A DNA stretch of 64,000 nt from Verrucomicrobiales bacterium (GTDB lineage: Bacteria > Verrucomicrobiota > Verrucomicrobiia > Verrucomicrobiales > V1-33), in contig JANOAV010000035.1 in assembly GCA_031411295.1 (NCBI GenBank), positions 68,926 to 132,925 on the forward strand, read 5' to 3'. Position 1 is the first letter of the stretch; every line of letters starts with the position of its first letter. A model generated the notes under the pieces. That model had not been told where the DNA came from. It saw only the letters and a list, made by a program, of their open reading frames with translations, and did no database searches. A program made the translations under genes and the position numbers. Below are positions 1 through 64,000 of this stretch, piece by piece.

Positions 1-1105
1 TCATTTTCCCGCTGGGAAATTGATTGAGGAAAAAGCAGCCTTGCCATGCGGATCCCAAGGCCGTGCCGGGATTATAGGCAAAGCCGGCGGGGCCATCATG
101 GCTGCTGGCCAGCGGCGGCGTGAGGAAGGCGGGTTGCCCGGCCGTGGCTGGTTTCCAGCGATCCTCGTCCATCCAGGGGCAGAAATTTTTCTGATATTGA
201 AACCCGCAACGCCAGCCGCTATCGCTTTGCTCGGTGATATAAACGAAGCGTTCTTTTTCCCCAGGCTTATCGGCATCATTGTCCACGCCGAAGAGGTTGC
301 CGAATTCATCGAAGGCGATCTCCTGCACGTTGCGCAAGCCGTGCGCAAAAATTTCAAATCCTGAGCCGTCCGGCTCGCAGCGCAGCACGCAGCCTTGATT
401 CGGCTGGGCCACCGCCGGGTGGCGCTTGTATTTCACGTGCACCCCTTTGTCGCCAATCGTCCAATAAATGCGACCGTCCGGTCCCACGGTTAGGCCGTGC
501 ATATCGTGGCCGGCGTAGGCAATGTGATGACCGAAGCCATGCGCGATGGATTTGCCGATGTCGGATTTCCCATCATCATCCAAATCTTCCAGGCTCCATA
601 AATCGGGTGCCACCGTTAGGTAAACGCTGCCATCGAAAGCCAGGACGCCCGCCGCAATGCCGCTGACTTCAGTGTTGTAGCCTTCGCTGAAGAGTAGTTT
701 CTCGTCCGCCACGCCATCGCCATCGGTGTCCGCAACCCGCCAGACGCGTTCTTTGGGCACGGTCAGATCCTGCCAATCGACGGATCCATCTTTGTTCTGA
801 TCAATCAGGCTGCCGCTCGGCCCCTTGAGTTTTCCAGGGGCGAGGACGTCGTGATAGAAAGCGATTTTGTCATCGATATGTTGGAGTTTCTGATCCGCCA
901 CGATCCAGTCCGCGTGCTCGCGGATGTCCAGATCCGCCACCTTGCGACGCGTTGTTTCCGTGACAAAGACGCGCCCGTGATCGTCCACGCTGCAGGCGAC
1001 CGGGTCCGCCAAGTTTAACGTGCCGGACCATTTGGTGGCCACTAACTTGGCGGGTTCCGCCATGGCCACGCTCGTCAAGAGAGCCCAACCAAGGAGGAAT
1101 TTCAT
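1..1105 (-). CDS. Secreted beta-propeller protein, N-terminal part of a PVC-type membrane-bound-dehydrogenase-domain (DUF7133/TIGR02604-like) protein; 3' end lies off the window
   Basis: Own translation from the ATG at 1105..1103: MKFLLGWALLTSVAMAEPAKLVATKWSG..VDDHGRVFVTE..DTDGDGVADE..GHDMHGLTVGPDGRIYWTIGDKG..FAHGLRNVQEIAFDEFGNLFGVDNDAD. The frame is open down to position 2. It is missing from the ORF track because it has no in-window stop. Its ATG overlaps the stop of the upstream gene (ATGA at 1102..1105). Confidence 0.6.
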   Translation of the reverse strand, partial: MKFLLGWALLTSVAMAEPAKLVATKWSGTLNLADPVACSVDDHGRVFVTETTRRKVADLDIREHADWIVADQKLQHIDDKIAFYHDVLAPGKLKGPSGSLIDQNKDGSVDWQDLTVPKERVWRVADTDGDGVADEKLLFSEGYNTEVSGIAAGVLAFDGSVYLTVAPDLWSLEDLDDDGKSDIGKSIAHGFGHHIAYAGHDMHGLTVGPDGRIYWTIGDKGVHVKYKRHPAVAQPNQGCVLRCEPDGSGFEIFAHGLRNVQEIAFDEFGNLFGVDNDADKPGEKERFVYITEQSDSGWRCGFQYQKNFCPWMDEDRWKPATAGQPAFLTPPLASSHDGPAGFAYNPGTALGSAWQGCFFLNQFPSGKM

Positions 1106-1923
1106 AGTTTGGACTTCACCAACTTCAGCAATTCCACATGATCTTTCACAATGTATTCCGCGCGCACTTTAACGGCCTTTTCGCTCAGAAAACGCACGGC
1201 GGTGCCGACGCGGGCGTTGCGGGCCAATTCGATATCCCGATCGTGATCGCCAATGAGCCAACTGCCAGCCACGTCTAAATTATGTTCATCCCGGGCGGCC
1301 AGAATCATTCCCGGAGCAGGTTTGCGCATGGGCGAGTTCTCGGACTTCAGGGCGGTGCAGGCATAAATGGCATCGAAGCTGGCCTTGGGCCCCAGCTCGG
1401 TTTGCATCCGCTCATGAATGGCGTCGAGCTGGGCTTGGTTGATGATGCCCTTGCCCACGCATTGCTGATTGGTGACCAGCACCAGGAAATAGCCTTTGGT
1501 CTTCAGATAGGCCAGCACTTTCTCCACGCCGGGCAGGAAATAGAAATCCCACCAACTCAGGACATAGCTGCCCTCGCCCGGGGATTCATTGACCACGCCA
1601 TCGCGATCAAAGAAGATAGCCTTGCGAGGGGCGGGCGGCTTCACGGCTTTGGCCGCCTTGGGCGCAGGGGTGGGTTTGGCTTTGGCTGGAGGAGCGACCT
1701 TCTTCGCCCCCACCTTCTTGGCTGCCACTTTCTTGGCTGCCACCGGTTTGGCCGCGACTTTCTTGGCGATCACCTTTTTGGGAGCGGCCGGTTTCGCGAC
1801 TGCTTTCTTAGCCGCCCCTTGCTTGGCGACAGCCTTTTTGGCGACAGTTTTGCGAGCCACAGCCTTCGCAGGGGCTTTGGCAGAGGAAGATTTGGCGATG
1901 GGAGATTTCGGAGCACGACTCAT
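1102..1923 (-). CDS. gmhB: HAD-IIIA phosphatase (D,D-heptose-1,7-bisphosphate phosphatase-like) with a ~100-aa Lys/Ala/Pro-repeat N-terminal extension
   Basis: HAD motifs FFDRDGVVNE, VTNQ, RKPAPGM and IGDHDRDIELA. The N-terminus is built of AKKVAAKP-type repeats. An in-frame GTG at 1644 (VKPPAPRKAIFFDRDG) is a possible alternative start that would remove the repeat region. Confidence 0.7.
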   Translation of the reverse strand: MSRAPKSPIAKSSSAKAPAKAVARKTVAKKAVAKQGAAKKAVAKPAAPKKVIAKKVAAKPVAAKKVAAKKVGAKKVAPPAKAKPTPAPKAAKAVKPPAPRKAIFFDRDGVVNESPGEGSYVLSWWDFYFLPGVEKVLAYLKTKGYFLVLVTNQQCVGKGIINQAQLDAIHERMQTELGPKASFDAIYACTALKSENSPMRKPAPGMILAARDEHNLDVAGSWLIGDHDRDIELARNARVGTAVRFLSEKAVKVRAEYIVKDHVELLKLVKSKL

Positions 1924-1980
1924 ACGCAGTCCCCATAAACCAACTTCCCAATTCCGCCAAATGCTTTATCTCAGGATGCT

Positions 1981-3018
1981 TCAAGATTGGCCCCGGCCAT
2001 AAACCAGCTTCACATCCCCGCCCAGCGTCCGCAGGTCACGAAGTTCCAAAGCGACGGTGGCCCCGCCGGCAAACGCGGTGGTATCCACCGCCAGCTTCCC
2101 GGTGCCGCAAATCAGCGGGGCGAGATAGACGTGGAATTCGTCCACCAAATCCCCCGCAAATGCTTCCGCAAAGACCTGTCCACCGCCTTCGACGAGCAAT
2201 CCGACGACTCCCAGTTTACCTAACTCCACCAGCACCTCTGATAAATTTTTCCCCGGCCACACCAAAGTGCGATCATCGAAACTGTCGGAGAAAATTTTGC
2301 TCTCTTCCGGCAATTTCCCCGAGCGGGTCAGCACTACCCGCCACGGTTGGAGCTTCCAAGCGGCCGCCGGGCCCCGCACCGTGAGGGCGGGATCGTCCTG
2401 GCGCACCGTTTCCGCGCCCACTAAAATGGCGTCCGCCCAGACCCGGAGTTCCATGGCGTCCGCCCGAGACTCGACATTAGTTAGCCACTGACCTTCACCC
2501 GCCCGCCGGGCGATGCGACCATCAATACTCATGCCCACCTTGGCGATCACGTAGGGCCTTCCGGTGCGGATAAAATGAGTCCACGGAGCCAGCAACCGCC
2601 GCGCTGAGGCTGCTTGCACGCCCACGGTGACCCGGACTCCCGCTGCCTCCAGAATGGCTCGGGCCCGCCCGGCATGAGCGGGGTTGGGATCATCCAGAGC
2701 ATAAACTACACGACGAATGCCGCTGCGCAAAATGGCCTCCGTGCAAGGGGGGGTCTTTCCCTGAGTGCAGCAGGGTTCCAGCGTGACATACAACGTGGAC
2801 GCTGGCAGCAACTGGCGTTGCGCGTCCGACAGCAGCGTCAGCGCAGCGACCTCCGCGTGCGGCCCGCCCGCCTGCAAATGAGCGCCCGCCGCCAGGAGTT
2901 CGCCTGTTTCCGCTACAATCACGGCTCCGACCGGTGGGTTCGGACTCGTGCGTCCCCGTCCCGCAGCGGCCGTTTCCAGCGCCAATTTCATCCAATGATC
3001 ATCATCATGTCCGCTCAT
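1981..3018 (-). CDS. ribD: Bifunctional riboflavin biosynthesis deaminase/reductase
   Basis: 345 aa. Cytidine-deaminase zinc motifs HAEVAAL and TLEPCCTQGKTPPC are followed by a RibD C-terminal reductase-like domain. Confidence 0.9.
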   Translation of the reverse strand: MSGHDDDHWMKLALETAAAGRGRTSPNPPVGAVIVAETGELLAAGAHLQAGGPHAEVAALTLLSDAQRQLLPASTLYVTLEPCCTQGKTPPCTEAILRSGIRRVVYALDDPNPAHAGRARAILEAAGVRVTVGVQAASARRLLAPWTHFIRTGRPYVIAKVGMSIDGRIARRAGEGQWLTNVESRADAMELRVWADAILVGAETVRQDDPALTVRGPAAAWKLQPWRVVLTRSGKLPEESKIFSDSFDDRTLVWPGKNLSEVLVELGKLGVVGLLVEGGGQVFAEAFAGDLVDEFHVYLAPLICGTGKLAVDTTAFAGGATVALELRDLRTLGGDVKLVYGRGQS

Positions 3019-3150
3019 AGCGTAATCGTATGTGCAAAAAATGGCTCCTGCAAGTGATGTCCCTGATGCGGGGAGGCCACCTGCCTGCCGTCTAGAGGAG
3101 CTTGGTTTTGGCGAATCCCACGGTGGTATTCACCTTGGAAAGCTGGTTGC

Positions 3151-3411
3151 CTAAGAGCCGTGTTCCCAGCTTGCGCAAGTAAACGCGGAGGCGGCGTTTG
3201 CGATTGGGGGGCCCACTGGTCGGCTACCGCAGCCCACACCCAACAGCTCCGCCAGGCGTCGGAGCAGCGTGGTCGTCTGAGCCGGATTGACGAGGTCTGA
3301 AAACTCAAATAGCTGCGTCGGTCGCCCCTGCCAGAATTCCAGATATTCTTGCAGGGTAGAAGCGACCTCGCTCTTGCGTTTTAGATCCGTCATCCGTTGA
3401 TAGGAGCGCAC
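3151..3411 (-). CDS. Hypothetical small protein (weak call)
   Basis: 86-aa ORF between the MFS gene and ribD. The N-terminal half looks helical (MTDLKRKSEVASTLQEYLEFWQ). No recognisable motif. Confidence 0.25.
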   Translation of the reverse strand: MRSYQRMTDLKRKSEVASTLQEYLEFWQGRPTQLFEFSDLVNPAQTTTLLRRLAELLGVGCGSRPVGPPIANAASAFTCASWEHGS

Positions 3412-3557
3412 GATCTGGTCATGGGCACGCCGGGGGCTTAGAAGGGTGGTCTCCTTCTAGACGAGAGCAACACGCATTGTTTATAAATGTGTAACGATTT
3501 TTCGTAACATTCTCAAGAAATACCAAACCGAATTCCTCGGAACTTCTCCTTGGAGAA

Positions 3558-4943
3558 CTAGTGCGGAGGTGCCGCCCCACCCAGATTCTTGGGAGCCCCA
3601 GCGCTGGGAGGATGGAAGAGCAAGGCGAGTAACACCGCCGCTGCCAAGGCCGCACCGCAGGGAATGAGGAAGAGTTTGTTCCATTCCACCACCTTGTCAG
3701 CATTCGTGTAATGCTTCAGCAGCATGGGGCCAAAGTAGTAACTGGCCAGAGGACCGCCGCCAAATACCAGCATGTTGAAGAGTCCCTGCGCACTGGTGCG
3801 GATGTCTTTGGGTAAATATTCGTCGATGAAAATATACAGCGTGGCAAAGAAGAACGCGTAGCAAATGCCATGAAGAATCTGCACCGCCACGATGGCCGAC
3901 TGGTGATCCGCAAAGAAAGCATACACCCCAAAGCGGGCCGCATGACCAAGAATCCCGATAATCATGGTCATCCGCCAGCCGAGTTTCGCCAAGACTGCGC
4001 CCAGCACTCCCATCGTTAGCAGCTCAGCAACCTGACCAATCGTCATCGTTGGCATGATCCAATTTCCGGCAATCCCGACGCCTCCCACTTCCTTGGCCGC
4101 GCCCAAGAAGGAACCGGTCCACGCAAAATACAAATTATGCACAAAGGCATCCAGGAAAGTAACCAGAAAGAGCACGAGGACGAATGGTTTGGCCAGCAGG
4201 CCAAACGCCTCCAACCAAGCCTGCGACTGACCTTCCTTCGGTTTCGGGGGGGTGTGTGGCAGTGTCAGGCTAAACACGGAGAGCGCCAGGGAAATGATCG
4301 CGCTGACAAGCAGCGTGGTCCGCACCCCAGCCTGCAATTCGGGACCAGTCAGGCCGTTGGCGAAGATGGCACCGAACCAATCCTTCAGCGAAGAGGAGGA
4401 AAGTGCTGGCACCTTGGCCCAGTCCACCAGAATGAATACAAAAGGCCAAGCGACCAAGATCCAGCCCAGCGTGCCTCCCATGCGCACGATGCCAAAATCT
4501 TTCTTAGCGTCGCTCAGGTGAGAGAAGGCAATGGTATTGGCAATCGACAGCGTGGGCACGTAGAACAAGCAATGCAGCAACATCAGCCCAAAGAACGGCA
4601 CGAAGAGTGGGTTCCCAACGGTGCCTGCGGACATCGCTTTCAATTGATCAGCGTCCACCGCAGCATCATGCTTCAGGAAAAACAGCCCGAGCATCGCCAA
4701 GCCGCCAATCAAGTGACTGAAGGACATAAACTTCTCCGCCGCAAATTTCCGATCCGCGAACTGATTACTGAAGAACATGGCCACGATGGCTCCGATGGCG
4801 AAGGCATTCAGAATCCACGATTGCTGGCCATCCGTAAATCCCAGACTTGGCAAATAGCCAAAGATGAGTGGTAACCAAGCTCCCCAGATGGCGATTTCGA
4901 GAATCATCATCACAAATAGTTTATTGCGCACAGCGGTATTCAT
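3558..4943 (-). CDS. MFS transporter, nucleoside:H+ symporter (NupG/YegT)-like
   Basis: 12-TM-like hydrophobic profile. The N-terminus MNTAVRNKLFVMMILEIAIWGAWLPL resembles the F..F.IWGAW start of the NHS family. The start was moved to the internal ATG at 4943; the track ORF begins at 4988. Confidence 0.7.
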   Translation of the reverse strand: MNTAVRNKLFVMMILEIAIWGAWLPLIFGYLPSLGFTDGQQSWILNAFAIGAIVAMFFSNQFADRKFAAEKFMSFSHLIGGLAMLGLFFLKHDAAVDADQLKAMSAGTVGNPLFVPFFGLMLLHCLFYVPTLSIANTIAFSHLSDAKKDFGIVRMGGTLGWILVAWPFVFILVDWAKVPALSSSSLKDWFGAIFANGLTGPELQAGVRTTLLVSAIISLALSVFSLTLPHTPPKPKEGQSQAWLEAFGLLAKPFVLVLFLVTFLDAFVHNLYFAWTGSFLGAAKEVGGVGIAGNWIMPTMTIGQVAELLTMGVLGAVLAKLGWRMTMIIGILGHAARFGVYAFFADHQSAIVAVQILHGICYAFFFATLYIFIDEYLPKDIRTSAQGLFNMLVFGGGPLASYYFGPMLLKHYTNADKVVEWNKLFLIPCGAALAAAVLLALLFHPPSAGAPKNLGGAAPPH

Positions 4944-5149
4944 AATCGGGGCGATCCTAGGGAGTTCCCCGCAGGGTGGCAAGCACATAAGTCACGCAAC
5001 CGAGGACGATTCTGTATGGTGAATTGAGTGAAACATCAGAATCCGTGGGACGGGCCTGCCTTCATTGCCCTCGGTGGGCCGTTTCGTCGTCGAAGCCAGC
5101 GGCTCCGACTCCTCGCGATTCACCGATTTCTCTCTATAAATGGTCTGCG

Positions 5150-6298
5150 TTATTTGCTGAAGAAGCGCTTGGCTTTCTGGAGGAAACCTTCCTCCAGCGG
5201 GGCATTGTGCTGGCCGACGGATTCTGCAAAGGCTTGCAATTTGGCGCGCTGATCCGAGTTCAGGTTGGTCGGAATTTCCACGTTAGCGCGCACGAGGAGA
5301 TCCCCGTGAGCGTTGCGATTCAGTATCGGCATGCCTTTGCCACGCAGGCGGAAGAGTTCTCCACTCTGCGTGCCGGCGGGGATTTTGACACTGGCTTTGC
5401 CGCCCAGAGTGGGCACCATCAGTTCTCCGCCTAACGCGGCGGTGGCCAGCGGCACTGGGGCTTCACAGTAGAGGTCGTTATCGTGCCGTTGGAAAATATC
5501 ATGTTCCTTCAAGTGCATCACCACATAGAGATCTCCCGCCGGACCACCGCGGAAGCCCGCCTCGCCATTACCGCTGGAACGCAGTCGCGAGCCCTCAGAG
5601 ATGCCCGGAGGGATGCGCAGGGTGATGCGAGAGGTCTTCTCGATGCGACCATCGCCATGGCAATCGGAACACGGATCTGAGATGATCTTGCCCGTGCCCT
5701 GACAATCGGGACAGGCTTGTTGGACTTGGAAAAAACCCCGACTGGAAATGACCTGGCCCGCTCCACGACAGGTGGGGCACGTCTTTAAGCCTTTGCCGGT
5801 GGACGAACCGGTGCCGTGGCACTTTTCACATTCCATGGCGCGCTCCAGTTCCAATTTTTTTTCCACGCCATTGGCGGCCTCTTCCAGGGTGATTTGCAAA
5901 TTATACTGCAGATCATCGCCCCGCATTCTGCCGCTGGGATCACGCCGTGATCCGCCGAGGAATTCCTCGAAAATACCGCCAGCCCCACCACCGCCACCAC
6001 CGCCGCCAAAGACTTGGCGGAAGAGATCAAAGGGATCCACGCTGGCGGCTTGGGCTGCGCCTGCTCCGGGGGCAAATGCTTGATGCCCGAAGCGATCGTA
6101 GGCCGCCCGTTTCTGGTCGTCGCTCAGCACTCCATAGGCTTCGCTGAGTTCTTTGAATTTCTCCTCTGCTACCTTGTCGCCAGGGTTGCGGTCGGGGTGA
6201 AACTTCATCGCCATCTTGCGGTAAGCCTTTTTGATGTCCTCCTCCGAGGCATTTTTGGATACTCCAATCACCTCGTAAAAATCGCGTTTTGCAGCCAT
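5150..6298 (-). CDS. dnaJ: Molecular chaperone DnaJ
   Basis: J domain with HPDRNPGD, a Gly-rich linker, and four CxxCxGxG zinc-finger repeats ([32 protein letters not shown]). Confidence 0.95.
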
Positions 6299-6337
6299 AG
6301 TTTTCGTCTTAAAAAATGTTTGTTGGCAAACCCGAAG

Positions 6338-6892
6338 TTAGGCCTGGGGAGCGGCGGCCACGACGACCGAGGCCGGCCGCAGCAGGCGATCCCTGAGACG
6401 ATAGCCCCGACGGAGTTGCGTCAGGATCATGCCTTCGGCAGCATCTGCGGTGGGTTGGGAGGAAACGGCCTCGTGCAGGTTGGGATCGAATTTCTGTCCG
6501 ACGGTGGGAATTTCATCCACGCCATTTTCTTTCAGGAAATCGGTGATTTGCTTCTGCACCATGGACATGCCCATGAGCACCGGAGAATTTTCTCCTTCGA
6601 CGCGCGCGGCCTGCAGGCCGAACTCGAAATTATCAATCACAGGCAGCAAGGTTTCCAGCAGGGAACCATTTGCATACTTGACGGCATCCATGCGCTCCTT
6701 GGCGGCCCGCTTCCGGAAATTATCCAACTCCGCGGCAGAACGCAGGGCCAGTTCCTTCCAATGCTGGGCGTCTGCCTGAGCTTGTTCCAGCGGGCTGAGC
6801 GGCGGGCCAGGTTCCGCCCCCTCGTCTGCGATGGGGATTTCAGTAATGGGTTCGAGGTCTTCGAATGGATTGGGTTCGGTGGCTTGGGACAT
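6338..6892 (-). CDS. grpE: Nucleotide exchange factor GrpE
   Basis: GrpE-like LLETLLPVIDNFEFGL and FDPNLHEAVS. It lies immediately upstream of dnaJ on the same strand. The start is taken at MSQATEPNPFEDLEP; the track ORF extends to 7000. Confidence 0.85.
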   Translation of the reverse strand: MSQATEPNPFEDLEPITEIPIADEGAEPGPPLSPLEQAQADAQHWKELALRSAAELDNFRKRAAKERMDAVKYANGSLLETLLPVIDNFEFGLQAARVEGENSPVLMGMSMVQKQITDFLKENGVDEIPTVGQKFDPNLHEAVSSQPTADAAEGMILTQLRRGYRLRDRLLRPASVVVAAAPQA

Positions 6893-7162
6893 GGTTAAAA
6901 CAGGAAAATTTGATAGGGGGAGAAATGTAGGGGGACAATTTACCGCATTTTCCAAGGCCGCAAGTGGGCATCCGTTGCGACAATTTGACGCGATTGGCAT
7001 GTCTGAAACATCCTGAAGTGGGGTCCCGCTAGCTTTAAGTAGTCAGGGGCTTTAGCCCGCAGACATGTCCCGGGCGGATTCAGACGCCTGATCCACGGGG
7101 GAGAGTTCGACGGGCTGAAGCCCGCTGAAGTGGGGTCACGCTGGCGTTGACAGCGGAGCGGA

Positions 7163-7996
7163 GTGATTCATGCTATGGCCATGATTGCGCTCGAAGACTC
7201 CTATCAAGATATAATGACTAAGGCCATGCGTGGATACGGCCTCAGCGTGGATGCCGTGGCCAGCCAGGCGGGGCTGGGGGTGGATGAGGTGAATGCATTT
7301 CGCGATGGCGGATTCTCGGCCGCGGTGGCGGAGCGCATTGCGACTGTGCTGAAGCTGCACCCAGCTTCTTTTGTGGCGGCGGGTGAGGGCGCGTGGCAGC
7401 CAGCGGAGGTGGCGGTGCCAGGCGTTTATGCGTTTCGCAATGAGGAGGGGATGGCCCCAAATTTCTTCCTGATTTTCCATGCGCCCAGTCGAACCACGGT
7501 GGCGTTCGACACAGGTGATGATGCTCGGGAAATGTTGGCTGCGATTGAGTCGCTGGGGTGTGGGTTGGCGGCCGTTTGCCTCACGCACACCCATCGGGAT
7601 CACATCGCGGCCCTGGGCTCCCTTCAAGCACGCTATCCCCACGCCACCGTTTATATCGGTGAAAAGGAACCGCTGCCGGCGGCAGAATTAGTGGAGTCCG
7701 GGCAGCAATTGGAGATCGGAGGATTGACCATTGAATGCCGCCTGACGCATGGACATTCTGTCGGTGGAATTACCTATGTTATCGGCGGGCTGGAGCGGCC
7801 GGTGGCGGTGGTAGGTGATGCGATCTTTGCCGGTTCCATGGGGGGCGGGATGGTTTCGTGGGCCGATGCGTTGGCGACCAATCGGTCGGAAATTTTCACC
7901 CTGCCAGAGGCCACGGTGCTCTGCCCGGGGCATGGTCCCATGACGACCGTTGGCGAGGAAAAGCGCCACAATCCGTTTTACCCTGAGTTTAAATGA
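7163..7996 (+). CDS. MBL-fold metallo-hydrolase with an N-terminal helical domain
   Basis: Metallo-beta-lactamase motif LTHTHRDH, downstream H/D ligands (GHSVGG, CPGHGP), 277 aa. Confidence 0.75.
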   Translation: MIHAMAMIALEDSYQDIMTKAMRGYGLSVDAVASQAGLGVDEVNAFRDGGFSAAVAERIATVLKLHPASFVAAGEGAWQPAEVAVPGVYAFRNEEGMAPNFFLIFHAPSRTTVAFDTGDDAREMLAAIESLGCGLAAVCLTHTHRDHIAALGSLQARYPHATVYIGEKEPLPAAELVESGQQLEIGGLTIECRLTHGHSVGGITYVIGGLERPVAVVGDAIFAGSMGGGMVSWADALATNRSEIFTLPEATVLCPGHGPMTTVGEEKRHNPFYPEFK

Positions 7997-8016
7997 GTTT
8001 TGCTTAATCTACTGCT

Positions 8017-8904
8017 ATGAAAGAAAAAATTGCCTTCGTTGGAGTCGGTCGCATGGGCGCGAATATGGCGCGTCGCCTGCATGAAATTGGGTATGCGGTG
8101 ACTGCAGTTTATGATGTAAACCGTGCGGTGGCGGAAGCGCTGGCCCAGGAGATCGGAGCCACGGCCTGCACCTCGCTAGGGGCGGTCACGGAGGCCGCTG
8201 ACGTTATTTTTACGGTAGTGACAAATGATGCGGCCACACGGGCCTTGTTCTTCCCGCAGGAGGATAATTTACTGATGCAGGCGCAGGGGAAGACGTTTGT
8301 GAATTGCGCCACGCTCTCTCCGGCATTGCACGTGGAGCTGGAAGCAGCCTGCGAGGCGGCTGGAGCCAGCAGCATTGAGGGCTGCATGGCCAGCTCGATC
8401 ACGCAGGCGCGGCAGGGCACGCTGCAGTTAATGATCGGTGGCAAGCGGGAGGTCTTCCACAAAATGGAGCCACTGTTGCAATCCATGAGCGCGGTGCTGA
8501 CCTATGTGGGTCCGGCCGGAAAGGCGGCGGAGGTGAAGGCGCTGGTAAATATGGTGATGAACATCAACACCGCAGCGCTGGCGGAAGGCCTGGGCTTGGG
8601 GGCGGCCTTGGGCTTGGATTTGAAGATGCTGTGCGAGGTCTTCGCGGTCACTGGCGCCAACAGTCGGGTCCTGCAAACGGATGCGGAAGATATGCTAAAC
8701 CGGGAGCACGACTGTTTCTTCAGCGCAGAACATGCCGCCAAGGACAGTCACATCGCGCTGGATTTGGCCACTGCGAAAGGCTTGCATTTACCCTTGGCTG
8801 CGGCCACCGCCCAGCAGTTCGATCGGATGGTGACCGCGGGGCTAGGACAATTGGACAAGTCGGGCGTGGCGGAACTGACGTTCCCGGGCCGCGGTCAGTC
8901 GTAG
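8017..8904 (+). CDS. NAD(P)-dependent oxidoreductase, 3-hydroxyisobutyrate/6-phosphogluconate dehydrogenase family
   Basis: N-terminal Rossmann motif KIAFVGVGRMGANMARRL. Length and C-terminal helical domain are typical of the HIBADH family. Confidence 0.8.
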   Translation: MKEKIAFVGVGRMGANMARRLHEIGYAVTAVYDVNRAVAEALAQEIGATACTSLGAVTEAADVIFTVVTNDAATRALFFPQEDNLLMQAQGKTFVNCATLSPALHVELEAACEAAGASSIEGCMASSITQARQGTLQLMIGGKREVFHKMEPLLQSMSAVLTYVGPAGKAAEVKALVNMVMNINTAALAEGLGLGAALGLDLKMLCEVFAVTGANSRVLQTDAEDMLNREHDCFFSAEHAAKDSHIALDLATAKGLHLPLAAATAQQFDRMVTAGLGQLDKSGVAELTFPGRGQS

Positions 8905-8970
8905 GGAACAGAAAACCCGATTCCGCGCAGATGGCGAAATCGGGTTCTCCAGATTTAGCGAGGCGGGGCG

Positions 8971-9339
8971 TTACTTGCCGAGGGCCTTGGCGATGTATTT
9001 GTCAGGATCAGCAGAGAACTTAGCGACACATTTGCGGCAGCAAACACCCACTGTAGCTTTGAACTCGGAAGTGATTTTAGGATCGACCTTGCGGGCGCAC
9101 ATCGGGCATTTGCCGTCTTTGGCTTGGAAGGCAGCAATCTTGGTGACTTGGAGCTTCGGGTTCTTGTCGAACTCCTCTTTACATTTGCTGGTGGCGAAGG
9201 TGATGGTCTTCTTGTATTCGACAGGCATGCTGGTGCCCTTGCCGGTAACAGGGCAATCTTTGGTCATTTCAGCCTGGGCAGAGCCAAAGGCGGTCATGAA
9301 CGTAACGAGGGCCGTGAAGAGGGAGAGGAGTGATTTCAT
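8971..9339 (-). CDS. Small secreted Cys-rich protein
   Basis: Signal peptide MKSLLSLFTALVTFMTAFGSAQA. Cys pairs CP..C..CPMC..CCRKC suggest metal binding. Confidence 0.6.
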   Translation of the reverse strand: MKSLLSLFTALVTFMTAFGSAQAEMTKDCPVTGKGTSMPVEYKKTITFATSKCKEEFDKNPKLQVTKIAAFQAKDGKCPMCARKVDPKITSEFKATVGVCCRKCVAKFSADPDKYIAKALGK

Positions 9340-9541
9340 GGGATGGATCTAGCGTTTTGGGTTTAGTTATGAAGCTTGGGGCACGCCTTGGCGCCTCCTT
9401 TAGGAAGCGGCTTGAGCGCACGTTGACTGAATGTGGCTTAGATTTCGCGACTTGCCAATTACTGATTGGCGGAGGGGAAAAATATTTATTGGGGCCGTCA
9501 AAGCGCACCTGCCGCTCGTGGAAATATCTCCCCAACTCCTT

Positions 9542-9569
9542 TTGACAACGGGAAATCGGCTCTTATAAT
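9542..9569 (+). promoter_or_regulatory. Consensus sigma-70-type promoter upstream of rplY
   Basis: TTGACA (9542..9547), a 16-nt spacer, then TATAAT (9564..9569), about 127 nt upstream of the rplY ATG. This implies a leader of roughly 120 nt. Confidence 0.55.
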
Positions 9570-9695
9570 GGCCGCCCTTCCGCCCTGGCGGAAATCGTAT
9601 ATCCCATACACACCCTGCCCGATGTCCACCTTCCGGTCCCAGCGAATACAGGGGTTCACCTTCGGTTCAACACCCATCCAAAACCAAAATATATT

Positions 9696-10379
9696 ATGGC
9701 CAAGCCAACCCCACTTACCGCTCACACCCGCAAACGTTCCGGCACTGGTGCCCTCAAGCGTCTGCGTAAAGAAGGACTCATCCCCGCCGTCGTTTACGGC
9801 AAAGGCCACCCCGCCAAGATGATCCGCCTGGATCGCAAGGCCGTTCTCGCCCTGCTCTCCCGCAGCGTGAGCGAACAAATTCTCGTCCAACTTGAAATCG
9901 AAGACACCAAGGAAAATCAATTGGCGTTGATCCAGGAAGTGACCCATAACGCGCTGACTGGCGGAATTCTTCACATGGACTTCCATGCAGTGAAGGAAAA
10001 TGAGCCAATGCATGCGCACGTGTCCATCAACCTCGTCGGTGATGCCGCAGGGGTCAAAGCTGGTGGTCTGCTGGAGTTCCTCCTGCATTCCCTCAACGTC
10101 ACCTGTTTGCCGCTGGATCTGCCAGAGACCATCGACCTCGACGTCACCAATCTGGGCCTCGGTGGTGCGCTCCACGTGAGCGATCTGCAATTGCCCTCAG
10201 GGGTGAAGGCGGAAGTTGACGGTCACGTCGTCGTTGCCATCATCGCTGAACTCAAGGGCAACCAAGAGCCTGCCCCAGCCGCCGATGCCGCCCCTGCGGC
10301 CAAGAAAGGTGCCGCCAAGAAAGCCGCCGCTGCTCCTGCTGCTGCCGCCCCAGCCGCCAAAAAGGCCGCCAAGAAATAG
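9696..10379 (+). CDS. rplY: 50S ribosomal protein L25 / general stress protein Ctc, with an Ala/Lys-rich C-terminal tail
   Basis: N-terminus MAKPTPLTAHTRKRSGTGALKRLRKEGLIPAVVYGKG is typical of L25/Ctc. The tail reads PAAKKGAAKKAAAAPAAAAPAAKKAAKK. Confidence 0.9.
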   Translation: MAKPTPLTAHTRKRSGTGALKRLRKEGLIPAVVYGKGHPAKMIRLDRKAVLALLSRSVSEQILVQLEIEDTKENQLALIQEVTHNALTGGILHMDFHAVKENEPMHAHVSINLVGDAAGVKAGGLLEFLLHSLNVTCLPLDLPETIDLDVTNLGLGGALHVSDLQLPSGVKAEVDGHVVVAIIAELKGNQEPAPAADAAPAAKKGAAKKAAAAPAAAAPAAKKAAKK

Positions 10380-10408
10380 TTCTCACTCGCAGAACCGTTA
10401 TTTACCAA

Positions 10409-10438
10409 CCGCCGCACGGGCCACCGTGCGGCGGTTTT
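10409..10438 (+). terminator. Rho-independent terminator after rplY
   Basis: 11-bp GC-rich stem CCGCCGCACGG / CCGTGCGGCGG with a 4-nt loop, followed by TTTT. Confidence 0.8.
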
Positions 10439-10605
10439 GCTTTGGCGAATATTCAGTAGCGTAAAGGGATCGCTTCCAGCAATGGAACGAAGGTGGTAGG
10501 AGCCCGTGGAACGGAAGGAGTATTGCGGGAAACCCACAGCAGATGGAGGATGCCTAACACTCGGAACACCGGTGTTTCCAGGTTCCATCCTAACTCCTAA
10601 TCATC

Positions 10606-12471
10606 ATGCACCACCTTGTTAAACTCCTCTGCGCCACCCTCCTGGGTTCCACCCCTTGCCTCGCGTCCACCCTGCGCGTGTGGATTGAATCCGCGCCCTC
10701 ACCCGCCGGTCCGTGGACCACGGTGGAGATTGATAAAGCGGCCGTCAACGCGGCCGGACAACTTGTCCTCCCCAAGCCGACCGCAGGGGCCGGATTCTTC
10801 CGCACCGCCATTGATCTGGATCCGCTCGGAGCTCCCGGAACCATCATTCCACTATCCGAAATTCCTGCTAACGTGCGGGCGATTGCGGAACAGCATCTGT
10901 TGGACTGCACCAGTATCACAGACCCCCGCGGCAATCTTCTCCCGAGCCCCTGGGAGGGGGCCGTCATGGCGGAAGCCCGCCCGGTCTATGACGTCGGCAT
11001 TGACGGAGGCGCCCTCCCAGCATTTATGGAGCTGAAGATCGTGCGACCGGTGGTGGGCGGTGCCGCCACGCCAGTCCCGCCCCAGCAGGATGCTGGTTTT
11101 ATGCTGGTATCGTTGACGACTGGGGAGAAACCCGTGGTGTGCTTCTCGCAGGATGGACGCACGCCATCCGAGGATCTGGAATTTGCGGCGGGGCGGCGGG
11201 CGACCAAAGTGTTCCGCTATGGTCCTGCCTATTTGGCGGCTGAAGATGCCAGTGGAAATCTAATCCAAGGCCTCGGCTCCTTGCCGCTGCGGTTGGAATT
11301 GGGCAATCTACCCACGGCGGACACGAGTTTCGGTTTCGCGGCCGCCGGCAGCGACGTGGCGTTTAATCCCCAGCCCGATCCTCCCGGTTTGCCGGTCGCG
11401 ACTCCTTTCGCAAGCTACGCGGAACTTAAAACATGGTGGCAGACCAACCCGCTGCAAATCCAGTTGCGGAAACGCCGGGCAGCCTTCGCGCAACTGCGCT
11501 GGGATTTGGACGCCGGCCGCATGCCCGCTGTGATCAACTTACATATTGGTGAGACCCGAGCGTTGGTGGACGCGACCGAGCATATCGTTAGTTACCGGGT
11601 GGATGCGGACACGGAGGCCGAAGGTTTCGTGCGCGTGGTTACCGGAAATGGTGCTGGAGGCGCGGCGGTAACTGGCATGAGTATCGGTTCAGCTCCGATT
11701 TATTTAATTGATGATCACGATCAGGTGAAACCATTCGTCATCGTCGTCGGAGCGGCTCCGGCGTTGGCGAGGAAACCAAACAACAGTCCGCTGGTGCCCC
11801 TGAATTTCAAACCCGGCTGGCAGCCCATTCAAGAATGGAGCGCGCTGAACTACAGTGCCCAGCCCAGGTGGAAACAATTCCAGCTCTCGAAGTATTGCGC
11901 CATCGGGAGCGGCTATGTCGGTTGCGGCCCCGTCGCATGGACCATGCTCCTGGGTTGGTTCGAGCACCAAGGCGTGCCCGCCGCTCTGGGCAATCCACTC
12001 AATGTGGATAGCGTTTTGCAGCAGAACACGGTCGTCGTCAATGATACGGCGGATAGCCTGCACACTTTATGCGATACCCATTGTGTGCCCTTCACTGGCG
12101 AGGGCGCTACCTTTCCCTGGGACATGGACGGCGGCTTGACTCTGGTCGATACCATCAAACAACAGGGCTTCGTCAACTGGAGCGCCAACTTCCAGTGGGA
12201 AACGTCTCCAGACAGCTACAACCCATCAGCCAAGACAGGCGTCAATGCGCTCAAAGCCGGCCGCCCTGCCCTGTTAGGCCTCTGGGGTATGATGCATTAT
12301 GCGGTGGCTTACAGCTACTGGGAACAACTCTTTCAGATTACGCCCGGAGGCCCTTCCTTCAAGAGCATGCGCTGGTTCAGTTGCAACATGGGGGGCGGCT
12401 CCAAGGGAGGCGCACTCTACCCAGCGGATGACATTTTCTATGGTCTAAACTTGAATCTCACCAAGCAGTAA
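10606..12471 (+). CDS. Secreted protein with a C-terminal papain-fold (C39-like/C10-like) cysteine-peptidase-like domain
   Basis: Signal peptide MHHLVKLLCATLLGSTPCLAS. Candidate nucleophile in YVGCGPVAWTMLLGWF (Cys codon 11923..11925) and candidate His in GMMHYAVAYSYW (12295..12297), in Cys-then-His order. Confidence 0.6.
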   Translation: MHHLVKLLCATLLGSTPCLASTLRVWIESAPSPAGPWTTVEIDKAAVNAAGQLVLPKPTAGAGFFRTAIDLDPLGAPGTIIPLSEIPANVRAIAEQHLLDCTSITDPRGNLLPSPWEGAVMAEARPVYDVGIDGGALPAFMELKIVRPVVGGAATPVPPQQDAGFMLVSLTTGEKPVVCFSQDGRTPSEDLEFAAGRRATKVFRYGPAYLAAEDASGNLIQGLGSLPLRLELGNLPTADTSFGFAAAGSDVAFNPQPDPPGLPVATPFASYAELKTWWQTNPLQIQLRKRRAAFAQLRWDLDAGRMPAVINLHIGETRALVDATEHIVSYRVDADTEAEGFVRVVTGNGAGGAAVTGMSIGSAPIYLIDDHDQVKPFVIVVGAAPALARKPNNSPLVPLNFKPGWQPIQEWSALNYSAQPRWKQFQLSKYCAIGSGYVGCGPVAWTMLLGWFEHQGVPAALGNPLNVDSVLQQNTVVVNDTADSLHTLCDTHCVPFTGEGATFPWDMDGGLTLVDTIKQQGFVNWSANFQWETSPDSYNPSAKTGVNALKAGRPALLGLWGMMHYAVAYSYWEQLFQITPGGPSFKSMRWFSCNMGGGSKGGALYPADDIFYGLNLNLTKQ

Positions 12472-12509
12472 TCGCCCCCAGCCTCCCTTGCCATGGTCCA
12501 GCCCTGCAA

Positions 12510-13142
12510 CTACTTCGCCAGCAGTTCCAGCGCCCGGACCGTGGCACTGGTGCGGCCTTCGACCCCGAGCTTCTCGAAGATGTGGTTCGTATGTTTCTTT
12601 ACTGTGCCCAGGCTGATACCGCAAATGCTGGCAATGTCTCCGTTACTTTTCCCCTGCGCCATCCAGAGCAGGATCTCCGCCTCCCGCGGAGAGATTCCCA
12701 GTTGCTCCAAGGGTCGGGCGTCATCGAAGCAAGGCACAAACGAGCGCTGTTGGGCATGACGCTGCAGGCGACTGCGCACCGCCTCCAACAGATCCACGCG
12801 TGCTACCGGCTTGGCCAGGTAATCATCCGCTCCCAATGCCATTCCCAATCGCAAGTCTGGCATCTCCCCTTTTGCGGTCAAAAATATAAACGGCACGGCC
12901 GCCATGGCGCTGTCTGCGCGCACTTGCTCCAGCACTTGGTAGCCATCCAGCCCCGGCATCATAATGTCGCACAAAATCAAATCCGGCTGCATGACCCGCA
13001 GCTGTGCCAAGCCTTCCAGGCCGTTCGCAGCACAGCACACGCGGAATCCTTCCAGATCCAGGATTTGTTCCAGGTTGCGACGCAGGCTCGCGTTGTCTTC
13101 AATAAGCAAAATTGTCGTCATGGCTTGAAACGGAGAAATCAT
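12510..13142 (-). CDS. Response regulator, NarL/FixJ (REC + LuxR-type HTH) family
   Basis: REC domain (ILLIEDN, DLILCDIMMPGLDG, LTAKG) plus a C-terminal LuxR HTH (SPREAEILLWMAQGKSNGDIASICGISLGTVKKH). Its ATG overlaps the stop of the upstream kinase (ATGA at 13139..13142). Confidence 0.9.
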   Translation of the reverse strand: MISPFQAMTTILLIEDNASLRRNLEQILDLEGFRVCCAANGLEGLAQLRVMQPDLILCDIMMPGLDGYQVLEQVRADSAMAAVPFIFLTAKGEMPDLRLGMALGADDYLAKPVARVDLLEAVRSRLQRHAQQRSFVPCFDDARPLEQLGISPREAEILLWMAQGKSNGDIASICGISLGTVKKHTNHIFEKLGVEGRTSATVRALELLAK

Positions 13143-14674
13143 GAAATTGCAGGCAGCACCAGGACCGCCGTCGTCCCCTTCCCTTCCGCACTCTCGAAAC
13201 TCAGCGTGCCTCCATGCAAGCGGGCGCAGCGTTGCGCAATCGCCAACCCGAGCCCGGATCCCGGCACCTCACCAACATTTCCGCAGCGATGAAACGGCAC
13301 TCCCAGTCGGCTCAACTCCGCTTGGGGAATCCCGATCCCATGATCGCTCACGGTAAATTTAATGGTGTTTGGTGCTAATTCGACCGCCAGGTTCACTGGT
13401 TCTCCTGGAGCGGAATATTTGACCGCGTTGGCGAGCACATTATCCAGCATGCTCTGCAGCAATCCCGCATCCAAGCTTCGTTCCACCGCGGGCGCATCCA
13501 CGTTGATCGGGTTCCGCTGGTTGCTTGCAGAACTCACTTGGCGTGCCATCCCCTGACAGAATTCTGCCAGATTAATCGGCTTCGGTTCGCACGCCAGACG
13601 GCTCGAATCAATTTTTCCCAGCAACAACACCCGCTCAATCATCTCCGTCATATGATGCGTGTTGTGCTTGATCTCCTCCAGCAACTCGCTGCGGCGTTTC
13701 GGTGTGAGTTGCTCCGCATAGGTCTCCAACAATTCTGCGGCCGATAAAATGATCCCCAAGGGCGTGCGAAACTCGTGCGAGACGCTCTGCGTAAAGAATC
13801 GTTGCTGCCGCAACACCTCGCGTTCCGCCGTTAACGCCGCATCCGCCTGCGCTGCCCGGCTGGCCAACATCGCCAGGCCCAGCAACGGCAACGCGCTCAA
13901 CCCTGCGGCAATAAACGCCAACCACGGCGTGGGCGGTCCCACATGCCTGCTGAAATTTGGTCCGCGGGAAATGCTGACCGCCCACTCCAGTCGATCCTCC
14001 GCGACCTGCCAACGTTGTGCCCCATTTGCGGCTAGTTCGTTCTCCGCCAACGGAACCGCCGTCAGCACCTGCTTCCGCACCAACTCCACCGCCTCATCCT
14101 GACAAATCGCGTCCAAATCGACCCACCCCACGATGTAACCCCGAATCGGATTCCCCGTCGTCGTGAGGAATACCGGAGCCAAGATCAGCCATTGGTGTCG
14201 ATCCAGCAATACCGCATGACTGGCCAATCGCTGCTCCGCCGGGATCGTATCCAGCAACTTGGCCACCCTGAGGTCATCGCGTAGATTGCTGCCCAGCTCA
14301 CGCCCCGCCGAGCGCCCCTCGCTTTTCCACCGCAGAAGCAATTGCTGCGCCACCACCTCCGCATACCCCAAGGCTGCCAGCGGCCGCACCTGCTTCTGCC
14401 ATCCCGGAATGGCTGAAGCTAGTTGCCCCCGAGCCAACGCCGCCTCGTTCAGATTCCGGGCTTGCGTGCCCAGAACCTCGAGCAGGTAGTCACAACGCCC
14501 GGTGCTTTGCCGCAACTGCTGCACCAGCACCTCACTCGTCGTTTCGAAGAGCCGCGCCTCTTTCTCCCTGGCCTCATGATACGAAACCCAGGCCACCCAA
14601 ACCGGCACCGCCGCAAAGACGAGTGCCAGCAGGGCCAGCCATCGAGGTTGCTTGATCCAGCGAAATATTTTCAT
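13139..14674 (-). CDS. Sensor histidine kinase (two TM segments, extracytoplasmic sensor, HisKA + HATPase_c)
   Basis: H-box SHEFRTPLGIILSAAELL, N/G boxes (NAVKYS, DHGIGIP, GSGLGLAI). Translationally coupled to the response regulator. Confidence 0.9.
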   Translation of the reverse strand: MKIFRWIKQPRWLALLALVFAAVPVWVAWVSYHEAREKEARLFETTSEVLVQQLRQSTGRCDYLLEVLGTQARNLNEAALARGQLASAIPGWQKQVRPLAALGYAEVVAQQLLLRWKSEGRSAGRELGSNLRDDLRVAKLLDTIPAEQRLASHAVLLDRHQWLILAPVFLTTTGNPIRGYIVGWVDLDAICQDEAVELVRKQVLTAVPLAENELAANGAQRWQVAEDRLEWAVSISRGPNFSRHVGPPTPWLAFIAAGLSALPLLGLAMLASRAAQADAALTAEREVLRQQRFFTQSVSHEFRTPLGIILSAAELLETYAEQLTPKRRSELLEEIKHNTHHMTEMIERVLLLGKIDSSRLACEPKPINLAEFCQGMARQVSSASNQRNPINVDAPAVERSLDAGLLQSMLDNVLANAVKYSAPGEPVNLAVELAPNTIKFTVSDHGIGIPQAELSRLGVPFHRCGNVGEVPGSGLGLAIAQRCARLHGGTLSFESAEGKGTTAVLVLPAIS

Positions 14675-14747
14675 TGGGACACCCTACACGCTATTTCCCC
14701 GCAAAGCCAATACCACCAAGGGAGTATCCATTTTCACCCGGAGGCAA

Positions 14748-15854
14748 CTACGGCCCAATCTCATCCCACGCCTCATCCAGAATCAATTCCCGGTAAGAAA
14801 TGGCTTGGTGGGCGGCACAGATGGCCGCTCCGAAAATGGTTAGCTCATCGGCCACCCGGGAAACGTGAGCCGCAGGACGGGCCAAGCCTAGCAACAGTTG
14901 GCCGTAGCACTCGGCTCCGCTGATGTGCTGCAGGATTTTGAAAGCAATGTGGCTGGAATTGAGATCTGGGAAGACCAGGACATTGGCCCGCCCCGCCACC
15001 AGGCTTTGGGGAGATTTGCGCTCTGCTGCGGCCGGCACGATGGCGGCATCTAGTTGCAACTCACCATCCACATCCATCGCCACCTGTCGTTGACTCGCAC
15101 GCAGCCGCGCCATTTGCGTGGCTGCTTGCATCTTGTCGGTGGTTAAATTTCGCGCAGAGCCCTTGGTGGAGAAACTGAGCATGGCCACGCGGGGACGATC
15201 ATGCAGCAGCGGGCCAGCCACTTTCGATGTTTCCACCGCAATGTCCGCCAACTGCCCCACCGTGGGTGTGGGGATCACCGCACAATCTGCCAGAAACAAC
15301 ACGCCCCCATTTCCCAGATCCGCTCGGTGCGGCAGGCGCACCGCCATGCAACTGGTGACACTATCCAAATGGGGCTGGCGTTTGATGAGATGAAACAACG
15401 CTCGGAAGAATGCGGCGGGAATCACTTTATTACCGCCCACGACCGCATCCGCTGCGCCATATTGCACCATCATGGCTGCGAAGTAGTGCGGCAGCGCCAT
15501 CGTTTCCTCTGGAGCGCGAATGATCCGTCGGCGCAACCGCTCGGTGCGACGATACCGTTCGCAATAAGCTTGGAAATCACTGCTGTCCTCCGGCTGCACC
15601 ACGCCGATAAATTCCATGCTGACGCCCAGACCCGCCGCAGTGCGTTCAATTTCCCGTCGATTCCCAATCAGAATGGGGGACACACACTCCAGTCGCACTA
15701 ACTCCTGTGCCACCCGCAGGATGCGCGGATCATTGCCTTCCGGGAAGACCACCCGCTTGGGGTGCTTGCTCAGGCCGGCCACGAGTGGCTGCAGGAAGGA
15801 ATTGGTGGAATCGAAACGAAACGGTCGCTCGTGAGCGGGGGAGGTGGAATTCAT
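14748..15854 (-). CDS. pta: Phosphate acetyltransferase (PTA_PTB family)
   Basis: KRVVFPEGNDPRILRVAQEL, ADAVVGG, and SFSTKGSA..VDGELQLDAA are typical of phosphotransacetylase. Confidence 0.8.
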   Translation of the reverse strand: MNSTSPAHERPFRFDSTNSFLQPLVAGLSKHPKRVVFPEGNDPRILRVAQELVRLECVSPILIGNRREIERTAAGLGVSMEFIGVVQPEDSSDFQAYCERYRRTERLRRRIIRAPEETMALPHYFAAMMVQYGAADAVVGGNKVIPAAFFRALFHLIKRQPHLDSVTSCMAVRLPHRADLGNGGVLFLADCAVIPTPTVGQLADIAVETSKVAGPLLHDRPRVAMLSFSTKGSARNLTTDKMQAATQMARLRASQRQVAMDVDGELQLDAAIVPAAAERKSPQSLVAGRANVLVFPDLNSSHIAFKILQHISGAECYGQLLLGLARPAAHVSRVADELTIFGAAICAAHQAISYRELILDEAWDEIGP

Positions 15855-16003
15855 GGAGATCGAAGGAACGCCGTAGCAATCGGTCCGGATGCGCGCTTTG
15901 ACAAACTGAAATTACACCCGCTTGAATCCGAGCACGTGCGTGATTGCAGCAACACCCAGATGAGCATTGAATCCATGTATGCGGCATCTTTCTGCTTCAA
16001 CTC

Positions 16004-18736
16004 GTGCCATCCCGGAACTATGACGCAGCCATGTTGCGTCATCCGATTCTCTTCATCGCTGCCTTTGGTATCCTCACCTTCCTGATGTCCCGCCTGCGCA
16101 CTCCCCAGGTGCTTTTGGAAACCGAACCCGACTTCGCCCGCACACTGGCGTTGGTGGGGCCGGATCCTGAGACTGGTCAGGCTCGGGTGATCACACCGGA
16201 CAATCATTTGCTCACACCAGCTGGGCAACAAATCTCGCTGCCTGGGATGCGTCCCCAAGCCCTGGCACTGAGCCCGAATGGGAAAATCCTCGTGGCGGCG
16301 GGCAAGATCTCCGGCATCACCCTCATCAACCCGGCCACAGGCGAAGTTAAAGGCCGCGTTGAGTTGCCAGGAGACTCTGAGGAAGCACCGAACCCTGTTT
16401 CCGGAAACATCCTCAAGCCGGATCGCAGTGGTCAGTTGAGTTTCACCGGGCTGATTTTTTCCGCCACTGGCGAACGACTCTATCTCTCCAACGTCAATGG
16501 CAGCATCAAAGAGTTTTCCGTTAGTGAAGCAGGTGAAATCAAGCCGCTGCGCAATCTCCCGCTGCCGCCAGCGAACGCTCCCAACCGCAAGAACGAGATC
16601 CCTTCCGGGCTGACGCTTTCAGCGGATAATCGCAAACTCTACATCGCCCTGAACCTCAGTAACCGCGTGGCGGAAATGGACGTGGCGTCCGGCACCGTCC
16701 TGCGAACATGGGACTGCGGGGTGGCTCCTTATGATGTGAAGGTGCTGGGGAATAAATTATACGTTAGCAATTGGGGCGGTCGTCGCCCGGATGGATCCAG
16801 CCCCGAAGCCCATGCCGGACGCGGGATGACGGTGCGGGTGGAGGCCAGAACCCAGGTCGCCAGCGAGGGATCGCTTTCCGTGATTGATCTCGTCGGCAAC
16901 CAACCGCCCAAGGAGTTGGTCACTGGTCGGCATGCCAGCGGACTAGCCGTTTCGCCCGATGGAAAGTTCCTCTGCGTGGCGTGTGCCACCAGTGATTATG
17001 TGGAGGTGTTGGATGTGGCTAGTGAGACCTGGCGAGGGCACTTCTTTCCCAAGCAAACCCCCGCCGACCTCTTCGGAGCCGGGCCGAACGCGCTGACGTT
17101 TGATCCCGCCGGGAAGCACTTATATGTCTGCAATGGCACCCAAAACGCCATGGCAGTGCTGGAGTGGGAAGACGGCACGGCTGAATTTCAAGGCTTGCTG
17201 CCGACTGGTTGGTATCCCGGTGCGGTCGTGGTGGATGCGGCTAGGCAACAACTCTGTGTTGGCAACGTGAAAGGTATCGGCCCTGAGCCGGCGAAGAACA
17301 GGGGCTTCAACACCCACCAATATTTCGGCACCGTGAGTCTGATTCCGCTGCCCCAGGATAAGTCTGCGCTAGCCGCCCACACTAAGACCGTGACCGTGAA
17401 TAATCGGGTTCCGTTGCTGCCCCTGGCCATGGCCCCGCCTCGTCCGAGCGCACTGCCCCGCCCCCTCCCCAGCCGCGTGGGAGAGCCCAGTGTCTTCAAG
17501 CATGTGCTCTATATCATTAAGGAAAATCGCACTTACGACCAAGTCCTGGGCGACCTGAAAGAAGGCAACGGAGATCCCAAACTCTGCATCTTTGGCGAGC
17601 AAATCACGCCGAACCAACATCAGTTCTGTCGGGATTTCGTTTTGCTAGACAACACCTACTGTTCCGGCATCCTCAGTGCCGACGGGCACAACTGGTCCTG
17701 TAGCGCCTTCACCACGGACTATATGGAGAAACAATTTGCCGGCTTCCCCCGGAGCTATCCGGACGGCTCGGAAGCGGCCAACGCCGACGCCTTGGCGTGG
17801 TCCCCCGGCGGCTTTATTTGGGATCATGCTCTGGCGAAGGGCCTGCCGATTCGGATCTACGGTGAGTTCGCCACGGTGCGGCGGGCCTGGAAAGACCCCG
17901 AGCGACCTGGCAAGCCATTGTTTCCAGAGATCTGGCAGGACTGGTTGACCCATCATGGTGGGGCAGATAGTGAAGTTTCTCTGGGCGCTAAGGCCAACAT
18001 CTCCACCGTGCAGCCGCACCTGAATGAGGATTTTGCCGCCTTTGATAACGACATCCCTGACGTCATCCGCGCCCAAGTGTTTCTCAAGGAGTTGGCGCAG
18101 TGGGAAACCACCGGGAAGATGCCCGCCCTCAGCATCATGAGTCTCGGCGGAGACCACACCAGCGGCACCAAGCCCGGCAAGCCCACCCCGCGCGCCCAAG
18201 TGGCAGACAACGATCTGGCGTTCGGTCAAATGGTGGAAGCCCTCAGCAAGAGTCGCTTCTGGAAAGACACCTGCATCATCGCCATTGAAGATGATCCACA
18301 GAACGGATGGGATCACGTCAGCGGCTATCGCACCACGGCCTACGTCCTCAGCGCCTGGTCCCGCGGGCGCGGCACGGTTTCCACGCAATACAATCAGACC
18401 AGCGTGCTGCGCACTATCGAACTCATGCTAGGGTTGCCTCCCATGAACGAACTGGACGCCACCGCCACCCCCATGTTCGATTGCTTTGGCGACGAACCGG
18501 ACTTCACCCCATACATCGCCCAGAAGCCTCGCTGGCCGCTGGATGACATGAATCCCACCCCTGCCAAAATCACCGATGCCACCTTGCGCAAGGATGCCGA
18601 GGTCTCAGCTACGCTGCCATTTGAGGAAATGGACCAATGCCCGGAGGACATCCTCAACGAGATCCTCTGGCGTGCCGTCAAAGGCCCGCAAGTGCCCTTC
18701 CCCCATTGGGCCGTAGCCTTGCAGGAGGAGGATTAG
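16004..18736 (+). CDS. Bifunctional YncE-like beta-propeller / phosphoesterase (PlcC/AcpA-type alkaline phosphatase superfamily) protein
   Basis: The N-terminal half has YVTN/lactonase-like repeats (LYLSNVNGSI, LYVSNWGG, LYVCNGTQNAM). The C-terminal half starts with FKHVLYIIKENRTYDQVLGDL, typical of the phosphoesterase family. Confidence 0.8.
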   Translation: MPSRNYDAAMLRHPILFIAAFGILTFLMSRLRTPQVLLETEPDFARTLALVGPDPETGQARVITPDNHLLTPAGQQISLPGMRPQALALSPNGKILVAAGKISGITLINPATGEVKGRVELPGDSEEAPNPVSGNILKPDRSGQLSFTGLIFSATGERLYLSNVNGSIKEFSVSEAGEIKPLRNLPLPPANAPNRKNEIPSGLTLSADNRKLYIALNLSNRVAEMDVASGTVLRTWDCGVAPYDVKVLGNKLYVSNWGGRRPDGSSPEAHAGRGMTVRVEARTQVASEGSLSVIDLVGNQPPKELVTGRHASGLAVSPDGKFLCVACATSDYVEVLDVASETWRGHFFPKQTPADLFGAGPNALTFDPAGKHLYVCNGTQNAMAVLEWEDGTAEFQGLLPTGWYPGAVVVDAARQQLCVGNVKGIGPEPAKNRGFNTHQYFGTVSLIPLPQDKSALAAHTKTVTVNNRVPLLPLAMAPPRPSALPRPLPSRVGEPSVFKHVLYIIKENRTYDQVLGDLKEGNGDPKLCIFGEQITPNQHQFCRDFVLLDNTYCSGILSADGHNWSCSAFTTDYMEKQFAGFPRSYPDGSEAANADALAWSPGGFIWDHALAKGLPIRIYGEFATVRRAWKDPERPGKPLFPEIWQDWLTHHGGADSEVSLGAKANISTVQPHLNEDFAAFDNDIPDVIRAQVFLKELAQWETTGKMPALSIMSLGGDHTSGTKPGKPTPRAQVADNDLAFGQMVEALSKSRFWKDTCIIAIEDDPQNGWDHVSGYRTTAYVLSAWSRGRGTVSTQYNQTSVLRTIELMLGLPPMNELDATATPMFDCFGDEPDFTPYIAQKPRWPLDDMNPTPAKITDATLRKDAEVSATLPFEEMDQCPEDILNEILWRAVKGPQVPFPHWAVALQEED

Positions 18737-18927
18737 CCCCACTGCTAAATCGCTTGCTTGGATGCGCAGGTCGCCCAAAGCTGGCTGCGTAACGACCTGC
18801 CAAAATAATACTTCATTCCATTCGTCTCCTGGCATGGATTCACCGTGGTGGACAGCGGTTGCACGGTGCCAATCAACACCGAGTTGCGCAGCCGCAGCAG
18901 ATGGGGCGAGGGAAATCGTGCTGGTCA

Positions 18928-18983
18928 TCACGCGGAGCGATGATGACTACTTTCTGGATAGTAGCCGTCATCGCTCCGCGTGA
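18928..18983. other. Perfect 16-bp inverted repeat (long hairpin) in the 630-bp gap upstream of acs
   Basis: TCACGCGGAGCGATGA (18928..18943) pairs with TCATCGCTCCGCGTGA (18968..18983) across a 24-nt spacer. There is no T-tract on either side. Confidence 0.5.
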
Positions 18984-19368
18984 CGGCAGTCGTTGGCAGG
19001 CGTAAGCGAGTTCGAAGCACGCCCGACTAGCGCGGCCTGGCAGGCCAACTTGCGGGGCCATTTGTCTGGCAGTGGCGCGAGCGGGGGGGGGTGATTCAGG
19101 GCTTGGATGGGGCAGGCAAGGCGGCCCACCCAAAAGCGAGGCAGCGCATCAGCCGCAGCCGGCGCGTGGGATTAGGAGTCGTCTTGATCTTCATGTGGCA
19201 ATTGGTTTGGGATTAGCTTGCCCTACGCACCTCAAAATTTCCCCGCTTTCTACGTTGCCAGTCTGCGGGTGGTTGGTTAATCTCCGCGCCCGGAGGTGCG
19301 CCTTGAAGTGCGTTCACGGTTTGTTTTCCTCCTGTTTGAATTTCCGATAAACCCTAGTCCATCTTGCC

Positions 19369-21336
19369 ATGAGCCACGAAACCATCGAATCCCATCTTGT
19401 TGAAAATCGCGTCTTTGCTCCGCCAGCGGCGTTTGCCCGGGGGGCTCGGGTGACTTCCATGGAGGACTATCAGGAACGCTATACGGCTTCCATCAAGGAC
19501 CCTGCGGCCTTCTGGGCCAGTGAGGCGGCGGAGTTGGATTGGCAGGCTCCATGGGCGGAAACACTGCGTTGGGAGGTCCCTTTCGCGCAGTGGTTTGTGG
19601 GTGGGAAAATCAACCTGTGCGAGAACTGTGTGGATCGGCACGCCAATAATCCCGATCGCAAATACAAGGCCGCCATCATCTTCGAAGGCGAACCGGGCGA
19701 CACCCGCACGATCACTTATGGCGAACTGCAGCACGAAGTGGCCCGCACTGCGAATATGTTCCTTGCGCAGGGCATTAAGTCTGGTGATCGCGTGATTGTT
19801 TACATGCCGATGATTCCCGAGGCGGCCATTACGATGCTGGCTTGTGCCCGCATTGGAGCCGTGCACAGCGTCATTTTCGGTGGGTTCAGCGCCAGTGCGA
19901 TTTATGATCGGGTGCTGGATAGCGGTGCCACGCACATCATCACTGCGGACGGCGGTTGGCGGCGGGGGAAGACGGTGCCGCTGAAGGACAATGTGGACGC
20001 CGCCCTGGCCATGGGCACGACGCCGGTAAAAAGCGTGGTGGTGTTCCAACGCACCAAGCAGGCGGTGGCGATGGAAGCGGGACGGGATGTCTGGTGGCAT
20101 GAGGCGATTGCAGGGGCCAGCACGGATTGTCCGCCAGTGGGATTGGATTCGGAACATCCGTTGTTCATTCTCTACACCAGCGGATCGACCGGGAAACCGA
20201 AGGGCATCCTGCACACCACCGGTGGGTATGCGGTGGGAACTCACGCCACCACCAAATACATTTTCGACCTGCAGGAAAAGGACGTTTACTGGTGCACGGC
20301 AGATGTGGGTTGGATCACGGGGCATAGTTACATTGTCTATGGACCACTGGCCAATGGGGCCACGGTGCTGATGTATGAAGGCGCGCCCGATACGCCGCAC
20401 TTCGGCCGCTTCTGGGAGATCGTGGAGAAATACAAGGTGAGCATTCTCTACACCGCCCCCACCGCCATCCGTGCCTTCATTAAGTGGGGGGACGAGCATG
20501 TCACGAAATATGATCTCTCCAGCCTTCGATTGTTAGGCTCGGTGGGGGAACCAATCAATCCGGAGGCCTGGATGTGGTATCACAAAATGATCGGTGGCAG
20601 CCGCTGTCCGATAGTGGATACTTGGTGGCAGACGGAAACGGGAGCCATCCTGATTTCTCCCATGCCCGGAGCCACGCCCACCAAACCCGGCACCGCCACG
20701 TTGCCCTTCTTCGGCATTGATGCCGCCATTGTCGATGAGACCGGTCAAGAGTGCGGCCCCAATGAAGGTGGTCGCCTCGTGGTGCGTCATCCCTGGCCCT
20801 CCATGCTGCGCACGCTCTGGGGCGATGCCGAGCGCTATGCCGCCACTTACTGGGCAGAGTATCCCGGATGGTATCTGACAGGCGACGGGGCGCGTCGTGA
20901 CGAAGATGGCTATTTCTGGATCGTGGGTCGCTTGGACGACGTGCTGAATGTTTCCGGCCATCGCTTGGGCACGGCGGAATTGGAAAGTGCGCTGGCCAGC
21001 CATCCAGCAGTAGCGGAAGCCGCCGTCGTGGGTCGCCCGGACGAAATCAAAGGTCAGGCACCCGTGGCATTTGTGACGTTGAAGACTGGATTTGAAGCTT
21101 CCCATGATTTGGCGAAAGCCCTAAAGGCCCACGTGGCCAAGGAAATTGGGGCCATCGCGCGCCCGGATGATATTCGTTTCACGGCCTCGTTGCCGAAGAC
21201 ACGCTCCGGCAAAATCATGCGGCGCTTGCTGAAGGAAATTTGCGCGGGCGGACAAATCAAGGGTGATACCACGACCTTGGATGACCTCAGCGTGCTGGCG
21301 AGCCTATCCGCTGCCGCCAAGGCCGATGATGAGTAG
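19369..21336 (+). CDS. acs: Acetyl-CoA synthetase
   Basis: 655 aa. AMP-binding signature [18 protein letters not shown], and a C-terminal [12 protein letters not shown]. Confidence 0.95.
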
Positions 21337-21360
21337 AGTTGCTGCTCTGAATCGAGTGTG

Positions 21361-21383
21361 ACCGCAGTCCGCCGGACTGCGGT
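21361..21383. terminator. Hairpin between the convergent acs and mazG genes (possible bidirectional terminator)
   Basis: ACCGCAGTCC-GCC-GGACTGCGGT, a 10-bp stem with no clear T-tract. Confidence 0.4.
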
Positions 21384-21391
21384 GGCACGCG

Positions 21392-22186
21392 TTAGGATTT
21401 CATTTTAGCGGCTTGCCAATGGGCCTCCATGGTTGCGACGTCCGCTACGCCCAAGGGCGTGGTCGTGGTTTGGAGGCTGGTTTCCATTTGATGGAAACGA
21501 TCCGTGAATTTGGTGTTCGTCGCACTGAGCAGGACCTCGGGGTCGTGGCCCAGTTTGCGGGCCAGATTGACGACGCTGAAGAGGAGATCGCCAATTTCTT
21601 CTGCGGTGGCCACGGGATCGCCCTTGGCTAGTTCCACCTCGGTTTCGGCTAGTTCTTCGCGAATTTTCTCGATGATGCCGACAGTGTCTGGCCAGTCGAA
21701 CCCTACTTTGGCCGCCTTCTTCTGGAGTTTAGCGGCTCGGGTTAGGCTGGGGAGGGCTTTGGTGATGCCTTCCAGAAAGGCCTGCGGTCGATTCCCCTTT
21801 TCAGCTTTTTTGATTTCATCCCATTGCTTCAAGACGGCGGAGGTATCGCTAACATCACTGGAGCCATAGACGTGAGGATGGCGGCGGATGAGCTTTTCAG
21901 AAATGCCGTGAGCAATGGTGTCGAGGTTGAAGCGATCGGTCTCGGAGGCGATTTCGCCATGCAGGACGACTTGGAGGAGGAGGTCGCCCAACTCTTCGCG
22001 CATGTGTTCAGTGTCGTCGGACTGGATGGCTTCCAGCGTTTCGTAAGCTTCTTCCAGTAAATTTGTGCCCAAGGAAAGGTGCGTTTGCTCCTGATCCCAG
22101 GGACAGCCCCCCGGGCTGCGCAGATCATGCACAATTTGCTTCAAGCGCGTGAGGCCGTCGGGATGGATTGGGGTGGGGAGGGGCAT
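21392..22186 (-). CDS. mazG: Nucleoside triphosphate pyrophosphohydrolase MazG
   Basis: Tandem MazG domains (CPWDQEQTH..EEAYE..ELGDLLLQV and FDWPD..EELAE..EIGDLLF). The start is taken at MPLPTPIHPDG (ATG at 22186); the 408-aa track ORF is an upstream extension. Confidence 0.85.
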   Translation of the reverse strand: MPLPTPIHPDGLTRLKQIVHDLRSPGGCPWDQEQTHLSLGTNLLEEAYETLEAIQSDDTEHMREELGDLLLQVVLHGEIASETDRFNLDTIAHGISEKLIRRHPHVYGSSDVSDTSAVLKQWDEIKKAEKGNRPQAFLEGITKALPSLTRAAKLQKKAAKVGFDWPDTVGIIEKIREELAETEVELAKGDPVATAEEIGDLLFSVVNLARKLGHDPEVLLSATNTKFTDRFHQMETSLQTTTTPLGVADVATMEAHWQAAKMKS

Positions 22187-22283
22187 GATAAGTAACGGAG
22201 CAGGAGAATTGGAGCGAGGAGTGGCGGCAGGACAAACGCGGGCCCCTCCGAGCGGTGCGCTAAATTTCCCCCACTGGCAAGAG

Positions 22284-22463
22284 CTAATCGCCCAGTCCCA
22301 GCGCCTCCGCCCAGACTTCATCATCCGCTTCATCGAAGCGAATGAGCATGGGGCGACAGCAGACTTCGCAATCGTAATCGACCTCACACGGGACCTCGTC
22401 CAGGGACGGGGCCAGCACGGAGAATTCCTCGAAGCAGGATGGGCAAGTGACAGGGCAGAGCAT
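22284..22463 (-). CDS. CPXCG-motif cysteine-rich small protein
   Basis: 59 aa: MLCPVTCPSCFEEFSVLAPSLDEVPCEVDYDCEVCCRPMLIRFDEADDEV. It matches the CPxC..DC.VCCRP pattern of this family. The longer track ORF is an N-terminal extension. Confidence 0.65.
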   Translation of the reverse strand: MLCPVTCPSCFEEFSVLAPSLDEVPCEVDYDCEVCCRPMLIRFDEADDEVWAEALGLGD

Positions 22464-22680
22464 CGCGCAACATGGACCAAAATGCGATCGGTCGCAAGTT
22501 CCGCGTAATCCAGAACCAATGCGCGTGTGGTGCGTAATGCTGCGATGGACCATGCTGCTATCCACCGATGGCATTGTCGTGTGTCGGTTCGGAAGAAAAA
22601 CCATTTTCTTTCCGCCAATCGCTGCTATTCTCCGCGCTCCCGCACCGACCCATTTTCTCCTTTTTCCATTCCCTCCGGCC

Positions 22681-25600
22681 ATGACCAGCGCTCAAATTCG
22701 CCAATCCTTCCTCGATTTCTTCAAGTCCAAGCAACACACCATCGTGCCCAGCGACAACGTGGGTTACACGAGCCGTGATGGCGCGCGGATCTTTACCAAT
22801 GCAGGGATGAATCAGTTCGTGCCCATCTTCCTGGGCGAGCGCACCGCCGATGTGGACACCTGGCCGGGCGTGCTCAGCAAGGGCCTGCCCACGCGGGCAG
22901 CGGACACGCAGAAGTGCATTCGCGCAGGCGGGAAACACAACGATTTGGAGGATGTGGGCCTGGACACTTACCACCACACGTTCTTCGAAATGTTGGGGAA
23001 CTGGAGTTTTGGCGACTATTTCAAAAAGGAAGCCATCGCTTGGGCGTGGGAACTGGTGATCGAGAAATGGAAATTTCCACCCACCCGCGTCTTCGCCACC
23101 ATTTACCAACCCGGCCCCGGGGATCCAGCGGATCGCGACCAGGAGGCCTGGGACATCTGGGCGGAGAAATTCCGCAGCGTGGGCTTGGACCCGGACATTC
23201 ACATCGTGAACGGCAACAAGAAGGACAACTTCTGGATGATGGCCGACACCGGTCCGTGCGGTCCGTGCACAGAAGTGCATATCGACCTAACACCCGGCCC
23301 GATTGCCTTGGATGAAGATCGCCAACGCGCTGGTGCAAAGCTGGTGAATGGATCGGACGCGAGCTGTATTGAGATCTGGAACAATGTGTTCATTCAATAC
23401 AATGCCAATCCCGATGGCACCTTCGTGCCGCTGCCCGCCCAACACGTCGATACCGGCATGGGCTTCGAGCGCGTGTGTTCGATCATCCAAGGCACGAAAA
23501 ATTTCACCGACTTCGAGACTGCGAAGATCAGCAATTATGACACGGATGTCTTCAAGCCGATCTTCGATGAACTAACTAAACTCAGCGGCAAGCACTACAA
23601 GAGCACGCTCCCGAAAGCCAACGAGCAAGGAAACGTAGTCCCTGTGACCGAGCAGGAGAAAATCGACGTGGCCTTCCGCGTCATTGCCGACCATTTGCGC
23701 ACCCTGAGTTTCTCCATTGCGGACGGCATTCAGCCGGGGAACTCGGATCGGAATTACACCCTGCGCCGGATCCTGCGTCGGGCGGTAAAATACGGCCGCA
23801 CCCTGGAATTCCAGGAGCCGTTCTTCTACAAACTGGTGGACGTGCTGGCCGAACACATGGGCGATGTCTTCCCGGAGATTCGTGTGAAGCGTGAGCAGGT
23901 GAAGGCGGTGCTGAAGGTCGAAGAGGAGAGCTTTAATCGGACGCTGGATAAGGGCATCGTGCTATTCGAGAGCGAAGCGAATCGATTGCTAGGCACCGCA
24001 GGTGCCGCCCCGGGTAGGGCGGGTGTCTCACCCGCCGGGGTCGGCGTCCCGCCGACCTCTCAGGGCGTCTCGCCCTCTTCTGGTGCGTCTCGCACCAAAC
24101 GCAGAACGCTGCCCCATTTCGAAAAACCTTGGGCCATTTACAACCTCACGGTCACCACGCGTGATCGTCGTTTCCTAACTCCCGAGGCAAGAACCATTAC
24201 GCTGGACGCCATCAAACATTTTGATGGCAAGCGTTTCGAGCTATTTGCAGCTTGTGTGATGCCGGACCATTTTCACATGCTCCTACAACCTTGGCCGAAG
24301 GAAAACGATGGAACCTCCGTGTTCTGGACGTTGGGCGAGATTATGCATTCCGTAAAGAGTTTTACTGCAAAGGAGATTAACAAGCAGGAAGGGACTACTG
24401 GCTCGGTGTGGAATGAGGAACGGTTTGATCGCTATATTCGGTCAGATGCTGATTTGGAGGAGAAGTATAACTATATTTTAGATAACCCTCGCAGGGCTGA
24501 AATTGTCTCCATGGTTGGGGAGTATCAGTGGACTTGGACGCACGATGACAGGCTGGGCGAGACGCCCGAAGGAAGCGAGACGCTTCGTGCGTTTGGCGAG
24601 ACGCCAAACGCGGCGGGCGGGACGCCCGCCCTACCCGTGCCTTGCGATGCCTCCGGCATCGTCCCATCTGGCGCAACTTGCGCCGATTCCTCAGGTAGGG
24701 CGGGTGTCCCGCCCCTTTCCGCAGACTTCGCCTTCCGCCTTTACGACGAACAAGGCTTCCCACTAGACCTCACAGAACTCCTAGCGCGCGAACGCGGCCT
24801 AACGGTAGACACCGCTGGCTTTGAAAAACTAATGGATGAACAAAAGGCTCGCGCTCGTGCGGCTGGCCAAAAGAACAAACAGATCGTTTCCGTCAGTGAA
24901 ATCGAGACCAAGGAACCGACGAAATTTATCGGTTACGATGCATTGGAAGCCGATGCCAAGGTGCTGGAAGTCGTTTCCATGAAGGATAAGACAGCGGTGG
25001 TCTTGGACACATCCACTTGCTATGCCGAAATGGGCGGTCAGGTGGGTGATGCCGGTAATTTCATCATCGGGGCCAACAATTTCCCCATCGTTTCCACCAC
25101 CAAGGTCGGCAACACATGGCTGCATTTCCTGGAAGGCGAAGACGCCCCGGCGGTTGGTTCCACGGTGCGACTCGCAGTGGATGCGGAGCGTCGTCACGCC
25201 ATCGAGCGGCACCATACCGTGACCCATATTCTGCATTGGGCACTGCATGAGGTCGTCAACAAAGACGCCACCCAGAAGGGCTCCAACGTGACTCCAGAGA
25301 AACTCACCTTCGATTTCAACAGCGCAGCCCTAACGCCGAACCAATTGGCCGACATCGAGCGTCTGGTGAACGAACGCATCGTGGCGAACGAATCCGTTTC
25401 CTGGAGCGAAGTGCCCTACGCCGACATCAAATCCAACCCCGGCATCATGGCTCTCTTTGGCGAGAAATATGGCGATCTGGTCCGCGTGGTGCAGATCGGC
25501 GGGAAGCCTCATGCGCTCAACGGTTACAGCATGGAACTCTGCGGCGGCACCCACACCCGCGGCACGGGTGAAATCGGACTCTTCAAACTGGTCAGCGAAA

Positions 25601-26151
25601 GCGCAGTAGCCGCAGGCGTCCGCCGTATCGAAGCCATTGCCGGCCTCGAAGCCTACCACACCGCCCGCAGCGAAACCGAACTCCTCCGCACCCTGGCCGG
25701 GAAACTCAGCGCTCAAGGCACCGCTGACTTGGAAAAGAAATTGGACGCTATGCTGGAACACACCAAGTCACTAGAACGCACTATTAAAGCCGCCCAGCAG
25801 CGCGAAGCCTCCGGCAAAGCCAAGGAACTTCTCGCCAGCGCCAAGGAAAACATCATCATCGCCAACCTGGGCGATGTGGATGCCGACTACCTCGTAGCCG
25901 TGACTGATGTGCTCAAAGTGCAACTGAACGGCGTGGTCGTCCTCGGCGGCACCGGCGGCGGAAACGTCGCGTTAGTGGCCAGCGTGGGTAAAGATTGGCA
26001 AGCCCGCGTGCAGGCAGGCAAAATCATCTCCGCCATCGCCCCCATCGTCGGCGGCAAAGGCGGCGGCAAACCCGACTTCGCCCGCGGCGGCGGCAAGGAC
26101 AGCAGCAAAGTGGACCAAGCCCTGACTGAGGCACGGAAGTTGATTGGATAG
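22681..26151 (+). CDS. alaS: Alanine--tRNA ligase carrying a ~240-aa in-frame insertion
   Basis: Starts MTSAQIRQSFLDFFKSKQHTIVPS. Class II core, FRLYDEQGFPLDLT, editing-site HHTVTHILHWALH and CGGTH, and a C-terminal GGKGGGKPDFARGGG. It is 1156 aa versus 876 aa in E. coli. The track ORF start at 22447 is an upstream extension. Confidence 0.95.
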   Translation: MTSAQIRQSFLDFFKSKQHTIVPSDNVGYTSRDGARIFTNAGMNQFVPIFLGERTADVDTWPGVLSKGLPTRAADTQKCIRAGGKHNDLEDVGLDTYHHTFFEMLGNWSFGDYFKKEAIAWAWELVIEKWKFPPTRVFATIYQPGPGDPADRDQEAWDIWAEKFRSVGLDPDIHIVNGNKKDNFWMMADTGPCGPCTEVHIDLTPGPIALDEDRQRAGAKLVNGSDASCIEIWNNVFIQYNANPDGTFVPLPAQHVDTGMGFERVCSIIQGTKNFTDFETAKISNYDTDVFKPIFDELTKLSGKHYKSTLPKANEQGNVVPVTEQEKIDVAFRVIADHLRTLSFSIADGIQPGNSDRNYTLRRILRRAVKYGRTLEFQEPFFYKLVDVLAEHMGDVFPEIRVKREQVKAVLKVEEESFNRTLDKGIVLFESEANRLLGTAGAAPGRAGVSPAGVGVPPTSQGVSPSSGASRTKRRTLPHFEKPWAIYNLTVTTRDRRFLTPEARTITLDAIKHFDGKRFELFAACVMPDHFHMLLQPWPKENDGTSVFWTLGEIMHSVKSFTAKEINKQEGTTGSVWNEERFDRYIRSDADLEEKYNYILDNPRRAEIVSMVGEYQWTWTHDDRLGETPEGSETLRAFGETPNAAGGTPALPVPCDASGIVPSGATCADSSGRAGVPPLSADFAFRLYDEQGFPLDLTELLARERGLTVDTAGFEKLMDEQKARARAAGQKNKQIVSVSEIETKEPTKFIGYDALEADAKVLEVVSMKDKTAVVLDTSTCYAEMGGQVGDAGNFIIGANNFPIVSTTKVGNTWLHFLEGEDAPAVGSTVRLAVDAERRHAIERHHTVTHILHWALHEVVNKDATQKGSNVTPEKLTFDFNSAALTPNQLADIERLVNERIVANESVSWSEVPYADIKSNPGIMALFGEKYGDLVRVVQIGGKPHALNGYSMELCGGTHTRGTGEIGLFKLVSESAVAAGVRRIEAIAGLEAYHTARSETELLRTLAGKLSAQGTADLEKKLDAMLEHTKSLERTIKAAQQREASGKAKELLASAKENIIIANLGDVDADYLVAVTDVLKVQLNGVVVLGGTGGGNVALVASVGKDWQARVQAGKIISAIAPIVGGKGGGKPDFARGGGKDSSKVDQALTEARKLIG
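23995..24715 (+). mobile_element. REP-flanked HUH/Y1 tyrosine-transposase (RAYT / IS200-like) module inserted in frame within alaS
   Basis: The encoded segment RRTLPHFEKPWAIYNLTVTTRD..FAACVMPDHFHMLLQP..MHSVKSFTAKEINK..GSVWNEERFDRYIRSD..KYNYILDNPRRAEIV..YQWTW has an HUH motif (CAT TTT CAC, 24268..24276) and a Tyr in Y-I-x-x-N-P (24472..24474). Flanking hairpins lie at 24018..24036, 24615..24635 (inverted) and 24698..24714. A 15-bp direct repeat GGTAGGGCGGGTGTC occurs at 24013 and 24694, 681 bp (227 codons) apart. Confidence 0.8.
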
Positions 26152-26400
26152 GCTGTGACGGCTACTGAACTCACCGCTCATTTGACAGCGCCCCCTGACT
26201 TGCCTGAAATGAGGAACACCGAACCCTACCTTGCTTCCGAGGCCATGCGGCACAACGTTCGTGGCATTCGTCAGAAAATCATGAAGCGCAGTCCAGACGT
26301 CATGTGCGCGCTCGACGACTATCCACCCACTTCATGGGCGCCGAATGGGGCGCGGTTAAGCCCAAGTTGACAAGCCCCCGCTCGTCCCGCATGTTGCTCC

Positions 26401-27234
26401 ATGGCCCAGCGGTATCTAGACCCGAAAAACGCCATCGTGTTCAAGCGCATATTTGGCGAGCATCCGCTGATTCTGCGCTCGTTTCTCAATGCGTTATTGC
26501 CATTGCCGGAGGATGGTCCGATCGTTTCACTCGAGTATCTCAATCCCGAGCAAGTGCCGCAGTTGCCGCTGCTGAAAAACTCCATCGTGGATGTTCGCTG
26601 TCGAGATCAACAGGGACGGCAATTTATCGTGGAAATGCAAATGAACTGGACCAGTGCGTTTTTGCAACGGGTGCTCTTCAATGCCAGCAAAGCCTACGTT
26701 AGACAGCTGGAACGCGGGGAGCAATACGAACTGCTGCAGCCAGTGATGGGCCTGTCCTTGCTGGATGATATCTTTGACCGCAAGAGCGACGAATATTATC
26801 ATCACTATCAATTGGTAAACACCGGTCAGCCTGAACGCGTGATTAAGGATTTACAGTTAGTGTTCGTCGAGTTACCCAAGTTCAAGCCCTCGCGAGCCAT
26901 GGCTCCGCTTAAACGGGCGTGGATTCGCTTCCTGCGGGAAACGGGCGATGCGTCCACCAGTGAGGCCCAGGCTGTATTGAAATCAGAAGTAGCCAGCCAG
27001 GCCCCAGAGATTCAAAATGCGCTGGAGTTGTCAGGCGAAGCCGGTTTCAGCCGAGGCGAATTGGAAGCCTATGACCGCTACTGGGACGCAGTGAGTTCCG
27101 AGCGCACCCTTATTTCAGGAAAATTTTCCGAAGGAAAGGCCGAAGGAAAGGCCGAAACAGAACTGGCTTTGGTAGCCAAACTTGTGGCCGGAGGCATGAG
27201 CGAAGCAGAGGCCAAACGATTGGTTCACGATTAA
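26401..27234 (+). CDS. Rpn-family recombination-promoting nuclease / PD-(D/E)XK putative transposase
   Basis: MAQRYLDPKNAIVFKRIFGE..LLNALL..DVRCRDQQGRQFIVEMQ is typical of the PD-(D/E)XK Rpn/YhgA-like family. The C-terminus has a tandem EGKA repeat. Confidence 0.75.
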   Translation: MAQRYLDPKNAIVFKRIFGEHPLILRSFLNALLPLPEDGPIVSLEYLNPEQVPQLPLLKNSIVDVRCRDQQGRQFIVEMQMNWTSAFLQRVLFNASKAYVRQLERGEQYELLQPVMGLSLLDDIFDRKSDEYYHHYQLVNTGQPERVIKDLQLVFVELPKFKPSRAMAPLKRAWIRFLRETGDASTSEAQAVLKSEVASQAPEIQNALELSGEAGFSRGELEAYDRYWDAVSSERTLISGKFSEGKAEGKAETELALVAKLVAGGMSEAEAKRLVHD

Positions 27235-27254
27235 GGGCATTGCACGTAGAAAAA

Positions 27255-27283
27255 GCCGCTTGGGGGCACCAAGCGGTTTTTTG
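27255..27283. terminator. Rho-independent (bidirectional-looking) terminator after the rpn-like gene
   Basis: Stem CCGCTTGG / CCAAGCGG with a 5-nt loop, flanked by AAAAA upstream and TTTTTT downstream. Confidence 0.75.
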
Positions 27284-27776
27284 ATTTGGGGAATGCGGGT
27301 CTGGTCGCGCATTTGTTTAAGAAGCTTTCGGGAAAAACTTAAGTCTGCTTCCTCCAGATCCACCCTCACGCTCGAAATCGACGCATCCTTGGACCGGTCC
27401 ATGGAGCTTCCCCAGAGCAGGCGGCCATCGCTGAGACGGTGGTCGTCGTCATAGAAGGAGTTCGTCTCCATGACTTCCCTTGGTAGCGCCCAAGTTCGTT
27501 TCAACGCTTAATATCAGTCATAAGAGCGTTCATGCTTACTTCCGGACGCTTTCGTCATTTCCACCACTGACAGTGTGGAATTTACAGACAATCTGCTGGA
27601 GGGATGCCGCTTTTAGCGGCTCGGCTGCTGTTGTCTGGTGGCTTGGCAGGGAATGAGACGGGCTGAAAAGAAATTTTTAGTCGGCAATCATTTCTTGCGC
27701 AAATCACAAAAACATCGCAGAACTACCCCGGCTAATTCCCCCCGAACCCCAAAATTTTCGATCTACCCTAATTCCC

Positions 27777-29336
27777 ATGATTCTGACTACCTGTATTCAA
27801 AGTATCGCATTCGCAGCCTTTCTTGTTTTCCCCGAAGGGGACAGCAAGGGCCTCCAAGGAGAACTCAAGACCGCTTATGAAGCGCTGCAGACCAATGACT
27901 ACGCCAAGGCGTTGAAGGGTTTCAAGGGCTTGGCTGACAAAAATGACAAGAAAGCACTGCTGGCCATGGGACGGATTTATCAACAAGGCCTGCCTGGCAA
28001 GGATGGCGTCCAGCCGGATCTCAAAGCAGCCGAGGGATACTATCGGAAGGCCAGCGCTGCCGGAGAAGAAGCTGCCGGGTTGGAATTGGCGGTAATCCTG
28101 CTGGGCGATGCGGCCGACGCCAAGCGCCAGAAGGAAGGTCAGGACCTGCTGAAAACGGCGGCGGAGAAATCCTCCAAAGCCATGCTTCTGCTAGGACAAC
28201 TGCAAGCCAACGGTCAGGGTTTCACCCAGGACCTGTCGGCGGCACGGGAAAATTTCGAGAAAGCCGCCTCCAAAGGCGAAGGCGAGGCCTACAATTTCCT
28301 GGCCCAGATGTATGAATCTGGCAAAGGCGTGAAACAAAGCCTGCAGGACGCAGTGGACAACTATGAGAATGCCGCCAAGCTCGATTCGGTTACTTCGATG
28401 CTCAAGCTGGGCAACATTTACGCGAATGGCGTTAAGGATGGCGACAAGGAATTGATCAAGCCAGATCTGGCCAAGGCCAAATCTTATCTCCAAACCGCTG
28501 CCGCCAAGGAAGATGACAAAAAGCACGGCACCACCGGCACCATGAACCTGGCCGCCTTCTATGAACTCTATGAGAAGAAGCCGGAAGACGCCTTGGCCGC
28601 TTACAAGAAGGCCGCGGAGATCGGTGATTACAACGCCATGGTCAAGGTGGGCAACATGCTGACGGACGGCCAAGGCACGGCCAAGAATCCCGAGAGCGCT
28701 TTCAAATCCTATCTCGCATCGACTGCGGAGACCGAATCTGGTAAACTCAGCGGCAGTCCTGCGGGCATGATGGCCGTTTCCATCTCGTATGAAAAGGGCA
28801 CTGGGGTGAAGGCAGATCCGGCCAAGGCCAAACAATGGCTGATGTATTCCGCGATCGGCGGATATGCTCCCGCCATGCGGCAACTCGGCGTTAATTACAA
28901 GGACGGCAAAAGTGCCCTCAAGGACATCGTGGCCTCCATCACTTGGCTGCAAAAAGCCTTGGCGGCGGGCGATGCGGAATCTGCCATGATCCTCTCCGAA
29001 ATGCTGGAAAAGGGGGAAAGCGATCTGCCGCAAGATTTCCGTCAAAGCAACGCCCTGCTGACCAAGGTGGCCGAAGCGGGATCCCCCGAAGCGCAACTCC
29101 GCCTCGCCAACAACAACTACGAAGGCAAAGGGACCTCCAAGGATGTCATCCGCGCCTATGCTTTATTGCTGGCCGCTGGTGATTACGAGCCCGCCAAGAA
29201 AAAGCGCGAGGAAGTGGTTAAAACACTGACCAAGGAACAAATCGCAGAAGCCAACAAGGAAGTGGACCGCATGCGCAACAAGCCATCTGCCGCAGTGGCC
29301 CCAGCTGACGCCAAAGGGGCTGATAAAGCCAAATAA
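27777..29336 (+). CDS. Sel1-repeat (TPR-like) secreted protein
   Basis: Numerous Sel1 units (A..W..KAA..G...A...LG.MY..G.GV..D), for example LAQMYESGKGVKQSLQDAVDNYENAA. Confidence 0.85.
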   Translation: MILTTCIQSIAFAAFLVFPEGDSKGLQGELKTAYEALQTNDYAKALKGFKGLADKNDKKALLAMGRIYQQGLPGKDGVQPDLKAAEGYYRKASAAGEEAAGLELAVILLGDAADAKRQKEGQDLLKTAAEKSSKAMLLLGQLQANGQGFTQDLSAARENFEKAASKGEGEAYNFLAQMYESGKGVKQSLQDAVDNYENAAKLDSVTSMLKLGNIYANGVKDGDKELIKPDLAKAKSYLQTAAAKEDDKKHGTTGTMNLAAFYELYEKKPEDALAAYKKAAEIGDYNAMVKVGNMLTDGQGTAKNPESAFKSYLASTAETESGKLSGSPAGMMAVSISYEKGTGVKADPAKAKQWLMYSAIGGYAPAMRQLGVNYKDGKSALKDIVASITWLQKALAAGDAESAMILSEMLEKGESDLPQDFRQSNALLTKVAEAGSPEAQLRLANNNYEGKGTSKDVIRAYALLLAAGDYEPAKKKREEVVKTLTKEQIAEANKEVDRMRNKPSAAVAPADAKGADKAK

Positions 29337-29359
29337 CTCAAGAGTTCAAATCCAAATCC

Positions 29360-29402
29360 GCAAACGGGCTGATCCTAACCAGGGTCAGCTCGTTTGCTTT
29401 TC
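29360..29402 (+). terminator. Rho-independent terminator after the Sel1 gene
   Basis: GCAAACGGGCTGA..TCAGCTCGTTTGC stem with one mismatch, followed by TTTT. Confidence 0.65.
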
Positions 29403-29690
29403 CCAGGGACTGGGGCCTTGGAAGAGGAGGCAGCGCGACCCGATGACCAAGCCAAACGGTAGAATGTGAGGCAGCCCGCTGGGCTGATCTACACTGATTA
29501 TTCCACAGCCGCCACTGGGAGAGGTGTGCTTCCAATAAAGGGCTTCGCCTGTGGAATAAACCCTCCTACCAGGCGCTCCTCCGTGAAAATTATTCCTTGC
29601 CACCCGGGCCAGCGAGCAGGATGCGAAACCCTGCTGATTGCCAATTTACGTCAACTGAGCACCAGCATCCCCCCTCCAATCTGATTTTCC

Positions 29691-31421
29691 ATGCAACTAT
29701 CCCGCATCCTTGCCTACGTCCGGCGTTATCCCAACATGATCGTGCTGCAACTGCTCAGCGCCATCGGGGGGGCCTTGATTGTGTGGGTGCCGCCGTGGGC
29801 CATTCAACAAATTGTCGATGGCGTGAACAAGCACATCGGCACCACTGCCCTGCTCCCCATGGCCGGGTTGGCTGCGCTGGCTTACTTCGGACGGGATTTC
29901 CTGAACGGGACCCGAATCATGCTGAATAATACGTTAGAGCAAAAGGTCATTCGCGACATCCGCAGCGATCTCTACGAACGCTTGCAGCGTCTCCCGCTCC
30001 CATGGTTCGACAGCAAACCCACAGGCGATCTCATGACCACCGTGGCCGAGGACGTGCCCAGTATGGAACGCATGTTGATCGATGGGGTGGAGCAGGGGCT
30101 CGTAGCCGTGCTGCAAATCCTGGCCGTGGGAGCGTATTTATTTCACATTAACCATCAGTTAGCATTGATGACGCTGGTGCCCATTCCGCTGCTAGCCATC
30201 GGGGCTTTGCTTTACACACTGACGGCCAAGGGCCGCTACAAAGCCATGCGCACCGCCACCAGCGAAATGAATTCGCTGCTGCACGATAACATTTCCGGCA
30301 TTCGGCAAATCAAGGCCTACGGCATGGAGAAGGATGAACATGACCGCTTCAACAGCTATAGCAATCGGCTGCGCCTGGCCACCCTGAAAGTCATGCGCAC
30401 TTGGGCGGTCTATAATCCCACCATGAGCTTCCTGGGCTCCATGGGCGTGGTGCTCGTGTTGCTGAGCGTTGGCTTCAACTGGGTAACGGTCACTCCGAGC
30501 CCGGGCGAACTAACCGGTCTGCTCTGGAGCCTGGTTCTGTTCTATGAACCCGTGGGCCGACTCCATTCGCTTAATCAAATTTTCCAAGCGGGCCGGGCCG
30601 CCTCCGAGCGCGTCTTCGGTATCCTGGATGCCGCAGAAGAGCCTCACGTCAGCGATGGGGCGACGCTGAAAATCTCGTCCGCGCATGTGAAATTCGACAA
30701 CGTGGTCTTCACCTATAGCGGTAAAAACGCCACCCTGCGTGGGGTTAGTCTGGAAGCGAAGCCCGGCCAGACCATCGCCCTCGTCGGGCCGACGGGAGCC
30801 GGGAAATCCACTGCGATCAATCTACTAACACGCTTCTACGAGGCGGAATCCGGCACCATCACGATCGACGACCAAAACATCCAAACTCTCTCCAAGCCCA
30901 GTCTGCGGGCCGCCATCGGCTATGTGACCCAGGAAAGTTTCCTCTTCAATGGCACCGTGCGCGACAACCTTGTCATCGCCAAGCGGGATGCCACCGACGA
31001 AGATCTCTGGCGCGTGCTGGAAGCCGCCAACGCCAAAGCCTTCGTCGAGCGCCTGCCGGAACTCTTGGATACCCAAGTGGGCGAACGCGGGGTGCGCCTC
31101 AGCGTGGGAGAGAAACAACGCATTTCCATTGCTCGCGCCTTGCTGAAGAACCCGCCCATCCTGCTGCTGGATGAAGCCACTGCCAGTGTGGACACAGAAA
31201 CGGAACGCCTCATCCAGGAAGCGTTGGAGCGCCTCATGGTCAACCGCACCAGCCTCGTCATCGCCCACCGCCTCAGCACCGTGCGCCACGCAGATCGCAT
31301 CTACGTGTTCGATCAAGGACAGATCGTAGAACAAGGCACCCATGAAGAACTGCTAGCCGAAAACGGCCTCTACGCCGACCTCTGCCGCAAATCCCTCATG
31401 GCCGAGCCAGCCGCAGTCTAG
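29691..31421 (+). CDS. ABC transporter, fused permease/ATP-binding exporter (MsbA-like type)
   Basis: Six-TM N-terminal domain, then Walker A GPTGAGKST, signature LSVGEKQR, and Walker B ILLLDEATASVD. Confidence 0.9.
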   Translation: MQLSRILAYVRRYPNMIVLQLLSAIGGALIVWVPPWAIQQIVDGVNKHIGTTALLPMAGLAALAYFGRDFLNGTRIMLNNTLEQKVIRDIRSDLYERLQRLPLPWFDSKPTGDLMTTVAEDVPSMERMLIDGVEQGLVAVLQILAVGAYLFHINHQLALMTLVPIPLLAIGALLYTLTAKGRYKAMRTATSEMNSLLHDNISGIRQIKAYGMEKDEHDRFNSYSNRLRLATLKVMRTWAVYNPTMSFLGSMGVVLVLLSVGFNWVTVTPSPGELTGLLWSLVLFYEPVGRLHSLNQIFQAGRAASERVFGILDAAEEPHVSDGATLKISSAHVKFDNVVFTYSGKNATLRGVSLEAKPGQTIALVGPTGAGKSTAINLLTRFYEAESGTITIDDQNIQTLSKPSLRAAIGYVTQESFLFNGTVRDNLVIAKRDATDEDLWRVLEAANAKAFVERLPELLDTQVGERGVRLSVGEKQRISIARALLKNPPILLLDEATASVDTETERLIQEALERLMVNRTSLVIAHRLSTVRHADRIYVFDQGQIVEQGTHEELLAENGLYADLCRKSLMAEPAAV

Positions 31422-31524
31422 CCCGCATTTCTCACCAGATTCAGCTGCGGCCCCCACGCAGCACTTGGGCACTAACCGTGTTTATGGGATTGCAAGAGCC
31501 CCTGCCCGGTATGATTGTGCGAAC

Positions 31525-32415
31525 ATGAGAAATTTTCTTAATTCAGCAAGGTTGTGCTGGGGCGTGATGTGCTTCTGGCTGACTGGGCCGCCACTCGTCT
31601 GCGCACGTGAATTTACCAACGCTGAGGGGAAGCAGCTTGAGGGAACGATTGTCTCCGCTACGAAGGATAATTTTGTCATTGAAACACCAGAACGGAAACG
31701 CCTGACCATTCCCCTGAATAAAGTGGTGGCTGCTGACCGGGAATTTGTGGTGCAGTGGCGGAAGGTCAATCCTGAGATCAAACTAACGGTGTCGGCCATG
31801 AAATAGCGATCCGAAAAAGGAACCCCGTCCGCGAGTGGGAGGATTGATCAAGGGCATTGGAAAATCACGATCAAAAACAACACCCCGGAGCCGGTGGAAA
31901 ACCTCAAGCTATACTACCTGCAGGTTAAGGAACTGAAGGACGAGATGGAAACGGAGCGGAGCAAGATGCTCAAGATTTTCAAAGAAGCCGGTTCGATGGA
32001 CTTGGAACCGCTGCCGGCTTTCGGTTCTATCGTGATGAACACGAATGATCTAACGGTGGGAAACTTTTACGGCACGAACACCGCCGGTTACGTCGAGAAG
32101 TGGACCTCTGATCTGAACGCCCTGAATGTCGAAATCCTCTGGGGCAAACGACCAGTGTCCACTACGACTATTGGGAATTATGCCGGTCTGGGGTCAGGGC
32201 AGGCGGAAGTTGAGAAGCTAGCGAAGGATGGCGAACTCTCCGAGGAAGATCGCACCAAGGCGCGGGAGGAACGGAAGCAAAAGCGTCTGGACGCCCAAGT
32301 CGATCGGGATGGCGAGAAAGTAAATCCAACTGCGACGGAGGACACGGAGAAGGTTGGCGGCTCTGCGACGGAGCGGGACGGAGAATCGGTGCAGACCAAG
32401 CTCAAGCAAAAATAG
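31525..32415 (+). pseudogene. SHD1-domain secreted protein interrupted by a single in-frame TAG (31804..31806)
   Basis: ORFs 31525..31806 and 31894..32415 share one frame, and the 87 nt between them have no other stop: ..IKLTVSAMK*RSEKGTPSASGRIDQGHWKITIKNNTPEPVENLKLYYLQV... The N-terminus has a signal peptide and an SHD1-like REFTNAEGKQLEGTIVSATKDNFVIE..IPLNKVVAADREFV. Confidence 0.5.
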
Positions 32416-32472
32416 TCGGCGGATTACTAATCAACTAAGGAGGGTGGACATACGGTCCCGGTTGCGGGCAGA

Positions 32473-33396
32473 CTAACCTTTCATCGGGAAGCAAACTTTC
32501 GTCCGGAGTTCCGCCTCTGGTGTGCTCTGCGGGCTGTTTTCATAAATCTCGAAGGGGTGGATCGACTTGTTGGAGCGAAACAATTTCGCCCTGCCATGAC
32601 TCATGCCCGCGCTCCAGGCATTGCCGAGATGACGATAGGCACCCACATGCAGAATGGTATAGACGGGACCAGCAGGCAGGTTTCCGCTGACAAATTCGGC
32701 CGTTACTTGCGGCAGCGAGGCCACGGGAATGCCAACGGTATATTCCACGAAATTCTTCATGGGATTCCAGCGATGATACTGGGCGAAGGGGCTCCCAGTG
32801 GGCTCCAGGCCGCTTTGCTGGAACCACGATTCCAGTTTCCGGAGTGCGCGCTCCATCTCTGGACCAATGTCAGGAATGGCGCAGCGGGATTTCACTCCGA
32901 TGTAGTTGCATCCGGCAAAATTATCCGCGCCCAAAAACTCCAGACGGGATGGGGCCGAGCCTTTTTCCACCACGTCTTTCAAGAGCTTGAGTCCGCGGTC
33001 ATAGCCCATGCCTACGAACGTCTCCATCATCCGTTTGAGGAAGAACATGAAGAAGGGCAGGGAGCCATCCATGCTCCAATGGACCTGCGTCCCACCGGCT
33101 TGGGGAACAAGTTCGAAGCTCACGGAGGCCACCGATTTCCAAGGCTTGAGAAAGGTGAGGCGGCAATCCATCCGATGCGCGGGATCTTCCTCGAGGAGTT
33201 CCATTTGCCCACTGCCGATGATCTTGCCATCCCACTGATAGCTCCGGCCATCCGCAGCATACGTCATGCTGCAACCGGGCTCAATCAAGTTTCAAGGGGA
33301 CCAAGCGGGCCATTGCTGAAAGTTCCGCAGCGCTGGATAAATTTGCTCTGGGGTGGCTTGGATCACAATCGATTTTCGGATGGTAAGCTTAGGCAT
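32473..33396 (-). pseudogene. SRPBCC (START-like) + GyrI-like effector-binding protein with an in-frame TGA (33292..33294)
   Basis: Minus-strand reading from the ATG at 33396: MPKLTIRKSIVIQATPEQIYPALRNFQQWPAWSP*NLIEPGCSMTY.., continuing into the 271-aa track ORF. The TGA sits where SRPBCC proteins of this type usually have Trp (W..WSPW). Confidence 0.55.
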
Positions 33397-33513
33397 AAGA
33401 CAAATGGTGGTTGGATGCCGTTGCATTGGAGCACGGTTAGCAACTGAGAGCAAGCCAGAACTGTTTCCTGAAGCCGGACGTTAGAGGGAATGTTCCACAG
33501 GAAAGTTGCTTAC

Positions 33514-33878
33514 GGGGGTGTTCAAAATCAGACTTCTAACCAATGATGTATTACTGCGTTAGTTAAGACTGTATTGTCCCCGGCAGGGGACGCAGAGCTT
33601 AGCCGGGGGTTGAGCGCAGCGATACCCCCGGTAACCTTACAAAATGACCGCATCCCGGCAGGGATGCCAGAAAAGGAGCAGGCTGGGAACATGTCAGGCT
33701 CACAATCCGATCAGATTGCCGATCTGGCATCCCTACCGGGATGCAACTCTTTAGGGATCTGTCCGGGGGTATCGCTACGCTCAACCCCGGCTAAGCACTG
33801 CGGCCCCTGCCGGGGACAATCCCGGCTTAGATAAGGCAGGATTTATGTCCCGGTTAGGAGCCGTCTTTTGAACACCCC
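33514..33878. repeat. 365-bp imperfect palindrome (MITE-like element or large structured RNA)
   Basis: Outer arms GGGGGTGTTCAAAATCAGACTTCTAACC (33514..) and GGTTAGGAGCCGTCTTTTGAACACCCC (..33878). Inner ~57-nt arms at 33574..33630 and 33761..33819 are nearly perfectly complementary. Nested local hairpins include CCCCGGCAGGGG and GCATCCCGGCAGGGATGC. Confidence 0.7.
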
Positions 33879-34133
33879 AGTCCCTTACCTCTACGGTGTC
33901 ATTTGGATCGGCGTTGGGTTACTGCGCCTGCGTGCCAGGTTCCTTGCTAGACCACAACTTCGAAATGAAAAGTAGAGTTACAAGCGACGCGCGTCCCGCC
34001 GTCGTCATTATGCCGAGCAGATTTAACGTGTGACGGGAACGCGGCCAGCGTCGGCGGCTGGAAGCACGCCGCCCCCAGCGAAGCCTGCGGAATAATCAGT
34101 CCTAGCCGGACGCCAGAGCGAATGGAGCCGTCA

Positions 34134-35405
34134 CTACTGAATGACGGCCGCCCCAAAATAGGGCTGGAGCACTGCCGGAAGGTGAATGCTTCCATCCGGT
34201 TGCTGATACGTTTCCAGCAGGGCCACATACAAACGGGCTAGGGCCGTGCCGGAGCCGTTGAGGGTGTGCACAAAGACGTTTTTCTTCGTCTCTGGATCTT
34301 TGTATCGACAACGCAAACGCCGTGCTTGGTAGTCACCGAAATTGGAGCAACTGGAAACCTCCAAGTAGGCTCCCTGACCTGGAGCCCAGACTTCGATGTC
34401 GTAGGTTTTACAGGCGCTGAAGCCAATATCTCCAGTGCACAGTTCAATGACGCGATAGTGCAATCCCAGCAACTGCAGCACCTTCTCGGCCTCGGCCGTG
34501 AGCGATTCCAGCTCCGCCATGGAATCCTCCGGACGGACCAGTTTCACCAATTCCACTTTGTCGAATTGATGCATTCGAATCAGGCCCCGCGTTCCCACCC
34601 CGGCAGCCCCGGCCTCGCGACGGAAGCACGGGGTGTAAGCAGTGTAACGAATCGGCAGTTGCTCGGCGGTAAGGATGTCATCCCGATGGATGTTCGTGAC
34701 GGGGACTTCCGCCGTGGGAGCCAGGAACAGATCGTCCGTCTCACAGTGGTATTGTTGATCGGCAAACTTGGGCAACTGACCCGTTCCGAGGAGTGAATCC
34801 CGATTCACCAGATAGGGCGGCAAAATTTCCTCGTAACCATGTTCCCGTGTATGGAGGTCGAGCAGGAAATTAATCAACGCCCGCTCCAGGCGAGCGCCCT
34901 GGCCGCGATAGAGTGGGAAGGCACTGCCTGCGATCTTGGTGCCCAATTCGAAGTCGAATAAATTCAGGGTTTTGCCCAGCGTAACATGATCCTTAGGATC
35001 AGCCACATCCGGTTTGGTGCCCCAGACGCGGACCTCGGGATTGGCCTCCGCATCGGCCCCCACAGGGCACTCGGCGTGGGGTAGATTAGGGATGGACAGC
35101 AGCAACTCCTCCTGCCGCGCTTCCGCCGCCGCACTGGTCTTGTTTAGTTCGTCGATGGTATGGCCAATCCCCCGCATCTCAGCCTCGATGGAGGTCGTAT
35201 CCTGCCCCTGCTTCTTGGCTATTCCGATGTCCTTACTGACTCGATTGCGGTCACTCTGGAGTTGTTGCTTCTCGGTCTCGGCAGAACGGCGTGCTTCATC
35301 GCAGGCTAACACGTCATCAAGGAGTTTCCACACGTCCCCACCCCGCTGTTGCAGGCGGCGTTTGACGTCATCAGTTTGTTCACGAATTTGGCGGATATCT
35401 AGCAT
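34134..35405 (-). CDS. serS: Serine--tRNA ligase
   Basis: N-terminal coiled-coil MLDIRQIREQ.. and a class II core (FRREAG, GSGTALARL). Confidence 0.95.
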   Translation of the reverse strand: MLDIRQIREQTDDVKRRLQQRGGDVWKLLDDVLACDEARRSAETEKQQLQSDRNRVSKDIGIAKKQGQDTTSIEAEMRGIGHTIDELNKTSAAAEARQEELLLSIPNLPHAECPVGADAEANPEVRVWGTKPDVADPKDHVTLGKTLNLFDFELGTKIAGSAFPLYRGQGARLERALINFLLDLHTREHGYEEILPPYLVNRDSLLGTGQLPKFADQQYHCETDDLFLAPTAEVPVTNIHRDDILTAEQLPIRYTAYTPCFRREAGAAGVGTRGLIRMHQFDKVELVKLVRPEDSMAELESLTAEAEKVLQLLGLHYRVIELCTGDIGFSACKTYDIEVWAPGQGAYLEVSSCSNFGDYQARRLRCRYKDPETKKNVFVHTLNGSGTALARLYVALLETYQQPDGSIHLPAVLQPYFGAAVIQ

Positions 35406-35564
35406 AGGGCGGGTATTGTGGCGGAAATCAGACGCTGGGCAAGCGGATTCAAGACCTTCGAGTTCCCGCTCTGGCTGGAGAAAGTCACTGGCTATCCGTT
35501 TGCCGCCGCCATTGCCAAAGAGTTGGCAGGGGGAACAGAAGGCTAATTAAGCTACGAGCGAGCA

Positions 35565-38231
35565 CTAATTCATGAACAATGGTATGCTAACCGTGAAGGT
35601 AGTTCCGTGACCGACGATGGAATTGATGTGCAGGGTGCCTCCGTGGAGATCTACGCAGCGCTTCACAATGACGAGACCGAGGCCAGTGCCAGGAATATCT
35701 CCTACGTTGCTGCCGCGTTGGAAGGCTTCGAAAAGATTTTTCTGATCCTCAGGCGGGATCCCGATACCTTGGTCGATCACTTGAAAAACCGCTAAATTCC
35801 CCTCACGTTTGCTGGTGAACTGGACCGCTCCTCCGTCCGGTGAGTATTTCACAGCGTTGTGGATGAGGTTGGAAAAAATATGCCGCAACAGCGCTTCATC
35901 AGCCTGAGCGTTACTCAGCAAGCCTTCGGTCACGCAGGTGATGGTGCATTTACGATTCGTGGCGGAGAGGCATTCATCGGTGAGTTTGCCTGCCAGAGTT
36001 TCCAGATCGCAGGAGGCTAGTTTACACGACACAGCTCCCGCTTCGACCCGGCCCAACACGAGCATTTGTTCCATCAGTCCGGCCATGTGACGCGTGGAGG
36101 AAAAGATGTCCTGTTGTAGTTCCGCGCGTTTATCGGCCGCTAGGCGTTCATCGTAATGGCGAATTAGCTCGATCGCGCTCATGATGATCCCTAACGGCGT
36201 GCGGAATTCATGGCTCACCATGGTGACGAAGCGGGATTTCAATTCGCCCAGCTCACGTTCCTTTTCCAATGCCAGGGTGAGTTCCGCCTGGGTCTGCTTC
36301 AATTCGGCGGTGCGTTGATTGACGCGCTGCTCCAGCGTTTGATTCAAGGCCAGCATGGCTTCCTCAGCCGCTTTTGTTTCCGTAATATCATTGTGCACCG
36401 TGACCACCTCAATGATCTGACCGGCTTCATTTTTCAAAGGATAGAGCACCCCGCCGATCCAGCGGTAGGTGGGTGGATCTTGGCTAACGGGGTAAGGAAC
36501 CGGCGGCACTTGAATGGCCTGCCCTGCGAAGGCTTGGCGAATGAGGTTGACGGCACCGGAGGCGTTGAGGTCGGGATCTTGCAGCACGTTAAAAGCCAAC
36601 CCCTGCTCCTCGGTGAGCCGGAAGAGTTTCATCCAGGCAGCGTTGACGCGTTTGGTCTGACCATCAGGCGCGAAAATTTGCACACTGAGCGGGCTTTGCT
36701 CAAAGAGCAGTTTCCAGCGCAACTCGCTCTCCCGGGCGGCCGCGGTGATGGACTTCAACTCCGCCGCAGCCTTCGCGTGCCTGCGGGTGGTGCGGCGCAG
36801 GATGGCGATCCAGCCTAGCAAGAGCGCCAACAACGTCAGGGCACTACCCGCCCAGAGCCAGAGTTGGCGGGAGCGCGCATGGGAGGAAACACCCAAGGAT
36901 TGCACGTCGCTCAGGGATGAAAGTCGCAATTGGATCGGTTCCTGCGGAGTGATGCGCTCTACCAGAACGTTGGCTAGCAGCTCATCATCCACCTTCAGAT
37001 TCGCAAAAGCGGTGCGACCAGCGGTTTGGTAGCTCAGAGGCACGGAAACGCCCTCATCTTCCAACAGCATGACGGTGCGCCACTCGCCACCGCCTACAGG
37101 TAATGAATGCAACAGCGTGAGGCGGCCGTGCACTTGCACGAGATCATGCGTCCATTTGCCCGCAGAGATTTCGCGCAGAGTGGTGGGGATGGGCTTTGGT
37201 GCAGGCTGGTGCCCAAGGACGCGGACGTGGCAGTAGCAGAGCGCAAATTTCTGTAACTCAGGCTCTGCGGTGTCCGCCATCGGCGTGCCCACCATCTCTA
37301 CCACATCGCCCGGCTGCAACTGTGGCAAGGATCCCGCATCGGCATATTCTTCATCACTGGCTACCCGCGGCCAGGCGGTCGCCAGGAGATTGCATTGCGC
37401 GCCCTCATGACTTGCCATGCCGCGCAGATAGATCATGCGTTCGCCAAAACGTGCCAGGACCGTGCCGGAAACCTTGACCCGAGAGCCAGGGACCGTGCGC
37501 TGGGCCGCCACTTCCGGCAAGGAAACCGCTGGGGCCTCGAAGGGGTCGGCGTGGCCAGGTTGGAGAATTTCAATTTGCGCGACGCTGGGAACCGTCATCG
37601 CGCCAAAGGCATCGTGGCTGGTCTCACTGGCATTGACGCCTGTTAGGCGAAGTTTCGCCCCCATGAGAAGGGTGGCGATCGGTGGACGGCTCTCCACCCG
37701 CACTGCCACCGTGGTCCAGCCGTCAGCGCCCACCAAGACGATCATTAGCTCGTTCGTGTGGCTCCGGAATTTCCAGCGCAGCACATGCCCTTCCACGCTG
37801 ACCCATTGGTCGAAGTTCTCGAATCGATTTAGCGCCCTAATGGAAATGGGTTTCGGAGGCGGGAGGTGGCCTTGCTCATGAACCTGAATTTCACGGGCTC
37901 GCACTCTGGGATGCGAGTGGCCTGCGATCACATGGGTGAAGGTTTCGCCCGTCACCTCCAGGGACACTCCAACCTTGGGACAAACCATGTTTCCCGGCAA
38001 ATGCACTCCCACGCTGCGAGTGCCATCATGCAGCGTGAGAGCATGATCCACCGGGCTGGCATCGATCACCACCCCGTTCAACTTCACCGGGGAAGCGGGC
38101 TCCCCTGGCTCCCGCCGTGTGACTTGGTCAATGCTCGTCTGTTCCTGCGCACGCATTACCCCGCCTGTAATGCTGGAAAGGATTGCGATGATGAAGAGCT
38201 GAAAACGAGGAGCGCGCATAAAACTCGGCAA
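35565..38231 (-). CDS. Orphan sensor histidine kinase HK1 (large extracytoplasmic domain, TM, PAS, HisKA, HATPase_c)
   Basis: Signal/TM at the N-terminus, TM segment LWLWAGSALTLLALLLGWIAIL, a PAS region, H-box SHEFRTPLGIIMSAIELIRHYDERL, and G boxes DQGIGIP and GTGLGLVI. No adjacent response regulator. Confidence 0.9.
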   Translation of the reverse strand: MPSFMRAPRFQLFIIAILSSITGGVMRAQEQTSIDQVTRREPGEPASPVKLNGVVIDASPVDHALTLHDGTRSVGVHLPGNMVCPKVGVSLEVTGETFTHVIAGHSHPRVRAREIQVHEQGHLPPPKPISIRALNRFENFDQWVSVEGHVLRWKFRSHTNELMIVLVGADGWTTVAVRVESRPPIATLLMGAKLRLTGVNASETSHDAFGAMTVPSVAQIEILQPGHADPFEAPAVSLPEVAAQRTVPGSRVKVSGTVLARFGERMIYLRGMASHEGAQCNLLATAWPRVASDEEYADAGSLPQLQPGDVVEMVGTPMADTAEPELQKFALCYCHVRVLGHQPAPKPIPTTLREISAGKWTHDLVQVHGRLTLLHSLPVGGGEWRTVMLLEDEGVSVPLSYQTAGRTAFANLKVDDELLANVLVERITPQEPIQLRLSSLSDVQSLGVSSHARSRQLWLWAGSALTLLALLLGWIAILRRTTRRHAKAAAELKSITAAARESELRWKLLFEQSPLSVQIFAPDGQTKRVNAAWMKLFRLTEEQGLAFNVLQDPDLNASGAVNLIRQAFAGQAIQVPPVPYPVSQDPPTYRWIGGVLYPLKNEAGQIIEVVTVHNDITETKAAEEAMLALNQTLEQRVNQRTAELKQTQAELTLALEKERELGELKSRFVTMVSHEFRTPLGIIMSAIELIRHYDERLAADKRAELQQDIFSSTRHMAGLMEQMLVLGRVEAGAVSCKLASCDLETLAGKLTDECLSATNRKCTITCVTEGLLSNAQADEALLRHIFSNLIHNAVKYSPDGGAVQFTSKREGNLAVFQVIDQGIGIPPEDQKNLFEAFQRGSNVGDIPGTGLGLVIVKRCVDLHGGTLHINSIVGHGTTFTVSIPLFMN

Positions 38232-38258
38232 CGATTACCATGAAGTCGCCACCTCCGA

Positions 38259-38278
38259 TATCCGACTAAAGTCGGATA
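38259..38278. promoter_or_regulatory. Perfect dyad TATCCGAC-TAAA-GTCGGATA upstream of HK1
   Basis: 20-bp palindrome centred about 37 nt upstream of the HK1 ATG (38231). It is a member of the recurrent motif family. Confidence 0.6.
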
Positions 38279-38361
38279 AAGACAAGGTGAGAATTTACGT
38301 TAGACCAACCCCTAGCCCACCATGCCGCGCAGCGAAGACCCGGGGCTTCCAACCACCCGAA

Positions 38362-38402
38362 GCACAAAAGGGAGGACAGGCGCAGCAGGCCCGCCTCCCT
38401 TT
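38362..38402 (-). terminator. Rho-independent terminator of the 38454..39038 gene
   Basis: On the minus strand: AAAGGGAGG, an 18-nt loop, CCTCCCTTT, then TGTGCTT. It lies about 50 nt past the stop. Confidence 0.6.
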
Positions 38403-38453
38403 GTTTGAGGGGAAATTTCATGATGCAGAGGAGGACCATAGCTCCGCGAAGCA

Positions 38454-39038
38454 TCAAGCGGCGTGGGGCCGCAGGACTCGGAGCTGGCGCGTTAGGAACC
38501 GCAGCATGGCCAGGGTGGAGCCGATGAGGTAGAGCCAGGAGAACAAAGCGAAGAGACCGCAGAATCCCAATCCGAATTTCCAATTGGGGAGCGTGAACAT
38601 CCACACGTGCTGCTGGGTGGTGTCATTGAGAAACGCCTGCACCTTCGTCCTAGCAGCATCAGAGCTGGCTGGGGAGATGGACACGGTTAAGTTTCCATTC
38701 CGCCCCAGCAGACTCAATTCATCCTCTCCATCCTGGTGAATGTAACCTTTGTCAGGACGGCTGTAGCTGCCAGATCTACGGCTTACGGACCGATCACTCC
38801 GGATGGTCTTGGCCTCCACCTCCGTCACTTCCGCCACGCGCTGAGTGCGCCAGGGAATGCAGAAGAGCACGCAGGTGCGGGCCGTGGCGGACACGCGGCC
38901 ATCCGCGCCCCGCTCCAGGGTGATCCATGATGCCGGAAGCATGGCCGTCACCAGCACGGGGACGATGATGAAGAGCACAACGCAGATCAACTGAGTGATG
39001 AGTTTTTTGCGGATGGGATGATCGGATGGTAAAGGCAT
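38454..39038 (-). CDS. Hypothetical membrane protein
   Basis: 194 aa with hydrophobic segments near both termini (LICVVLFIIVPVLVTAML and FGLGFCGLFALFSWLYLIGSTLAML). Confidence 0.55.
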   Translation of the reverse strand: MPLPSDHPIRKKLITQLICVVLFIIVPVLVTAMLPASWITLERGADGRVSATARTCVLFCIPWRTQRVAEVTEVEAKTIRSDRSVSRRSGSYSRPDKGYIHQDGEDELSLLGRNGNLTVSISPASSDAARTKVQAFLNDTTQQHVWMFTLPNWKFGLGFCGLFALFSWLYLIGSTLAMLRFLTRQLRVLRPHAA

Positions 39039-39071
39039 GACTTCTGATTGGCTGAAGTTTGTCTGTGTAGC

Positions 39072-39296
39072 TCAGCGCGGGGCTGCAGTGATCAGAACCG
39101 CCGAAGCGGGTGCTGGGTTGGCTCCCGCGTCCGACCACTTGTGGGTGCCAGCCTGTAGTGATCCGGCAGCGAAGCCCAGCATGGTCAGGCCTAGCAGGCG
39201 CAGCCACACGGAACGGACCGAGCGACGTGGTGCGGCCATGGACGGACCACCGAGGCGGTGGATGATGACTTTGGGATAGGAGGCGTTTTGTTTCAT
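39072..39296 (-). CDS. Small secreted ORF, possibly a remnant N-terminus of a larger surface protein
   Basis: MKQNASYPKVIIHRLGGPSMAAPRRSVRSVWLRLLGLTMLGFAAGSLQAGTHKWSDAGANP.. (74 aa from the internal ATG). It sits downstream of a partial copy of the motif array and leader. Confidence 0.35.
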   Translation of the reverse strand: MKQNASYPKVIIHRLGGPSMAAPRRSVRSVWLRLLGLTMLGFAAGSLQAGTHKWSDAGANPAPASAVLITAAPR

Positions 39297-39427
39297 ATGA
39301 GTTTCGCAGTTTGCGGTGATTGAGAGTGAGTGAAGTGGTTCCAGGGCTGTGAGGGCAGAAAGTGCAGCGTCAGGCCGGGCCACTCATTTGGTGTGAGTGC
39401 AGTTTCTCATGATTTGAGAAATGCGGT

Positions 39428-39490
39428 ATTGGACCTCAGTCGGATGCGTTGCTGTTCATTAGCTGTTAGAATATCCGACTTTGGTCGGAT
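39428..39490 (-). promoter_or_regulatory. Two-site dyad array (site 3 at 39428..39445, site 2 at 39473..39490)
   Basis: Minus-strand reading: ATCCGACCAAAGTCGGAT, 27 nt, then ATCCGACTGAGGTCCAATACC. Centre spacing is 45 bp and there is no site 1. Confidence 0.55.
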
Positions 39491-39532
39491 GGAGGACAGG
39501 ATCATGTAGGAAAGAATCATCCTGCAAAATAG

Positions 39533-39640
39533 GTAGAGAGCGAGGTAACGAGACCAGCCCCACGCCCCACAGTAAAAGCGCCACATGGTGCTGGTCTCCT
39601 GACGTCGCCCTCCACATAACCCGTAGCAGGCGAGGTAACC
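39533..39640 (+). repeat. Hairpin repeat family R2, copy A
   Basis: GTAGAGAGCGAGGTAACGAGACCAGC..GCTGGTCTCCTGACGTCGCCCTCCAC plus a partial second unit CCGTAGCAGGCGAGGTAACC. It lies downstream of the FG-GAP gene stop. Confidence 0.6.
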
Positions 39641-39656
39641 ATTTCCTCAATGAAAT

Positions 39657-39687
39657 CACCCGCCGAAGCCAGTGCTCGCGGCGGGTG
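39657..39687 (-). terminator. Candidate terminator of the FG-GAP gene
   Basis: 9-bp GC stem CACCCGCCG / CGGCGGGTG with a 13-nt loop. It is followed on the minus strand by ATTTCATT. Confidence 0.4.
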
Positions 39688-39738
39688 AAAATTTAGATCG
39701 GAGGCAAGAAGCTGAATCCTAGCGACAACCATTTGTCC

Positions 39739-42700
39739 TCACGGCACTTCCTCCACCAGCATCCTCACAAAAAATCTCGGCATCGTCTGCGGCGTATGGC
39801 CCGTGGCGAAAGTTAAAAACGTCCGCCCGCCGACAACCTGAATGGTCGGGTTGCCGCGAGTCCAAACGCCGCCAGTCTCGCTGGCGAAATTATTCCAGAT
39901 CGGCATCTGGGAACCGTCCTCAATCCTCATCCGCACCCGTGGATTGGCCAGTGCCGCATTACTGGCGGTAACCCTGACGTTCACGGGCGACTGCGCAGTA
40001 GGCATCGGTAGCACGGTCAGACGCGCAGCGGCGTTGAGCGATGGCTCTGCCACTGTGGGATTCGTGCCCAGAAAATACTCCAAAAGATTGTAAACACCGT
40101 CGCCATCGGAGTCAGCATAGTTGGCTGCGGTGCCGGTGCCGTCATACTGACCCCAGTTGGTGAAGCGCCAGTTTTCCAGAGTCCCAGTGACGACGAGGCG
40201 CACTAACGCTTCGTCCGTGAGCATGGGATCCAGACGGAAGTCGAGCGTTGGCACTCCCGTGTGCGCTACCAAGGTGCCTGCCGTGGTCGGGTCAGTGACG
40301 TGCTGGATGAAGCAGCCGCGCAACGCGGAGGCATCGGCATTGGCCGTCATACGAATGCGGACCCACAGACGCACGGTCTGGCCGGGGGCAAAATTGATAC
40401 CCGTTGCTGGTGTAACCGTTAGGTAGCCGGTTGAAGTAACGGACCCCACGCTGCCAACCAAGGGATCAATCCCAGACTCGAAATTCATTGGCTCACCGAG
40501 GTCGTTATAGATCTCCACGGCACTAATGAGGGCAGACGCTTGGGCTGTCGTGAGGCCTGCACCCGGATTTAAGCTATTGCCGTAGTTCACGGCCGACAGG
40601 AGTCGAAAGCGCAGACTGCGGATCGCGGCGGAGGCATCCCCGGTGCGTCCGGCATGGGTAAAACTAAGCAACATGGCCACAGGGGCGGCTGAAGGCGTGA
40701 CCGGGATAACGTCGCCCATCCCCAGTTCCATCAGATCAAACTGACCGCAGTTGTTGTAAACGAGTTGCACCTCGTTCCCAGCGGTATCCAGCAACAAAAT
40801 GTCCATGTCTCCATCATGCTCCACATCATACACGACCATGCGATTCAAGGCGGCACCGGAAGCTGAAAAAATGACGTTGGCGGCCCCGAAAGTCCCGTCC
40901 CCTTTCCCTAAGACTAGCACCGCCACGCCACCCCCAGCGGCCACGAGATCCAGCACTCCGTCATTGTTAAAGTCTGCTGCTTCTGCGCAGCGCAGGCCCG
41001 CAGGCAGCCCAAGAATCGGCTTCGGCGTGCCCAAGGTCAAGCTCGTGATCGTGGAAGGCGCGCAATTCACGGTGCCAGTGACAGCATAGAACACATCGGA
41101 GGCTTGGTCCCGATTCGCATCGCCCGTGGCCAACAGACCGGAGGCGCTGTCCCCTTCCCACAGTGGCGTTGGATTGAGCCAAAAGCCAAAGGCCGAGCTC
41201 CAGGCATAACGATAGATGCGGCTGCGGACCGGACTAGTCTCCGTGGTCATGGCCATTAGTTCCAGCCGACCGGAGCCATTGATTTGCACCGGGCAAATCT
41301 TCGTCACGGGTCCTATATTGCTGACCACAATTTCCGTAGTCCAACTGGGAGTATATGCGCCACCTCTGCGCAGCAACGTGATTCCAGTGGCATGACCGAT
41401 GATGATATCGTTGTGGCCATCCTGATCCACATCCGCCACCATCAATTCAGTGGTGCCGGGCGGCAGGGGCGCGACGTTTGTTACCACCCACGTCGAGGCT
41501 GCGCGTGAGACCAACTGCAATTGCCCAATGCCTTCAGCAGCGGTCACCACATCGTCACGACCATCATGGGTGAGGTCGCCCACGGCCAGCACACTAGCTC
41601 CAGCAATGGAGGTGGATATCACCTGCGAATTACCCAGCGCAGGCCCGACGTCGGTATACCGATGCCCACTTTCCCATTTCACCGTATTAAGGGAGGGAAT
41701 GGACCACACCAGATCTCCCTCGCCATCATTGTCCATGTCCCCAGGACAAATATCTCCAATGGGGGCGGACGCATGGATGACCTGTTGGGAGCTAAACTCA
41801 GCGCTGCGGTGAATGGCCGTGTTCCGCAACCAAAAGATACTGCCGATAGCGCTATAAACGAGGTCCGGGTCACCATCACCATCCACATCACCGGAGTAGA
41901 TTTCCGCAGCTTCGTTACCAGCCAGCAGCACCTTGGGAACTAGAAAACTCCCCCCACTGTTCTCCGCCCACAAAATCTGGTGCGAGCCCTGATTACTGTT
42001 GTCCACGTAGAACGCCTGATCTCCGAACACGGCATCCAGATCGCCATCTTCATCCACGTCAACGAGGTGGGTGCCACGCACCCGGCCCGTCGTGTGATTT
42101 TGGATGGAGCTTGGCGCATCGAATCCAGCCCCGTTCCAACGGCACCATGAACTCCGCTGAGCCAAGCCAGCGGTGCCACTAGTCAACACCAGATCGGGGT
42201 AACCGTCACGATCAATGTCCCCACTTTCCATGTGGGTAATGGATCCAGTAAACGTGATATCCGGCCAGGATTGAAAAATGCCGGACGGGGTGCCGCCCAG
42301 GGAGGCAACATTGGTCGCTCCCATCGTCAGATCCATGAAACCATCTTGATCGAAATCTTCCGTCAGCGCTTCGAGCCAATAGGTGGCTGTGACATTCTGC
42401 GTCATTGGTGGCTGGAGCGTGAAGACTCCCGCATTATTTGCCGCCCAAGCAATGCGCCGCACCGATTCCCCGGTCACGGTGTGAAACAATCCTGCATCAA
42501 GGTCCCCATCGCTGTCGTAATCACCCACAATCGCTCCTGCTTGCAGCGCGGCATCAGGAACCGCAACCTCCAGCACTTTCGTAAAAACAAAGTTTGCGTC
42601 ATTGCGCAGCACGACGAGTTGCGAGGGGCTCAAGGTATTGAGGACCACATCCGTGTCACCATCGCCATCCATGTCCCGAGTTACCACCCGGCCCAGCGAG

Positions 42701-42996
42701 GCAGCCGGCCAGGAAAGCGTGGCCACCTGAGTGAACGAGGTTCCGGTGGTGTAACGCATCCATACCAAATTATGCGTGGAGGCTGTCAGCACCTCCTCCT
42801 GACCATCCCGATTGAAATCCGCCACTCCCACCACTTTGCCGAAACTAGTTTGGATCGTCGTCGGCCCAGTAAAAGGATAGGCCATCGCGCGAGGAAGCAA
42901 TGCCGCGAGCATCATGACAGTGCAGAAGATGAGCTTCACTGCGGGACCAGCGAAGCGACGGGTGATGACTTTGGAAAGGGACGGGGTGAATTTCAT
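39739..42996 (-). CDS. Giant secreted FG-GAP/VCBS-repeat (integrin-alpha-like propeller) protein
   Basis: At least 12 Ca-binding-type repeats (DMDGDGDTDVV, GDYDSDGDLDAG, DFDQDGFMDL, GDIDRDGYPDLV, DVDEDGDLDAV, GDVDGDGDPDLV and others), a C-terminal DSDGDGVYNLLEYFLGTNP, and a signal peptide. Confidence 0.9.
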   Translation of the reverse strand: MKFTPSLSKVITRRFAGPAVKLIFCTVMMLAALLPRAMAYPFTGPTTIQTSFGKVVGVADFNRDGQEEVLTASTHNLVWMRYTTGTSFTQVATLSWPAASLGRVVTRDMDGDGDTDVVLNTLSPSQLVVLRNDANFVFTKVLEVAVPDAALQAGAIVGDYDSDGDLDAGLFHTVTGESVRRIAWAANNAGVFTLQPPMTQNVTATYWLEALTEDFDQDGFMDLTMGATNVASLGGTPSGIFQSWPDITFTGSITHMESGDIDRDGYPDLVLTSGTAGLAQRSSWCRWNGAGFDAPSSIQNHTTGRVRGTHLVDVDEDGDLDAVFGDQAFYVDNSNQGSHQILWAENSGGSFLVPKVLLAGNEAAEIYSGDVDGDGDPDLVYSAIGSIFWLRNTAIHRSAEFSSQQVIHASAPIGDICPGDMDNDGEGDLVWSIPSLNTVKWESGHRYTDVGPALGNSQVISTSIAGASVLAVGDLTHDGRDDVVTAAEGIGQLQLVSRAASTWVVTNVAPLPPGTTELMVADVDQDGHNDIIIGHATGITLLRRGGAYTPSWTTEIVVSNIGPVTKICPVQINGSGRLELMAMTTETSPVRSRIYRYAWSSAFGFWLNPTPLWEGDSASGLLATGDANRDQASDVFYAVTGTVNCAPSTITSLTLGTPKPILGLPAGLRCAEAADFNNDGVLDLVAAGGGVAVLVLGKGDGTFGAANVIFSASGAALNRMVVYDVEHDGDMDILLLDTAGNEVQLVYNNCGQFDLMELGMGDVIPVTPSAAPVAMLLSFTHAGRTGDASAAIRSLRFRLLSAVNYGNSLNPGAGLTTAQASALISAVEIYNDLGEPMNFESGIDPLVGSVGSVTSTGYLTVTPATGINFAPGQTVRLWVRIRMTANADASALRGCFIQHVTDPTTAGTLVAHTGVPTLDFRLDPMLTDEALVRLVVTGTLENWRFTNWGQYDGTGTAANYADSDGDGVYNLLEYFLGTNPTVAEPSLNAAARLTVLPMPTAQSPVNVRVTASNAALANPRVRMRIEDGSQMPIWNNFASETGGVWTRGNPTIQVVGGRTFLTFATGHTPQTMPRFFVRMLVEEVP

Positions 42997-43040
42997 GAGA
43001 TTTTGGAAGTTAGATTGAGATGGGTTAAAATATTTCCAAC

Positions 43041-43229
43041 GTTGTGTCGCGACCTGGCACTGTTACTTTCCGTGATTCCCCGGCTCCCTCACACGAGGGA
43101 ACCCGGCGTGGCGCGGGTTACTGATGCCCACCAAGGCTGAATCAGGTCCGCGCAGTTCTCCGCCTAGAGGTTAGGCAGAAAGAGCAGCGCCAGGCCGCGA
43201 CACTCATTTGGTGTGAGGGTAGTTTCCCA
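43041..43229 (-). promoter_or_regulatory. Conserved ~190-nt leader, copy 1 (upstream of the FG-GAP gene)
   Basis: By eye it aligns with 45962..46149 at roughly nine identical positions in ten, with one 1-nt indel. The 45-70 nt next to each ATG and the coding regions are unrelated. Confidence 0.6.
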
Positions 43230-43247
43230 TGTTTTGAGAAATGCGGT

Positions 43248-43341
43248 ATTGGACCTCGGTCGGATGAGTTGCTGTTGAATAGCTGTTAGAATATCCGACT
43301 TTAGTCTTAGAAATGGCTGACAAGTCCGACGTTGGTCGGAT
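43248..43341 (-). promoter_or_regulatory. Three-site dyad array upstream of the FG-GAP gene
   Basis: Site 3 at 43248..43265, site 2 at 43293..43310, site 1 at 43324..43341. Centre spacings are 45 and 31 bp. Confidence 0.6.
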
Positions 43342-43343
43342 GG

Positions 43344-43421
43344 GTAGAGGACAAAGCTCGAGACCAGCACCTCGCAGTCTTTCTCCTGCGAGGCGTGGGT
43401 CTCGTTACCTCGCCCGCTACG
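43344..43421 (-). repeat. Hairpin repeat family R2, copy B (inverted orientation)
   Basis: GAGACCAGCACCTCGCAG..CTGCGAGGCGTGGGTCTCGTTACCTCGCCCGCTACGGG. It lies just downstream of the NHL gene stop. Confidence 0.55.
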
Positions 43422-43499
43422 GGATCATGCAAAACACCCGCCGGAGTTTCCTCCTGCGGGTGTTGGCTGCGTCGGTTCAAACTTTACCGACTGCTCATG

Positions 43500-45890
43500 T
43501 CACCGCCCTTGAAGGCGATAGAATTTCTTCGGCCCTGAGGGAGGGGCGGTGGCGGTCCAGGTCAGGATGCCACCAGCGGGCATGGTGTCAGTGCGCTCGA
43601 TGGTGCTCCAGTCGAGCAGGTCGGTGGAGGAGCGGATGTCGTATTGTTCGCCCTGGGGACCGCTGATGGTGAGGGTGAAGCGATTCTGAGGATTGAAGCC
43701 GAACGCGGTGATCCTGCTGGAGAGGCCGGGACTGAAGCGCAGGAGGTTCCCGTTAGCCACCCAGATGTGACCAGCACTGTCCAGCGCCACGCGGGAGGCG
43801 CCCTGATAGGTGCCATAGACTTTTGCGGGATCACCGAAGGAGCCGTCGGGCACGACGGTGGCAGGCTGGGTGTGGGCACTTTGATACCATGCGATGTCCT
43901 TCTGATCATAGCGGGAAAGGTAAAGGGTGTCGCTGGCACCGAGGCCCAGGCCGGAGACGAGCGTGCCAGTGGCCGCGTTGTTGGTGGTGAAGTTCGGTTG
44001 CAGCAGCACTCCGTCGGCGTTGCCGTTGTTCGGTTTATTCACCGCAGCTTCAAAACGCAGCACTCGCTCATTGCCCGTGTCTGCGACCCAGAGGCGGCCA
44101 GTGATGAAGTCCACTGCGAGGCATCCAGGAAAATAAAGACCGCTGGCACTGAGCGGATGCGTGCCGGCGGTGGTGAGATTGGACGCGCCTAACACGCCGG
44201 AGGCTGCCCCGCCGTTGCCGAGAGTGATCGGGCTGTCGAAGCGCAGCACGCGATGGTTGTTGCGGTCGGAAACCCACAACCGGCGGACGACGGTCTGGAA
44301 GGTCGCATTAAATCCCCATTCCACCGCCAGCCCGGACGGAGTGTTGAGGCGGGACGCGCCCAGTCCGCTGCCAGCGGCAGTGAAGGTTGCCTGGCCGAGC
44401 ACTTGGCTGGCCGCAGTGCCGCTGGCAATCGTGGTGGCATTGGCAAAGCGGAGCACACGATGATTGCGGGCGTCAGCGACCCAAAGGTTGCCGAGTCCAT
44501 CGTAAGCCAGACTGCCCGGGCCGTCCATCTTCGAGGCCGTGGTGCCGCCAGTTGTGGTATTGAAATCAGGCTGCCCTAGCACGGCCTCGGGCACACTATC
44601 GGCTGTGAGTGATGGTGCCGCAGGGAAGCGGAGCACGCGGTTTCCAGAGGCATCGGACATAAAGAGTTTCCCACTGACGGACTCAACGAGCACCTCGTTG
44701 GCCCCAAGGAACGTGGGGCGTGCGAAGGACTTCCTTCCCAACACGCCGTCCGCATCCGTGCCGTTGCCTTTGGTAGCTGCATTGTCGTGGCGCACGACGC
44801 GGTTGGTGGTGTCACCAATCCAAAGGCGTCCGGCAAAGGCCGCAATGCTGGTCGGAAGCGTGAGGCCGCCCGCGCTTTCGGACATGCTGGCGGAGTTGAA
44901 GTCAATCTGTCCCAGCACGAGATCGGCATTGGCTCCGATCGCCTTGCTGCCTGCAGCCGTGAAATAGAGCGCACGATGATTATTGAAGTCCGCAACCCAC
45001 AGGCCGCCGTTGTCCATCGCAGCCTTGTAAGGCCGGTTGAGACGACTCGGGCCGCCCGCACCAGGAGTCGCGCCATAGACCGACTGACCCAACAGCTTGT
45101 CGCTCGGAGCCCCATTGATTTTGGCCCCGGGATTGTTGAATCCAAGCACACGGTTGTTATACCAATCCACTACCCACAGGCGCACTGTGGTGCCGCCGGA
45201 ATTTTCCACCGCTAGACCAGTGGGTGTATTGAACTCAGTTTCGGTTCCGCCGCTGAATCCACCCGTCATGGAGGTCTGGCCCAACACCCCGTCGGCATTC
45301 ACCCCACTGCTGCGGCTGGCGGCATTGTCAAAACGCAACACGCGGCTGTTTGAGGAATCCGCCACCCACAGCCGGCCAGCGGCATCCATTTCCACATCTT
45401 GCGGTGACTTCATGCGGTTGGCCGCCGTGCCGAAGTCTGTGGAAGTAAAATTTGGCTGCCCCAGAACTACGGAAGCTGCCGCACCGCTGCTGGCGGTGAG
45501 TGCATTATCAAAGCGGAGCACCCGGCTGTTTCCCGTATCCGCCACCCAGAGTCTGCCGCCAGCGTCCACACAGATACCCGAGGGATCATTCAATTGATTC
45601 GTCCCCGCCCCAGGCAGCAACTCATCCATGTCGGCGGCCCCAAACACCGCCTCCGCCAACCCGCCGTTCTGCAGCGATGCCGCCGAACTGAAGCGCAGCA
45701 CACGGTGCCGCGCACCATCGGCCACAAACACTTTCTGCTGCACGGGATCCACTGCGATGTCCTTCGCAGAAAAGAGCCCTGCGGCTTCCATGCCGCCGAT
45801 GACAAGGTCCGGGGTCTGACCGGAAGTGAAACCCGCCTGCGCAGTCGCAGTGGTAAGGAGTAAGGCGATAAGCAATGCGAGTCTGTTCAT
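43500..45890 (-). CDS. Secreted NHL-repeat beta-propeller protein
   Basis: Signal peptide MNRLALLIALLLTTATAQA. At least 10 NHL-type units end in N(H/S)RVLRF (ARHRVLRFSS, GNSRVLRFDN, RNHRVLRFAN and others). Confidence 0.9.
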   Translation of the reverse strand: MNRLALLIALLLTTATAQAGFTSGQTPDLVIGGMEAAGLFSAKDIAVDPVQQKVFVADGARHRVLRFSSAASLQNGGLAEAVFGAADMDELLPGAGTNQLNDPSGICVDAGGRLWVADTGNSRVLRFDNALTASSGAAASVVLGQPNFTSTDFGTAANRMKSPQDVEMDAAGRLWVADSSNSRVLRFDNAASRSSGVNADGVLGQTSMTGGFSGGTETEFNTPTGLAVENSGGTTVRLWVVDWYNNRVLGFNNPGAKINGAPSDKLLGQSVYGATPGAGGPSRLNRPYKAAMDNGGLWVADFNNHRALYFTAAGSKAIGANADLVLGQIDFNSASMSESAGGLTLPTSIAAFAGRLWIGDTTNRVVRHDNAATKGNGTDADGVLGRKSFARPTFLGANEVLVESVSGKLFMSDASGNRVLRFPAAPSLTADSVPEAVLGQPDFNTTTGGTTASKMDGPGSLAYDGLGNLWVADARNHRVLRFANATTIASGTAASQVLGQATFTAAGSGLGASRLNTPSGLAVEWGFNATFQTVVRRLWVSDRNNHRVLRFDSPITLGNGGAASGVLGASNLTTAGTHPLSASGLYFPGCLAVDFITGRLWVADTGNERVLRFEAAVNKPNNGNADGVLLQPNFTTNNAATGTLVSGLGLGASDTLYLSRYDQKDIAWYQSAHTQPATVVPDGSFGDPAKVYGTYQGASRVALDSAGHIWVANGNLLRFSPGLSSRITAFGFNPQNRFTLTISGPQGEQYDIRSSTDLLDWSTIERTDTMPAGGILTWTATAPPSGPKKFYRLQGR

Positions 45891-45961
45891 GGTATGAATG
45901 AAGTTGCAGGAATTCTCCTGTTGGTTTGGGTTTTGCAGTGATTGAAGAAATGGAATCCAAA

Positions 45962-46149
45962 GTGATGTCGCGGCCTGGCACTGTTACTTTCCGTGGTTCC
46001 CCGGATCCCTCACACGAGGGCTCCCGGCGTGGCGCGGATTGCTGATGCCCACCAAGGTTAATCAGGTCCGCGCAATTCTCCGCCTAGAGGTTAGGCAGAA
46101 AGTGCAGCGCCAGGCCGCGACACTCAGTTGGTGTAAGGCTAGCTTCCCA
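45962..46149 (-). promoter_or_regulatory. Conserved ~190-nt leader, copy 2 (upstream of the NHL gene)
   Basis: See 43041..43229. A shorter third copy of the distal ~75 nt lies at 39352..39427. Confidence 0.6.
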
Positions 46150-46168
46150 CACCTGGCAGAAAACGGGT

Positions 46169-46262
46169 ATCGGACCTCAGTCGGATACGTTGCTGCTGAT
46201 TAGCTGTTAGATCATCCGACTTTAGTCCTAGAAGCCCGTGTCAATTCCGACCTTGGTCGGAG
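46169..46262 (-). promoter_or_regulatory. Three-site dyad array upstream of the NHL gene
   Basis: Site 3 at 46169..46186, site 2 at 46214..46231, site 1 at 46245..46262. Centre spacings are 45 and 31 bp. Confidence 0.6.
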
Positions 46263-46328
46263 CAGCCAGCCTGACCAGTCCGGTGCCAGTGACTCCGAAT
46301 AAAGTCCTTTTTCACCTTAGCCAGACTA

Positions 46329-46586
46329 ATGCAGGATGTGACCTCCAATGCGATGCGGCAGCGCGTTGCCAAAGCCATAGATCTTGCGGCCCTGCCACAC
46401 GTGCTTCGAGCCGTGCTGGATGCTGAACTCGCTGCTGGCAATGCACTGGTGGCGGTGGAGCACGGCTTCCCGGCAGCCCCGTGTGGCGCGGTGTTTAAGC
46501 TCGCTTCCCCACTGCGCTCCAGAGCACACAGTTCAGGCGGTGGCATCAGCTATCGCGAACTCTGCCCCCTCATTGGCGAAAGTTAG
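46329..46586 (+). CDS. Hypothetical small protein (weak call)
   Basis: 85-aa ORF with GC-rich third positions. It is divergent from the NHL promoter region and convergent with 46603..47148. Confidence 0.3.
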   Translation: MQDVTSNAMRQRVAKAIDLAALPHVLRAVLDAELAAGNALVAVEHGFPAAPCGAVFKLASPLRSRAHSSGGGISYRELCPLIGES

Positions 46587-46602
46587 CGAGCGTGCGTGCG
46601 GC

Positions 46603-47148
46603 TTAGGCACGACCAAGATAAACCGAGCGGATGAGCGGTTGGCTCGGCTTGGAATCCAAGAGGACCACCTGAGTCCCATGATTTTTGGCCAGGCCAAAAA
46701 CAAAGCCGGAGGAAGGAAGCCGGAGGCGCACCGTCCGTTGCGCGCCTTGGTAGGTGTAACGGATCCACGCATAGTAGGAATGGCCAACCGTTCGACTAAT
46801 CGGAGAATCCTCAACTTCACGTCGCACCTCCACTGCCTCCAGATCATCCACCATTGCACGGATGATATTTCCCTGCGTTAGAATGCGCTTCACCAGCAAA
46901 TAACGCCGCACCAAAAGGATCAGTCCCAGAAAAATCATTCCGCTCGCTGCCAGCGTAGCATAGTGCGTTAAGGACATATCAAAGTCCCGATCGGCTGACG
47001 CGGGAGCCGCTGCGATGGATGGTGAGATCCACTTCATCCCAGCGGCCAGGACTACTCCGGCCAGGCATAGTTTCCCGGACCGTCGCAGGGGAAGATCTAC
47101 GAAATACAGGGATTTAAAACTGGGGAGGGACTGGGTTTCAGGGTTCAT
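46603..47148 (-). CDS. Membrane protein, DUF3592-like
   Basis: The start was moved to MNPETQSLPSF (ATG at 47148) because the motif array lies inside the longer track ORF. Two TM segments flank a beta-rich segment (GNIIRAMVDDLEAVEV..YAWIRYTYQG). Confidence 0.55.
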   Translation of the reverse strand: MNPETQSLPSFKSLYFVDLPLRRSGKLCLAGVVLAAGMKWISPSIAAAPASADRDFDMSLTHYATLAASGMIFLGLILLVRRYLLVKRILTQGNIIRAMVDDLEAVEVRREVEDSPISRTVGHSYYAWIRYTYQGAQRTVRLRLPSSGFVFGLAKNHGTQVVLLDSKPSQPLIRSVYLGRA

Positions 47149-47205
47149 GGCTATGGAAGCTCTTGGTGGCGTGGGTAATCTTTCCACCACCGGACCAAAT
47201 AGGGT

Positions 47206-47266
47206 ATCGGACTTCAGTCGGATAAAGCAACGTTCTGCGGTATCGGGCATCCGACTAATGGCGGAT
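47206..47266 (-). promoter_or_regulatory. Two-site dyad array upstream of 46603..47148
   Basis: Site 3 at 47206..47223 (minus strand ATCCGACTGAAGTCCGATACC). A degenerate site 2 at 47249..47266 (ATCCGACTAATGGCGGAT). Centre spacing is 43 bp. Confidence 0.45.
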
Positions 47267-47316
47267 GCTACCCAATTGTTCCCATCCCAAAGCGCAACGG
47301 CCAAGCGTTGGATCCT

Positions 47317-50300
47317 TTAGTTCCATGCCGGAATCCGCACTGTGAAGGTGGTGCCTTCCCCAAGTTTGGAGTGCACTTCCAAGGTGCCACCATGTAGTTC
47401 CGTGCACCGCTTGCAGAGCACCAAACCGAGGCCAGTGCCGGCAATGTTACCGACGTTACTGGCTCGATGGAAGGCTTCGAAGAGCTCTGGCAGGTCGGCC
47501 TCCGGGATGCCGATGCCACTGTCCCGCACGGTAAATACCGCCATGCTGCCATCGCGTCGTGCGCTGAGATGCACTGCCGATCCTTCTGGAGAATATTTCA
47601 CCCCATTGCTAAGTAGATTGGTGAAAATATGGCGCAGCAGAGCCTCATCCGCCTGGGCTCCCGCAAGTTCACTTTCCGCAGTCCAGACAATGGGACACCT
47701 GCCGTTTGTCAGAGACCATTGCTCGTCAGTGACCTTGCGGGAGAAGGCATTCAGATCCAGCGGAACCGGCTTGGAACCGAGTTTGCCAGCATCCACCCGT
47801 CCCAAGACCAGCACCTGTTCCATGAGGCCAGCCATATTACGCGTGGAGGAATGGATGTCCTGGAGCAATTGTTTTTTCTCCTCCGGCGGAAGGCGATCCT
47901 CATAGTGTTGCAATAGTTCAACTGCGCTCATCGTGATGCCCAGCGGAGTGCGGAATTCGTGACTCACCGTGGTCACAAATCGATTTTTCAGCTCATTGAC
48001 CTCACGCTCTGCGGCAAGCTCGCGTTCCTTTGATGACGCCAGATCCACCGCTTCCACGAACTCGCTCGAGAGCCGCTTCTGGCGACGAAAGAGCGCCACC
48101 CCAAGCAAACTAGCAGCAGTAGCGGAAACGAGACCAAGGACAATGGGCAGCAGGCCGGAGTTACTGGTTTCTGATTTGTTGGTAAGATGATTTGCAATCG
48201 GTGAACCAGCCGTCCAATCCAGACCAAGTTCAGCCAGATGATCCCGTCGCAACGCGCCCAGATTGATGACGCGAGCATTTCCCCCCGGCCCCGTGGCGAA
48301 CATGCGTGAGGCATCGGCAGAGAAACGCAAGCCTGTTAGCGGGTAAAGTCCCGGCACTTGAAACGATGCCAGTGACTTGCCATTGCCAGCGCTGGCGATC
48401 TCCGCGCTGTCCAGATCGCCAGTCCATGCGAGCATGGTGCCATCTCCCGAAAATGCTGCGGCCCCGAGAAATCCTGCCAACGATGCCGGACGGGCCACGG
48501 ACCAGTTTTCCTGCCATGACCCCACCGACCACAGTTGCACGTTGCGGACGCCAATCGTCACCAGCGAACGGCTGTCCGGGCTGAAGCACACATGCGCCAC
48601 CGGACAAGGCAGGCGCGCTACTAGCTTGCCCGTGCCCGCATCCCAAATGGTGGGATCTCCCGAAACCGTGTCGCGTCCAGCCACGACCCATTTCCCATCC
48701 GGGCTGATCGCCAGCGCCCCGGAACCCAACGCACTAGCCGGCCCCGGCAAGTCCTGAGGAAAGCGCGTCCCTTGTTCCAGAGCCAAGGGCGCGGAAGGGT
48801 CCGCCATTTTCACGACATAGAGCTGGCCATCACTGCAGGCAATGGCCGCAACTTTTCCAAGATCGCTAAACGCTGCCATCACGGGAGTCAGACCAGCCGG
48901 CAATGGAATGCGACCGGCCTCCGGCAAACCTCCCTTCGGCAAGTTGGCAAGATCCGGCCATTCGTGAATCGTGAGCGCTCCCGGAGCGCTGAGCCAGATG
49001 CGATTGGTGCCAGGCAAAAATCCAGCGCAAACCTTGCGTCCAAGCGGCAGCAAGGCCTGCAGGGAACGATCCGGCTCAAAAAGCTCGAGGGAATGCGCCC
49101 CGGTCCAGATGGGCGGAGACCACAACGCGCGACGACCATCAGTTGAGAAATCCTGCTGCCAAATGGTGGCCCCGTCCGTGTAGCGTCCTTGCAGCAGCGT
49201 ATCTGATGAAGGTTGCGCCACGCGCCAAACGCCAACTTTCTGCTTCGGAATACCCCAGGCGATGCGATCCCCGCGTCTCGATATCACCACCCCGCGAGCC
49301 GCATTCGACTGACACAACAGCTTGGCGGTGGACACATCCCAGAGACTGGTTACTCCGTCCAACCCAGCCGTAAGCAGCAGTGAACCATCCTCATTGAAAC
49401 GCTGCACCCACGGCTGCACGGTGCGACCACCCAGCTGCAGTAACCGACCCGAGGCGGCCTCCATGAGGAAGAGCGTGGCATTCCCGCAACCAAATGCGAG
49501 ACGGTCCCCACGCTGATCCCAATCCAGCGTCTTCACAGAGGTCGGAGCTAGCGCCGTGTGTTTCACCGCACCCGAGACCGCATCCAAGAGAAAAACTTGC
49601 GCCCCTTGAAACCATGCCAGCAGATCTCCGCGTGGGCTCACCGCCACTTGATTCTGCGGGCCGGTATATTTCAAAAGATCCGGCATAGTGGCGGGCCGCC
49701 GTGGCTGTTTACTGGCGATATCATAGAGCACATCAGTTCCCTGGGAGCCGGAAAGGGTGATTCCCATCGTCAGATCATTCGCAGTAAAGGTAGGCGGCCA
49801 CGAGTAGTTTGCGGACTTCGCATCCATTCCTAAAATGCAGACCGTGCTCCCCTTATCACGCTCGAACAACACCAGCGGGCCCTTTTCATAACGCACTGCG
49901 AGATACTTCCCAGTGGAGGAAAACTGAAAGTCCATGGCTGCACATTCGGCCGGCACTTCCGGCGGGCGGGGAAAATCCCTAACCAGAGCATTATCTTCCA
50001 AGCGAAACATCGAAACCACGCCCAACTGGTAGCGCGTGACATAGTGCTCAAGCTCTGGATCGAACGCGAAGCCGCGGACATTTTCTTTCAAATCCCACGC
50101 CACCTCGGTTTCAAAATCCAGGGATCGCAACGCCGCGATCGCTTCGTTTCGTAACTCCACAGAAGGTCGGATGGCCGCCGCCGCCCGCACTGCGCCCAGC
50201 GCGGCCGCACGATGCCCTGCCTGCGGGTTGGTGCGCTCCGCGCTGGCCCGCGCCAGCGACACGCCCCAAAGCCGTTCGGTGGCCTCACTCTCCGCCTGCT

Positions 50301-50484
50301 CGGCTCGCAACTGATGCCGCCCACTGCGAATGGCGAAATACACTGCCAGGCACGCCAGGCCCAGCGCCACGAATAGCAGCAGCCCCAAAGCACGATTCGC
50401 GCGCAGCAGATCAGCCTGCACTTCATTGCGGCGTTTGGTCAAGAGTTTGGCTTCTCTTTGGTTGGCGGAACCTTTTATTTTCAT
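47317..50484 (-). CDS. Orphan sensor histidine kinase HK2 with a ~700-aa extracytoplasmic WD40-like beta-propeller sensor
   Basis: TM1 LLLFVALGLACLAVYF. WD40-like units (LLTAGLDGVTSLWDV, SPDGKWVVAGRD..PTIWDA, FSPDSRSLVTIG..VQLWSV). TM2 LLPIVLGLVSATAASLLGVALF. H-box SHEFRTPLGITMSAVELLQHYEDRL and an HATPase_c domain. Confidence 0.9.
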   Translation of the reverse strand: MKIKGSANQREAKLLTKRRNEVQADLLRANRALGLLLFVALGLACLAVYFAIRSGRHQLRAEQAESEATERLWGVSLARASAERTNPQAGHRAAALGAVRAAAAIRPSVELRNEAIAALRSLDFETEVAWDLKENVRGFAFDPELEHYVTRYQLGVVSMFRLEDNALVRDFPRPPEVPAECAAMDFQFSSTGKYLAVRYEKGPLVLFERDKGSTVCILGMDAKSANYSWPPTFTANDLTMGITLSGSQGTDVLYDIASKQPRRPATMPDLLKYTGPQNQVAVSPRGDLLAWFQGAQVFLLDAVSGAVKHTALAPTSVKTLDWDQRGDRLAFGCGNATLFLMEAASGRLLQLGGRTVQPWVQRFNEDGSLLLTAGLDGVTSLWDVSTAKLLCQSNAARGVVISRRGDRIAWGIPKQKVGVWRVAQPSSDTLLQGRYTDGATIWQQDFSTDGRRALWSPPIWTGAHSLELFEPDRSLQALLPLGRKVCAGFLPGTNRIWLSAPGALTIHEWPDLANLPKGGLPEAGRIPLPAGLTPVMAAFSDLGKVAAIACSDGQLYVVKMADPSAPLALEQGTRFPQDLPGPASALGSGALAISPDGKWVVAGRDTVSGDPTIWDAGTGKLVARLPCPVAHVCFSPDSRSLVTIGVRNVQLWSVGSWQENWSVARPASLAGFLGAAAFSGDGTMLAWTGDLDSAEIASAGNGKSLASFQVPGLYPLTGLRFSADASRMFATGPGGNARVINLGALRRDHLAELGLDWTAGSPIANHLTNKSETSNSGLLPIVLGLVSATAASLLGVALFRRQKRLSSEFVEAVDLASSKERELAAEREVNELKNRFVTTVSHEFRTPLGITMSAVELLQHYEDRLPPEEKKQLLQDIHSSTRNMAGLMEQVLVLGRVDAGKLGSKPVPLDLNAFSRKVTDEQWSLTNGRCPIVWTAESELAGAQADEALLRHIFTNLLSNGVKYSPEGSAVHLSARRDGSMAVFTVRDSGIGIPEADLPELFEAFHRASNVGNIAGTGLGLVLCKRCTELHGGTLEVHSKLGEGTTFTVRIPAWN

Positions 50485-50548
50485 GTGATTGAGATCTCAC
50501 GGTTAAGACCGGACCTTCAGAGCCTCAACTAGATTTATATCCTCTGCC

Positions 50549-50642
50549 ATCCGACTAAAGTCGGATACGGAACTGAAATGCAGGACCAAAGTCGGATGCT
50601 CCAGGCCCCTCTAGCAGATCCCTTATCCGACCATGGTCCAAT
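50549..50642 (+). promoter_or_regulatory. Three-site dyad array in the divergent HK2 / DUF4870 intergenic region
   Basis: Site 1 at 50549..50566 (ATCCGACTAAAGTCGGAT), site 2 at 50580..50597, site 3 at 50625..50642 (ATCCGACCATGGTCCAAT). Centre spacings are 31 and 45 bp. Confidence 0.6.
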
Positions 50643-50675
50643 ACCACAATCAGCAGAATTGTGGAAGGATGAAAC

Positions 50676-51170
50676 ATGCAGCAAAACACTCAGCTGCTAA
50701 CTCCGCGACTAACAAAGCGCAATTTCACTTCAACCATCAATAATCCTTACCATCATAACCTTATGAACCATACCACCATCGAAAACCAACTCGCCAAAGC
50801 CCGTCGTTTCCAACTGAATCTGGAGGAGGCACCTGCTTTCGGTGCGGGCTCCATGCCAGCCTCTGAAGAGCGCACCTTCGCCATGCTGGCGCATCTGTTC
50901 CCACTCATCGTGTGGCCTTGGAAACGCAAGTCCAGCTCGGCTGTGGATGCCCACGGCAAAGAAGCGCTGAATTTTGCGATTACCGCCCTGCTCATCATTT
51001 GGCCCATCGGATTCATCGCAGGCTTCTGCGGCGTGACCGTCGCCAAAATTGTGGCCCTGGGCACCAGCGTGCTGAGCCTAGGCCTCCTGGCATTGGTCGT
51101 CTGCGCCATGATTCAGGCCGGCAAAGGAAGGCTCCTCCGTTATCCCATCAACTTCCGCTTCATCAAATAA
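50676..51170 (+). CDS. DUF4870-family membrane protein
   Basis: ERTFAMLAHLFPLIVWPWKRKSSSAVDAHGKEALNFAIT matches the DUF4870 pattern. An alternative start is the ATG at 50763. Confidence 0.7.
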   Translation: MQQNTQLLTPRLTKRNFTSTINNPYHHNLMNHTTIENQLAKARRFQLNLEEAPAFGAGSMPASEERTFAMLAHLFPLIVWPWKRKSSSAVDAHGKEALNFAITALLIIWPIGFIAGFCGVTVAKIVALGTSVLSLGLLALVVCAMIQAGKGRLLRYPINFRFIK

Positions 51171-51222
51171 ATCAACTCACTCAACTAACCTATAAATCAA
51201 AACTCCTAACCTTCACCATCCT

Positions 51223-51738
51223 ATGAAAAACACTACTATTAAACACCCCCTCATCGCCCTCCTCAGCCTCTCCAGCATTACCGGGCTCACCAGTTGTTCC
51301 GAAAAGGCCACTGCTGCAAACGGTAAGGCTGCACCTACTGCCGACAAGGCTGCAGGCAACACGGAACAAACCTTTGTGGCCGCCTTCCGCACAGCTTTGG
51401 AGAAAAACGACAAGAAAACGCTGGATTCATTTCTCCTGAAGGATGGCACTCCCGCGGAGATCGTGGAATTCTTCACCATGATGATGGACCTGCCCGCGGG
51501 CATGAAGATTGAAAGCGTCGAATTGGTCACTCCAACTGCGGAAGAGGCAGCGAAATACAACAAGGCCATGGAAATGCCTGATGGCAAAAGCTACAAACTG
51601 CCCGTGACCCCCACGAAACAACTGGTGATTATCATGAAAGAGGAGGGAGCCAATGGCAGCGGCACCTCCAAGTCATCCCTGCCAGTGGCGGAGAAGGACG
51701 GTAAGATCGTCATCCCCCTGCCCGTGCCTGCCGCATAA
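51223..51738 (+). CDS. Lipoprotein, function unknown
   Basis: Lipobox LSSITGLTSC after a signal sequence; 171 aa. Confidence 0.65.
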   Translation: MKNTTIKHPLIALLSLSSITGLTSCSEKATAANGKAAPTADKAAGNTEQTFVAAFRTALEKNDKKTLDSFLLKDGTPAEIVEFFTMMMDLPAGMKIESVELVTPTAEEAAKYNKAMEMPDGKSYKLPVTPTKQLVIIMKEEGANGSGTSKSSLPVAEKDGKIVIPLPVPAA

Positions 51739-51847
51739 CGAATAACGGAATCCAACGAACGTCTTGCCAACCGTCGCCACCCTGCTCCCAGGGTGGCGGC
51801 GGCCACCGCTGGGATAAGCCACCTCATCACGAAAGCTCCGCTGATCT

Positions 51848-52339
51848 ATGAAAACCGCCACCCGCCAACAAACAATTTTTCGACGCATCATCGGCACGTG
51901 CCTGATTGCCTTCGCCCTTGTCGGCATTACCGCGCTTTGCCTGAAGGAAATCCCGCTGGCTTTCTTTGGGATGCACGCCACTGGTTTTGTGAAACAAGTG
52001 GAAGTCATCCAGACGAGCACGGCTTCAAAATGGCGCTACAGTCAACCGCAAAGCCGCAGTGGCTCCACCACGATCATGCACATGGTCCACACGACCACGG
52101 AGGGGAAACCGATTGAGAGCAAACACACCGCCACGTTCCACACCGAGGCCAAAGTAGGTGACGAGCACGAATTAATTTATCTCCCATGGCATCCGCAGCG
52201 CGCCATGATCTATAGCGCCAAGCAACTGTGGTTACCCATGACGACCGGAGTAATCTTTAGCACCATCTGCCTGTTTCTGGGCCTGCGGTGCTTCCGCGCC
52301 AAGCCCTTCTTCCCCACCCCGAAAGGATTCCAATCCTAA
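51848..52339 (+). CDS. DUF3592-like membrane protein
   Basis: An N-terminal TM, a beta-rich middle with AKVGDEHELIYLPWHPQRA, and a C-terminal TM. Confidence 0.6.
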   Translation: MKTATRQQTIFRRIIGTCLIAFALVGITALCLKEIPLAFFGMHATGFVKQVEVIQTSTASKWRYSQPQSRSGSTTIMHMVHTTTEGKPIESKHTATFHTEAKVGDEHELIYLPWHPQRAMIYSAKQLWLPMTTGVIFSTICLFLGLRCFRAKPFFPTPKGFQS

Positions 52340-52677
52340 TGATCAAGACCGGAACCATCCCACAGGTATCCAGCGCCACCGCTTTCACTCCCGCTCTTCC
52401 AGCAAAAGAAATCGTGACCGCGAAACAACACGCCGCCTTGTGGACCGTGATCCTCGTCCTGGTGGCCATCACCAGCGCCATGGGATGGCTGGTGCTGCGT
52501 GGTATCGAACGCGGTGAGACCGTCATGCCTTCCAAACACGCCTCACGTCAACGCCCCCTCATCCGAAATCAAGCACCAGCCTCCTTCTGGGGTGCGCTGA
52601 GTGTTTACACCTTAGTCGGCCTCAGCACTGGCGCTGGCAGCCTGTGGCTCATCCGCATGGCATGGCGGATCAAGTAA
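52339..52677 (+). CDS. Small membrane protein
   Basis: The start is taken at the ATG overlapping the previous stop (TAATG at 52337..52341). Two TM segments. Confidence 0.5.
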   Translation: MIKTGTIPQVSSATAFTPALPAKEIVTAKQHAALWTVILVLVAITSAMGWLVLRGIERGETVMPSKHASRQRPLIRNQAPASFWGALSVYTLVGLSTGAGSLWLIRMAWRIK

Positions 52678-52721
52678 ACAGGCAGTGATTCGCGAAGAAT
52701 TGCGGATGTTGGCGGCGGCGT

Positions 52722-52739
52722 ATCCGACTAAAGTCCTAG
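52722..52739. promoter_or_regulatory. Single dyad site upstream of HK3
   Basis: ATCCGACTAAAGTCCTAG, centred about 65 nt upstream of the proposed HK3 ATG at 52796. It lies inside the longer track ORF. Confidence 0.5.
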
Positions 52740-52795
52740 GTGCCGGGTGGGGGTTGGGCTTGCGGCGGGTGGGGGTCGCTGCGAAGTTATTGGCT

Positions 52796-55700
52796 ATGAA
52801 TCATGAAGGCCAGCAGACGGGTGAGACCGCTGAAACGGAGAATTTCGCGCAGCGTCGCGAGTTCGTCCGGCGTTCGGTGCTGCGGGCCAATCGGGCGGTG
52901 GGGTTGATTTTGGGGGTGGTGGTGCTACTGGGATTGGTGCTAGTAATTTTGGGACAGCAGGCACGGGAAAGCCAGCGGCGGGCGGAGCTGGCGGAACAGG
53001 GGGCGACAGACCGGCTCTGGAAGGCATCGCTGGAGCAGGCGCGGGCGCAAAATCTGGGCACAAAGGCGGGGCATCGGGAGGGCGCGCTGGAAGCGGTGCG
53101 CACGGCTGCGAAAATTCGCCCCTCAGTGGAGTTGCGCAACGAGGCCATCGCTGCGCTGTCCCAACGGGATCTGGTGCAAGAACGAGAATGGACCCTGCAA
53201 CCGAAGGCCTATGGGACGGTGTTTGATCCGGAACTGAAATACTATGTGGAGCGTTATCAGGACCGGGTGCTCTCACTCTTTCGGGTCGAGGATAACTCCC
53301 ATGTGCATAATTTTCCCATGCCGTTTTTCTATCCCAAGAATGCGAATGTGGGGGACTATGTCTTTTCCTCCACGGGGAAGTATTTAGTGATCCGCTATAA
53401 CGGCGGCGGGCTTACACTCTGGGATCCGCTCAAGGCGCAGATGCTGCGGGTATTGAATCTGGATCCCCGGGCGGCCCAATATTCCTGGCCGCCTTCGTTC
53501 AGCGCGGATGATCGACTGATGGGGTTGAGTATGAACGGAAGCGCAGGGTTCCAGATGGTGTATGATTTGGAAAAAGGGGAAGTGCGCCCACTGGGGGCCA
53601 CGCCTGGAAAGCTTGCCTACCGCGGCGGTTTCAACTTCGTCCGCGTCAGCCCGCGCGGTGATCTCATTGCCGCTTGGGACACAAATATGATTTATGTTTT
53701 CGATGCGGTCACTGGGGAACTGCGACATTCCGTGCAGGGACAATCAACCATTGAGGCGATCGCGTGGGACTATCAGGGAAAGCGGCTCTCGTTGGCCTGC
53801 GATGATTGGTCAGTGTCAATCTGGGAACCCTCCGGAGGTCAGATGATGCAATTGAATGGCAAGGCACACCGCGCGTGGTTCCAAGAGTTCAGCCGTGACG
53901 GCAATCTGCTAGTGGCCTCCGGCATAGATGGCATGACGCGGCTGTGGGATGCGGTTTCGGGAAGGCTCGTGTGCGAGCAGGGCGGCCTGCTGGCTGCGAG
54001 GGTCTCACCAGATGGTCAGCGGATCGCAGGTGGCCGGCACCGCCAGACGTCGGGCATCTGGCGCGTAGAACAACCGGTGGCGCTGAAGTTGTTTCGTGGC
54101 GCGTGGGCAAAGCGTGCCACGGCATGGATGATGGACCTGACTGGCGATGGTCGGCGGGGCGTCTGGTCGCCACCGTGGTGGGTGGGGCAGAATGGCTACG
54201 AGGTTTTCGATTTTGAAAAAGGCACCAGCATTGTGCGCGCGGACAAGGATCGGTTATTCGCTGGATTTCGTCCCGGGCATGATCAGCTCTGGACGACCAG
54301 TGGCGGGGCGCTAAAATTTTACGACCTGCCAGCAGAAGGCACGGTGCCCGAGGCGGCCGCGCTGACGATGGCGTTGCCGAAAGGGATCAACGGCATTGTC
54401 GCCAGCTTCAACGCGGACGGACGCTATGTGGCGCTCTCCGGGCCGCAGCGGGCGCTTGCCGTCATGGATCTCAATGCGCCGACGGCACCACCAGTCACAT
54501 TGGAACGAGCATTTACCAGTGCCGACAGTTCGCTGCCCGGCCCCGCCTCCACCACTGGCGGCGGCCCACTGGCCATGAGTCCCGACGCACGCTGGGTGGC
54601 TGCGGGAATGAATGTGGACGGCGGGCGTCCGGTGATTTGGGATGCTCATTCCGGCAGGATCGTGCAACGCTTGAATTGCGCATTGGGTTATGTGACCTTC
54701 AGTCCGGACGGACTTTATCTCACAGTCGTGAGTTCAGCTCGCTTGGTGTGCTTTGCCATGGATGGCTGGAAACTGCTCTGGGAGCGGGAACGGGATCTAC
54801 AGCAGAGTTATTGCGGCATAGCGGCGTTCAACGGAGATGGTTCACTGCTGGCGTGTTCGATGGGATCAGCGCGGGTCGTTTTCTACACGCTCCAGGGGGA
54901 CGCGGTAGCGGAGTGGGACTTCCGCGATCTGCTGTATGTGGCCAACCTGCGTTTCGCTGCGGATGGCAGTCGCCTCTTCGCTGGCGGGCTGGAGGGCCGC
55001 ATCGCCAGTGTGGACATGACCGCGCTGCGCCAAGTCTTGGCCACGCTGCAGCTCGACTGGCCATTGCGCGCCAGCACCACCACTCCAACCGTGACCACTA
55101 GCAGCGGCACCAATGCCTGGGGTCCTGCGCTGTTAGGATTAATCTCGGTCGGCGTCGCTGCGGCGTTAGGAGCCCTGGTGCTGCGGCGGCAGCGGAGGCT
55201 CACCGGAGAGTTTGTGGAAACAACAGAACTCGCAGCGCGTCGGACGCAGGAACTGGCTGCCGAGAAAGAGGTGAGCGAATTAAAGAGTCGCTTCGTGACC
55301 ACGGTCAGCCACGAATTCCGCACCCCGCTGGGCATCACCATGAGTGCCATCGAACTCCTGCGGCACTACGAAGATCGCCTGCCACCGACGGAGAAGAAGC
55401 AACTTTTCGAGGACATTCATTCCTCTACCAAAAACATGGCCGGCCTCATGGAACAGGTCTTGCTACTGGGCCGCGTGGATGCAGGCAAGTTGGCCTACAA
55501 GCCCGTGCCGGTGGACCTTGACGCCTTGGCACGCAAGCTTACCGATGAGTCGCTCTCCGCCACCAACCGCAAGTGTCCCATCACATGGCAGGCAGAAAAC
55601 GACCTCTCCGGGGCCCACGCGGACGAAGCACTGCTGCGGCATATTCTCACGAATCTGCTCAGCAACGCAGTGAAATATTCCCCTGCCGAAGCTCTGGTTC

Positions 55701-55954
55701 ATTTCCGCGCCCGACGCGAAGGACTCATGGCGGTATTTACCGTGCAGGACAGCGGCATTGGCATACCAGAGAAGGATCTGCCCCAGTTGTTCGAAGCCTT
55801 CCATCGCGCCAGCAACGTGGGGGAAATCCCCGGCACTGGCCTTGGTCTCGTGCTCAGCAAACGTTGCGCAGATCTCCACAACGGCAGCATCCAAGTGAAA
55901 TCCACCCCGGGCTCAGGCACCACATTCACCGTGCGCATTCCAGCGTGGGGGTGA
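52796..55954 (+). CDS. Orphan sensor histidine kinase HK3, paralogue of HK2 (WD40-like propeller sensor)
   Basis: Collinear with HK2 from the N-terminus (RANRAVGL..RLWKASLEQARAQ..IRPSVELRNEAIAAL) through the propeller, TM2 and H-box SHEFRTPLGITMSAIELLRHYEDRL. The start is moved to MNHEGQQ. Confidence 0.9.
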   Translation: MNHEGQQTGETAETENFAQRREFVRRSVLRANRAVGLILGVVVLLGLVLVILGQQARESQRRAELAEQGATDRLWKASLEQARAQNLGTKAGHREGALEAVRTAAKIRPSVELRNEAIAALSQRDLVQEREWTLQPKAYGTVFDPELKYYVERYQDRVLSLFRVEDNSHVHNFPMPFFYPKNANVGDYVFSSTGKYLVIRYNGGGLTLWDPLKAQMLRVLNLDPRAAQYSWPPSFSADDRLMGLSMNGSAGFQMVYDLEKGEVRPLGATPGKLAYRGGFNFVRVSPRGDLIAAWDTNMIYVFDAVTGELRHSVQGQSTIEAIAWDYQGKRLSLACDDWSVSIWEPSGGQMMQLNGKAHRAWFQEFSRDGNLLVASGIDGMTRLWDAVSGRLVCEQGGLLAARVSPDGQRIAGGRHRQTSGIWRVEQPVALKLFRGAWAKRATAWMMDLTGDGRRGVWSPPWWVGQNGYEVFDFEKGTSIVRADKDRLFAGFRPGHDQLWTTSGGALKFYDLPAEGTVPEAAALTMALPKGINGIVASFNADGRYVALSGPQRALAVMDLNAPTAPPVTLERAFTSADSSLPGPASTTGGGPLAMSPDARWVAAGMNVDGGRPVIWDAHSGRIVQRLNCALGYVTFSPDGLYLTVVSSARLVCFAMDGWKLLWERERDLQQSYCGIAAFNGDGSLLACSMGSARVVFYTLQGDAVAEWDFRDLLYVANLRFAADGSRLFAGGLEGRIASVDMTALRQVLATLQLDWPLRASTTTPTVTTSSGTNAWGPALLGLISVGVAAALGALVLRRQRRLTGEFVETTELAARRTQELAAEKEVSELKSRFVTTVSHEFRTPLGITMSAIELLRHYEDRLPPTEKKQLFEDIHSSTKNMAGLMEQVLLLGRVDAGKLAYKPVPVDLDALARKLTDESLSATNRKCPITWQAENDLSGAHADEALLRHILTNLLSNAVKYSPAEALVHFRARREGLMAVFTVQDSGIGIPEKDLPQLFEAFHRASNVGEIPGTGLGLVLSKRCADLHNGSIQVKSTPGSGTTFTVRIPAWG

Positions 55955-55981
55955 GCTGGCAAATCATCGTCCACCTGCGGG

Positions 55982-56043
55982 CTAAGACTAAAGTCGGATA
56001 AGATCGCACCATAAATACTCTCCTTATCCGACTGAGGTCCGAT
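55982..56043 (+). promoter_or_regulatory. Two-site dyad array upstream of the DUF4412 gene
   Basis: Site 2 at 55982..55999 (CTAAGACTAAAGTCGGAT), site 3 at 56026..56043 (ATCCGACTGAGGTCCGAT). Centre spacing is 44 bp. Confidence 0.55.
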
Positions 56044-56127
56044 ACCCAAGTGGATCAAGGTGTGGGAAAGGTATCTCACGCCACCCGGCACACCCCAATT
56101 CATCAAAACAACAAAACTTACAACACC

Positions 56128-56751
56128 ATGAAACACCAAATAGTCCTTACTCTCGTGGCCTTCTCTGGCCTGCTTCACATGGCCCAGGCGGATCTCGTGA
56201 TGGTCCAGGAAACCACCGTAGGCGAAATCAAGACACGCACCACGATGTCCCTCAAAGGCGAGCGCATGCGCACGGACAGCAGCACGGAAACATCCGTCAT
56301 CATCAACACCGCCACGGGCGATATGACGACCTTGGTGCATGAGCAAAAAATGGTCATGACCATGAATACTAAAACCCTGAATGAGCCACTGCCAGTCGGG
56401 GTAAAACCCATCGAGATCACGCCGCCCAAGGTAACCGCCACCGGCAAGAAAGAAAAAGTCGATGGCTATGAGTGCGAAATCTACACCCTTGAGTCGATGG
56501 GCACGGTGGTGAAAATGTGGATGACCAAAGACTATCCTAATTTGGAGAAACTCAAAAAGCAGTTGGAACCTCTCCAAAAGATGGGCACCCCAGGAGCCCC
56601 GAAGCCCCCTGAAATTCCCGGCATGATGATCAAGTCGGAAAATGAGCAGGCCGGCCTGAAGTTTACCACCCGCCTCGTCAGCCTGGAGGAGAAGCCCGTC
56701 AGTGAAGAGACGTTTAAAGTCCCTGCTGATTACAAAGCCCCTGGCGCCTAA
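56128..56751 (+). CDS. DUF4412-domain secreted protein
   Basis: Signal peptide MKHQIVLTLVAFSGLLHMAQA, then LVMVQETTVGEIKTRTTMSLKGERMRTD typical of DUF4412. The start is moved from 56050. Confidence 0.7.
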   Translation: MKHQIVLTLVAFSGLLHMAQADLVMVQETTVGEIKTRTTMSLKGERMRTDSSTETSVIINTATGDMTTLVHEQKMVMTMNTKTLNEPLPVGVKPIEITPPKVTATGKKEKVDGYECEIYTLESMGTVVKMWMTKDYPNLEKLKKQLEPLQKMGTPGAPKPPEIPGMMIKSENEQAGLKFTTRLVSLEEKPVSEETFKVPADYKAPGA

Positions 56752-56802
56752 TTCATTCAATTTCCATCAAACTAAAAACCGCTAACCACAACCTAACCTA
56801 CT

Positions 56803-57090
56803 ATGAAAACACTCCAACTCCTCATTCTGTCCGTCGCCCTCACCAGCTCTGTCTTGGCCGATGGCAAAGTTGATTTCAAACCCGACGACACCACCGCCAC
56901 GGTGCTCAAACGCCAAGAGGGCCAACGCGTCGAACTCCGCTTGAAATCAGGCGAAAAAATCAGCGGCAAAGTTGAAGCCCTCGGCCAAAAAGCCGTGCAT
57001 CTCTCCGGTCTCGTCGGCCAGGAAATGTTCGATGCCGTCATCGCTCTCGACGATATCTCCGCCGTGGTGATCCGCACCGCTTCGAAATAG
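56803..57090 (+). CDS. Small secreted protein
   Basis: Signal peptide MKTLQLLILSVALTSSVLA; 95 aa with a beta-rich profile. Confidence 0.55.
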   Translation: MKTLQLLILSVALTSSVLADGKVDFKPDDTTATVLKRQEGQRVELRLKSGEKISGKVEALGQKAVHLSGLVGQEMFDAVIALDDISAVVIRTASK

Positions 57091-57202
57091 TCGCCCCTCG
57101 CCCAAGCCGCCCCACACACAAGCGCCGACTGGCCTCCCGCTGGTCGGGGTTCTGTGCGTCCGACCTCTATTGACAATTGCAAAAGATTCGACAGCAAAAA
57201 CT

Positions 57203-57274
57203 GTAGACGTCGAGGTAACGAGACCTTCGCGAGGCCATGTAGAATAAGCGTTGCGTGGCGCTGGTCTCCTCACG
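57203..57274 (+). repeat. Hairpin repeat family R2, copy C
   Basis: GTAGACGTCGAGGTAACGAGACC..GCTGGTCTCCTCACGTCGCCCTCCAC, located between convergent genes. Confidence 0.6.
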
Positions 57275-57353
57275 TCGCCCTCCACGGTCAGGCCAGACCT
57301 TTTGCGAATGTCAATCTCGTGGGATTTCGTAACCGCAAGGTTCGTCTAAAGCA

Positions 57354-58613
57354 CTACAGCTTCACCCGTGGATCTTGCTTCCGGATCATTTCCACTGCAG
57401 CCGCATGATCTGCCACAATGCCCGCCTCCACCAACCAGGCCGCCAGGACCGTGGCTGAACGAAAAAGGCCCAACTGGCAATGCACGAGCACGGTGTGACT
57501 CTGATGATGGGTCCGGATAAACCCGATCGCCTCACGCACGGCAGCTTCCGGGGGCGGCACCAAATCGAGCAGCGGGACATTGCGATACGTTGCCCGTTCA
57601 CGAAAGGCGTGCGGGGCGTTTCCTTCAGCGGTTAGGTCCAACACCGCCAACGGCCCCCGAGCCACCAGTTCGTCGGCTTCACGCTGCGTGTGTCGTCTGC
57701 CGAGCAATAATCCCGGGGAGATTTCATGGGCGGATGGACCTCCCAGATGCGGATGCTGGACGGCCCGCGCGATCAGAATCCATGGGAGCAGACACCACTC
57801 AGCGGCTGGTGAGAGGGTTCCGTTTTCTTTTCCCAAGAGGCGAGCATCGCGTCGGAGGTAAGCCAGAGCCACGATGCCACAAGCAACTGCTGGCCAGCCA
57901 AACCAAAGCCACCCTCCGCCACACAGGGCGATGGCAGAAAATACCACGGCTAACGCACCTATCCGCAGAGCCATTCTGCGATGCGCGGGCGTGGCAGGTT
58001 CCACGCGACGTGGCGTTGCTGGAATAATCGCCTTGATCAGCCAGCCCATCAGGAAACCGCCTACGACATCGAGAAAGTGATGTTGCCACAGCAGCAGCGT
58101 GGAAATGCCGATGAGCACAAACCAAACTTTCACCACCGTCCGCAACCAGCCACGCAAGTGCCCTGCGTAAGCCACCCAGACGATGGAACGCAAACTGATG
58201 TGCAACGAAGGAGCGAGATTGAAGGGCAGGTCGTTGGCATACAGGGCGCGAAACAACGGAGCCGTCCAACCGCTCGGCTCCGGTCGTTCCCAGCCAAACT
58301 TCATGGGAAAGAGCAGAAAGAAAATGGCGGTGGCCAAGACCACGACAATCAGTCGCGTGGTTAGTAATCGAAGCTCTGCGCGGGTGGCGCAGAGGAAAAA
58401 CGCCCCACAGAAGAACAAATCCAGCGTCCAGTAGGGCACGACCAACCACGGGACGAATGGAAGGCTGCGCTCCCACGCGAAATAGCATGTGCCCACATCC
58501 GTGCGGGTGGCGGTAAATTGATTGCACCCGCCATACACTAGGATAAAAACCGCCCCTGCCAAGGCGAGAGAACCCAGCGCACGCCAAAATAGTCCAGGTT
58601 CTCGCGCACTCAT
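57354..58613 (-). CDS. PAP2-like membrane phosphatase fused to a dual-specificity (HCx5R) phosphatase domain
   Basis: A multi-TM N-terminal half with PAP2/IPC-synthase-like motifs (PSLH, WQHHFLDVVGG). The C-terminal half has VLVHCQLGLFRSATV (the HCxxGxxRS P-loop). Confidence 0.75.
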   Translation of the reverse strand: MSAREPGLFWRALGSLALAGAVFILVYGGCNQFTATRTDVGTCYFAWERSLPFVPWLVVPYWTLDLFFCGAFFLCATRAELRLLTTRLIVVVLATAIFFLLFPMKFGWERPEPSGWTAPLFRALYANDLPFNLAPSLHISLRSIVWVAYAGHLRGWLRTVVKVWFVLIGISTLLLWQHHFLDVVGGFLMGWLIKAIIPATPRRVEPATPAHRRMALRIGALAVVFSAIALCGGGWLWFGWPAVACGIVALAYLRRDARLLGKENGTLSPAAEWCLLPWILIARAVQHPHLGGPSAHEISPGLLLGRRHTQREADELVARGPLAVLDLTAEGNAPHAFRERATYRNVPLLDLVPPPEAAVREAIGFIRTHHQSHTVLVHCQLGLFRSATVLAAWLVEAGIVADHAAAVEMIRKQDPRVKL

Positions 58614-60349
58614 TTTTGTGCCATGGACACCGTGAAGATTCCGAAATCATCGGTCCATTGCCGCACCTTGCTGAAGCCAGGCTCGCGCACGAGCGCATCC
58701 ATTTCTCCCTGCGGCCGACGACGCATGATCCAGGGTTTTCCATCGCGATTCGTCAGCGTGCGGGCGATCATTTCCACTTGGGGATGCCAGGGTTGCCCCG
58801 TGTAAATGAGCCAGCCTCCGACGGGCAACGCAGCATAAATTCCACGCAGCGAACGCCGCAGCGGCTCGTTGTCAGGAAATAATTCGTAGAGACCGGAAAC
58901 CACCACCACCAAAGGCTGGGGACTCACCGTGGCCAGGGAGGACTCATTGAAGGCGTCGCCTCGCTCGTGCGTGATGCGATCGGCTAGTCCGCGTTCCGTG
59001 GCATTGGCGCGACCGGTCGCCAGGGCGGATTCGCTCCAGTCGCGACACAGTATCGTGAGGTCCGTTCCTTCGGTTTTATCATCCAATAAATCCAGCAAAT
59101 ACCGTCCTGCACCGCCCGCCACATCCATGAGCCGCACCGGCAGTCCAGCCTGCCGCACGGCCTGCATGCAAGAGCGGAGCGCTTCGTTCATGCACTGGCG
59201 TCGTTGCCGAATGCCCCGCCAGCCAATGGCGTCCAGATAACCCCGATCAATGAGTTTCCCCAGACCAAGCCCGCCCCGTGCTTCATTTTCGTAAACGTAG
59301 TCCAGCGATTCCCCTGAATCGAAGCCTGTGGCCAAGCCGACCCGAATCCCTTGGCTGAGTTTCCCCAGCGTTTTCATGGAGAGCCGCTGGGCGGCAAAAC
59401 TAAGATTTTTCAATGACATCGTGGGCAATGGACCCAGCAACGATTGATACTCGGCGTGGGTGGCTGGATGTGATAAATCATGCCGCAGCACGGGACGCGG
59501 AGCGATATCGAATCTCCGCAACGCAAAATCGCGAATGGCAGCCGTCACTTCATCGCGACACAAATCATGGAAGATCGCATGCCGCGCATCCTGCAAGGTG
59601 ATGTGCTCCTTCTCGGTGGATCCGTAGTTGGTGAAGAAGCGGTTCAGGGATGCCCGCGTCACGACCCGGTCGGCGGTGGCGGAGAAAAAGAGCAACGGAC
59701 GATCCATCACCATCGCATCGCTAATCACGCGTTGGGAGGCATCGAATAGATCCACCAAAATGCGGGCGGAGATGTCTTTGGAAATTTTAGTGTCCGCATC
59801 ATAAACCGCTGCGGCCACAGGGTCGCGCGTCAGCCAGTCACCTTGCACATAGCTTTTAATGATCGTGGCCGGCTTCAGCTTTAGCAGCAGTCGAATCGAA
59901 GCCAGCGCGCCTGGCACGATAAGATTGACATCGAAGGCCGGAGTAGCCAGCACCAAGCCCGCTAGTTGCGGTGCGTAGTCGTGCACCCAGGTCGCAGCAA
60001 TGACAGCTCCGACACTGTGTGCTACGAGCACGATCCTTTCCTCACCGATCCCGTGGGTGGTTTTGATATGCGCAAAAAACTCCGCCAAATCCCTGACATA
60101 TTGCATGAAGCAGGTCGCATGACCGCGCTTGCCATCGGAGTCACCATGCCCCCGGGCAGACCAAGCGAAGATGCTGGTGTCCCGCAGGACCAAGCCGGGC
60201 ACTACGGAATCCCAGCGATCCGCATGTTCATGACCACGGTGCAGCAGCACCAGCGCGCGCTTGGCTCCGCCTTCGGGAACCCATGATTTATAATGGATGG
60301 AGGCCCCATCACTGGCTTGGAACGTGAGTTGGTTTGGCGTAGGCGTCAT
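58610..60349 (-). CDS. Bifunctional alpha/beta hydrolase (lysophospholipase-like) / class I SAM-dependent methyltransferase
   Basis: GxSxG nucleophile elbow VAHSVGAV in the N-terminal half. SAM-binding DVAGGAGRYLLD in the C-terminal half. A 4-nt overlap with the downstream gene. Confidence 0.75.
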   Translation of the reverse strand: MTPTPNQLTFQASDGASIHYKSWVPEGGAKRALVLLHRGHEHADRWDSVVPGLVLRDTSIFAWSARGHGDSDGKRGHATCFMQYVRDLAEFFAHIKTTHGIGEERIVLVAHSVGAVIAATWVHDYAPQLAGLVLATPAFDVNLIVPGALASIRLLLKLKPATIIKSYVQGDWLTRDPVAAAVYDADTKISKDISARILVDLFDASQRVISDAMVMDRPLLFFSATADRVVTRASLNRFFTNYGSTEKEHITLQDARHAIFHDLCRDEVTAAIRDFALRRFDIAPRPVLRHDLSHPATHAEYQSLLGPLPTMSLKNLSFAAQRLSMKTLGKLSQGIRVGLATGFDSGESLDYVYENEARGGLGLGKLIDRGYLDAIGWRGIRQRRQCMNEALRSCMQAVRQAGLPVRLMDVAGGAGRYLLDLLDDKTEGTDLTILCRDWSESALATGRANATERGLADRITHERGDAFNESSLATVSPQPLVVVVSGLYELFPDNEPLRRSLRGIYAALPVGGWLIYTGQPWHPQVEMIARTLTNRDGKPWIMRRRPQGEMDALVREPGFSKVRQWTDDFGIFTVSMAQK

Positions 60350-60358
60350 TTTGCAATA

Positions 60359-61294
60359 TTAGGTAAAGTGGTAACGAACGAGGTGGAAGAACACAGGCGC
60401 AGCGAAGCATAGTGAATCCAGACGATCCATGATGCCGCCGTGGCCGGGAATCAGATCGCCATAGTCTTTAACGCCCCGGTCCCGCTTCACAGCGGACATC
60501 ACGAGGCCACCGAAGAATCCCATGGCCACAATCACAGCGGACATGCCAGCGGCCTGGAGTGGGGTAAATGGCGTGATCCACCAGAGTGAGGCGCCTGCGG
60601 CACAAGCGGACAACCCGCCTCCGATCAAGCCTCCCCACGTTTTGCTGGGACTGACCAGAGGTGCCACCTTGCGACGCCCGCAGAGTTTTCCCCAAGTGTA
60701 TTGCAGCACATCCGAGATCTGCACGACAAAGAAGAGAAAGAATATCAGGAAGGCATTGCGACCGGTATAGCCGGGAATTTCCAGCACATGCAAGGCGGGC
60801 GCGTAGCTGGCGAAATACACTGCCACCATGAGCCCCCATTGGATCTTGGTCGTGCGTTCCAGGAAATTTGCCGTATCTCCGGCCAGCGCACTTCGCATGG
60901 GAATGAAGAGAAAGGCATAGACGGGAATGAGCACCGTAAACAGACCATACCAATGGGTGGCCACCGTCCAATAGTGCAGCGGAGTGATGATGAAGAAGGC
61001 CCAGAAAAGCACGCGATGATCTCCCCGTCGCGTCGGTGTTAGGGTAATGAATTCCCGCAGGGCGAAGAATGATGCCAGGCCAAAGAGAATCAACGTGGCG
61101 CGCTCCCCGCCGAACAATGCGCCGCCAATGAAGACGCTCATGATCCACCAGGCATTGACGCGCGCGACGAGATTCGCCACCACGCGCTGACCTCCTTCGC
61201 TCTTTACGGTGCGTTTCATAATCTCCCCGACCAGCGATCCTACCAAGAGGATGCTGAGAACGATGATGACGAGTAATTTAGCGTCGTGATTCAT
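60359..61294 (-). CDS. cdsA: Phosphatidate cytidylyltransferase family protein
   Basis: Multi-TM protein with the CDS signature SAVKRDRGVKDYGDLIPGHGGIMDRLDS. Confidence 0.85.
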   Translation of the reverse strand: MNHDAKLLVIIVLSILLVGSLVGEIMKRTVKSEGGQRVVANLVARVNAWWIMSVFIGGALFGGERATLILFGLASFFALREFITLTPTRRGDHRVLFWAFFIITPLHYWTVATHWYGLFTVLIPVYAFLFIPMRSALAGDTANFLERTTKIQWGLMVAVYFASYAPALHVLEIPGYTGRNAFLIFFLFFVVQISDVLQYTWGKLCGRRKVAPLVSPSKTWGGLIGGGLSACAAGASLWWITPFTPLQAAGMSAVIVAMGFFGGLVMSAVKRDRGVKDYGDLIPGHGGIMDRLDSLCFAAPVFFHLVRYHFT

Positions 61295-61890
61295 TGGGGC
61301 CGAAGATTGTTGAGCGCTGCGCGAGCGCGATTGAGGAAGGTGGCCTTGGACTCCTCGGCATCGAACGCCACGGGGGCTCCGAAGTGCACGGAACAGAGCA
61401 TCGGCACCGGCAAAATTTCACCCTTGGGTAGGACTCGGTTCAAGTTATCGATGAACACCGGGATCAACTCCACGTCCGGCCGCGCTGCCGCCAAATAATG
61501 CAAGCCAGGCTTGAAGTCGCCCAAGTCACCTCCCGAAAGCCTAGTGCCTTCAGGAAAAATGATCAGCGATGATCCGGCGGCCAAGGCCTCCAGCATGGGT
61601 GTTAGCGGATTATTGGCCCGCGTGACGCGTTGGCGCTCGATGAGCACCGCCCGGAAAACGTGTTTCGCCAGATAGCCACGGAAGCGCGTGCTCCAGTAAT
61701 CCTTGGCACCCACGGGGCGCGTGGTCTTGCGCAGCACAGTTGGAAGCGCTGACCAGAGCAGCACGAAATCAAGATTGCTCGTGTGATTAGCAAAATAGAT
61801 GCGCTGACGTCGGTCCGGCAAGCATCCGTTCCAACGGGGCGTGCCGCCCGTAAGAAAACGCGTGGTGAATGCAAGGAGGCGTCCGATCAT
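61291..61890 (-). CDS. Lysophospholipid (1-acyl-glycerol-3-phosphate-type) acyltransferase
   Basis: HX4D motif FANHTSNLD and IFPEGTR. The start is moved to MIGRLLAF (ATG at 61890), which overlaps the upstream stop by ATGA. Confidence 0.8.
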   Translation of the reverse strand: MIGRLLAFTTRFLTGGTPRWNGCLPDRRQRIYFANHTSNLDFVLLWSALPTVLRKTTRPVGAKDYWSTRFRGYLAKHVFRAVLIERQRVTRANNPLTPMLEALAAGSSLIIFPEGTRLSGGDLGDFKPGLHYLAAARPDVELIPVFIDNLNRVLPKGEILPVPMLCSVHFGAPVAFDAEESKATFLNRARAALNNLRPQ

Positions 61891-62555
61891 GGTAGCTTGG
61901 TGTAAATGTGGCACACGCGGCGGGCCGCTGTGATGGCTGTCAGCACCGCAATGACTAGCAACGCAATCTGGAGTAACGGGACGTCTGTTTTGACTAACGA
62001 CGCCAGCAGACCGACCGTAAGGATAAACATCCGATGTGGTTTGGCGCAAGGGCCGCAGAAGTCCTGACCGAATCCCAGTGATGCGCCGAAGGCGCGAAAA
62101 TAGGCCGTCATAACCGCCAGCGTGGCACAACCCCACCCGAGCTGAGGATGCCCACAGGCAATGCCGGCTGCACCGAGCAGCAATACATCTTCCACGCGGT
62201 CCGGAGCTTCGTTAAAGAGATCTCCCGCCTTCGATTTCAAGCCGCCTTCCACCGCCACCAATCCGTCCAGCATATTACATAGCAGCCGGAGTTGCACCCC
62301 AACGGCCCCCAGCAATAAACCCGCCACAGGTGGCAGCCAACCTTGCGCCATGAGCACCAAAGCCGCCGCCCCCATCCCAGCAAAAACGATCCCCACGACC
62401 GAAATCGCATTGGGTGATAATTTCATCGCAATTAGCCCCCCAGAAAGCGCGCGCGCCCATCCCGTGGTGCGTGATTTAAGCGGGCGTCGAGCGGAGTCGT
62501 CGGGCGGAGTCATAGGATTACCGGGCGGGGTTGGAAGGTTGACCAGAGTTTGCAA
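61887..62555 (-). CDS. CDP-alcohol phosphatidyltransferase family protein
   Basis: Motif DGLVAVEGGLKSKAGDLFNEAPDRVED (DG..A..8..G..D..D) in a multi-TM protein. Confidence 0.85.
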   Translation of the reverse strand: MQTLVNLPTPPGNPMTPPDDSARRPLKSRTTGWARALSGGLIAMKLSPNAISVVGIVFAGMGAAALVLMAQGWLPPVAGLLLGAVGVQLRLLCNMLDGLVAVEGGLKSKAGDLFNEAPDRVEDVLLLGAAGIACGHPQLGWGCATLAVMTAYFRAFGASLGFGQDFCGPCAKPHRMFILTVGLLASLVKTDVPLLQIALLVIAVLTAITAARRVCHIYTKLP

Positions 62556-62663
62556 ACCAGCCTAGGCTTGGATTCCAAGGGGGCAACCCCTCAGTCATCG
62601 GAGACGGCTTCAGTAAAAAGTGTTTCATGGTCAACACAATGCTGCCACTCCACCAAGCCTGCC

Positions 62664-62681
62664 ATAAGACTTTAGTCGGAT
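62664..62681. promoter_or_regulatory. Isolated half-degenerate dyad site between the lipid operon and the esterase gene
   Basis: ATAAGACTTTAGTCGGAT has a site-2-type sequence. No partner sites were found at the expected spacing. Confidence 0.3.
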
Positions 62682-62854
62682 AGAGGTCAGATTGGCAGAA
62701 ACACTACTTCAGCTAAGAGAGCAGGAGCGGCCCGCTCCTTCATTGCTTCATCCGCTCTAAGTCACGCTCTCCCGCAGTGGGTGCCGCGTGCGGAAAGCCA
62801 TTGCCAATCCATTGTCCGCACTCTAGCTTCTCGGATTCAATCCACCAACGCCCG

Positions 62855-63694
62855 ATGAAATCCATGATCCGTTTATTGCTTTGCCTTCTCGTTGCCCCAC
62901 TGGACGCAGCGCCTTCCTATCCACCCACATTCAAAGGCGCGCGAGTCGAGACCTACCGAAAGATCGACTCCACGGAACTGAAGCTTTGGATCTTCGGGGA
63001 GTCGGATCCCAAAGCGCCGAAACCCGCGATAGTGTTCTTCTTTGGCGGTGGTTGGAATGGGGGATCACCAAATCAGTTCGAGCATCAGGCCCGGCATTTT
63101 GCGAAGCGCGGTATGATCGCCATCACCGCCGACTACCGCGTGAAGTCCCGGCAAGGCGTGCAAGTGGTGGAATGCGTGAAAGACGCCAAGGCGGCCATCG
63201 CCTGGGTCCGGGAAAACGCCCAGCGTCTCGGCATCGATCCCAACAAGATTGCCGCGTCTGGAGGCTCCGCCGGAGGTCACCTCGCGGCCAGCACCGGCAC
63301 CCTCAGCGGCTTCGGCAGCGACGAACGTCCGAACGCCATGATCCTTTTCAACCCAGCCTGCACGCTCGCTCCGATCGCGGACTGGCAACCCCCAGGGGCC
63401 ACGGCTGGGCTCAGCACTGAACGACTCGGCGTGGAGGCGCAGGTGCTCTCACCGGCCCATCACATCGGCCCGCACACGCCGCCAACGCTGATTCTCCATG
63501 GCAAGGCGGACACCACGGTGCCCTACGCTTCCGTCGTGGCTTTCGAGCGCGCGATGAAGCAAGCCGACCGGCCGTGCAAGCTGGTCGGCTATGAGGGTGC
63601 AGGCCACGGCTTCTTCAACCGCAATGAGGATTTCGCCAAGACCCTCGCTGAAGCCGACGGTTTCCTCGTGGATCTCGGCTGGCTCAAAAAGTGA
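62855..63694 (+). CDS. Secreted alpha/beta-hydrolase-fold esterase
   Basis: Signal peptide MKSMIRLLLCLLVAPLDA, oxyanion FFFGGGWNGG, nucleophile GGSAGGHLA, and HGKAD near the C-terminus. The start is moved from 62777. Confidence 0.8.
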   Translation: MKSMIRLLLCLLVAPLDAAPSYPPTFKGARVETYRKIDSTELKLWIFGESDPKAPKPAIVFFFGGGWNGGSPNQFEHQARHFAKRGMIAITADYRVKSRQGVQVVECVKDAKAAIAWVRENAQRLGIDPNKIAASGGSAGGHLAASTGTLSGFGSDERPNAMILFNPACTLAPIADWQPPGATAGLSTERLGVEAQVLSPAHHIGPHTPPTLILHGKADTTVPYASVVAFERAMKQADRPCKLVGYEGAGHGFFNRNEDFAKTLAEADGFLVDLGWLKK

Positions 63695-63918
63695 AGTATC
63701 ATTTCTGAATGGCCTTGCGAACTGCCCAGGATTCAGAAGCAAAGACCGATTGGCGGCTCCCAAGGAAACCGCTCAAGTCAAAGGTGGAGCCGCAGCAGCA
63801 AACCCCAAAAAAGCTCCGCCGGGGAAGCGATAAGTGGAACTTGCCAGATGGGGTTGTGGGTGTGATAAGTCACCAAAATCCCCCGTCCATCTCCTGATTT
63901 CACACTAACTTTCATCCC

Positions 63919-64000
63919 ATGCACGACTCCCGTCTCGATCAACTGGCCAAGCAACTCATTAAGAATTCTGTCACCTTGAAGAAGGGGGAGAAGATCCTAA
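63919..64000 (+). CDS. Aminopeptidase, M29 (AmpS/PepS) family, N-terminal fragment; continues off the window
   Basis: Own translation MHDSRLDQLAKQLIKNSVTLKKGEKIL matches the conserved M29 N-terminus (M.D.R...LA..L...SV.L.KGEKVL). Not in the ORF track because it has no in-window stop. Confidence 0.7.
   Translation, partial: MHDSRLDQLAKQLIKNSVTLKKGEKIL

Follow-up and report, generated by a model that had tools for sequence, protein, structure and literature searches.

The REPtrons, of which yafM/TnpA-REP of E. coli (PDB 4ER8) and the RAYT-REPIN systems of Pseudomonas are examples, are the described systems closest to the element reported here. Canonical RAYTs, or REP-associated tyrosine transposases, are stand-alone genes located in intergenic REP clusters, and they act on REPs or REPINs dispersed in their hundreds. 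Few repeat systems of bacteria are commoner than RAYTs and REPs; their persistence and role are unsettled. TnpA-REP of E. coli is reported to cut and recombine REP/BIME single strands in vitro (PMC3333891). Palindromic repeats are also found inside genes. In-frame REPs and Rickettsia palindromic elements (RPE) occupy loops of housekeeping proteins, where they are presumably translated; these are short non-autonomous repeats that encode 20-80 residues. Intragenic GTAG REPs were reported in repair genes and tRNA synthetases of Opitutus terrae (Verrucomicrobia) by Di Nocera et al. 2013 (PMC3733652), and in-frame REPs within RAYT genes were noted by Quentin et al. 2018 (PMC6006769).

Three further groups of elements bear on the present case. 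Inteins with homing endonucleases are selfish coding elements that reside in frame in essential genes (synthetases, helicases, replication and repair functions), are expressed only by way of the gene that hosts them, are protected from imprecise deletion, and show a patchy distribution with recurrence at the same site. IStrons combine an IS200/IS605-family transposon with a group I intron and are Y1-superfamily elements inserting without killing genes (PMC4227781); a ribozyme removes the element from the mRNA, and its insertion need not be in frame. IS200/IS605 insertion sequences and TIR-associated tyrosine transposases (TIRYT) share the Y1 HUH fold and end in hairpins or inverted repeats. 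We found no paper in the literature on housekeeping genes that contain an in-frame RAYT cassette.

The alaS gene of the 64-kb window (by which is meant the whole stretch of DNA analysed) contains such a cassette. An earlier note on this DNA had claimed an in-frame, REP-flanked HUH/Y1 domain of RAYT type within the gene, and this was borne out by a curated HMM, by profile and fold matches to 4ER8, by the catalytic motifs and by the hairpin arms. The features of the locus are as follows.

22681..26151, + strand: alaS, alanine--tRNA ligase, the host gene; 1156 aa including the insert (TIGR00344 and Pfam domains)
23958..24717, + strand: variable cassette, for which blastn finds no homologous DNA in the closest relatives' alaS (L001, L009 and L010)
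23992..24006, + strand: small additional hairpin, GGCACC-GCA-GGTGCC, immediately outside the left terminal repeat (hairpin scan)
24011..24094, + strand: left terminal inverted-repeat arm, 84 nt, 73% complementary to 24554-24637
24014-24017, + strand: GTAG head of the left arm
24018-24036, 24039-24057, 24062-24076 and 24081-24097, + strand: four tandem GC hairpins of the left arm, with TCT/TCC loops
24094..24555, + strand: RAYT (TnpA-REP-type Y1/HUH) catalytic domain (NF047646, 4ER8 profile and fold matches)
24554..24637, + strand: right terminal inverted-repeat arm, complementary to the left arm (single-stranded DNA fold, z = -6.3)
24555-24567, 24572-24586, 24589-24611 and 24612-24631, + strand: four hairpins of the right arm, with AGA/GGA loops
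24632-24635, + strand: CTAC, the inverted terminal REP head of the right arm
24638..24693, + strand: spacer separating the third REP from the right terminal REP; small hairpins at 24645-24661 and 24670-24684
24694..24714, + strand: third REP, GGTAGGGCGGG-TGT-CCCGCCC, oriented as the left terminal REP (exact 15-mer)

The frame 22447..26151(+) is devoid of stops, and the alaS start, ATG at 22681 (MTSAQIRQ...), agrees with that of relatives. The product scores 772 bits against the TIGR00344 alaS model and has the Pfam domains tRNA-synt_2c, tRNA_SAD and DHHA1. As had been proposed, the frame of 1156 codons runs through the insert without stop or frameshift, and the insert follows LFESEANRLLG, its other boundary being ..PLSADFAFRLYDEQGFPLDLT. 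When mapped on the human AlaRS structure 4XEM, the insertion point falls in the variable loop that precedes the AFRLYD helix. Alignment to related alaS sequences, which the earlier note had called for, revealed AlaRS proteins 94-99% identical to that of the window but without the insert, as well as other carriers at the same loop, and placed the replaced segment at 23958-24717. In blastn comparisons with L001, L009 and L010, which are 91-94% identical elsewhere, the match ends at 23954-23959 and restarts at 24718 (at 24754 for L010); the variable cassette spans the last pre-loop helix, the loop and the insert. The interval originally assigned to the insert, 23992-24715, does hold it, but 24715 is off the codon boundary and the mobile unit proper extends from 24012 to 24637 (GGGTAGGG...CCCTACCC). 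A palindromic repeat that occupies a conserved protein's loop without breaking the frame, and that close orthologues lack, has the properties of an intragenic insertion of the REP/RPE type; in-frame REPs and RPE are repeats only, whereas the alaS cassette carries a whole transposase as a folded guest domain. GC content is 0.45-0.51 in the RAYT core versus about 0.55-0.60 in alaS. Both alaS halves show dN/dS values of 0.04-0.17, that is, strong purifying selection.

The assignment of the guest domain rests on several lines of evidence. The profile searches suggested by the earlier note gave 91.2 bits with NF047646 REP_Tyr_transpos for the insert alone and 87.5 for the whole protein (cut-off 80), and 26.2 with Pfam Y1_Tnp (PF01797; cut-off 23). 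The IS200/IS605 transposase model NF033573 yielded 22.1 bits, below its cut-off of 55, and the domain is not assigned to that family. A profile match to 4ER8, the E. coli RAYT-REP complex, was obtained at E = 4e-5, and a Foldseek search with the predicted core returned 4ER8 as best match (E = 7.9e-7, TM 0.60 on the target), along with TnpA of IS200, ISDra2 and IS608. The HUH (H-F-H) and Y-I-x-x-N-P tyrosine motifs described previously are both intact: the former reads PDHFH, with His codons at 24268-24270 and 24274-24276, and the latter N-Y-I-L-D-N-P, with the codon of the catalytic Tyr at 24472-24474. PDHFH and NYILDNP show little or no variation in alignment A1, and H-x-H and Tyr are kept in 87 of 91 related domains, a catalytic residue being lost in the other four. 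AlphaFold predicts the RAYT core at pLDDT of about 90 or more, and the linkers (residues 441-478 and 628-674), with pLDDT <50, are predicted to be disordered. The full-length model is poor in its host part (pTM 0.35), so it bears on the RAYT core and linkers, and not on the placement of the domain relative to tRNA.

The palindromes reported at 24018, 24615 and 24698 are present, and they belong to a larger symmetrical arrangement. The left arm, which encodes the linker GRAGVSPAGVGVPPTSQGVSPSSGASR, folds as single-stranded DNA at -34.4 kcal/mol (z = -7.1); the right arm encodes GETPEGSETLRAFGETPNAAGGTPALP. The third REP lies 58 nt from 24615-24635, to which it is complementary at 95%, and forms with the right terminal REP a REPIN-like doublet; the interval 24608-24720 folds as a single long hairpin with a 21-bp stem (z = -6.8). 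The 15-mer GGTAGGGCGGGTGTC occurs at 24013 and 24694, with a spacing of 681 nt, and a one-mismatch inverted copy lies at 24621-24635; the motif is found nowhere else in the 64-kb window. By chance 0.13 copies would be expected, and none of 100 shuffles reached three. The two copies 681 nt apart had been presented in the earlier note as a 15-bp direct repeat bracketing 681 bp (227 codons). The repeat exists, but it is not a target-site duplication made by insertion: the copies are those of the REP head in the left terminal REP and the third REP.

In architecture, namely inverted REP hairpins with a 5' GTAG head, the cassette is a REPtron. It shares with that class the enzyme family, the HUH and Y-I-x-x-N-P motifs, the fold, inverted GTAG-tagged GC hairpin flanks, an adjoining REP doublet, a repeat type that tracks the enzyme clade and a RAYT gene present in single copy (here within the 64-kb window). 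Unlike canonical RAYTs, however, the alaS RAYT lacks a start and a stop of its own, lies in frame in an essential gene and is accompanied by no dispersed REPs within 64 kb. The resemblance to IS200/IS605 and TIRYT elements ends with the fold, the type of ends and the fact that some copies look mobile: the cassette ends are symmetric inverted REP arrays instead of asymmetric left and right ends, no tnpB accompanies them, and the published TIRYT end consensus GGGG[AT][CG]A[CG] fits neither GGGTAGGG nor GGGGAGCG.

Most likely the cassette is translated within AlaRS, where it forms a guest domain that relies on the expression signals of its host and is protected from deletion. We consider it probable that it represents a REP-RAYT-REP cassette of a lineage, encountered here in Verrucomicrobiota, that lives as an in-frame guest in host genes. 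As we picture it, the insert would be a compact cassette (a REPtron) seated at the outer end of a loop on the AlaRS surface, within the part that recognises tRNA. Its GC-rich arms would encode two disordered linkers of about 35-50 residues, rich in Gly, Ala, Pro and Ser, allowing the HUH/Tyr nuclease of ~150 residues to fold independently and leaving AlaRS undisturbed. The nested transposase would rely on an essential gene for its promoter and ribosome-binding site, and nothing short of a precise in-frame deletion could remove it; it would persist by the logic of inteins, with no splicing involved. If E. coli TnpA-REP is a guide, the domain is probably still able to cleave and rejoin REP hairpins in single-stranded form, both its own ends and the adjacent doublet. 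Such activity would explain turnover, replacement and re-insertion at the AlaRS loop.

Members of this transposase lineage are embedded in frame in numerous other housekeeping genes of Verrucomicrobiota as well. Among species-representative genomes, the 80 best RAYT loci were examined, the best match being 65% identical to the RAYT of the window. Their hosts are RecG (57 loci), ThrRS (14), AlaRS (5), MetH (2) and an MmeI-like enzyme (1), one locus having no recognisable host; about six of the loci counted under RecG show short, linker-level matches only and look free-standing. The figure of 74 loci out of 80 with a recognisable host gene in genome bins is probably inflated since, we infer, short multi-copy contigs are rarely binned. 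A word-indexed protein search was tried as a means of estimating the embedded fraction and rejected: its top lists favour short proteins, known full-length carriers being absent from them. An unbiased HMMER search over 1.84 billion proteins was therefore used instead, and the best 150 cluster representatives were examined. Forty-eight of these are >=400 aa in length, with the RAYT internal in nearly all. Pfam identified the long matches as AlaRS (15), class I aminoacyl-tRNA synthetases (6, three with the ValRS C-terminal arm), PurH (5) and DEAD-box helicases (6, including four RecG and one PriA), with single matches that include an HSP70 family protein and a glycyl-radical enzyme. Linker peptides of REP type are found at the flanks of many embedded RAYT domains.

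In 44 RecG hosts, the RAYT is embedded at one fixed site and diverges at the rate of its host (distance ratio 1.04). This conservation fits a host-level function as well as selfish persistence. The domain might thus be a domesticated fusion, in which a RAYT was co-opted and is kept for an activity useful to the host rather than for the difficulty of deleting it; RecG or PriA might, for example, carry a single-strand nuclease/ligase to stalled forks, or the domain might have a moonlighting role in AlaRS. The retention of catalytic residues agrees with this idea, as does the fact that several hosts are DNA helicases (RecG, PriA). RAYT-helicase hosts recall the natural pairings of HUH enzymes with helicases seen in the Rep/Hel protein of Helitrons and in relaxases. 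Moreover, RAYTs in general are viewed as domesticated, vertically inherited, single-copy genes (PMC5581495 and PMC3333891).

The situation in AlaRS argues against domestication. At least 14 other AlaRS sequences carry a RAYT at the same loop, from several RAYT lineages (proteins P0002, P0007, P0008, P0009, P0010, P0012, P0013, P0016 and the fragment P0204; genome loci L025, L034, L053, L072 and L089), and the alaS loop is a recurrent landing site. Occupancy is patchy, however, as witnessed by the nearly identical AlaRS sequences without insert, and in the pair P0008 and P0010 the hosts are 92% identical but the RAYTs only 46%. The AlaRS-embedded RAYTs fall into five or more separate lineages in a neighbour-joining tree built without support values. 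Furthermore, the hosts are functionally unrelated, comprising aminoacyl-tRNA synthetases of both classes, MetH, PurH and restriction-modification enzymes, and the ends of the cassette are conserved as DNA hairpins, for which a domain acting purely at the protein level would have no need. Domestication is accordingly regarded as rather unlikely. In alaS pairs the RAYT is under purifying selection, its pN of 0.11-0.35 being far lower than its pS of 0.76-0.91, values that only bound dN/dS given that synonymous sites are saturated. Other AlaRS relatives have loop inserts of a different nature, in which no Pfam domain was detected; the notion that these might be decayed RAYTs was rejected, the RAYT HMM giving E >=0.9 on all of them.

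Judged by their pattern of conservation, the cassette ends behave as elements of DNA: at third codon positions each terminal repeat reaches a conservation of 0.83, compared with 0.57-0.59 for the RAYT core and for the RecG flanks. The family of the terminal repeat co-varies with the RAYT clade. Some copies look mobile on tree topology, free-standing copies being nested inside host-embedded clades (again in a neighbour-joining tree without support values). In free-standing relatives the translation start also lies upstream of the left repeat, and REPIN-like clusters surround two of them (L075 and L082). For elements embedded elsewhere, about 8 kb of surrounding DNA contains the repeat almost only at the two ends of the element itself. 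A metagenome scan with GGGTAGGGCGGGNGTC gave at least 124 matches; among the matches listed, 18 continue as a palindrome and none adjoins a RAYT.

One further possibility is that the insert is eliminated before a working AlaRS is made, whether at the RNA level, by splicing or by processing that the paired arms would guide, through protein splicing, through ribosomal bypass, or through precise excision by the RAYT from single-stranded DNA in a fraction of the population, the open frame then being incidental. The 84-nt complementary arms could indeed bring the two flanks close to each other, be it in RNA or in single-stranded DNA. Precise excision from single strands is described for the Y1 transposases of IS200/IS605, a related family (PMC6006769), and the IStrons (PMC4227781) illustrate that the Y1 transposase superfamily can pair with a self-splicing RNA. 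Nevertheless, an Rfam search of 23700-25000 detected no intron or other family, the matches being at chance level (E >=0.13). In keeping with the absence of intein splice motifs noticed earlier, a Pfam scan of the 1156-aa protein found no Hint/intein domain, and the residues at the insert junctions vary among carriers, with no conserved Cys/Ser/Thr or His-Asn.

The decisive argument comes from the reading frame. Past 23992, the first in-frame ATG, GTG or TTG is a GTG at 24256, with four codons left to the HUH motif; on the reverse strand, each frame has 6-8 stops. Having no start of its own and a frame open through both arms, the RAYT would be made only by read-through from alaS. The linkers stay free of stops in 26% of shuffles, and a random insertion would read through in ~1.4% of cases (26% x 1/18 for strand and frame on both sides, by our arithmetic), so that a single in-frame case is to be seen as selected and not miraculous. 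The pattern recurs, however, at dozens of loci: dozens of independent elements and hosts maintain an open frame of ~240 codons whose phase is right on either side, which would be needless were the insert removed before translation. We thus judge removal very improbable and, of the three readings that the earlier note left side by side, favour a tolerated guest domain under selection over elimination at the RNA or protein level. That the locus is a chimeric assembly or an alaS pseudogene with a backup copy is hardly credible: although the window comes from a single assembly and REP-like repeats are classic sites of assembly breaks, no fewer than 14 independent assemblies of different origin show the same architecture at the same loop (P0016 on 10 contigs), the frame is intact on both sides of the insert, both alaS halves are under the purifying selection described above, and no second alaS, nor a second RAYT, is present within the 64-kb window.

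The guest-domain reading thus invites comparison with inteins and IStrons. The alaS insert differs from the former in that it has no Hint domain, splice-junction residues or signs of protein splicing and apparently stays in the mature protein; in addition, it occupies a permissive loop and not a catalytic site, and its nuclease is a single-strand HUH/Tyr enzyme. It differs from the latter in that no ribozyme was detected and the frame is strictly kept. It seems quite possible, and we put it forward tentatively, that a RAYT lineage has adopted an intein-like life, as cassettes of ~0.6 kb without start or stop, open over their whole length, that persist and occasionally move as translated guest domains and whose enzyme is active while tethered in the host protein. 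Its hosts would include alaS, thrS, valS, recG, priA, metH and purH among others, the same few permissive loops being reached again and again by site-specific insertion or allelic exchange.

A branch of the RAYTs appears to have given up independent expression, residing in frame in essential genes with catalytic residues and DNA ends kept. It would offer a second, splicing-free answer to the problem that inteins solve, that of a selfish gene lodged in an essential gene while the host stays alive. With RecG, PriA and aminoacyl-tRNA synthetases, a single-strand nuclease forms chimeras that occur in nature and make the in vivo role of RAYTs accessible to testing. Permissive loops in AlaRS, ThrRS, ValRS, RecG and PriA tolerate a guest of ~240 residues and may be of use in protein engineering. 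For annotators, housekeeping proteins that seem too long and match a transposase are to be taken as real, such proteins having been thrown out by earlier surveys. If the intein-like life of this RAYT lineage is true, it would constitute a new class of non-splicing, protein-embedded mobile element.

The ORF at 22447..26151(+) was found to be open over its full length and to encode an alanyl-tRNA synthetase (AlaRS) with a REP-associated tyrosine transposase (RAYT) cassette in a surface loop. The alaS start is the ATG at 22681 (MTSAQIRQ..., as in relatives), giving a protein of 1156 aa that scores 772 bits against TIGR00344 and contains the Pfam domains tRNA-synt_2c, tRNA_SAD and DHHA1. The mechanically called ORF extends into 22447-22680, 5' of this conserved ATG, and so does P0001, the database protein of 1210 aa; the start of the deposited gene model has probably been placed too far upstream. 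As claimed in the earlier note, about 240 extra codons lie between ..LFESEANRLLG and ..PLSADFAFRLYDEQ, without a stop or a frameshift. The segment 22590-26150 is 91-94% identical to the alaS loci of the closest relatives (L001, L009 and L010), with DNA homology from about 90 nt 5' of the start codon to the stop codon. Because the neighboring genes differ between the window and these loci, alaS lies in rearranged contexts. In L009 and L010, copies of the PDDEXK_2 gene listed below (84-89% identical) follow alaS at a distance of 1-2 kb.

Features of the alaS insert and of the downstream region
24011-24094: left arm, 84 nt, 73% complementary to the right arm
24094-24555 (+): RAYT core, between the two arms
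24554-24637: right arm, 84 nt, 73% complementary to the left arm
56 nt: spacer between the right terminal REP and the third REP
24694-24714: third REP, 95% complementary to the right terminal REP
26401-27231 (+): PD-(D/E)XK 'PDDEXK_2' (Rpn-like) nuclease/transposase-family gene, directly downstream of alaS

The element begins with GGGTAGGG... on the left and terminates with ...CCCTACCC on the right. These ends are inverted, GTAG-tagged REPs, that is, the arrangement of a REPtron (a RAYT gene between inverted REPs). Each arm contains four GC hairpins in a row, with 3-nt loops; as single-stranded DNA, the arms gave fold z-scores of -7.1 and -6.3 against shuffles, compared with -1.6 and +0.7 for two control segments internal to the RAYT. 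The right terminal REP pairs with the third one in a REPIN-like doublet whose stem measures 21 bp (fold z = -6.8). Thus, the REP/REPIN-plus-RAYT arrangement proposed in the earlier note is borne out, and all of the palindromes that it listed are present in the sequence. The 15-bp direct repeat said to bracket 681 bp also exists: GGTAGGGCGGGTGTC occurs at 24013 and 24694, with an inverted one-mismatch copy at 24621-24635 and no further copy in the 64 kb (chance expectation 0.13). The anatomy of the third REP shows, however, that this repeat consists of the left REP and the third REP and is not a target duplication. The GC content is 45-51% in the RAYT core, 63-69% in the arms and about 55-60% in alaS.

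The Y1/HUH assignment was upheld by profile searches. The insert alone scores 91.2 bits against the NCBIfam model REP_Tyr_transpos (cut-off 80) and is above threshold for Pfam Y1_Tnp; the IS200 transposase model was rejected (22 against a cut-off of 55). A profile built from the domain and its relatives matches 4ER8, the solved RAYT of E. coli, at E = 4e-5, and both the HUH motif and the Y-I-x-x-N-P motif fall into register in the alignment. AlphaFold predicted the core with pLDDT above 90 and both flanks as disordered (pLDDT below 50), in the insert alone as well as in the full-length protein. Foldseek likewise ranks 4ER8 first in the PDB (E = 7.9e-7), with the transposases of IS200, ISDra2 and IS608 next. 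Sequence, motifs and fold therefore identify the domain as a RAYT.

From 23992 on, no ATG, GTG or TTG occurs in frame until 24256, which is four codons ahead of the HUH motif, and the opposite strand contains 6-8 stops in each frame. Judging from these reading frames, the RAYT would be produced only as part of AlaRS. The linkers were stop-free in 26% of shuffle trials, so that, by our arithmetic, a random insertion would be read through in about 1.4% of cases (26% x 1/18 for strand and phase). A single in-frame case is explained by selection in an essential host gene; the interest lies in the recurrence. In free-standing RAYT relatives, translation also starts 5' of the left repeat. In a conserved free-standing family of 217 aa (P0124, P0127, P0150, P0173, P0174, P0221), the start codon lies 8 codons before the left repeat (M.AA.S..GSARV..) and the stop codon 5 codons past the right repeat. 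Stand-alone copies thus read through both repeats, and a frame that stays open from end to end belongs to the cassette itself.

Alignment to related alaS sequences defined the insertion point and separated carriers from RAYT-free relatives. In a whole-protein search, eight further full-length AlaRS proved to carry a RAYT in this loop (P0002, P0007, P0008, P0009, P0010, P0012, P0013, P0016), besides the fragments P0204 and P0275. Without the loop, the window's AlaRS is 99, 97, 97, 95 and 94% identical to P0003, P0004, P0005, P0006 and P0011, respectively, none of which has a RAYT and each of which has its own distinct loop of 35-128 residues. DNA homology to the genes for P0003, P0004 and P0005 (91-94% identical) breaks at 23954-23959 and returns at 24718 or 24754; this places the variable cassette at 23958-24717, with the helix that precedes the loop inside it. 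The host parts of P0008 and P0010 are 92% identical (host dS 0.3-0.5), yet their RAYTs share just 46% identity (pN 0.35). In a neighbor-joining tree without support values, AlaRS-embedded RAYTs fall into at least five separate lineages, and some nest among ThrRS-embedded, RecG-embedded or free-standing copies. The terminal-repeat families (GGGTAGGG(C/T)GGG, GGGTAGCGCACGCG, GGGGAGCGCACGCG) vary in parallel with RAYT lineage. Despite these separate lineages, the left junctions all coincide within about two codons (..L-x-G|), which marks the loop as a place where RAYTs have landed repeatedly. The recurrence could stem from site preference, from alaS segments being exchanged among species or from a scarcity of permissive sites.

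The loop is hypervariable in the Prosthecobacter-like clade, where the preceding helix is replaced too. Among 114 sequences otherwise 80-99% identical, RAYT-free loops comprise 20-134 mostly unrelated residues. In two such inserts the GC content is 47-48% (gene, 55-57%), and neither showed hairpins, a Pfam domain or RAYT similarity. The 'empty' loop of the closest relative (L001:4310-4350) carries an AT-richer palindrome, CCTATTGG-T-CCAATAGG, encoding PISPIGPIGP, and a short direct repeat; this loop is not ancestral either. In other organisms, P0201 and P0256 carry an in-frame RAYT at a second AlaRS site, directly before ..EQ.KIDVAFRVIADH..., which corresponds to about 23605-23680 of the window (loop STLPKANEQGNVVPVTEQEKIDVAF); there the flanking repeat-encoded peptides are direct and not inverted.

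The case proved far more general than the window. When the RAYT alignment was run against a single genome for each species, 520 relatives emerged, of which the best 80 were retained. All 80 are from Verrucomicrobiota, and upon stop-to-stop extension most lie within long ORFs; BLAST and Pfam were used to assign the hosts. In an unbiased HMMER search, 6327 out of 1.84 billion cluster representatives were hit at E <= 0.001; 48 of the best 150 are at least 400 aa long, with the RAYT internal in nearly all.

Hosts among the best 80 of 520 loci
RecG: 57, one fixed site between helicase motifs (e.g. L040)
ThrRS: 14, one loop in the catalytic domain (e.g. L014)
AlaRS: 5, same loop as in the window
MetH: 2, between two domains (e.g. 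L076)
MmeI-like restriction-modification enzyme: 1 (L013)
No recognizable host: 1

Hosts by Pfam among the long proteins in the best 150 of 6327 hits
AlaRS: 15
Class I aaRS: 6, three with the ValRS C-terminal arm
DEAD-box helicases: 6, four RecG and one PriA
PurH: 5
Also: DNA methylases, Ham1, HSP70 family, glycyl-radical enzyme, biotin-ligase family

About six loci counted under RecG have short linker-level matches only and appear free-standing, and the embedded proportion in the genome scan is probably inflated because, we infer, short repeat contigs are seldom binned. Carriers in this library with hosts of the PriA, ValRS, PurH, HSP70-family, glycyl-radical enzyme, Ham1 and DNA methylase types include P0308, P0326, P0360 and P0413 (alignment A4). 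REP-encoded peptides (e.g. GSARVSRAG.. and ..RRDACAT) occur on both sides of many such domains. The fixed RecG site is occupied in many Chthoniobacterales and Udaeobacter genomes, and the terminal repeat GGGTAGCGCACGCGTCTCGCGT is shared unchanged by over 20 species with 20-35% divergence between their RecG proteins. Three genomes hold two embedded RAYTs each (CAWGMG01, L017 and L089; CAVVOH01, L029 and L072; QHNJ01, L054 and L062), of different lineages and in different genes (ThrRS and AlaRS, or RecG and AlaRS). The reading frame is broken in several of the embedded copies that come from long-read bins, perhaps through sequencing indels or decay.

Both enzyme and ends are under selection. The H-x-H motif and catalytic Tyr are retained in 87 of 91 domains, and in alaS pairs the RAYT pN (0.11-0.35) is far below pS (0.76-0.91, saturated). 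Over 44 RecG hosts the RAYT diverges at the same pace as its host (ratio 1.04, Spearman 0.43); for ThrRS hosts the ratio is 1.38. Third-codon-position conservation in the RecG set is 0.83 in both terminal repeats against 0.57-0.59 in the RAYT core and RecG flanks; constraint on the ends therefore acts on the nucleic acid itself and not solely on the linkers that it encodes. Within about 8 kb of embedded elements, the repeat is nearly confined to the two ends of the element; the free-standing L075 and L082 are surrounded by REPIN-like clusters.

A domesticated, useful fusion is an attractive reading for the RecG and PriA hosts but for alaS is contradicted by patchiness and polyphyly, and we consider it rather unlikely. 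Removal of the insert at the RNA or protein level is much less probable still: no intron or intein features are present, in line with the earlier note's finding no intein splice motifs, and the frame is strictly kept in dozens of elements, which argues strongly against it. An artefact or pseudogene is barely credible; the presence of P0016 on 10 contigs from several samples argues against misassembly.

The observation made in the earlier note is confirmed, and its interpretation as an in-frame RAYT is supported. The most probable mechanism is translation of the cassette within AlaRS, as a guest domain. The hairpin arms would serve also as flexible linkers, and the cassette would borrow the expression signals of alaS, a location that may shield it from every deletion except a precise in-frame one. 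The RAYT would still recognize its own hairpin ends. In vitro, E. coli TnpA-REP cleaves REP/BIME single strands and recombines them (PMC3333891); similar reactions could drive excision, re-insertion or replacement here.

In-frame intragenic REPs are known from Opitutus terrae (Verrucomicrobia), in repair genes and tRNA synthetases, and as Rickettsia RPEs (PMC3733652), and REPs in frame within RAYT genes are known as well (PMC6006769). The present repeats likewise lie in frame within genes, but with a whole RAYT nested between them. No paper on a whole RAYT in frame inside host genes was found in open-access and bioRxiv full text, and transposases go unmentioned in a survey of domain insertions from 2026; a description may exist elsewhere. 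Automatic annotation at JGI labels two proteins 'alanyl-tRNA synthetase/REP element-mobilizing transposase RayT'. What is new is most likely the life of a REPtron as a guest domain that would be translated with its host protein and not spliced out.

Follow-up and report, generated by a model that had tools for sequence, protein, structure and literature searches.

Based on a single inverted-repeat motif that recurs ahead of three orphan sensor kinases (HK1, HK2 and HK3) and of several multi-site promoters in a 64-kb window, the whole stretch of DNA analyzed here from an uncultured Verrucomicrobiales bacterium, we propose, at a probability of roughly 0.7, that these dyads are DNA sites for a dimer of the response regulator RR-A, which would partner all three kinases in a feedback circuit. 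RR-A represents a NarL/FixJ-type (GerE helix-turn-helix) response regulator subfamily of Verrucomicrobiaceae, and from its genomic associations and recognition helix it is the likely dyad binder.

Across the 73 sites collected, the dyad is a 7-4-7 inverted repeat of 18-20 bp with the consensus tATCCGAC-N4-GTCGGATa and sequence-specific half-sites. Variation at T2, G5 and C7 is almost absent from either arm, and G5 and C7 are the same in 72-73 of the 73. An 18-mer search allowing at most 3 mismatches returned 17 strand-hits where 0.03 were expected. A position weight matrix recovered 18 sites scoring 14.6 bits or more, every one within 38.2-62.7 kb of the window, with no score above 10 bits elsewhere in the 64 kb and not one dyad site in its first 38 kb. 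The coordinates that the first-pass annotation had given for one dyad ahead of each kinase (Table 1) were borne out, as was its view that a single motif precedes both the three kinases and the multi-site target promoters. Measured to the start codon, the dyad stands 49.5 nt upstream in HK1, 73.5 nt in HK2 and 65.5 nt in HK3. It had also been claimed, correctly, that no response regulator gene adjoins these kinases: when all large ORFs were scanned against Pfam, the nearest receiver domain was that of the regulator at 12510-13142, the only one in the window and 22 kb from HK1.

Table 1. Kinases, dyads and candidate promoter elements in the 64-kb window
Feature	Coordinates	Strand	Score or basis
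REC + GerE regulator (subfamily B, 12510-13142) with HisKA kinase HK4	12510..14674	(-)	Pfam
HK1 sensor kinase; PAS_4 + HisKA + HATPase_c, no receiver domain	35565..38219	(-)	Pfam
HK1 extended -10-like element TGgTAATCG, hexamer TAATCG	38232..38237	(-)	inferred
HK1 box, perfect 20-bp palindrome TATCCGACTAAAGTCGGATA	38259..38278	(.)	31.1 bits, top-scoring site of the window
Terminator-like hairpin then T-run, upstream of HK1 box	38375..38395	(-)	
Two-box array upstream of truncated FG-GAP paralogue (start near 39296)	39427..39491	(-)	
Three-box array upstream of FG-GAP repeat gene 39739-42996, centres 31 and 45 bp apart	43247..43342	(-)	
Three-box array upstream of NHL repeat gene 43500-45890	46168..46263	(-)	
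Two-box array upstream of small membrane-protein gene (about 46603-47148), just downstream of HK2 stop codon	47205..47267	(-)	
HK2 kinase; periplasmic WD40 double propeller + HisKA + HATPase_c, no receiver domain	47317..50484	(-)	Pfam
HK2 -10-like AACCGT, 18-nt spacer from -35-like TTGAGG	50499-50504	(-)	inferred
HK2 -35-like TTGAGG, exactly 30 nt from dyad centre	50523..50528	(-)	inferred
HK2 box, includes ATCCGACTAAAGTCGGAT at 50549-50566	50548..50567	(.)	29.6 bits
DUF4870 operon promoter, middle + proximal boxes	50579..50643	(+)	
HK3 box TATCCGACTAAAGTCCTAGG, core ATCCGACTAAAGTCCTAG at 52722-52739	52721..52740	(.)	23.7 bits
HK3 candidate core promoter: -35-like TTGCGG 52760-65, 17-nt spacer, -10-like GAAGTT 52783-88	52760..52788	(+)	inferred
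HK3 kinase; WD40 propeller + HisKA + HATPase_c, HK2-like architecture, no receiver domain	52796..55954	(+)	Pfam
Two-box array upstream of DUF4412 gene, just downstream of HK3 stop codon	55981..56044	(+)	
Single box, intergenic between 62555 and 62777	62663..62682	(.)	26.1 bits

The dyad is retained by related kinases, a check that the first-pass annotation had itself put forward for orthologues: where the kinase cores are 60% or more identical, an automated screen detected it for 19 of the 21 cases that could be evaluated, and manual inspection added one more. In about 16 other Verrucomicrobiaceae loci it stands 20-210 nt upstream of related-kinase start codons, preceding two related kinases each in L001, L002, L085 and L086 and a related kinase in L003, L004, L009, L012, L013, L015, L017, L018 and L023. 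The 18 related loci carry 2.6 sites per 10 kb as against 0.05 in 66 control loci, which hold more distant kinases and yielded only 3 weak sites over 547 kb. The dyad accompanies kinase cores that share 60% or more identity with that of HK2, and in a signature screen the regulators adjoining such kinases were of the RR-A type and never of type B; cores below about 59% identity lack the dyad and are paired with a type B regulator.

The RR-A gene adjoins dyad-bearing kinases in related genomes and is itself preceded by a dyad, which lies 42-46 nt upstream of its start codon in L084 (the cultured Brevifollis gellanilyticus), L085 and L086, is found directly ahead of it also in L004, L009, L013 and L015, and is usually common to a divergent globin gene. 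As the RR-A genes sit behind their own dyad, kinases, regulator and targets share one box, in line with the first-pass proposal that the kinases are autoregulated by the factor controlling the target promoters within one circuit; the common box, its conservation and the dyad-preceded RR-A lend that proposal support. The gene is absent from the 64-kb window, where tblastn with RR-A matches only the regulator at 12510-13142. A point against the proposed pairing is that HisKA-type kinases are less usual partners of NarL-type regulators than HisKA_3 kinases.

Among the closest parallels is DosR/DevR of Mycobacterium tuberculosis, whose site is likewise an 18-20 bp palindrome with an identical central GAC-TWWA-GTC (PMC3177182, PMC2275270, PMC4082495): the central 10 bp of the dyad, GACTWWAGTC, equal the core of the DosR consensus TTSGGGACTWWAGTCCCSAA (PMC2275270), and the bases G5 and C7 of each half-site, invariant here, are essential for DevR (PMC3177182). 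Both regulators are of the NarL/LuxR type with a recognition helix of the form E-K-T-V-K-(N/Q); that of RR-A, S-E-K-T-V-K-Q-H, keeps DosR K179 and K182, with Q replacing N183. The two systems also resemble each other in having, as proposed here, more than one kinase per regulator, one of them unlinked (DosT beside DosS), target promoters whose 2-4 boxes include both strong and degenerate ones, boxes common to divergent promoters, and an autoregulated regulator operon (PMC3177182, PMC2275270, PMC4082495). However, the outer half-site bases are aTCC rather than the SGG of DosR, boxes follow one another at centre spacings of 31-45 bp instead of directly in tandem, and the kinases, in place of cytosolic GAF-haem proteins, are membrane-bound and combine a HisKA domain with periplasmic WD40 propellers or PAS domains. 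Furthermore, every kinase gene here has its own single box and a small globin gene accompanies that of the regulator, in a different phylum and with only moderate similarity of the RR-A GerE domain to DosR (E about 1e-6).

The candidate promoters fall into two arrangements. For HK1, whose ORF (35565-38231, minus strand) opens at TTG 38231, the previously reported spacing of about 37 nt to an ATG holds as a distance, but its endpoint is that TTG and no ATG occurs there; the likely start is the first in-frame ATG, 38219, 49.5 nt from the dyad centre, a distance shared by the orthologous PAS kinase of L085. Judged by the -10-like hexamer, 32-37 nt from the dyad centre, transcription would begin a few nucleotides short of ATG 38219, with the dyad near -43.5, and the terminator-like hairpin upstream of the box implies that HK1 has its own promoter. 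At HK2 the hexamer positions would instead place the dyad near -65; this box also belongs, as the distal one, to the divergent DUF4870 promoter array, whose proximal box is centred 42.5 nt from ATG 50676, and it could serve that promoter only. The HK3 box combines a consensus left half with a variant right half, GTCCTAG, which recurs in related genomes within a composite double dyad, and its 20-mer has an identical copy in L011. With the -10-like GAAGTT ending 7 nt before ATG 52796, the HK3 mRNA would be leaderless or nearly so and the dyad would lie near -65.5, a layout also present in L001, L002, L003, L004 and L086. No terminator was predicted between the upstream DUF4870 operon and HK3, which may also be read through from that operon.

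All promoter hexamers near dyads are weak matches, and the promoter search found no consensus sigma-70 promoter. Among the promoters compared, which are often orthologous or paralogous and thus give counts that are not fully independent, NAnnnT hexamers peak at +31 to +33 in 20 of 37 dyad promoters and 7 of the 19 kinase promoters have a TTG at +30 (background 0.35 per offset). Dyads near -43.5 and -65 would occupy activator positions, which makes a positive loop, that is activation, the most likely form of feedback. The first arrangement recalls the LuxR lux box, a 20-bp inverted repeat that binds a GerE-type dimer, has its centre some 42-44 bp before the transcription start and replaces the -35 element; as judged from sequence, the HK1, RR-A, globin and proximal array boxes share this class II geometry, although LuxR proteins are ligand-gated and not phosphorylated, and the HK2 and HK3 boxes lie about two helical turns further upstream, beside a -35-like TTG. 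Sigma-54 enhancers of the NtrC type, which go with a -24/-12 promoter (TGGCAC-N5-TTGC) and an AAA+ regulator, were considered and rejected: when the promoter sequences were checked manually, no GG stood at the right spacing from the TTGC at +30, and the linked regulators consist of REC and GerE only, without an AAA+ domain.

In light of these features, we posit that RR-A, encoded outside the window, would be phosphorylated by HK1, HK2 and HK3, which belong to the clade of RR-A-partner kinases. RR-A~P would then bind the two- and three-box arrays at the FG-GAP, NHL, DUF4870, DUF4412 and small membrane-protein promoters, as well as single boxes at its own promoter and at each kinase promoter, acting at HK1 from near -43.5 in combination with an extended -10, and at HK2 and HK3 from near -65 in combination with a -35-like TTG(C/A) and a -10-like hexamer. 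Through positive feedback, sensor levels would rise once the pathway fires. Much as in the multi-kinase networks KinA-E of Bacillus sporulation and GacS/RetS/LadS, unlinked kinases with varied sensor domains and closely related cores here seem to feed a common output regulator; this convergence is suggested by the kinase-core clade and the promoter boxes, with no phosphorelay intermediates identified, and those networks are not defined by a box on each individual kinase gene.

It is unlikely, in our estimate, that the dyads are operators of some other factor encoded elsewhere, such as a Crp/Fnr-, TetR- or one-component regulator, with the kinases mere regulon members outside any two-component feedback. 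Fnr-type factors also bind palindromes with a 4-bp spacer and no regulator gene adjoins the dyads in the window, but RR-A is the only regulator gene found repeatedly beside dyad-bearing kinases and itself dyad-preceded, the box core and invariant G5 and C7 match DevR boxes, and RR-A keeps the base-contacting lysines of DosR. The regulator at 12510-13142, co-transcribed with HK4, is a quite improbable binder of the dyads and partner of HK1-3, even though it too is of the NarL/FixJ type and HK4 has the H-box VSHEFRTPLGII in common with HK1-3. Its operon has no dyad nearby (top score 6.5 bits), its recognition helix S-L-G-T-V-K-K-H, conserved in 120 orthologues, has no equivalent of DosR K179, and kinases paired with subfamily B regulators in other genomes are without dyads. 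As the HK4 core is, moreover, 37-42% identical to those of HK1-3, as against 56-76% among the three, this subfamily B protein is probably not the dyad binder.

Two further explanations deny the dyads a role as regulatory DNA. That they are RNA hairpins acting in transcripts as stabilizers, attenuators or terminators is favored by the -10 kcal/mol fold of the perfect 20-mer and by several boxes just downstream of kinase stops (47248 and 55981 here; 9848 and 13101 in L001); yet 106 of 132 non-consensus arm positions (about 80%) break pairing and only 12 are compensatory, 23 of the 73 sites fold more weakly than -3 kcal/mol, and T2, G5 and C7 are kept as sequence on both arms. Neither T-runs after the dyads nor a called terminator at any dyad were found, and the dyads keep fixed distances upstream of the -10-like or -35-like hexamers, all of which disfavors this reading to the point of making it very improbable. 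Slighter still is the chance that they are REP-like or MITE-like palindromic repeats dispersed by a transposase and devoid of regulatory function. They are indeed short extragenic palindromes, and Y1-transposase-like matches occur in the window and in L085, but the 38 kb of the window without a site speak against dispersal, L003 and L084 each have one dyad, exactly at a kinase or regulator promoter, and position relative to orthologous genes is conserved despite diverged flanks.

Beyond the proposed RR-A circuit we tentatively envisage, at somewhat less than even odds for all parts taken jointly, a previously undescribed Verrucomicrobiaceae-specific module. In it, several unlinked kinases, of the PAS type or with periplasmic double WD40 propellers, would converge on a globin-paired DosR-like regulator, with each kinase, the regulator and the globin drawn by a box of its own into one positive-feedback circuit; transcripts would be largely leaderless, the globin would be of the single-domain sensor type, and the main outputs would be secreted FG-GAP and NHL propeller proteins. 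The FG-GAP and NHL outputs would, in addition, carry a structured but unclassified leader RNA, about 165 nt long, which may sense a second signal.

To our knowledge, almost no transcriptional regulation has been characterized in the host phylum. Regulator boxes on a system's own signaling genes are a well-known logic, met here in an unstudied system, and the box, regulator subfamily, kinase clade and targets together define, from sequence alone, a complete candidate regulon that can be tested in the cultured relative Brevifollis gellanilyticus. Three orphan kinases thereby gain a likely partner, the regulator in the same window being probably the wrong one. The pairing with a globin, together with the DosR-like box, suggests a gas or redox input, and the leader RNA is a candidate for a novel cis-regulatory RNA.

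All three dyads, inverted repeats of 18-20 bp, that the first-pass annotation had placed upstream of the orphan sensor kinases HK1-HK3 were found at the positions it reported, and scanning every large ORF of the window against Pfam returned a single response regulator, in keeping with the orphan status claimed for these kinases. The 37 nt given between the HK1 dyad and its ATG does not hold as an ATG distance, as it ends at the TTG of position 38231. An ATG first occurs in frame at 38219, which puts the dyad centre 49.5 nt away; the protein read from this codon opens with a signal/transmembrane-like N-terminus, and an equal dyad-ATG distance is seen at the orthologous PAS kinase of the related locus L085. 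The HK3 box retains the consensus in one half only, and the HK2 box doubles as the distal box of the divergent DUF4870 array.

Features of the window and of comparison loci from related genomes (L001-L086); unprefixed positions are those of the window
Feature	Position	Strand	Sequence or remarks
HK1 dyad	38259-38278		TATCCGACTAAAGTCGGATA
HK2 dyad	50549-50566		ATCCGACTAAAGTCGGAT
HK3 dyad	52722-52739		ATCCGACTAAAGTCCTAG
HK1	35565-38231	-	Pfam: PAS_4, HisKA, HATPase_c; receiver domain absent
HK2	47317-50484	-	Pfam: WD40 propellers, HisKA, HATPase_c; receiver domain absent
HK3	52796-55954	+	Pfam: architecture as HK2; receiver domain absent
Window regulator	12510-13142		REC + GerE; co-transcribed with a fourth kinase, HK4
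Dyad upstream of kinase	L001 (two kinases), L002 (two), L003, L004, L009, L012, L013, L015, L017, L018, L023, L085 (two), L086 (two)
RR-A/globin module	L084:77-1240; L085:9485-10642; L086:5987-7137		Single-domain globin, PF00042, 135-144 aa
-10-like hexamer close to start codon	50665-50678, 52783-52798, 38219-38237; L084-L086		L084-L086: regulator and globin promoters
Leader RNA copies	43030-43216, 45951-46136; truncated 39354-39430	-
Leader RNA copies	L001:21625-21815; L002:15410-15600
Composite double dyad	L011:4893-4926; L016:2391-2424, 5110-5143; L085:11580-11613, 16874-16916

Allowing at most three mismatches, the 18-mer gave 17 strand-hits in the window against 0.03 expected from shuffles, and a symmetrised weight matrix built from the sites identified 18 sites of 14.6-31.1 bits, all within 38.2-62.7 kb; nothing in the rest of the window scored above 10 bits, the first 38 kb being devoid of sites. 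Beyond the kinases, the window boxes are grouped by twos and threes into arrays of recurrent design: a distal full palindrome, a middle box 31-34 bp on and, a further 42-45 bp on from the middle box, a proximal box, ATCCGACYGAGGTCCRATACC. Such arrays lie upstream of an FG-GAP repeat gene, an NHL repeat gene, a probable truncated FG-GAP paralogue, a small membrane-protein gene, the DUF4870 operon and a DUF4412 gene. The earlier proposal that kinases and target promoters share one box, and that the kinases would be autoregulated by the factor controlling the targets, is supported as far as sequence analysis reaches. A lone high-scoring box (26.1 bits) is also present at 62663-62682, between acyltransferase-side ORFs and an esterase gene (62777-63694).

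Based on comparisons with related genomes, we found the dyad retained 20-210 nt upstream of the start of related kinases, a check that the first-pass annotation had proposed. The WD40 kinase family is small and confined to Verrucomicrobiales MAGs; the loci compared were three HK2 orthologues (65-71% identity) and 80 loci from a species-representative genome collection, recovered by a scan keyed on kinase-core peptides, which therefore returned close relatives together with many distant kinases, most of the 80 being kinase-core relatives only and the distant ones serving as negative controls. Across 18 related loci, 200 kb in total, the weight matrix found 52 sites (2.6 per 10 kb), versus three weak sites in 547 kb of the 66 other loci (0.05 per 10 kb). 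When the kinase cores were ranked by identity to HK2, dyad presence split cleanly: cores at least 60% identical, HK1 and HK3 included, carried it in 19 of 21 evaluable cases in an automated screen, with one more added by hand, and cores below about 59% almost never did. Several related loci also contain a composite double dyad, ATCCGAC-N4-GTCCTAGGAC-N4-GTCGGAT, in which two boxes offset by 14 bp have a central CCTAGG in common; its halves resemble the HK3 box as well as the window arrays' middle boxes, with their CTAGGAC/CTAAGAC halves.

The central ten bases of the box, GACTWWAGTC, are those of the DosR consensus, TTSGGGACTWWAGTCCCSAA (PMC2275270), and G5 and C7 (18-bp numbering), which DevR binding requires in each half-site (Chauhan et al., PMC3177182), are intact on both arms in 72 and 73, respectively, of the 73 sites from the window and related loci. 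Two further readings of these sites can be weighed here. If the dyads were RNA hairpins, arm substitutions would be expected to preserve pairing; yet 106 of 132 departures from consensus break the pair, with 14 yielding G-U and 12 being compensatory, folding is weaker than -3 kcal/mol at 23 of the 73 sites, and scans of the HK1 and HK2/HK3 regions found neither a T-run 3' of the dyads nor a terminator called at them. We accordingly disfavour this reading as very improbable, and regard REP-like repeats as the least probable of all, the sites being gene-specific and non-dispersed, which also argues against hairpins. The dyads are thus better taken as DNA sites, which we filed under the DosR-box type, as predicted sites for binding by a NarL/FixJ-type regulator; a linked regulator of the probable kind was found in related genomes only.

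A tblastn search with the window regulator revealed that a NarL/FixJ-type regulator normally follows this kinase-core family; the regulators beside these kinases form two groups. Those adjoining dyad-bearing kinases (L004/L005, L009, L013 and L015), here termed RR-A, share 62-73% mutual identity and are just 50-55% identical to the window regulator; the dyad precedes each of these RR-A genes. A search with one RR-A sequence recovered hundreds of close relatives, among them one from the cultured Brevifollis gellanilyticus (L084; GCA_007992435.1), where, as in two MAGs, RR-A and a small globin gene are transcribed divergently from an 87-bp spacer with a single dyad at its centre, 42-46 nt from either start codon. 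The same globin-dyad-RR-A module occurs in L009, L013, L014 and L015, making seven loci, and the pairing hints that the input is a gas or redox signal. Both RR-A and the globin are absent from the window; L086 and the lone HK2 orthologue of L003 belong to the same assembly, so one genome has dyads in front of clustered kinases as well as orphan ones.

The recognition helices tell the two groups apart. S-E-K-T-V-K-Q-H was exact in 70 of 120 RR-A sequences, the remainder being mostly mis-registered by the pattern search, and all 120 window-regulator orthologues have S-(L/V/I/P)-(G/A)-T-V-K-K-H. The corresponding DosR helix, confirmed against PDB 1ZLJ and 3C3W, is A-E-K179-T-V-K182-N183-Y, of which K179, K182 and N183 contact bases (PMC4082495). 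We therefore propose RR-A as the probable subfamily of dyad-binding regulators. That the window regulator itself, the only one at hand in the window, binds the dyads seems improbable, given its unfavourable recognition helix, an operon of its own without a dyad, and the lack of dyads at kinases paired with its type of regulator. Recognition by a transcription factor of some different kind is unlikely, though less so than the window regulator. Across Verrucomicrobiota, HisKA-type kinases (PF00512) that have the H-box VSHEFRTPLGI systematically have a NarL/FixJ-type regulator as their partner (window 12510-14674(-) and most of L019-L054); the more usual partners of such regulators are HisKA_3 kinases.

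A scan around the HK1 and HK2/HK3 regions found no consensus sigma-70 promoter, as is expected of activator-dependent promoters. The sole terminator-like hairpin in these regions (38375-38395, minus strand) lies upstream of the HK1 box, and HK1 must therefore have its own promoter within the 155 nt holding the box; transcription of the DUF4870 operon may read through into HK3, as the interval between the two has no predicted terminator. When 37 promoters were aligned on the dyad centre, hexamers with the two key -10 positions (NAnnnT) peaked sharply at +31 to +33, in 20 of 37 promoters versus about 1.5 per offset elsewhere, and were often preceded by TGn. This geometry, shared by HK1 (TGgTAATCG), the RR-A and globin promoters and all proximal array boxes, is class II-like and would place the dyad near -43.5. 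In a second class, seven of 19 kinase promoters have TTG exactly at +30 (background 0.35 per offset), followed in all but one case by NAnnnT 16-18 nt on, as at HK2 (TTGAGG, 18-nt spacer, AACCGT) and HK3 (TTGCGG, 17-nt spacer, GAAGTT, with the ATG 7 nt further); here the dyad would lie near -65, displaced upstream by two turns of the helix while keeping the same face. Activators typically occupy either position, so positive feedback on the kinases is the better guess. A sigma-54 reading of the TTGC at +30 was rejected, the GG of the -24 element not being at the required spacing, as was GGAA(A/G)G as a Shine-Dalgarno sequence, a motif that the FG-GAP and NHL promoters place about 230 nt away from the start codon and that fits an extended -10 instead. 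Many regulon genes have -10-like hexamers 5-8 nt before their start codons; transcription is in many cases predicted to start at, or a few nt before, the start codon, which suggests leaderless or near-leaderless mRNAs in these Verrucomicrobia.

Three promoter-plus-leader modules of the window are mutually paralogous across about 300 nt. Between the dyad-array promoter and the FG-GAP/NHL coding regions lies a structured leader RNA of about 165-190 nt, for which RNAalifold on four sequences predicts 54 pairs (-83.5 kcal/mol), with a long closing helix and a multi-stem junction, and compensatory changes at seven pairs among just these four. Rfam gave no match for the entire window at gathering thresholds or for the FG-GAP leader at E up to 1, making the leader a candidate new cis-regulatory RNA. 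A conserved upstream small ORF (MGNYPHTK and MRNCTHTK at two arrays) was rejected, as a stop interrupts the NHL copy in frame and the copies of L001 and L002 differ. The 74-codon ORF at 39072-39296(-), whose start region is paralogous to the FG-GAP gene start and then meets a stop, retains its two-box array intact, together with the leader's first 77 nt, and is probably a truncated FG-GAP paralogue or pseudogene. Elsewhere in the window, the alanyl-tRNA synthetase ORF (22447-26151(+)) is unusually long at 1234 aa, with its catalytic domain in two stretches and a weak IS200-like Y1 transposase match at residues 579-660, and may contain an inserted domain or element.

The nearest analogue is DosR/DevR with its kinases DosS and DosT, whose promoters combine conserved primary with degenerate secondary boxes, at times common to divergent genes (Chauhan et al., PMC3177182). 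The present system resembles it in box core and critical bases, regulator family and contact residues, multi-box promoters of mixed strength, the proposed convergence of several kinases on one regulator and the predicted autoregulation. It differs in the outer half-site bases (TCC versus GGG in DosR) and box spacing, in its kinases, which are membrane proteins combining periplasmic WD40 or PAS sensors with HisKA and each have a separate box at their gene, and in its globin partner. The motif had no match in the searchable literature, and a literature search found no paper describing WD40 kinases of this type in Verrucomicrobia. To the shared box, our analysis adds a probable regulator subfamily, a kinase clade and a predicted promoter geometry. 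The regulatory logic is commonplace among two-component systems; the system itself is undescribed, and it belongs to a poorly studied phylum in which a cultured relative allows direct testing.

Follow-up and report, generated by a model that had tools for sequence, protein, structure and literature searches.

Spaced inverted-repeat dyads upstream of envelope-protein and sensor-kinase genes in a Verrucomicrobiales contig are probable operators of a conserved two-component regulon

BvgA, at fha and ptx of Bordetella, and NarL bind their promoters as several GerE-type dimers each, with a perfect distal repeat of high affinity and weaker variants near the core promoter, and the dimers of BvgA tile contiguously down to -35. 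For DosR, the characterised box is centred at -43.5 and is read by K179, K182 and N183 (PMC13486717; PMC3177182). The dyads described here, found in a 64-kb stretch of Verrucomicrobiales DNA (the window, at its full length), are probably bound by a dimer of a NarL/FixJ-type regulator and serve as operators of its two-component regulon, which is shared among Verrucomicrobiaceae; the regulator would activate genes for secreted and envelope proteins together with its own sensor kinases. The kind of system is ordinary, and this particular system is previously undescribed.

The dyad consensus in the window is TATCCGAC-TWWA-GTCGGATA, a 20-bp palindrome of 7-4-7 layout in which the information per position is highest at the T, G, A and C of TCCGAC. 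As an inverted repeat of approximately 18-20 bp, it fits a head-to-head GerE dimer. The window holds 18 dyads, all of them intergenic and located between 38.2 and 62.7 kb (Table 1). The pattern ATCCGAC-N4-GTCGGAT with up to three mismatches gives 18 matches in the window versus 2.98 expected, and 0 of 100 shuffled windows reached this number; the match at 3247, counted among these 18, is due to chance. A half-site weight matrix gives 18 sites of at least 14 bits versus 0.07 expected, a count that is partly circular given that the matrix was trained on the same 18 sites. The pattern and shuffle test, the recurrence in other genomes, the association with a regulator and the arrays of the L105 locus are independent of this matrix. 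Coding DNA represents 86% of the window, yet 18/18 matrix sites are intergenic, and no matrix dyad was found in the coding DNA of the window or within its positions 1-38000. This distribution goes against the generic extragenic repeat that the first-pass annotation had set as the counter-case to intergenic enrichment. The sites depart from the consensus at 30 positions in total; 25 of these changes affect one half alone and disrupt the pairing, and only 1 is compensated, and for this reason the dyads are read as DNA sites and not as RNA hairpins. No Rfam 15 covariance model matched the dyads or the leader at E <= 1 in positions 37500-64000.

The dyad arrays were reproduced at all the loci where they had been described. 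The distance between sites 1 and 2 is 31 bp at arrays C (43.3 kb), D (46.2 kb) and F (50.5 kb), and that between sites 2 and 3 is 45 bp at B, C, D and F, 44 bp at G and 43 bp at E, which leaves a gap of approximately 24-27 bp between the 18-bp cores of sites 2 and 3. The spacing is fixed while the spacer sequences are unrelated, in line with the earlier statement that this is not a duplicated block; the statement does not extend to loci B, C and D, which are paralogous copies of a single block with spacer and leader in common. For this reason, the six array loci, although all present, amount to four independent arrays, and the three instances of the 31-bp spacing to two. The position-specific variants that had been pointed out were also found, with a distal half of site 2 that reads CTARGAC or GCAGGAC and a proximal half of site 3 that reads GTCCRATACC; the gene-facing half of the upstream dyads is intact. 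No middle site was found between dyads 44-45 bp apart, where the gap is empty, and this distance corresponds to approximately 4.2 helical turns, so that the dyads are not cleanly in phase. Four sites lie beyond the set originally described, namely the lone dyads at 38260, 52722 and 62664, and the one at 50549, which faces a kinase gene too.

Table 1. Dyads, promoter elements, leaders and genes of the window, in window coordinates.
Feature	Position	Strand	Basis or score
Lone perfect dyad, 5' of sensor kinase 35565-38231 (-)	38260..38277	.	32.5 bits
Array B proximal site 3, ATCCGAC-TGAG-GTCCAAT on - strand	39428..39445	-	pattern, matrix, promoter alignment
Array B site 2, perfect dyad, 45 bp from site 3	39473..39490	-	pattern, matrix
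Array C proximal site 3	43248..43265	-	pattern, matrix, promoter alignment
Array C site 2, distal half CTAAGAC	43293..43310	-	pattern, matrix
Array C site 1, 31 bp from site 2	43324..43341	-	pattern, matrix
Array D proximal site 3	46169..46186	-	pattern, matrix, promoter alignment
Array D site 2, distal half CTAGGAC	46214..46231	-	pattern, matrix
Array D site 1	46245..46262	-	pattern, matrix
Array E proximal site 3	47206..47223	-	pattern, matrix, promoter alignment
Array E site 2, 43 bp from site 3	47249..47266	-	pattern, matrix
Array F site 1, perfect dyad; also 73 nt 5' of divergent kinase 47317-50484 (-)	50549..50566	.	pattern, matrix
Array F site 2, distal half GCAGGAC	50580..50597	+	14.9 bits
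Array F proximal site 3; ATG 50676 at offset 43 from centre	50625..50642	+	matrix, promoter alignment
Lone dyad, one half GTCCTAG, facing kinase 52685/52796-55954 (+)	52722..52739	.	matrix
Array G site 2, distal half CTAAGAC	55982..55999	+	pattern, matrix
Array G proximal site 3, 44 bp from site 2	56026..56043	+	pattern, matrix, promoter alignment
Lone dyad between lipid-metabolism operon (-, start ~62513/62555) and secreted esterase 62852-63694 (+)	62664..62681	.	matrix
Extended -10-like element TGTGGGAAAGG, array G, offsets +27 to +37 from site 3 centre	56061..56071	+	
Extended -10-like element TGTGGAAGGAT, array F	50660..50670	+	
Extended -10-like element GGTGGAAAGAT, array E	47178..47188	-	
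Extended -10-like element TGTGGGAAGCT, array D	46141..46151	-	
Structured ~170-nt 5' leader, between array C and FG-GAP gene	43036..43211	-	no Rfam match
Structured leader, second copy, between array D and NHL gene	45957..46131	-	no Rfam match
Sensor kinase 1: PAS, HisKA, HATPase_c	35565..38231	-	Pfam; orthologue is the kinase adjoining the cognate regulator in L005/L006
Sensor kinase 2: WD40 propellers, HisKA, HATPase_c	47317..50484	-	Pfam
Sensor kinase 3: WD40 propellers, HisKA, HATPase_c	52685..55954	+	Pfam
Putative targets of array B: small secreted and membrane proteins	38454..39383	-	Pfam, N-terminus inspection
Putative target of array C: 1085-aa FG-GAP repeat protein	39739..42996	-	Pfam, N-terminus inspection
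Putative target of array D: 796-aa NHL repeat protein with signal peptide	43500..45890	-	Pfam, N-terminus inspection
Putative target of array E: 181 aa, without Pfam family	46603..47148	-	Pfam, gene caller
Putative target operon of array F: DUF4870 protein, lipoprotein, two membrane proteins	50676..52677	+	Pfam, N-terminus inspection
Putative targets of array G: DUF4412 protein and 95-aa secreted protein	56128..57090	+	Pfam, N-terminus inspection

Inspection of the N-termini of the downstream products revealed signal peptides, a lipobox or transmembrane segments, as expected from their previous description as envelope or secreted proteins. Of the family names given to them, FG-GAP, NHL, DUF4870 and DUF4412 were obtained with Pfam, while DUF3592 had no Pfam match for either 46603-47304 or 51848-52339. 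A dyad is found upstream of each of the three large kinases of the window (3/3), the start codon of kinase 3 being uncertain given that the start set by the gene caller, 52706, lies upstream of dyad 52722. In the DHp region, these kinases share 58-78% identity with the kinases that neighbour the cognate regulator gene but just 41-45% with kinase 13139-14674, the partner of a paralogous regulator; by this comparison, the three belong to the cognate kinase family.

Downstream of the dyads there is a conserved element, TGTGG-nAnnnT (of the TRTGn-nAnnnT type), 27-37 nt from the dyad centre. Across 11 non-redundant proximal-site promoters, the conserved positions are T+29, G+30, G+31 (11/11), A+33 (11/11), G+35, A+36 and T+37. 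Toward kinase 1, dyad 38260 has TGGTAATCG at offset +29 to +37; TGG with an A/T-rich hexamer also occurs kinase-ward of dyads (e.g., TGGCAGAAT and TGGTAATAC), and an element of the TGG type lies beside further loci of the regulator family (TGGTATAAA in L072). The -10-like hexamers are weak overall; none was found at dyads 52722 and 62664 or kinase-ward of 50549, and a sigma-70 scan of the arrays found no canonical promoter. A globin gene neighbours the regulator gene, and a dyad sits between the starts of the two. The start codons are 42-44 nt from the dyad centre for the regulator, 43-46 nt for the globin and 43 nt for window gene 50676. From the conservation of the element and these offsets we infer a transcription start that places the dyad centre near -43.5, and given this placement a class II activation similar to that of DosR is suggested.

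In the mechanism that we favour, a dimer of the REC and GerE regulator (helix SEKT[AV]KQH[LM]G) would bind the consensus dyad, the regulator being phosphorylated, probably, by the family of large sensor kinases of which three are in the window. The gene-proximal dyad, which at target promoters has the conserved variant GTCCRATACCC as proximal half-site, would stand in for the missing -35 before a weak extended -10 of the TRTGn type, with the regulator acting as a class II activator, like DosR at hspX. Upstream of it, at 43-45 bp, comes a second dyad, followed at some promoters by a third after another 31 bp; these may aid occupancy by dimer-dimer contact, or, alternatively, the upstream dyad may also drive the divergent kinase gene, as in related genomes. 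The regulon targets would be secreted or envelope proteins, and the dyad in front of each sensor kinase would provide positive feedback on the sensors.

The same regulator and sites could instead work mainly in repression. The dyads would then be repressor or autorepressor operators that overlap the core promoter or fall immediately 3' of the start, and in an array the two dyads, separated by 44 bp, would be brought together in a repressing loop. Repressors that loop DNA typically use pairs of operators with a constant separation; at the regulator/globin pair, no more than 42-46 nt separate the dyad from either start codon; and neither a recognisable -35 nor a strong -10 is present. However, the TRTGn-nAnnnT element is conserved in position 3' of the dyads, does not overlap them and stands at the distance that class II activation would require, a missing -35 is typical of activator-dependent promoters, and DosR, the closest characterised analogue, activates from -43.5. 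Moreover, ordinary DNA looping needs more than 44 bp, and the distance between the dyads is too short for it. We consider a mainly repressive role unlikely.

In other genomes (their loci given as L numbers), the two-dyad unit always has its dyads 44 bp apart and always the proximal GTCCGATACCC variant. A genome-wide pattern scan gave six Verrucomicrobiaceae loci, all with the 44-bp spacing and the proximal GTCCGATAC half, and at some kinase/regulator operons the spacing is 33-35 bp. Besides these six, arrays are present in L019, L035 and L105, those of L105 at 67/111 and 4407/4451 being orthologous to F (DUF4870) and G (DUF4412), respectively, and NHL homologues lie downstream of arrays in L005, L010 and L012. 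Dyads also precede the orthologue of kinase 1 in L005, L006 and L012, and the regulator gene in L005, L006, L019, L020, L021 and L105. Conservation upstream of orthologues, which the first-pass annotation had proposed as a check, is thus seen for target genes, kinases and regulator, and on these loci the predicted regulon is conserved across Verrucomicrobiaceae. The ordered, one-directional array that had been described is present in the window, whereas the 44-bp two-site unit of related genomes mostly forms two promoters placed back to back, one for a kinase and the other, in the opposite direction, for a secreted protein.

The dyads accompany a NarL/FixJ-type response regulator with the recognition helix SEKT[AV]KQH[LM]G, and Pfam REC and GerE domains are found in the dyad-adjoining regulator of L005, L019, L020, L021 and L105. 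A dyad lies at most 320 nt upstream of the regulator gene at 12/12 testable metagenome loci with this helix and at 1/67 of the other REC-GerE relatives (Fisher p = 2.5e-13), with dyad densities of 2.6 versus 0.27 per 10 kb, an association in which phylogeny is a partial confounder, given that the orthologues and the motif occur in one and the same clade. The L035 locus, which has a different helix (AEKTVKKHMGN), has dyads as well. This co-occurrence with one REC-GerE family agrees with the dedicated regulon that had been proposed, with a dimeric NarL/FixJ-type regulator and several sites per promoter. Another transcription factor could bind the dyads, with the REC-GerE regulator, the kinases and the globin merely regulon members, given that a motif 5' of the regulator gene is equally expected for a regulated target and that the association test carries the confounding just described. 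Against this, no DNA-binding protein gene other than the regulator was found to recur in the 20-kb neighbourhoods, and the 7-4-7 palindrome with its GAC-T-WW-A-GTC core has the geometry read by GerE dimers such as DosR. Furthermore, the equivalents of DosR K179 and K182 (EKT[AV]K) are kept in the dyad-associated regulator family, and the base-reading lysines are exactly kept in dyad-associated subfamilies and lost in dyad-less paralogue families. Such a factor is improbable.

The cognate regulator gene of the source organism was not recovered; it is encoded outside the window, which holds only a paralogue. This paralogue, 12510-13142, had been put forward as candidate regulator and, with kinase 13139-14674, could in principle serve the dyads: it is the sole GerE-type regulator of the window, has the right domain architecture and is 52-53% identical to the cognate family. 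True orthologues of the dyad regulator are, however, 70-88% identical across genera, and the helix of the paralogue, SLGTVKKHTNH, has a G at the position of DosR K179 and a K at that of N183. In addition, dyads are absent from positions 1-38000, the region upstream of its own operon included, and the DHp of its partner kinase has the low identity to the three dyad-associated kinases given above. The candidate was rejected, and its being the cognate pair is very improbable.

That the dyads are a generic extragenic palindrome, a mobile-element (REP/MITE-like) remnant, RNA hairpins or terminators without a regulator, as their intergenic, palindromic nature and the duplicated blocks B, C and D might suggest, is effectively refuted by their absence from the neighbouring 38 kb, their one-sided, position-specific and pairing-breaking deviations, their conservation 5' of orthologues in other genera, as in L105, their fixed distances upstream of gene starts and not at 3' ends, their fixed spacing despite unrelated spacers, and the lack of Rfam matches.

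The probable regulon resembles that of DevR/DosR of Mycobacterium tuberculosis in its NarL-family REC-GerE regulator, in the 20-bp palindrome with identical GAC-T-WW-A-GTC core geometry and in the kept equivalents of K179 and K182. It is also similar in having several boxes per promoter and boxes shared by divergent promoters, and in having more than one kinase per regulator together with autoregulation; the proximal dyad, predicted near -43.5 with a poor -35, may likewise correspond to the proximal Dev box, which lies at -42.5/-43.5 and overlaps the -35 region (PMC3177182, PMC13486717). Nonetheless, the two regulators are not orthologous: the GerE-domain match has only E = 2e-5, a resemblance no closer than that of GerE domains in general, DosR chains rank 25th or lower, and CviR, GerE and VraR outscore DosR among the structure matches of this domain. 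The Dev-box consensus TTSGGGACTWWAGTCCCSAA is not matched by the dyads, which have the core GACTWWAGTC in common with it but TCC/GGA instead of SGG/CCS as flank (half-site positions 3-5 being TCC and not SGG), and N183 is replaced by Q. Dev boxes abut in helical phase at approximately 21 bp centre to centre, whereas the dyads have spacings of 31 and 43-45 bp and nothing fills the gaps. The targets here, secreted propeller and envelope proteins, are unlike the DosR regulon, and the kinases are of the HisKA type with PAS or WD40 sensor regions, unlike DosS and DosT, which are GAF-haem HisKA_3 kinases.

With FixL/FixJ there is in common the pairing of a HisKA (PF00512) kinase with PAS and a REC-GerE regulator, and the top full-length PDB matches for the window paralogue 12510-13142 include StyR, of the FixJ subfamily. 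To our knowledge, the FixJ sites at fixK and nifA are not the dyad palindrome. Neither a haem-PAS signature nor a sign of oxygen sensing was found here; a link to haem or oxygen is hinted at only by the neighbouring globin. Compared with BvgA, there is no intermediate site between the dyads, and both the half-site sequence and the 4-bp spacer differ from those of BvgA and of the 7-2-7 sites of NarL. The likeness to BvgA and NarL lies in the architecture, with several dimers predicted per promoter, a perfect inverted repeat in the distal position and the variant sites proximal to the core promoter.

With up to 3 mismatches allowed, the palindrome ATCCGAC-N4-GTCGGAT is found 18 times in the window against 2.98 expected, and 18 matches were reached in 0 of 100 shuffles. 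A half-site weight matrix derived from the window's own sites, used with a cut-off of at least 14 bits, gives 18 dyads where 0.07 are expected, all 18 intergenic in a window that is 86% coding. These dyads are confined to 38.2-62.7 kb, and the scan finds none in the first 38 kb. They include lone sites and a kinase-facing site that the first-pass annotation did not list (table).

Six ordered arrays had been described, at 39.4 (B), 43.3 (C), 46.2 (D), 47.2 (E), 50.5 (F) and 56.0 kb (G), with site 1 distal and site 3 proximal to the gene. The spacings were recovered on measurement, sites 1 and 2 being 31 bp apart at C, D and F, and sites 2 and 3 45 bp apart at B, C, D and F, 44 bp at G and 43 bp at E. 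The position-specific variants were recovered likewise, the gene-distal half of site 2 being CTARGAC or GCAGGAC and the gene-proximal half of site 3 GTCCRATACC; GTCCGATACCC is a half-site that differs from the consensus half. All six arrays are present, but B, C and D are duplicates of a single block, spacer and leader included, so that only four are independent. The heptamer TCTAACA directly follows site 2 in several arrays, some of them in other genomes and with spacers that are otherwise unrelated. The downstream products, described as envelope or secreted proteins, indeed begin with signal peptides, lipoboxes or transmembrane segments. Pfam confirms the FG-GAP, NHL, DUF4870 and DUF4412 assignments, while the DUF3592 labels were not reproduced.

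The identity of the regulator was approached by a metagenome scan with the regulator alignment, which gave 80 loci at 54-88% identity; a locus was counted as associated if a dyad scoring 14 bits or more lay no further than 320 nt upstream of that gene. Such a dyad precedes the gene in 12 of the 12 testable loci where the recognition helix of this NarL/FixJ-type REC-GerE response regulator reads SEKT[AV]KQH[LM]G, versus 1 of the 67 remaining loci (Fisher p = 2.5e-13), with dyad densities of 2.6 and 0.27 per 10 kb, respectively. Among the metagenome loci, no member of the large paralogue family with SESTVKKHV has the motif. The helix is AEKTVKKHMG in L035, the one exception among the 67, and in two loci with distant sites; it retains both lysines equivalent to DosR K179 and K182. 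The test is partly confounded by phylogeny; nonetheless, a clade effect would not be the whole explanation, given that the same genome has a paralogue free of dyads and that 38 kb of the window are empty of them.

That paralogue is the regulator at 12510-13142, which had been proposed as the first candidate to bind the dyads. Its protein is 52-53% identical to the cognate regulator, whose orthologues share 70-88% identity across the family, Brevifollis gellanilyticus included, indicating that it is a paralogue. Its helix, SLGTVKKHTNH, has a glycine at the DosR K179 position, and the weight-matrix scan finds no dyad near operon 12510-14674. The candidate was therefore set aside in favor of a regulator encoded outside the window, the gene for which was not recovered for the source organism among Logan contigs of SRR20217193 (23.6, 5.7 and 20.6 kb). 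The case is a caution for automated regulon inference, which would pick the wrong paralogue if it took the closest regulator of the family in the window.

A dyad lies in front of each of the three paralogous sensor histidine kinases of the window, one of which has PAS and two of which have WD40 propellers in the sensor region. Kinase 3 has more than one candidate start: that of the longest ORF and that chosen by a gene caller both lie upstream of its dyad, and the first ATG past the dyad is a third (table). The DHp region determines the partner specificity of a kinase. In this region, the three kinases are 58-78% identical to kinases found beside the cognate regulator and only 41-45% identical to kinase 13139-14674, and for this reason they are best read, at the level of sequence, as sensors feeding the cognate regulator.

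Coordinates of the features discussed (positions in the window unless a locus in another genome or metagenome, L003 to L106, is named)
Feature	Position	Remarks
Lone dyads	38260, 52722, 62664	beyond the first-pass annotation
Dyad	50549	beyond the first-pass annotation; also serves as kinase-facing site
REC-GerE response regulator	12510-13142 (-)	in operon with HisKA kinase 13139-14674; no other DNA-binding response regulator in the window
Paralogous sensor histidine kinases 1, 2, 3	35565-38231 (-), 47317-50484 (-), 52685-55954 (+)	HisKA and HATPase_c in all
Kinase 3 starts	52685, 52706, 52796	GTG of longest ORF; gene caller; first ATG past dyad 52722
Lipid-related operon, five genes	57354-62555 (-)	membrane protein, acyltransferase, CDP-diglyceride synthase, hydrolase-methyltransferase fusion, PAP2 with dual-specificity phosphatase
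PD-(D/E)XK transposase-like gene	26401-27234 (+)	adjoins Sel1-repeat protein; unrelated to dyads
Heptamer TCTAACA	39446-39472, 43266-43292, 46187-46213; L009 ~5828; L105 ~6628	directly after site 2
Leader copies	43036-43211 (-), 45957-46131 (-); L009 5907-6079 (+)	
Leader remnant	39353-39391 (-)	
Overlapping three-half-site arrays	L019 11581-11612, 16875-16915; L106 9617-9652	ATCCGAC-N4-GTCCTAGGAC-N4-GTCCGATAC
Single-domain globin gene	L005 6264-6674 (-), L019 9485-9913 (-), L020 77-511 (-), L105 9287-9715 (-)	
Tandem CAATCGGACTTAGGTCGGATTG copies	L003 3984-4365	Anaerolineae MAG
TGG + hexamer	L019	TGGCAGAAT, before second kinase
TGG + hexamer	L007	TGGTAATAC
TGG + hexamer		TGGTAATCG, before window kinase 1
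TGG + hexamer	L072, L041	TGGTATAAA, TGGTATAGA, respectively, beside regulator-family loci

Conservation was examined with a composite pattern (inner half of site 2, 24-28 nt, site 3) in 185,579 species genomes, which returned 17 loci where about 20 chance matches are expected. Six of them belong to Verrucomicrobiaceae (Prosthecobacter, Brevifollis and MAGs). In all six, a pair of matrix-positive dyads is spaced at exactly 44 bp, a feature of 0 of the 11 others, and the proximal half GTCCGATAC is followed by CCC. The other 11 were rejected as chance matches; in L003, an unrelated repeat matches the pattern by chance. An orthologue of window kinase 1 (50-58% identity) adjoins the array divergently in L005 and L006; after it comes a REC-GerE regulator whose start codon is directly preceded by a strong dyad. 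Ten dyads fall within 20 kb of L019; among them are a 44-bp array next to one kinase, a dyad that precedes a second kinase and another that separates a globin gene from the regulator. The single dyad of L020 occupies this last position, in L021 a kinase-regulator operon is preceded by a pair of dyads with 33-bp spacing, and L022 has a weak site only.

Close relatives exist for the DUF4412 protein of locus G. L105 (74% identity) has DUF4870, DUF4412, kinase, globin and regulator (helix SEKTAKQHLG) on one contig; the DUF4870 and DUF4412 orthologues there each have a 44-bp array upstream, and the contig also has one more array, a kinase-facing site and a globin/regulator dyad. At L106, a more distant locus, the DUF4412 orthologue is preceded by an overlapping site of variant sequence, with GTCCAATAC at its end. 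The motif is thus conserved upstream of target orthologues, the point on which the first-pass annotation had let its regulon hypothesis depend, and the hypothesis survives. Overlapping arrays of three half-sites, with 14- or 23-bp offsets and the same CTAGGAC variant half, form a second array architecture. The globin gene, wherever it was found in these loci, is divergent from the cognate regulator gene and has one dyad in common with it; there is none in the window. This pairing hints at a link to O2, NO or redox.

Downstream of 11 non-redundant proximal sites, counting nucleotides from the dyad center toward the gene, C+11, C+12, T+29, G+30, G+31, A+33, G+35, A+36 and T+37 are conserved, G+31 and A+33 in 11 of 11. 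This is the predicted geometry of a TRTGn extended -10 element with an invariant A at -11, which would place the transcription start near offset +44 and the dyad center near -43.5. Kinase-ward, TGG and an A/T-rich hexamer occur at the same offset at several loci (table). The start codon of the regulator lies at offset 42-44 in L005, L019, L020, L023, L024 and L105, that of the globin at 43-46 and that of window gene 50676 at 43. This leaves no space for a leader and points to leaderless transcripts with 5' ends about 43-46 nt from the dyad center, so that the regulator and globin mRNAs are probably leaderless. No canonical sigma-70 -35/-10 pair was found at the arrays, where the scan stayed at chance level, as expected for activator-dependent promoters. 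Given this geometry and the DosR analogue, class II activation by the regulator from about -43.5 is proposed, and we infer that it would act as an activator rather than a repressor. In the block after site 3, a sigma-54 promoter was rejected because the window loci lack the -12 GC and because its spacing is inconsistent, and a conserved upstream ORF because frames are not conserved.

Dyad 62664 lies 110-160 nt from the five-gene lipid-related operon, which may be a regulon member; a 36-codon ORF at offset 45 from this dyad appears spurious. At 7-8 kb from the regulator, there is a CTP_transf_1 gene in L021 and a BD-FAE esterase gene in L022.

The arrays had been described as ordered in one direction, and in the window only F faces a kinase. 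In L005, L006, L007, L012 and L019, on the other hand, the distal dyad doubles as the -43.5-type site of a divergent kinase gene, its center 48-50 nt from the kinase ATG and an extended -10-like element lying kinase-ward, and the array unit there is a putative back-to-back promoter pair. In four window arrays (C, D, F and G), site 2 itself, its inward half and the 43-45-bp distance persist despite unrelated spacers, although its outward half is degraded to CTARGAC or GCAGGAC. This argues that site 2 would serve as a helper in activating the target promoter. Between the 44-bp dyads, internal scores reach -10 to -20 bits at best, which is the random level, so there is no cryptic middle site and the dimers would not be tiled as in DosR or BvgA.

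An RNA hairpin or terminator at the dyads is dismissed, given that 25 of the 30 deviations from consensus among the 18 dyads are one-sided and break pairing, 4 lead to G-U and 1 is compensated, and that the dyads have no match in Rfam. A structured 5' leader of ~170 nt does lie between arrays C and D and the giant FG-GAP and NHL genes, with a 19-bp closing stem, three internal hairpins and compensatory changes at 7 pairs (three sequences). It belongs to no Rfam family, and nhmmer over all fetched loci found no copies beyond C, D, L009 and the remnant at B. This leader is possibly a new cis-regulatory RNA.

Two bolder readings, that the invariant 44-bp dyad pair is an obligate higher-order module and that the leader is a new class of cis-regulatory RNA, seem to us less likely than not, but with a fair chance of being correct. 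In the first, two regulator dimers would bridge the 44 bp (about 4.2 helical turns), with consensus halves inward, variant halves outward and an empty gap of ~24-27 bp between 18-bp cores, and would drive leaderless or short-leader transcription both ways; the module would have been co-opted repeatedly into one-directional arrays in the source genome. The leader, which follows two window arrays and one array in another lineage, would add a second control layer on the giant genes for secreted propeller proteins.

Very little has been charted of gene regulation in Verrucomicrobia, and full-text searching of the literature yielded nothing on this motif or system in the phylum. The class of mechanism is familiar, and the assignment of operator, regulator and kinases is clean and testable for a system common to Prosthecobacter, Brevifollis and uncultured Verrucomicrobiaceae, with Brevifollis gellanilyticus as a cultured strain that carries it. 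It provides a candidate promoter architecture for the phylum (TRTGn extended -10, class II site at ~-43.5, probable leaderless transcripts) and, in a poorly studied group, a regulon made up of large beta-propeller and DUF proteins that are secreted and have no known function. The occurrence of propellers both in the WD40 kinases and in the secreted targets hints at a surface-sensing or surface-remodelling circuit.

Judged from its sites and genes, the dyad system appears to work like a NarL/FixJ-family regulon. In DosR, the C-terminal dimer recognises GGGACT in both halves of a 20-bp palindrome via K179, K182 and N183, the box at hspX is centered at -43.5 with a suboptimal -35, and activation needs tandem, phased boxes (PMC3177182; PMC13486717). 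GAC-T-WW-A-GTC is common to both systems and the cognate regulator keeps both lysines, whereas TCC stands here for the SGG of the Dev box and Q for N183. The regulator is not an orthologue of DosR, box sequence and spacing differ, and the kinases here are of the HisKA type with PAS or WD40 sensors. Nonetheless, in site geometry and in predicted promoter position, DosR is the closest characterised analogue.
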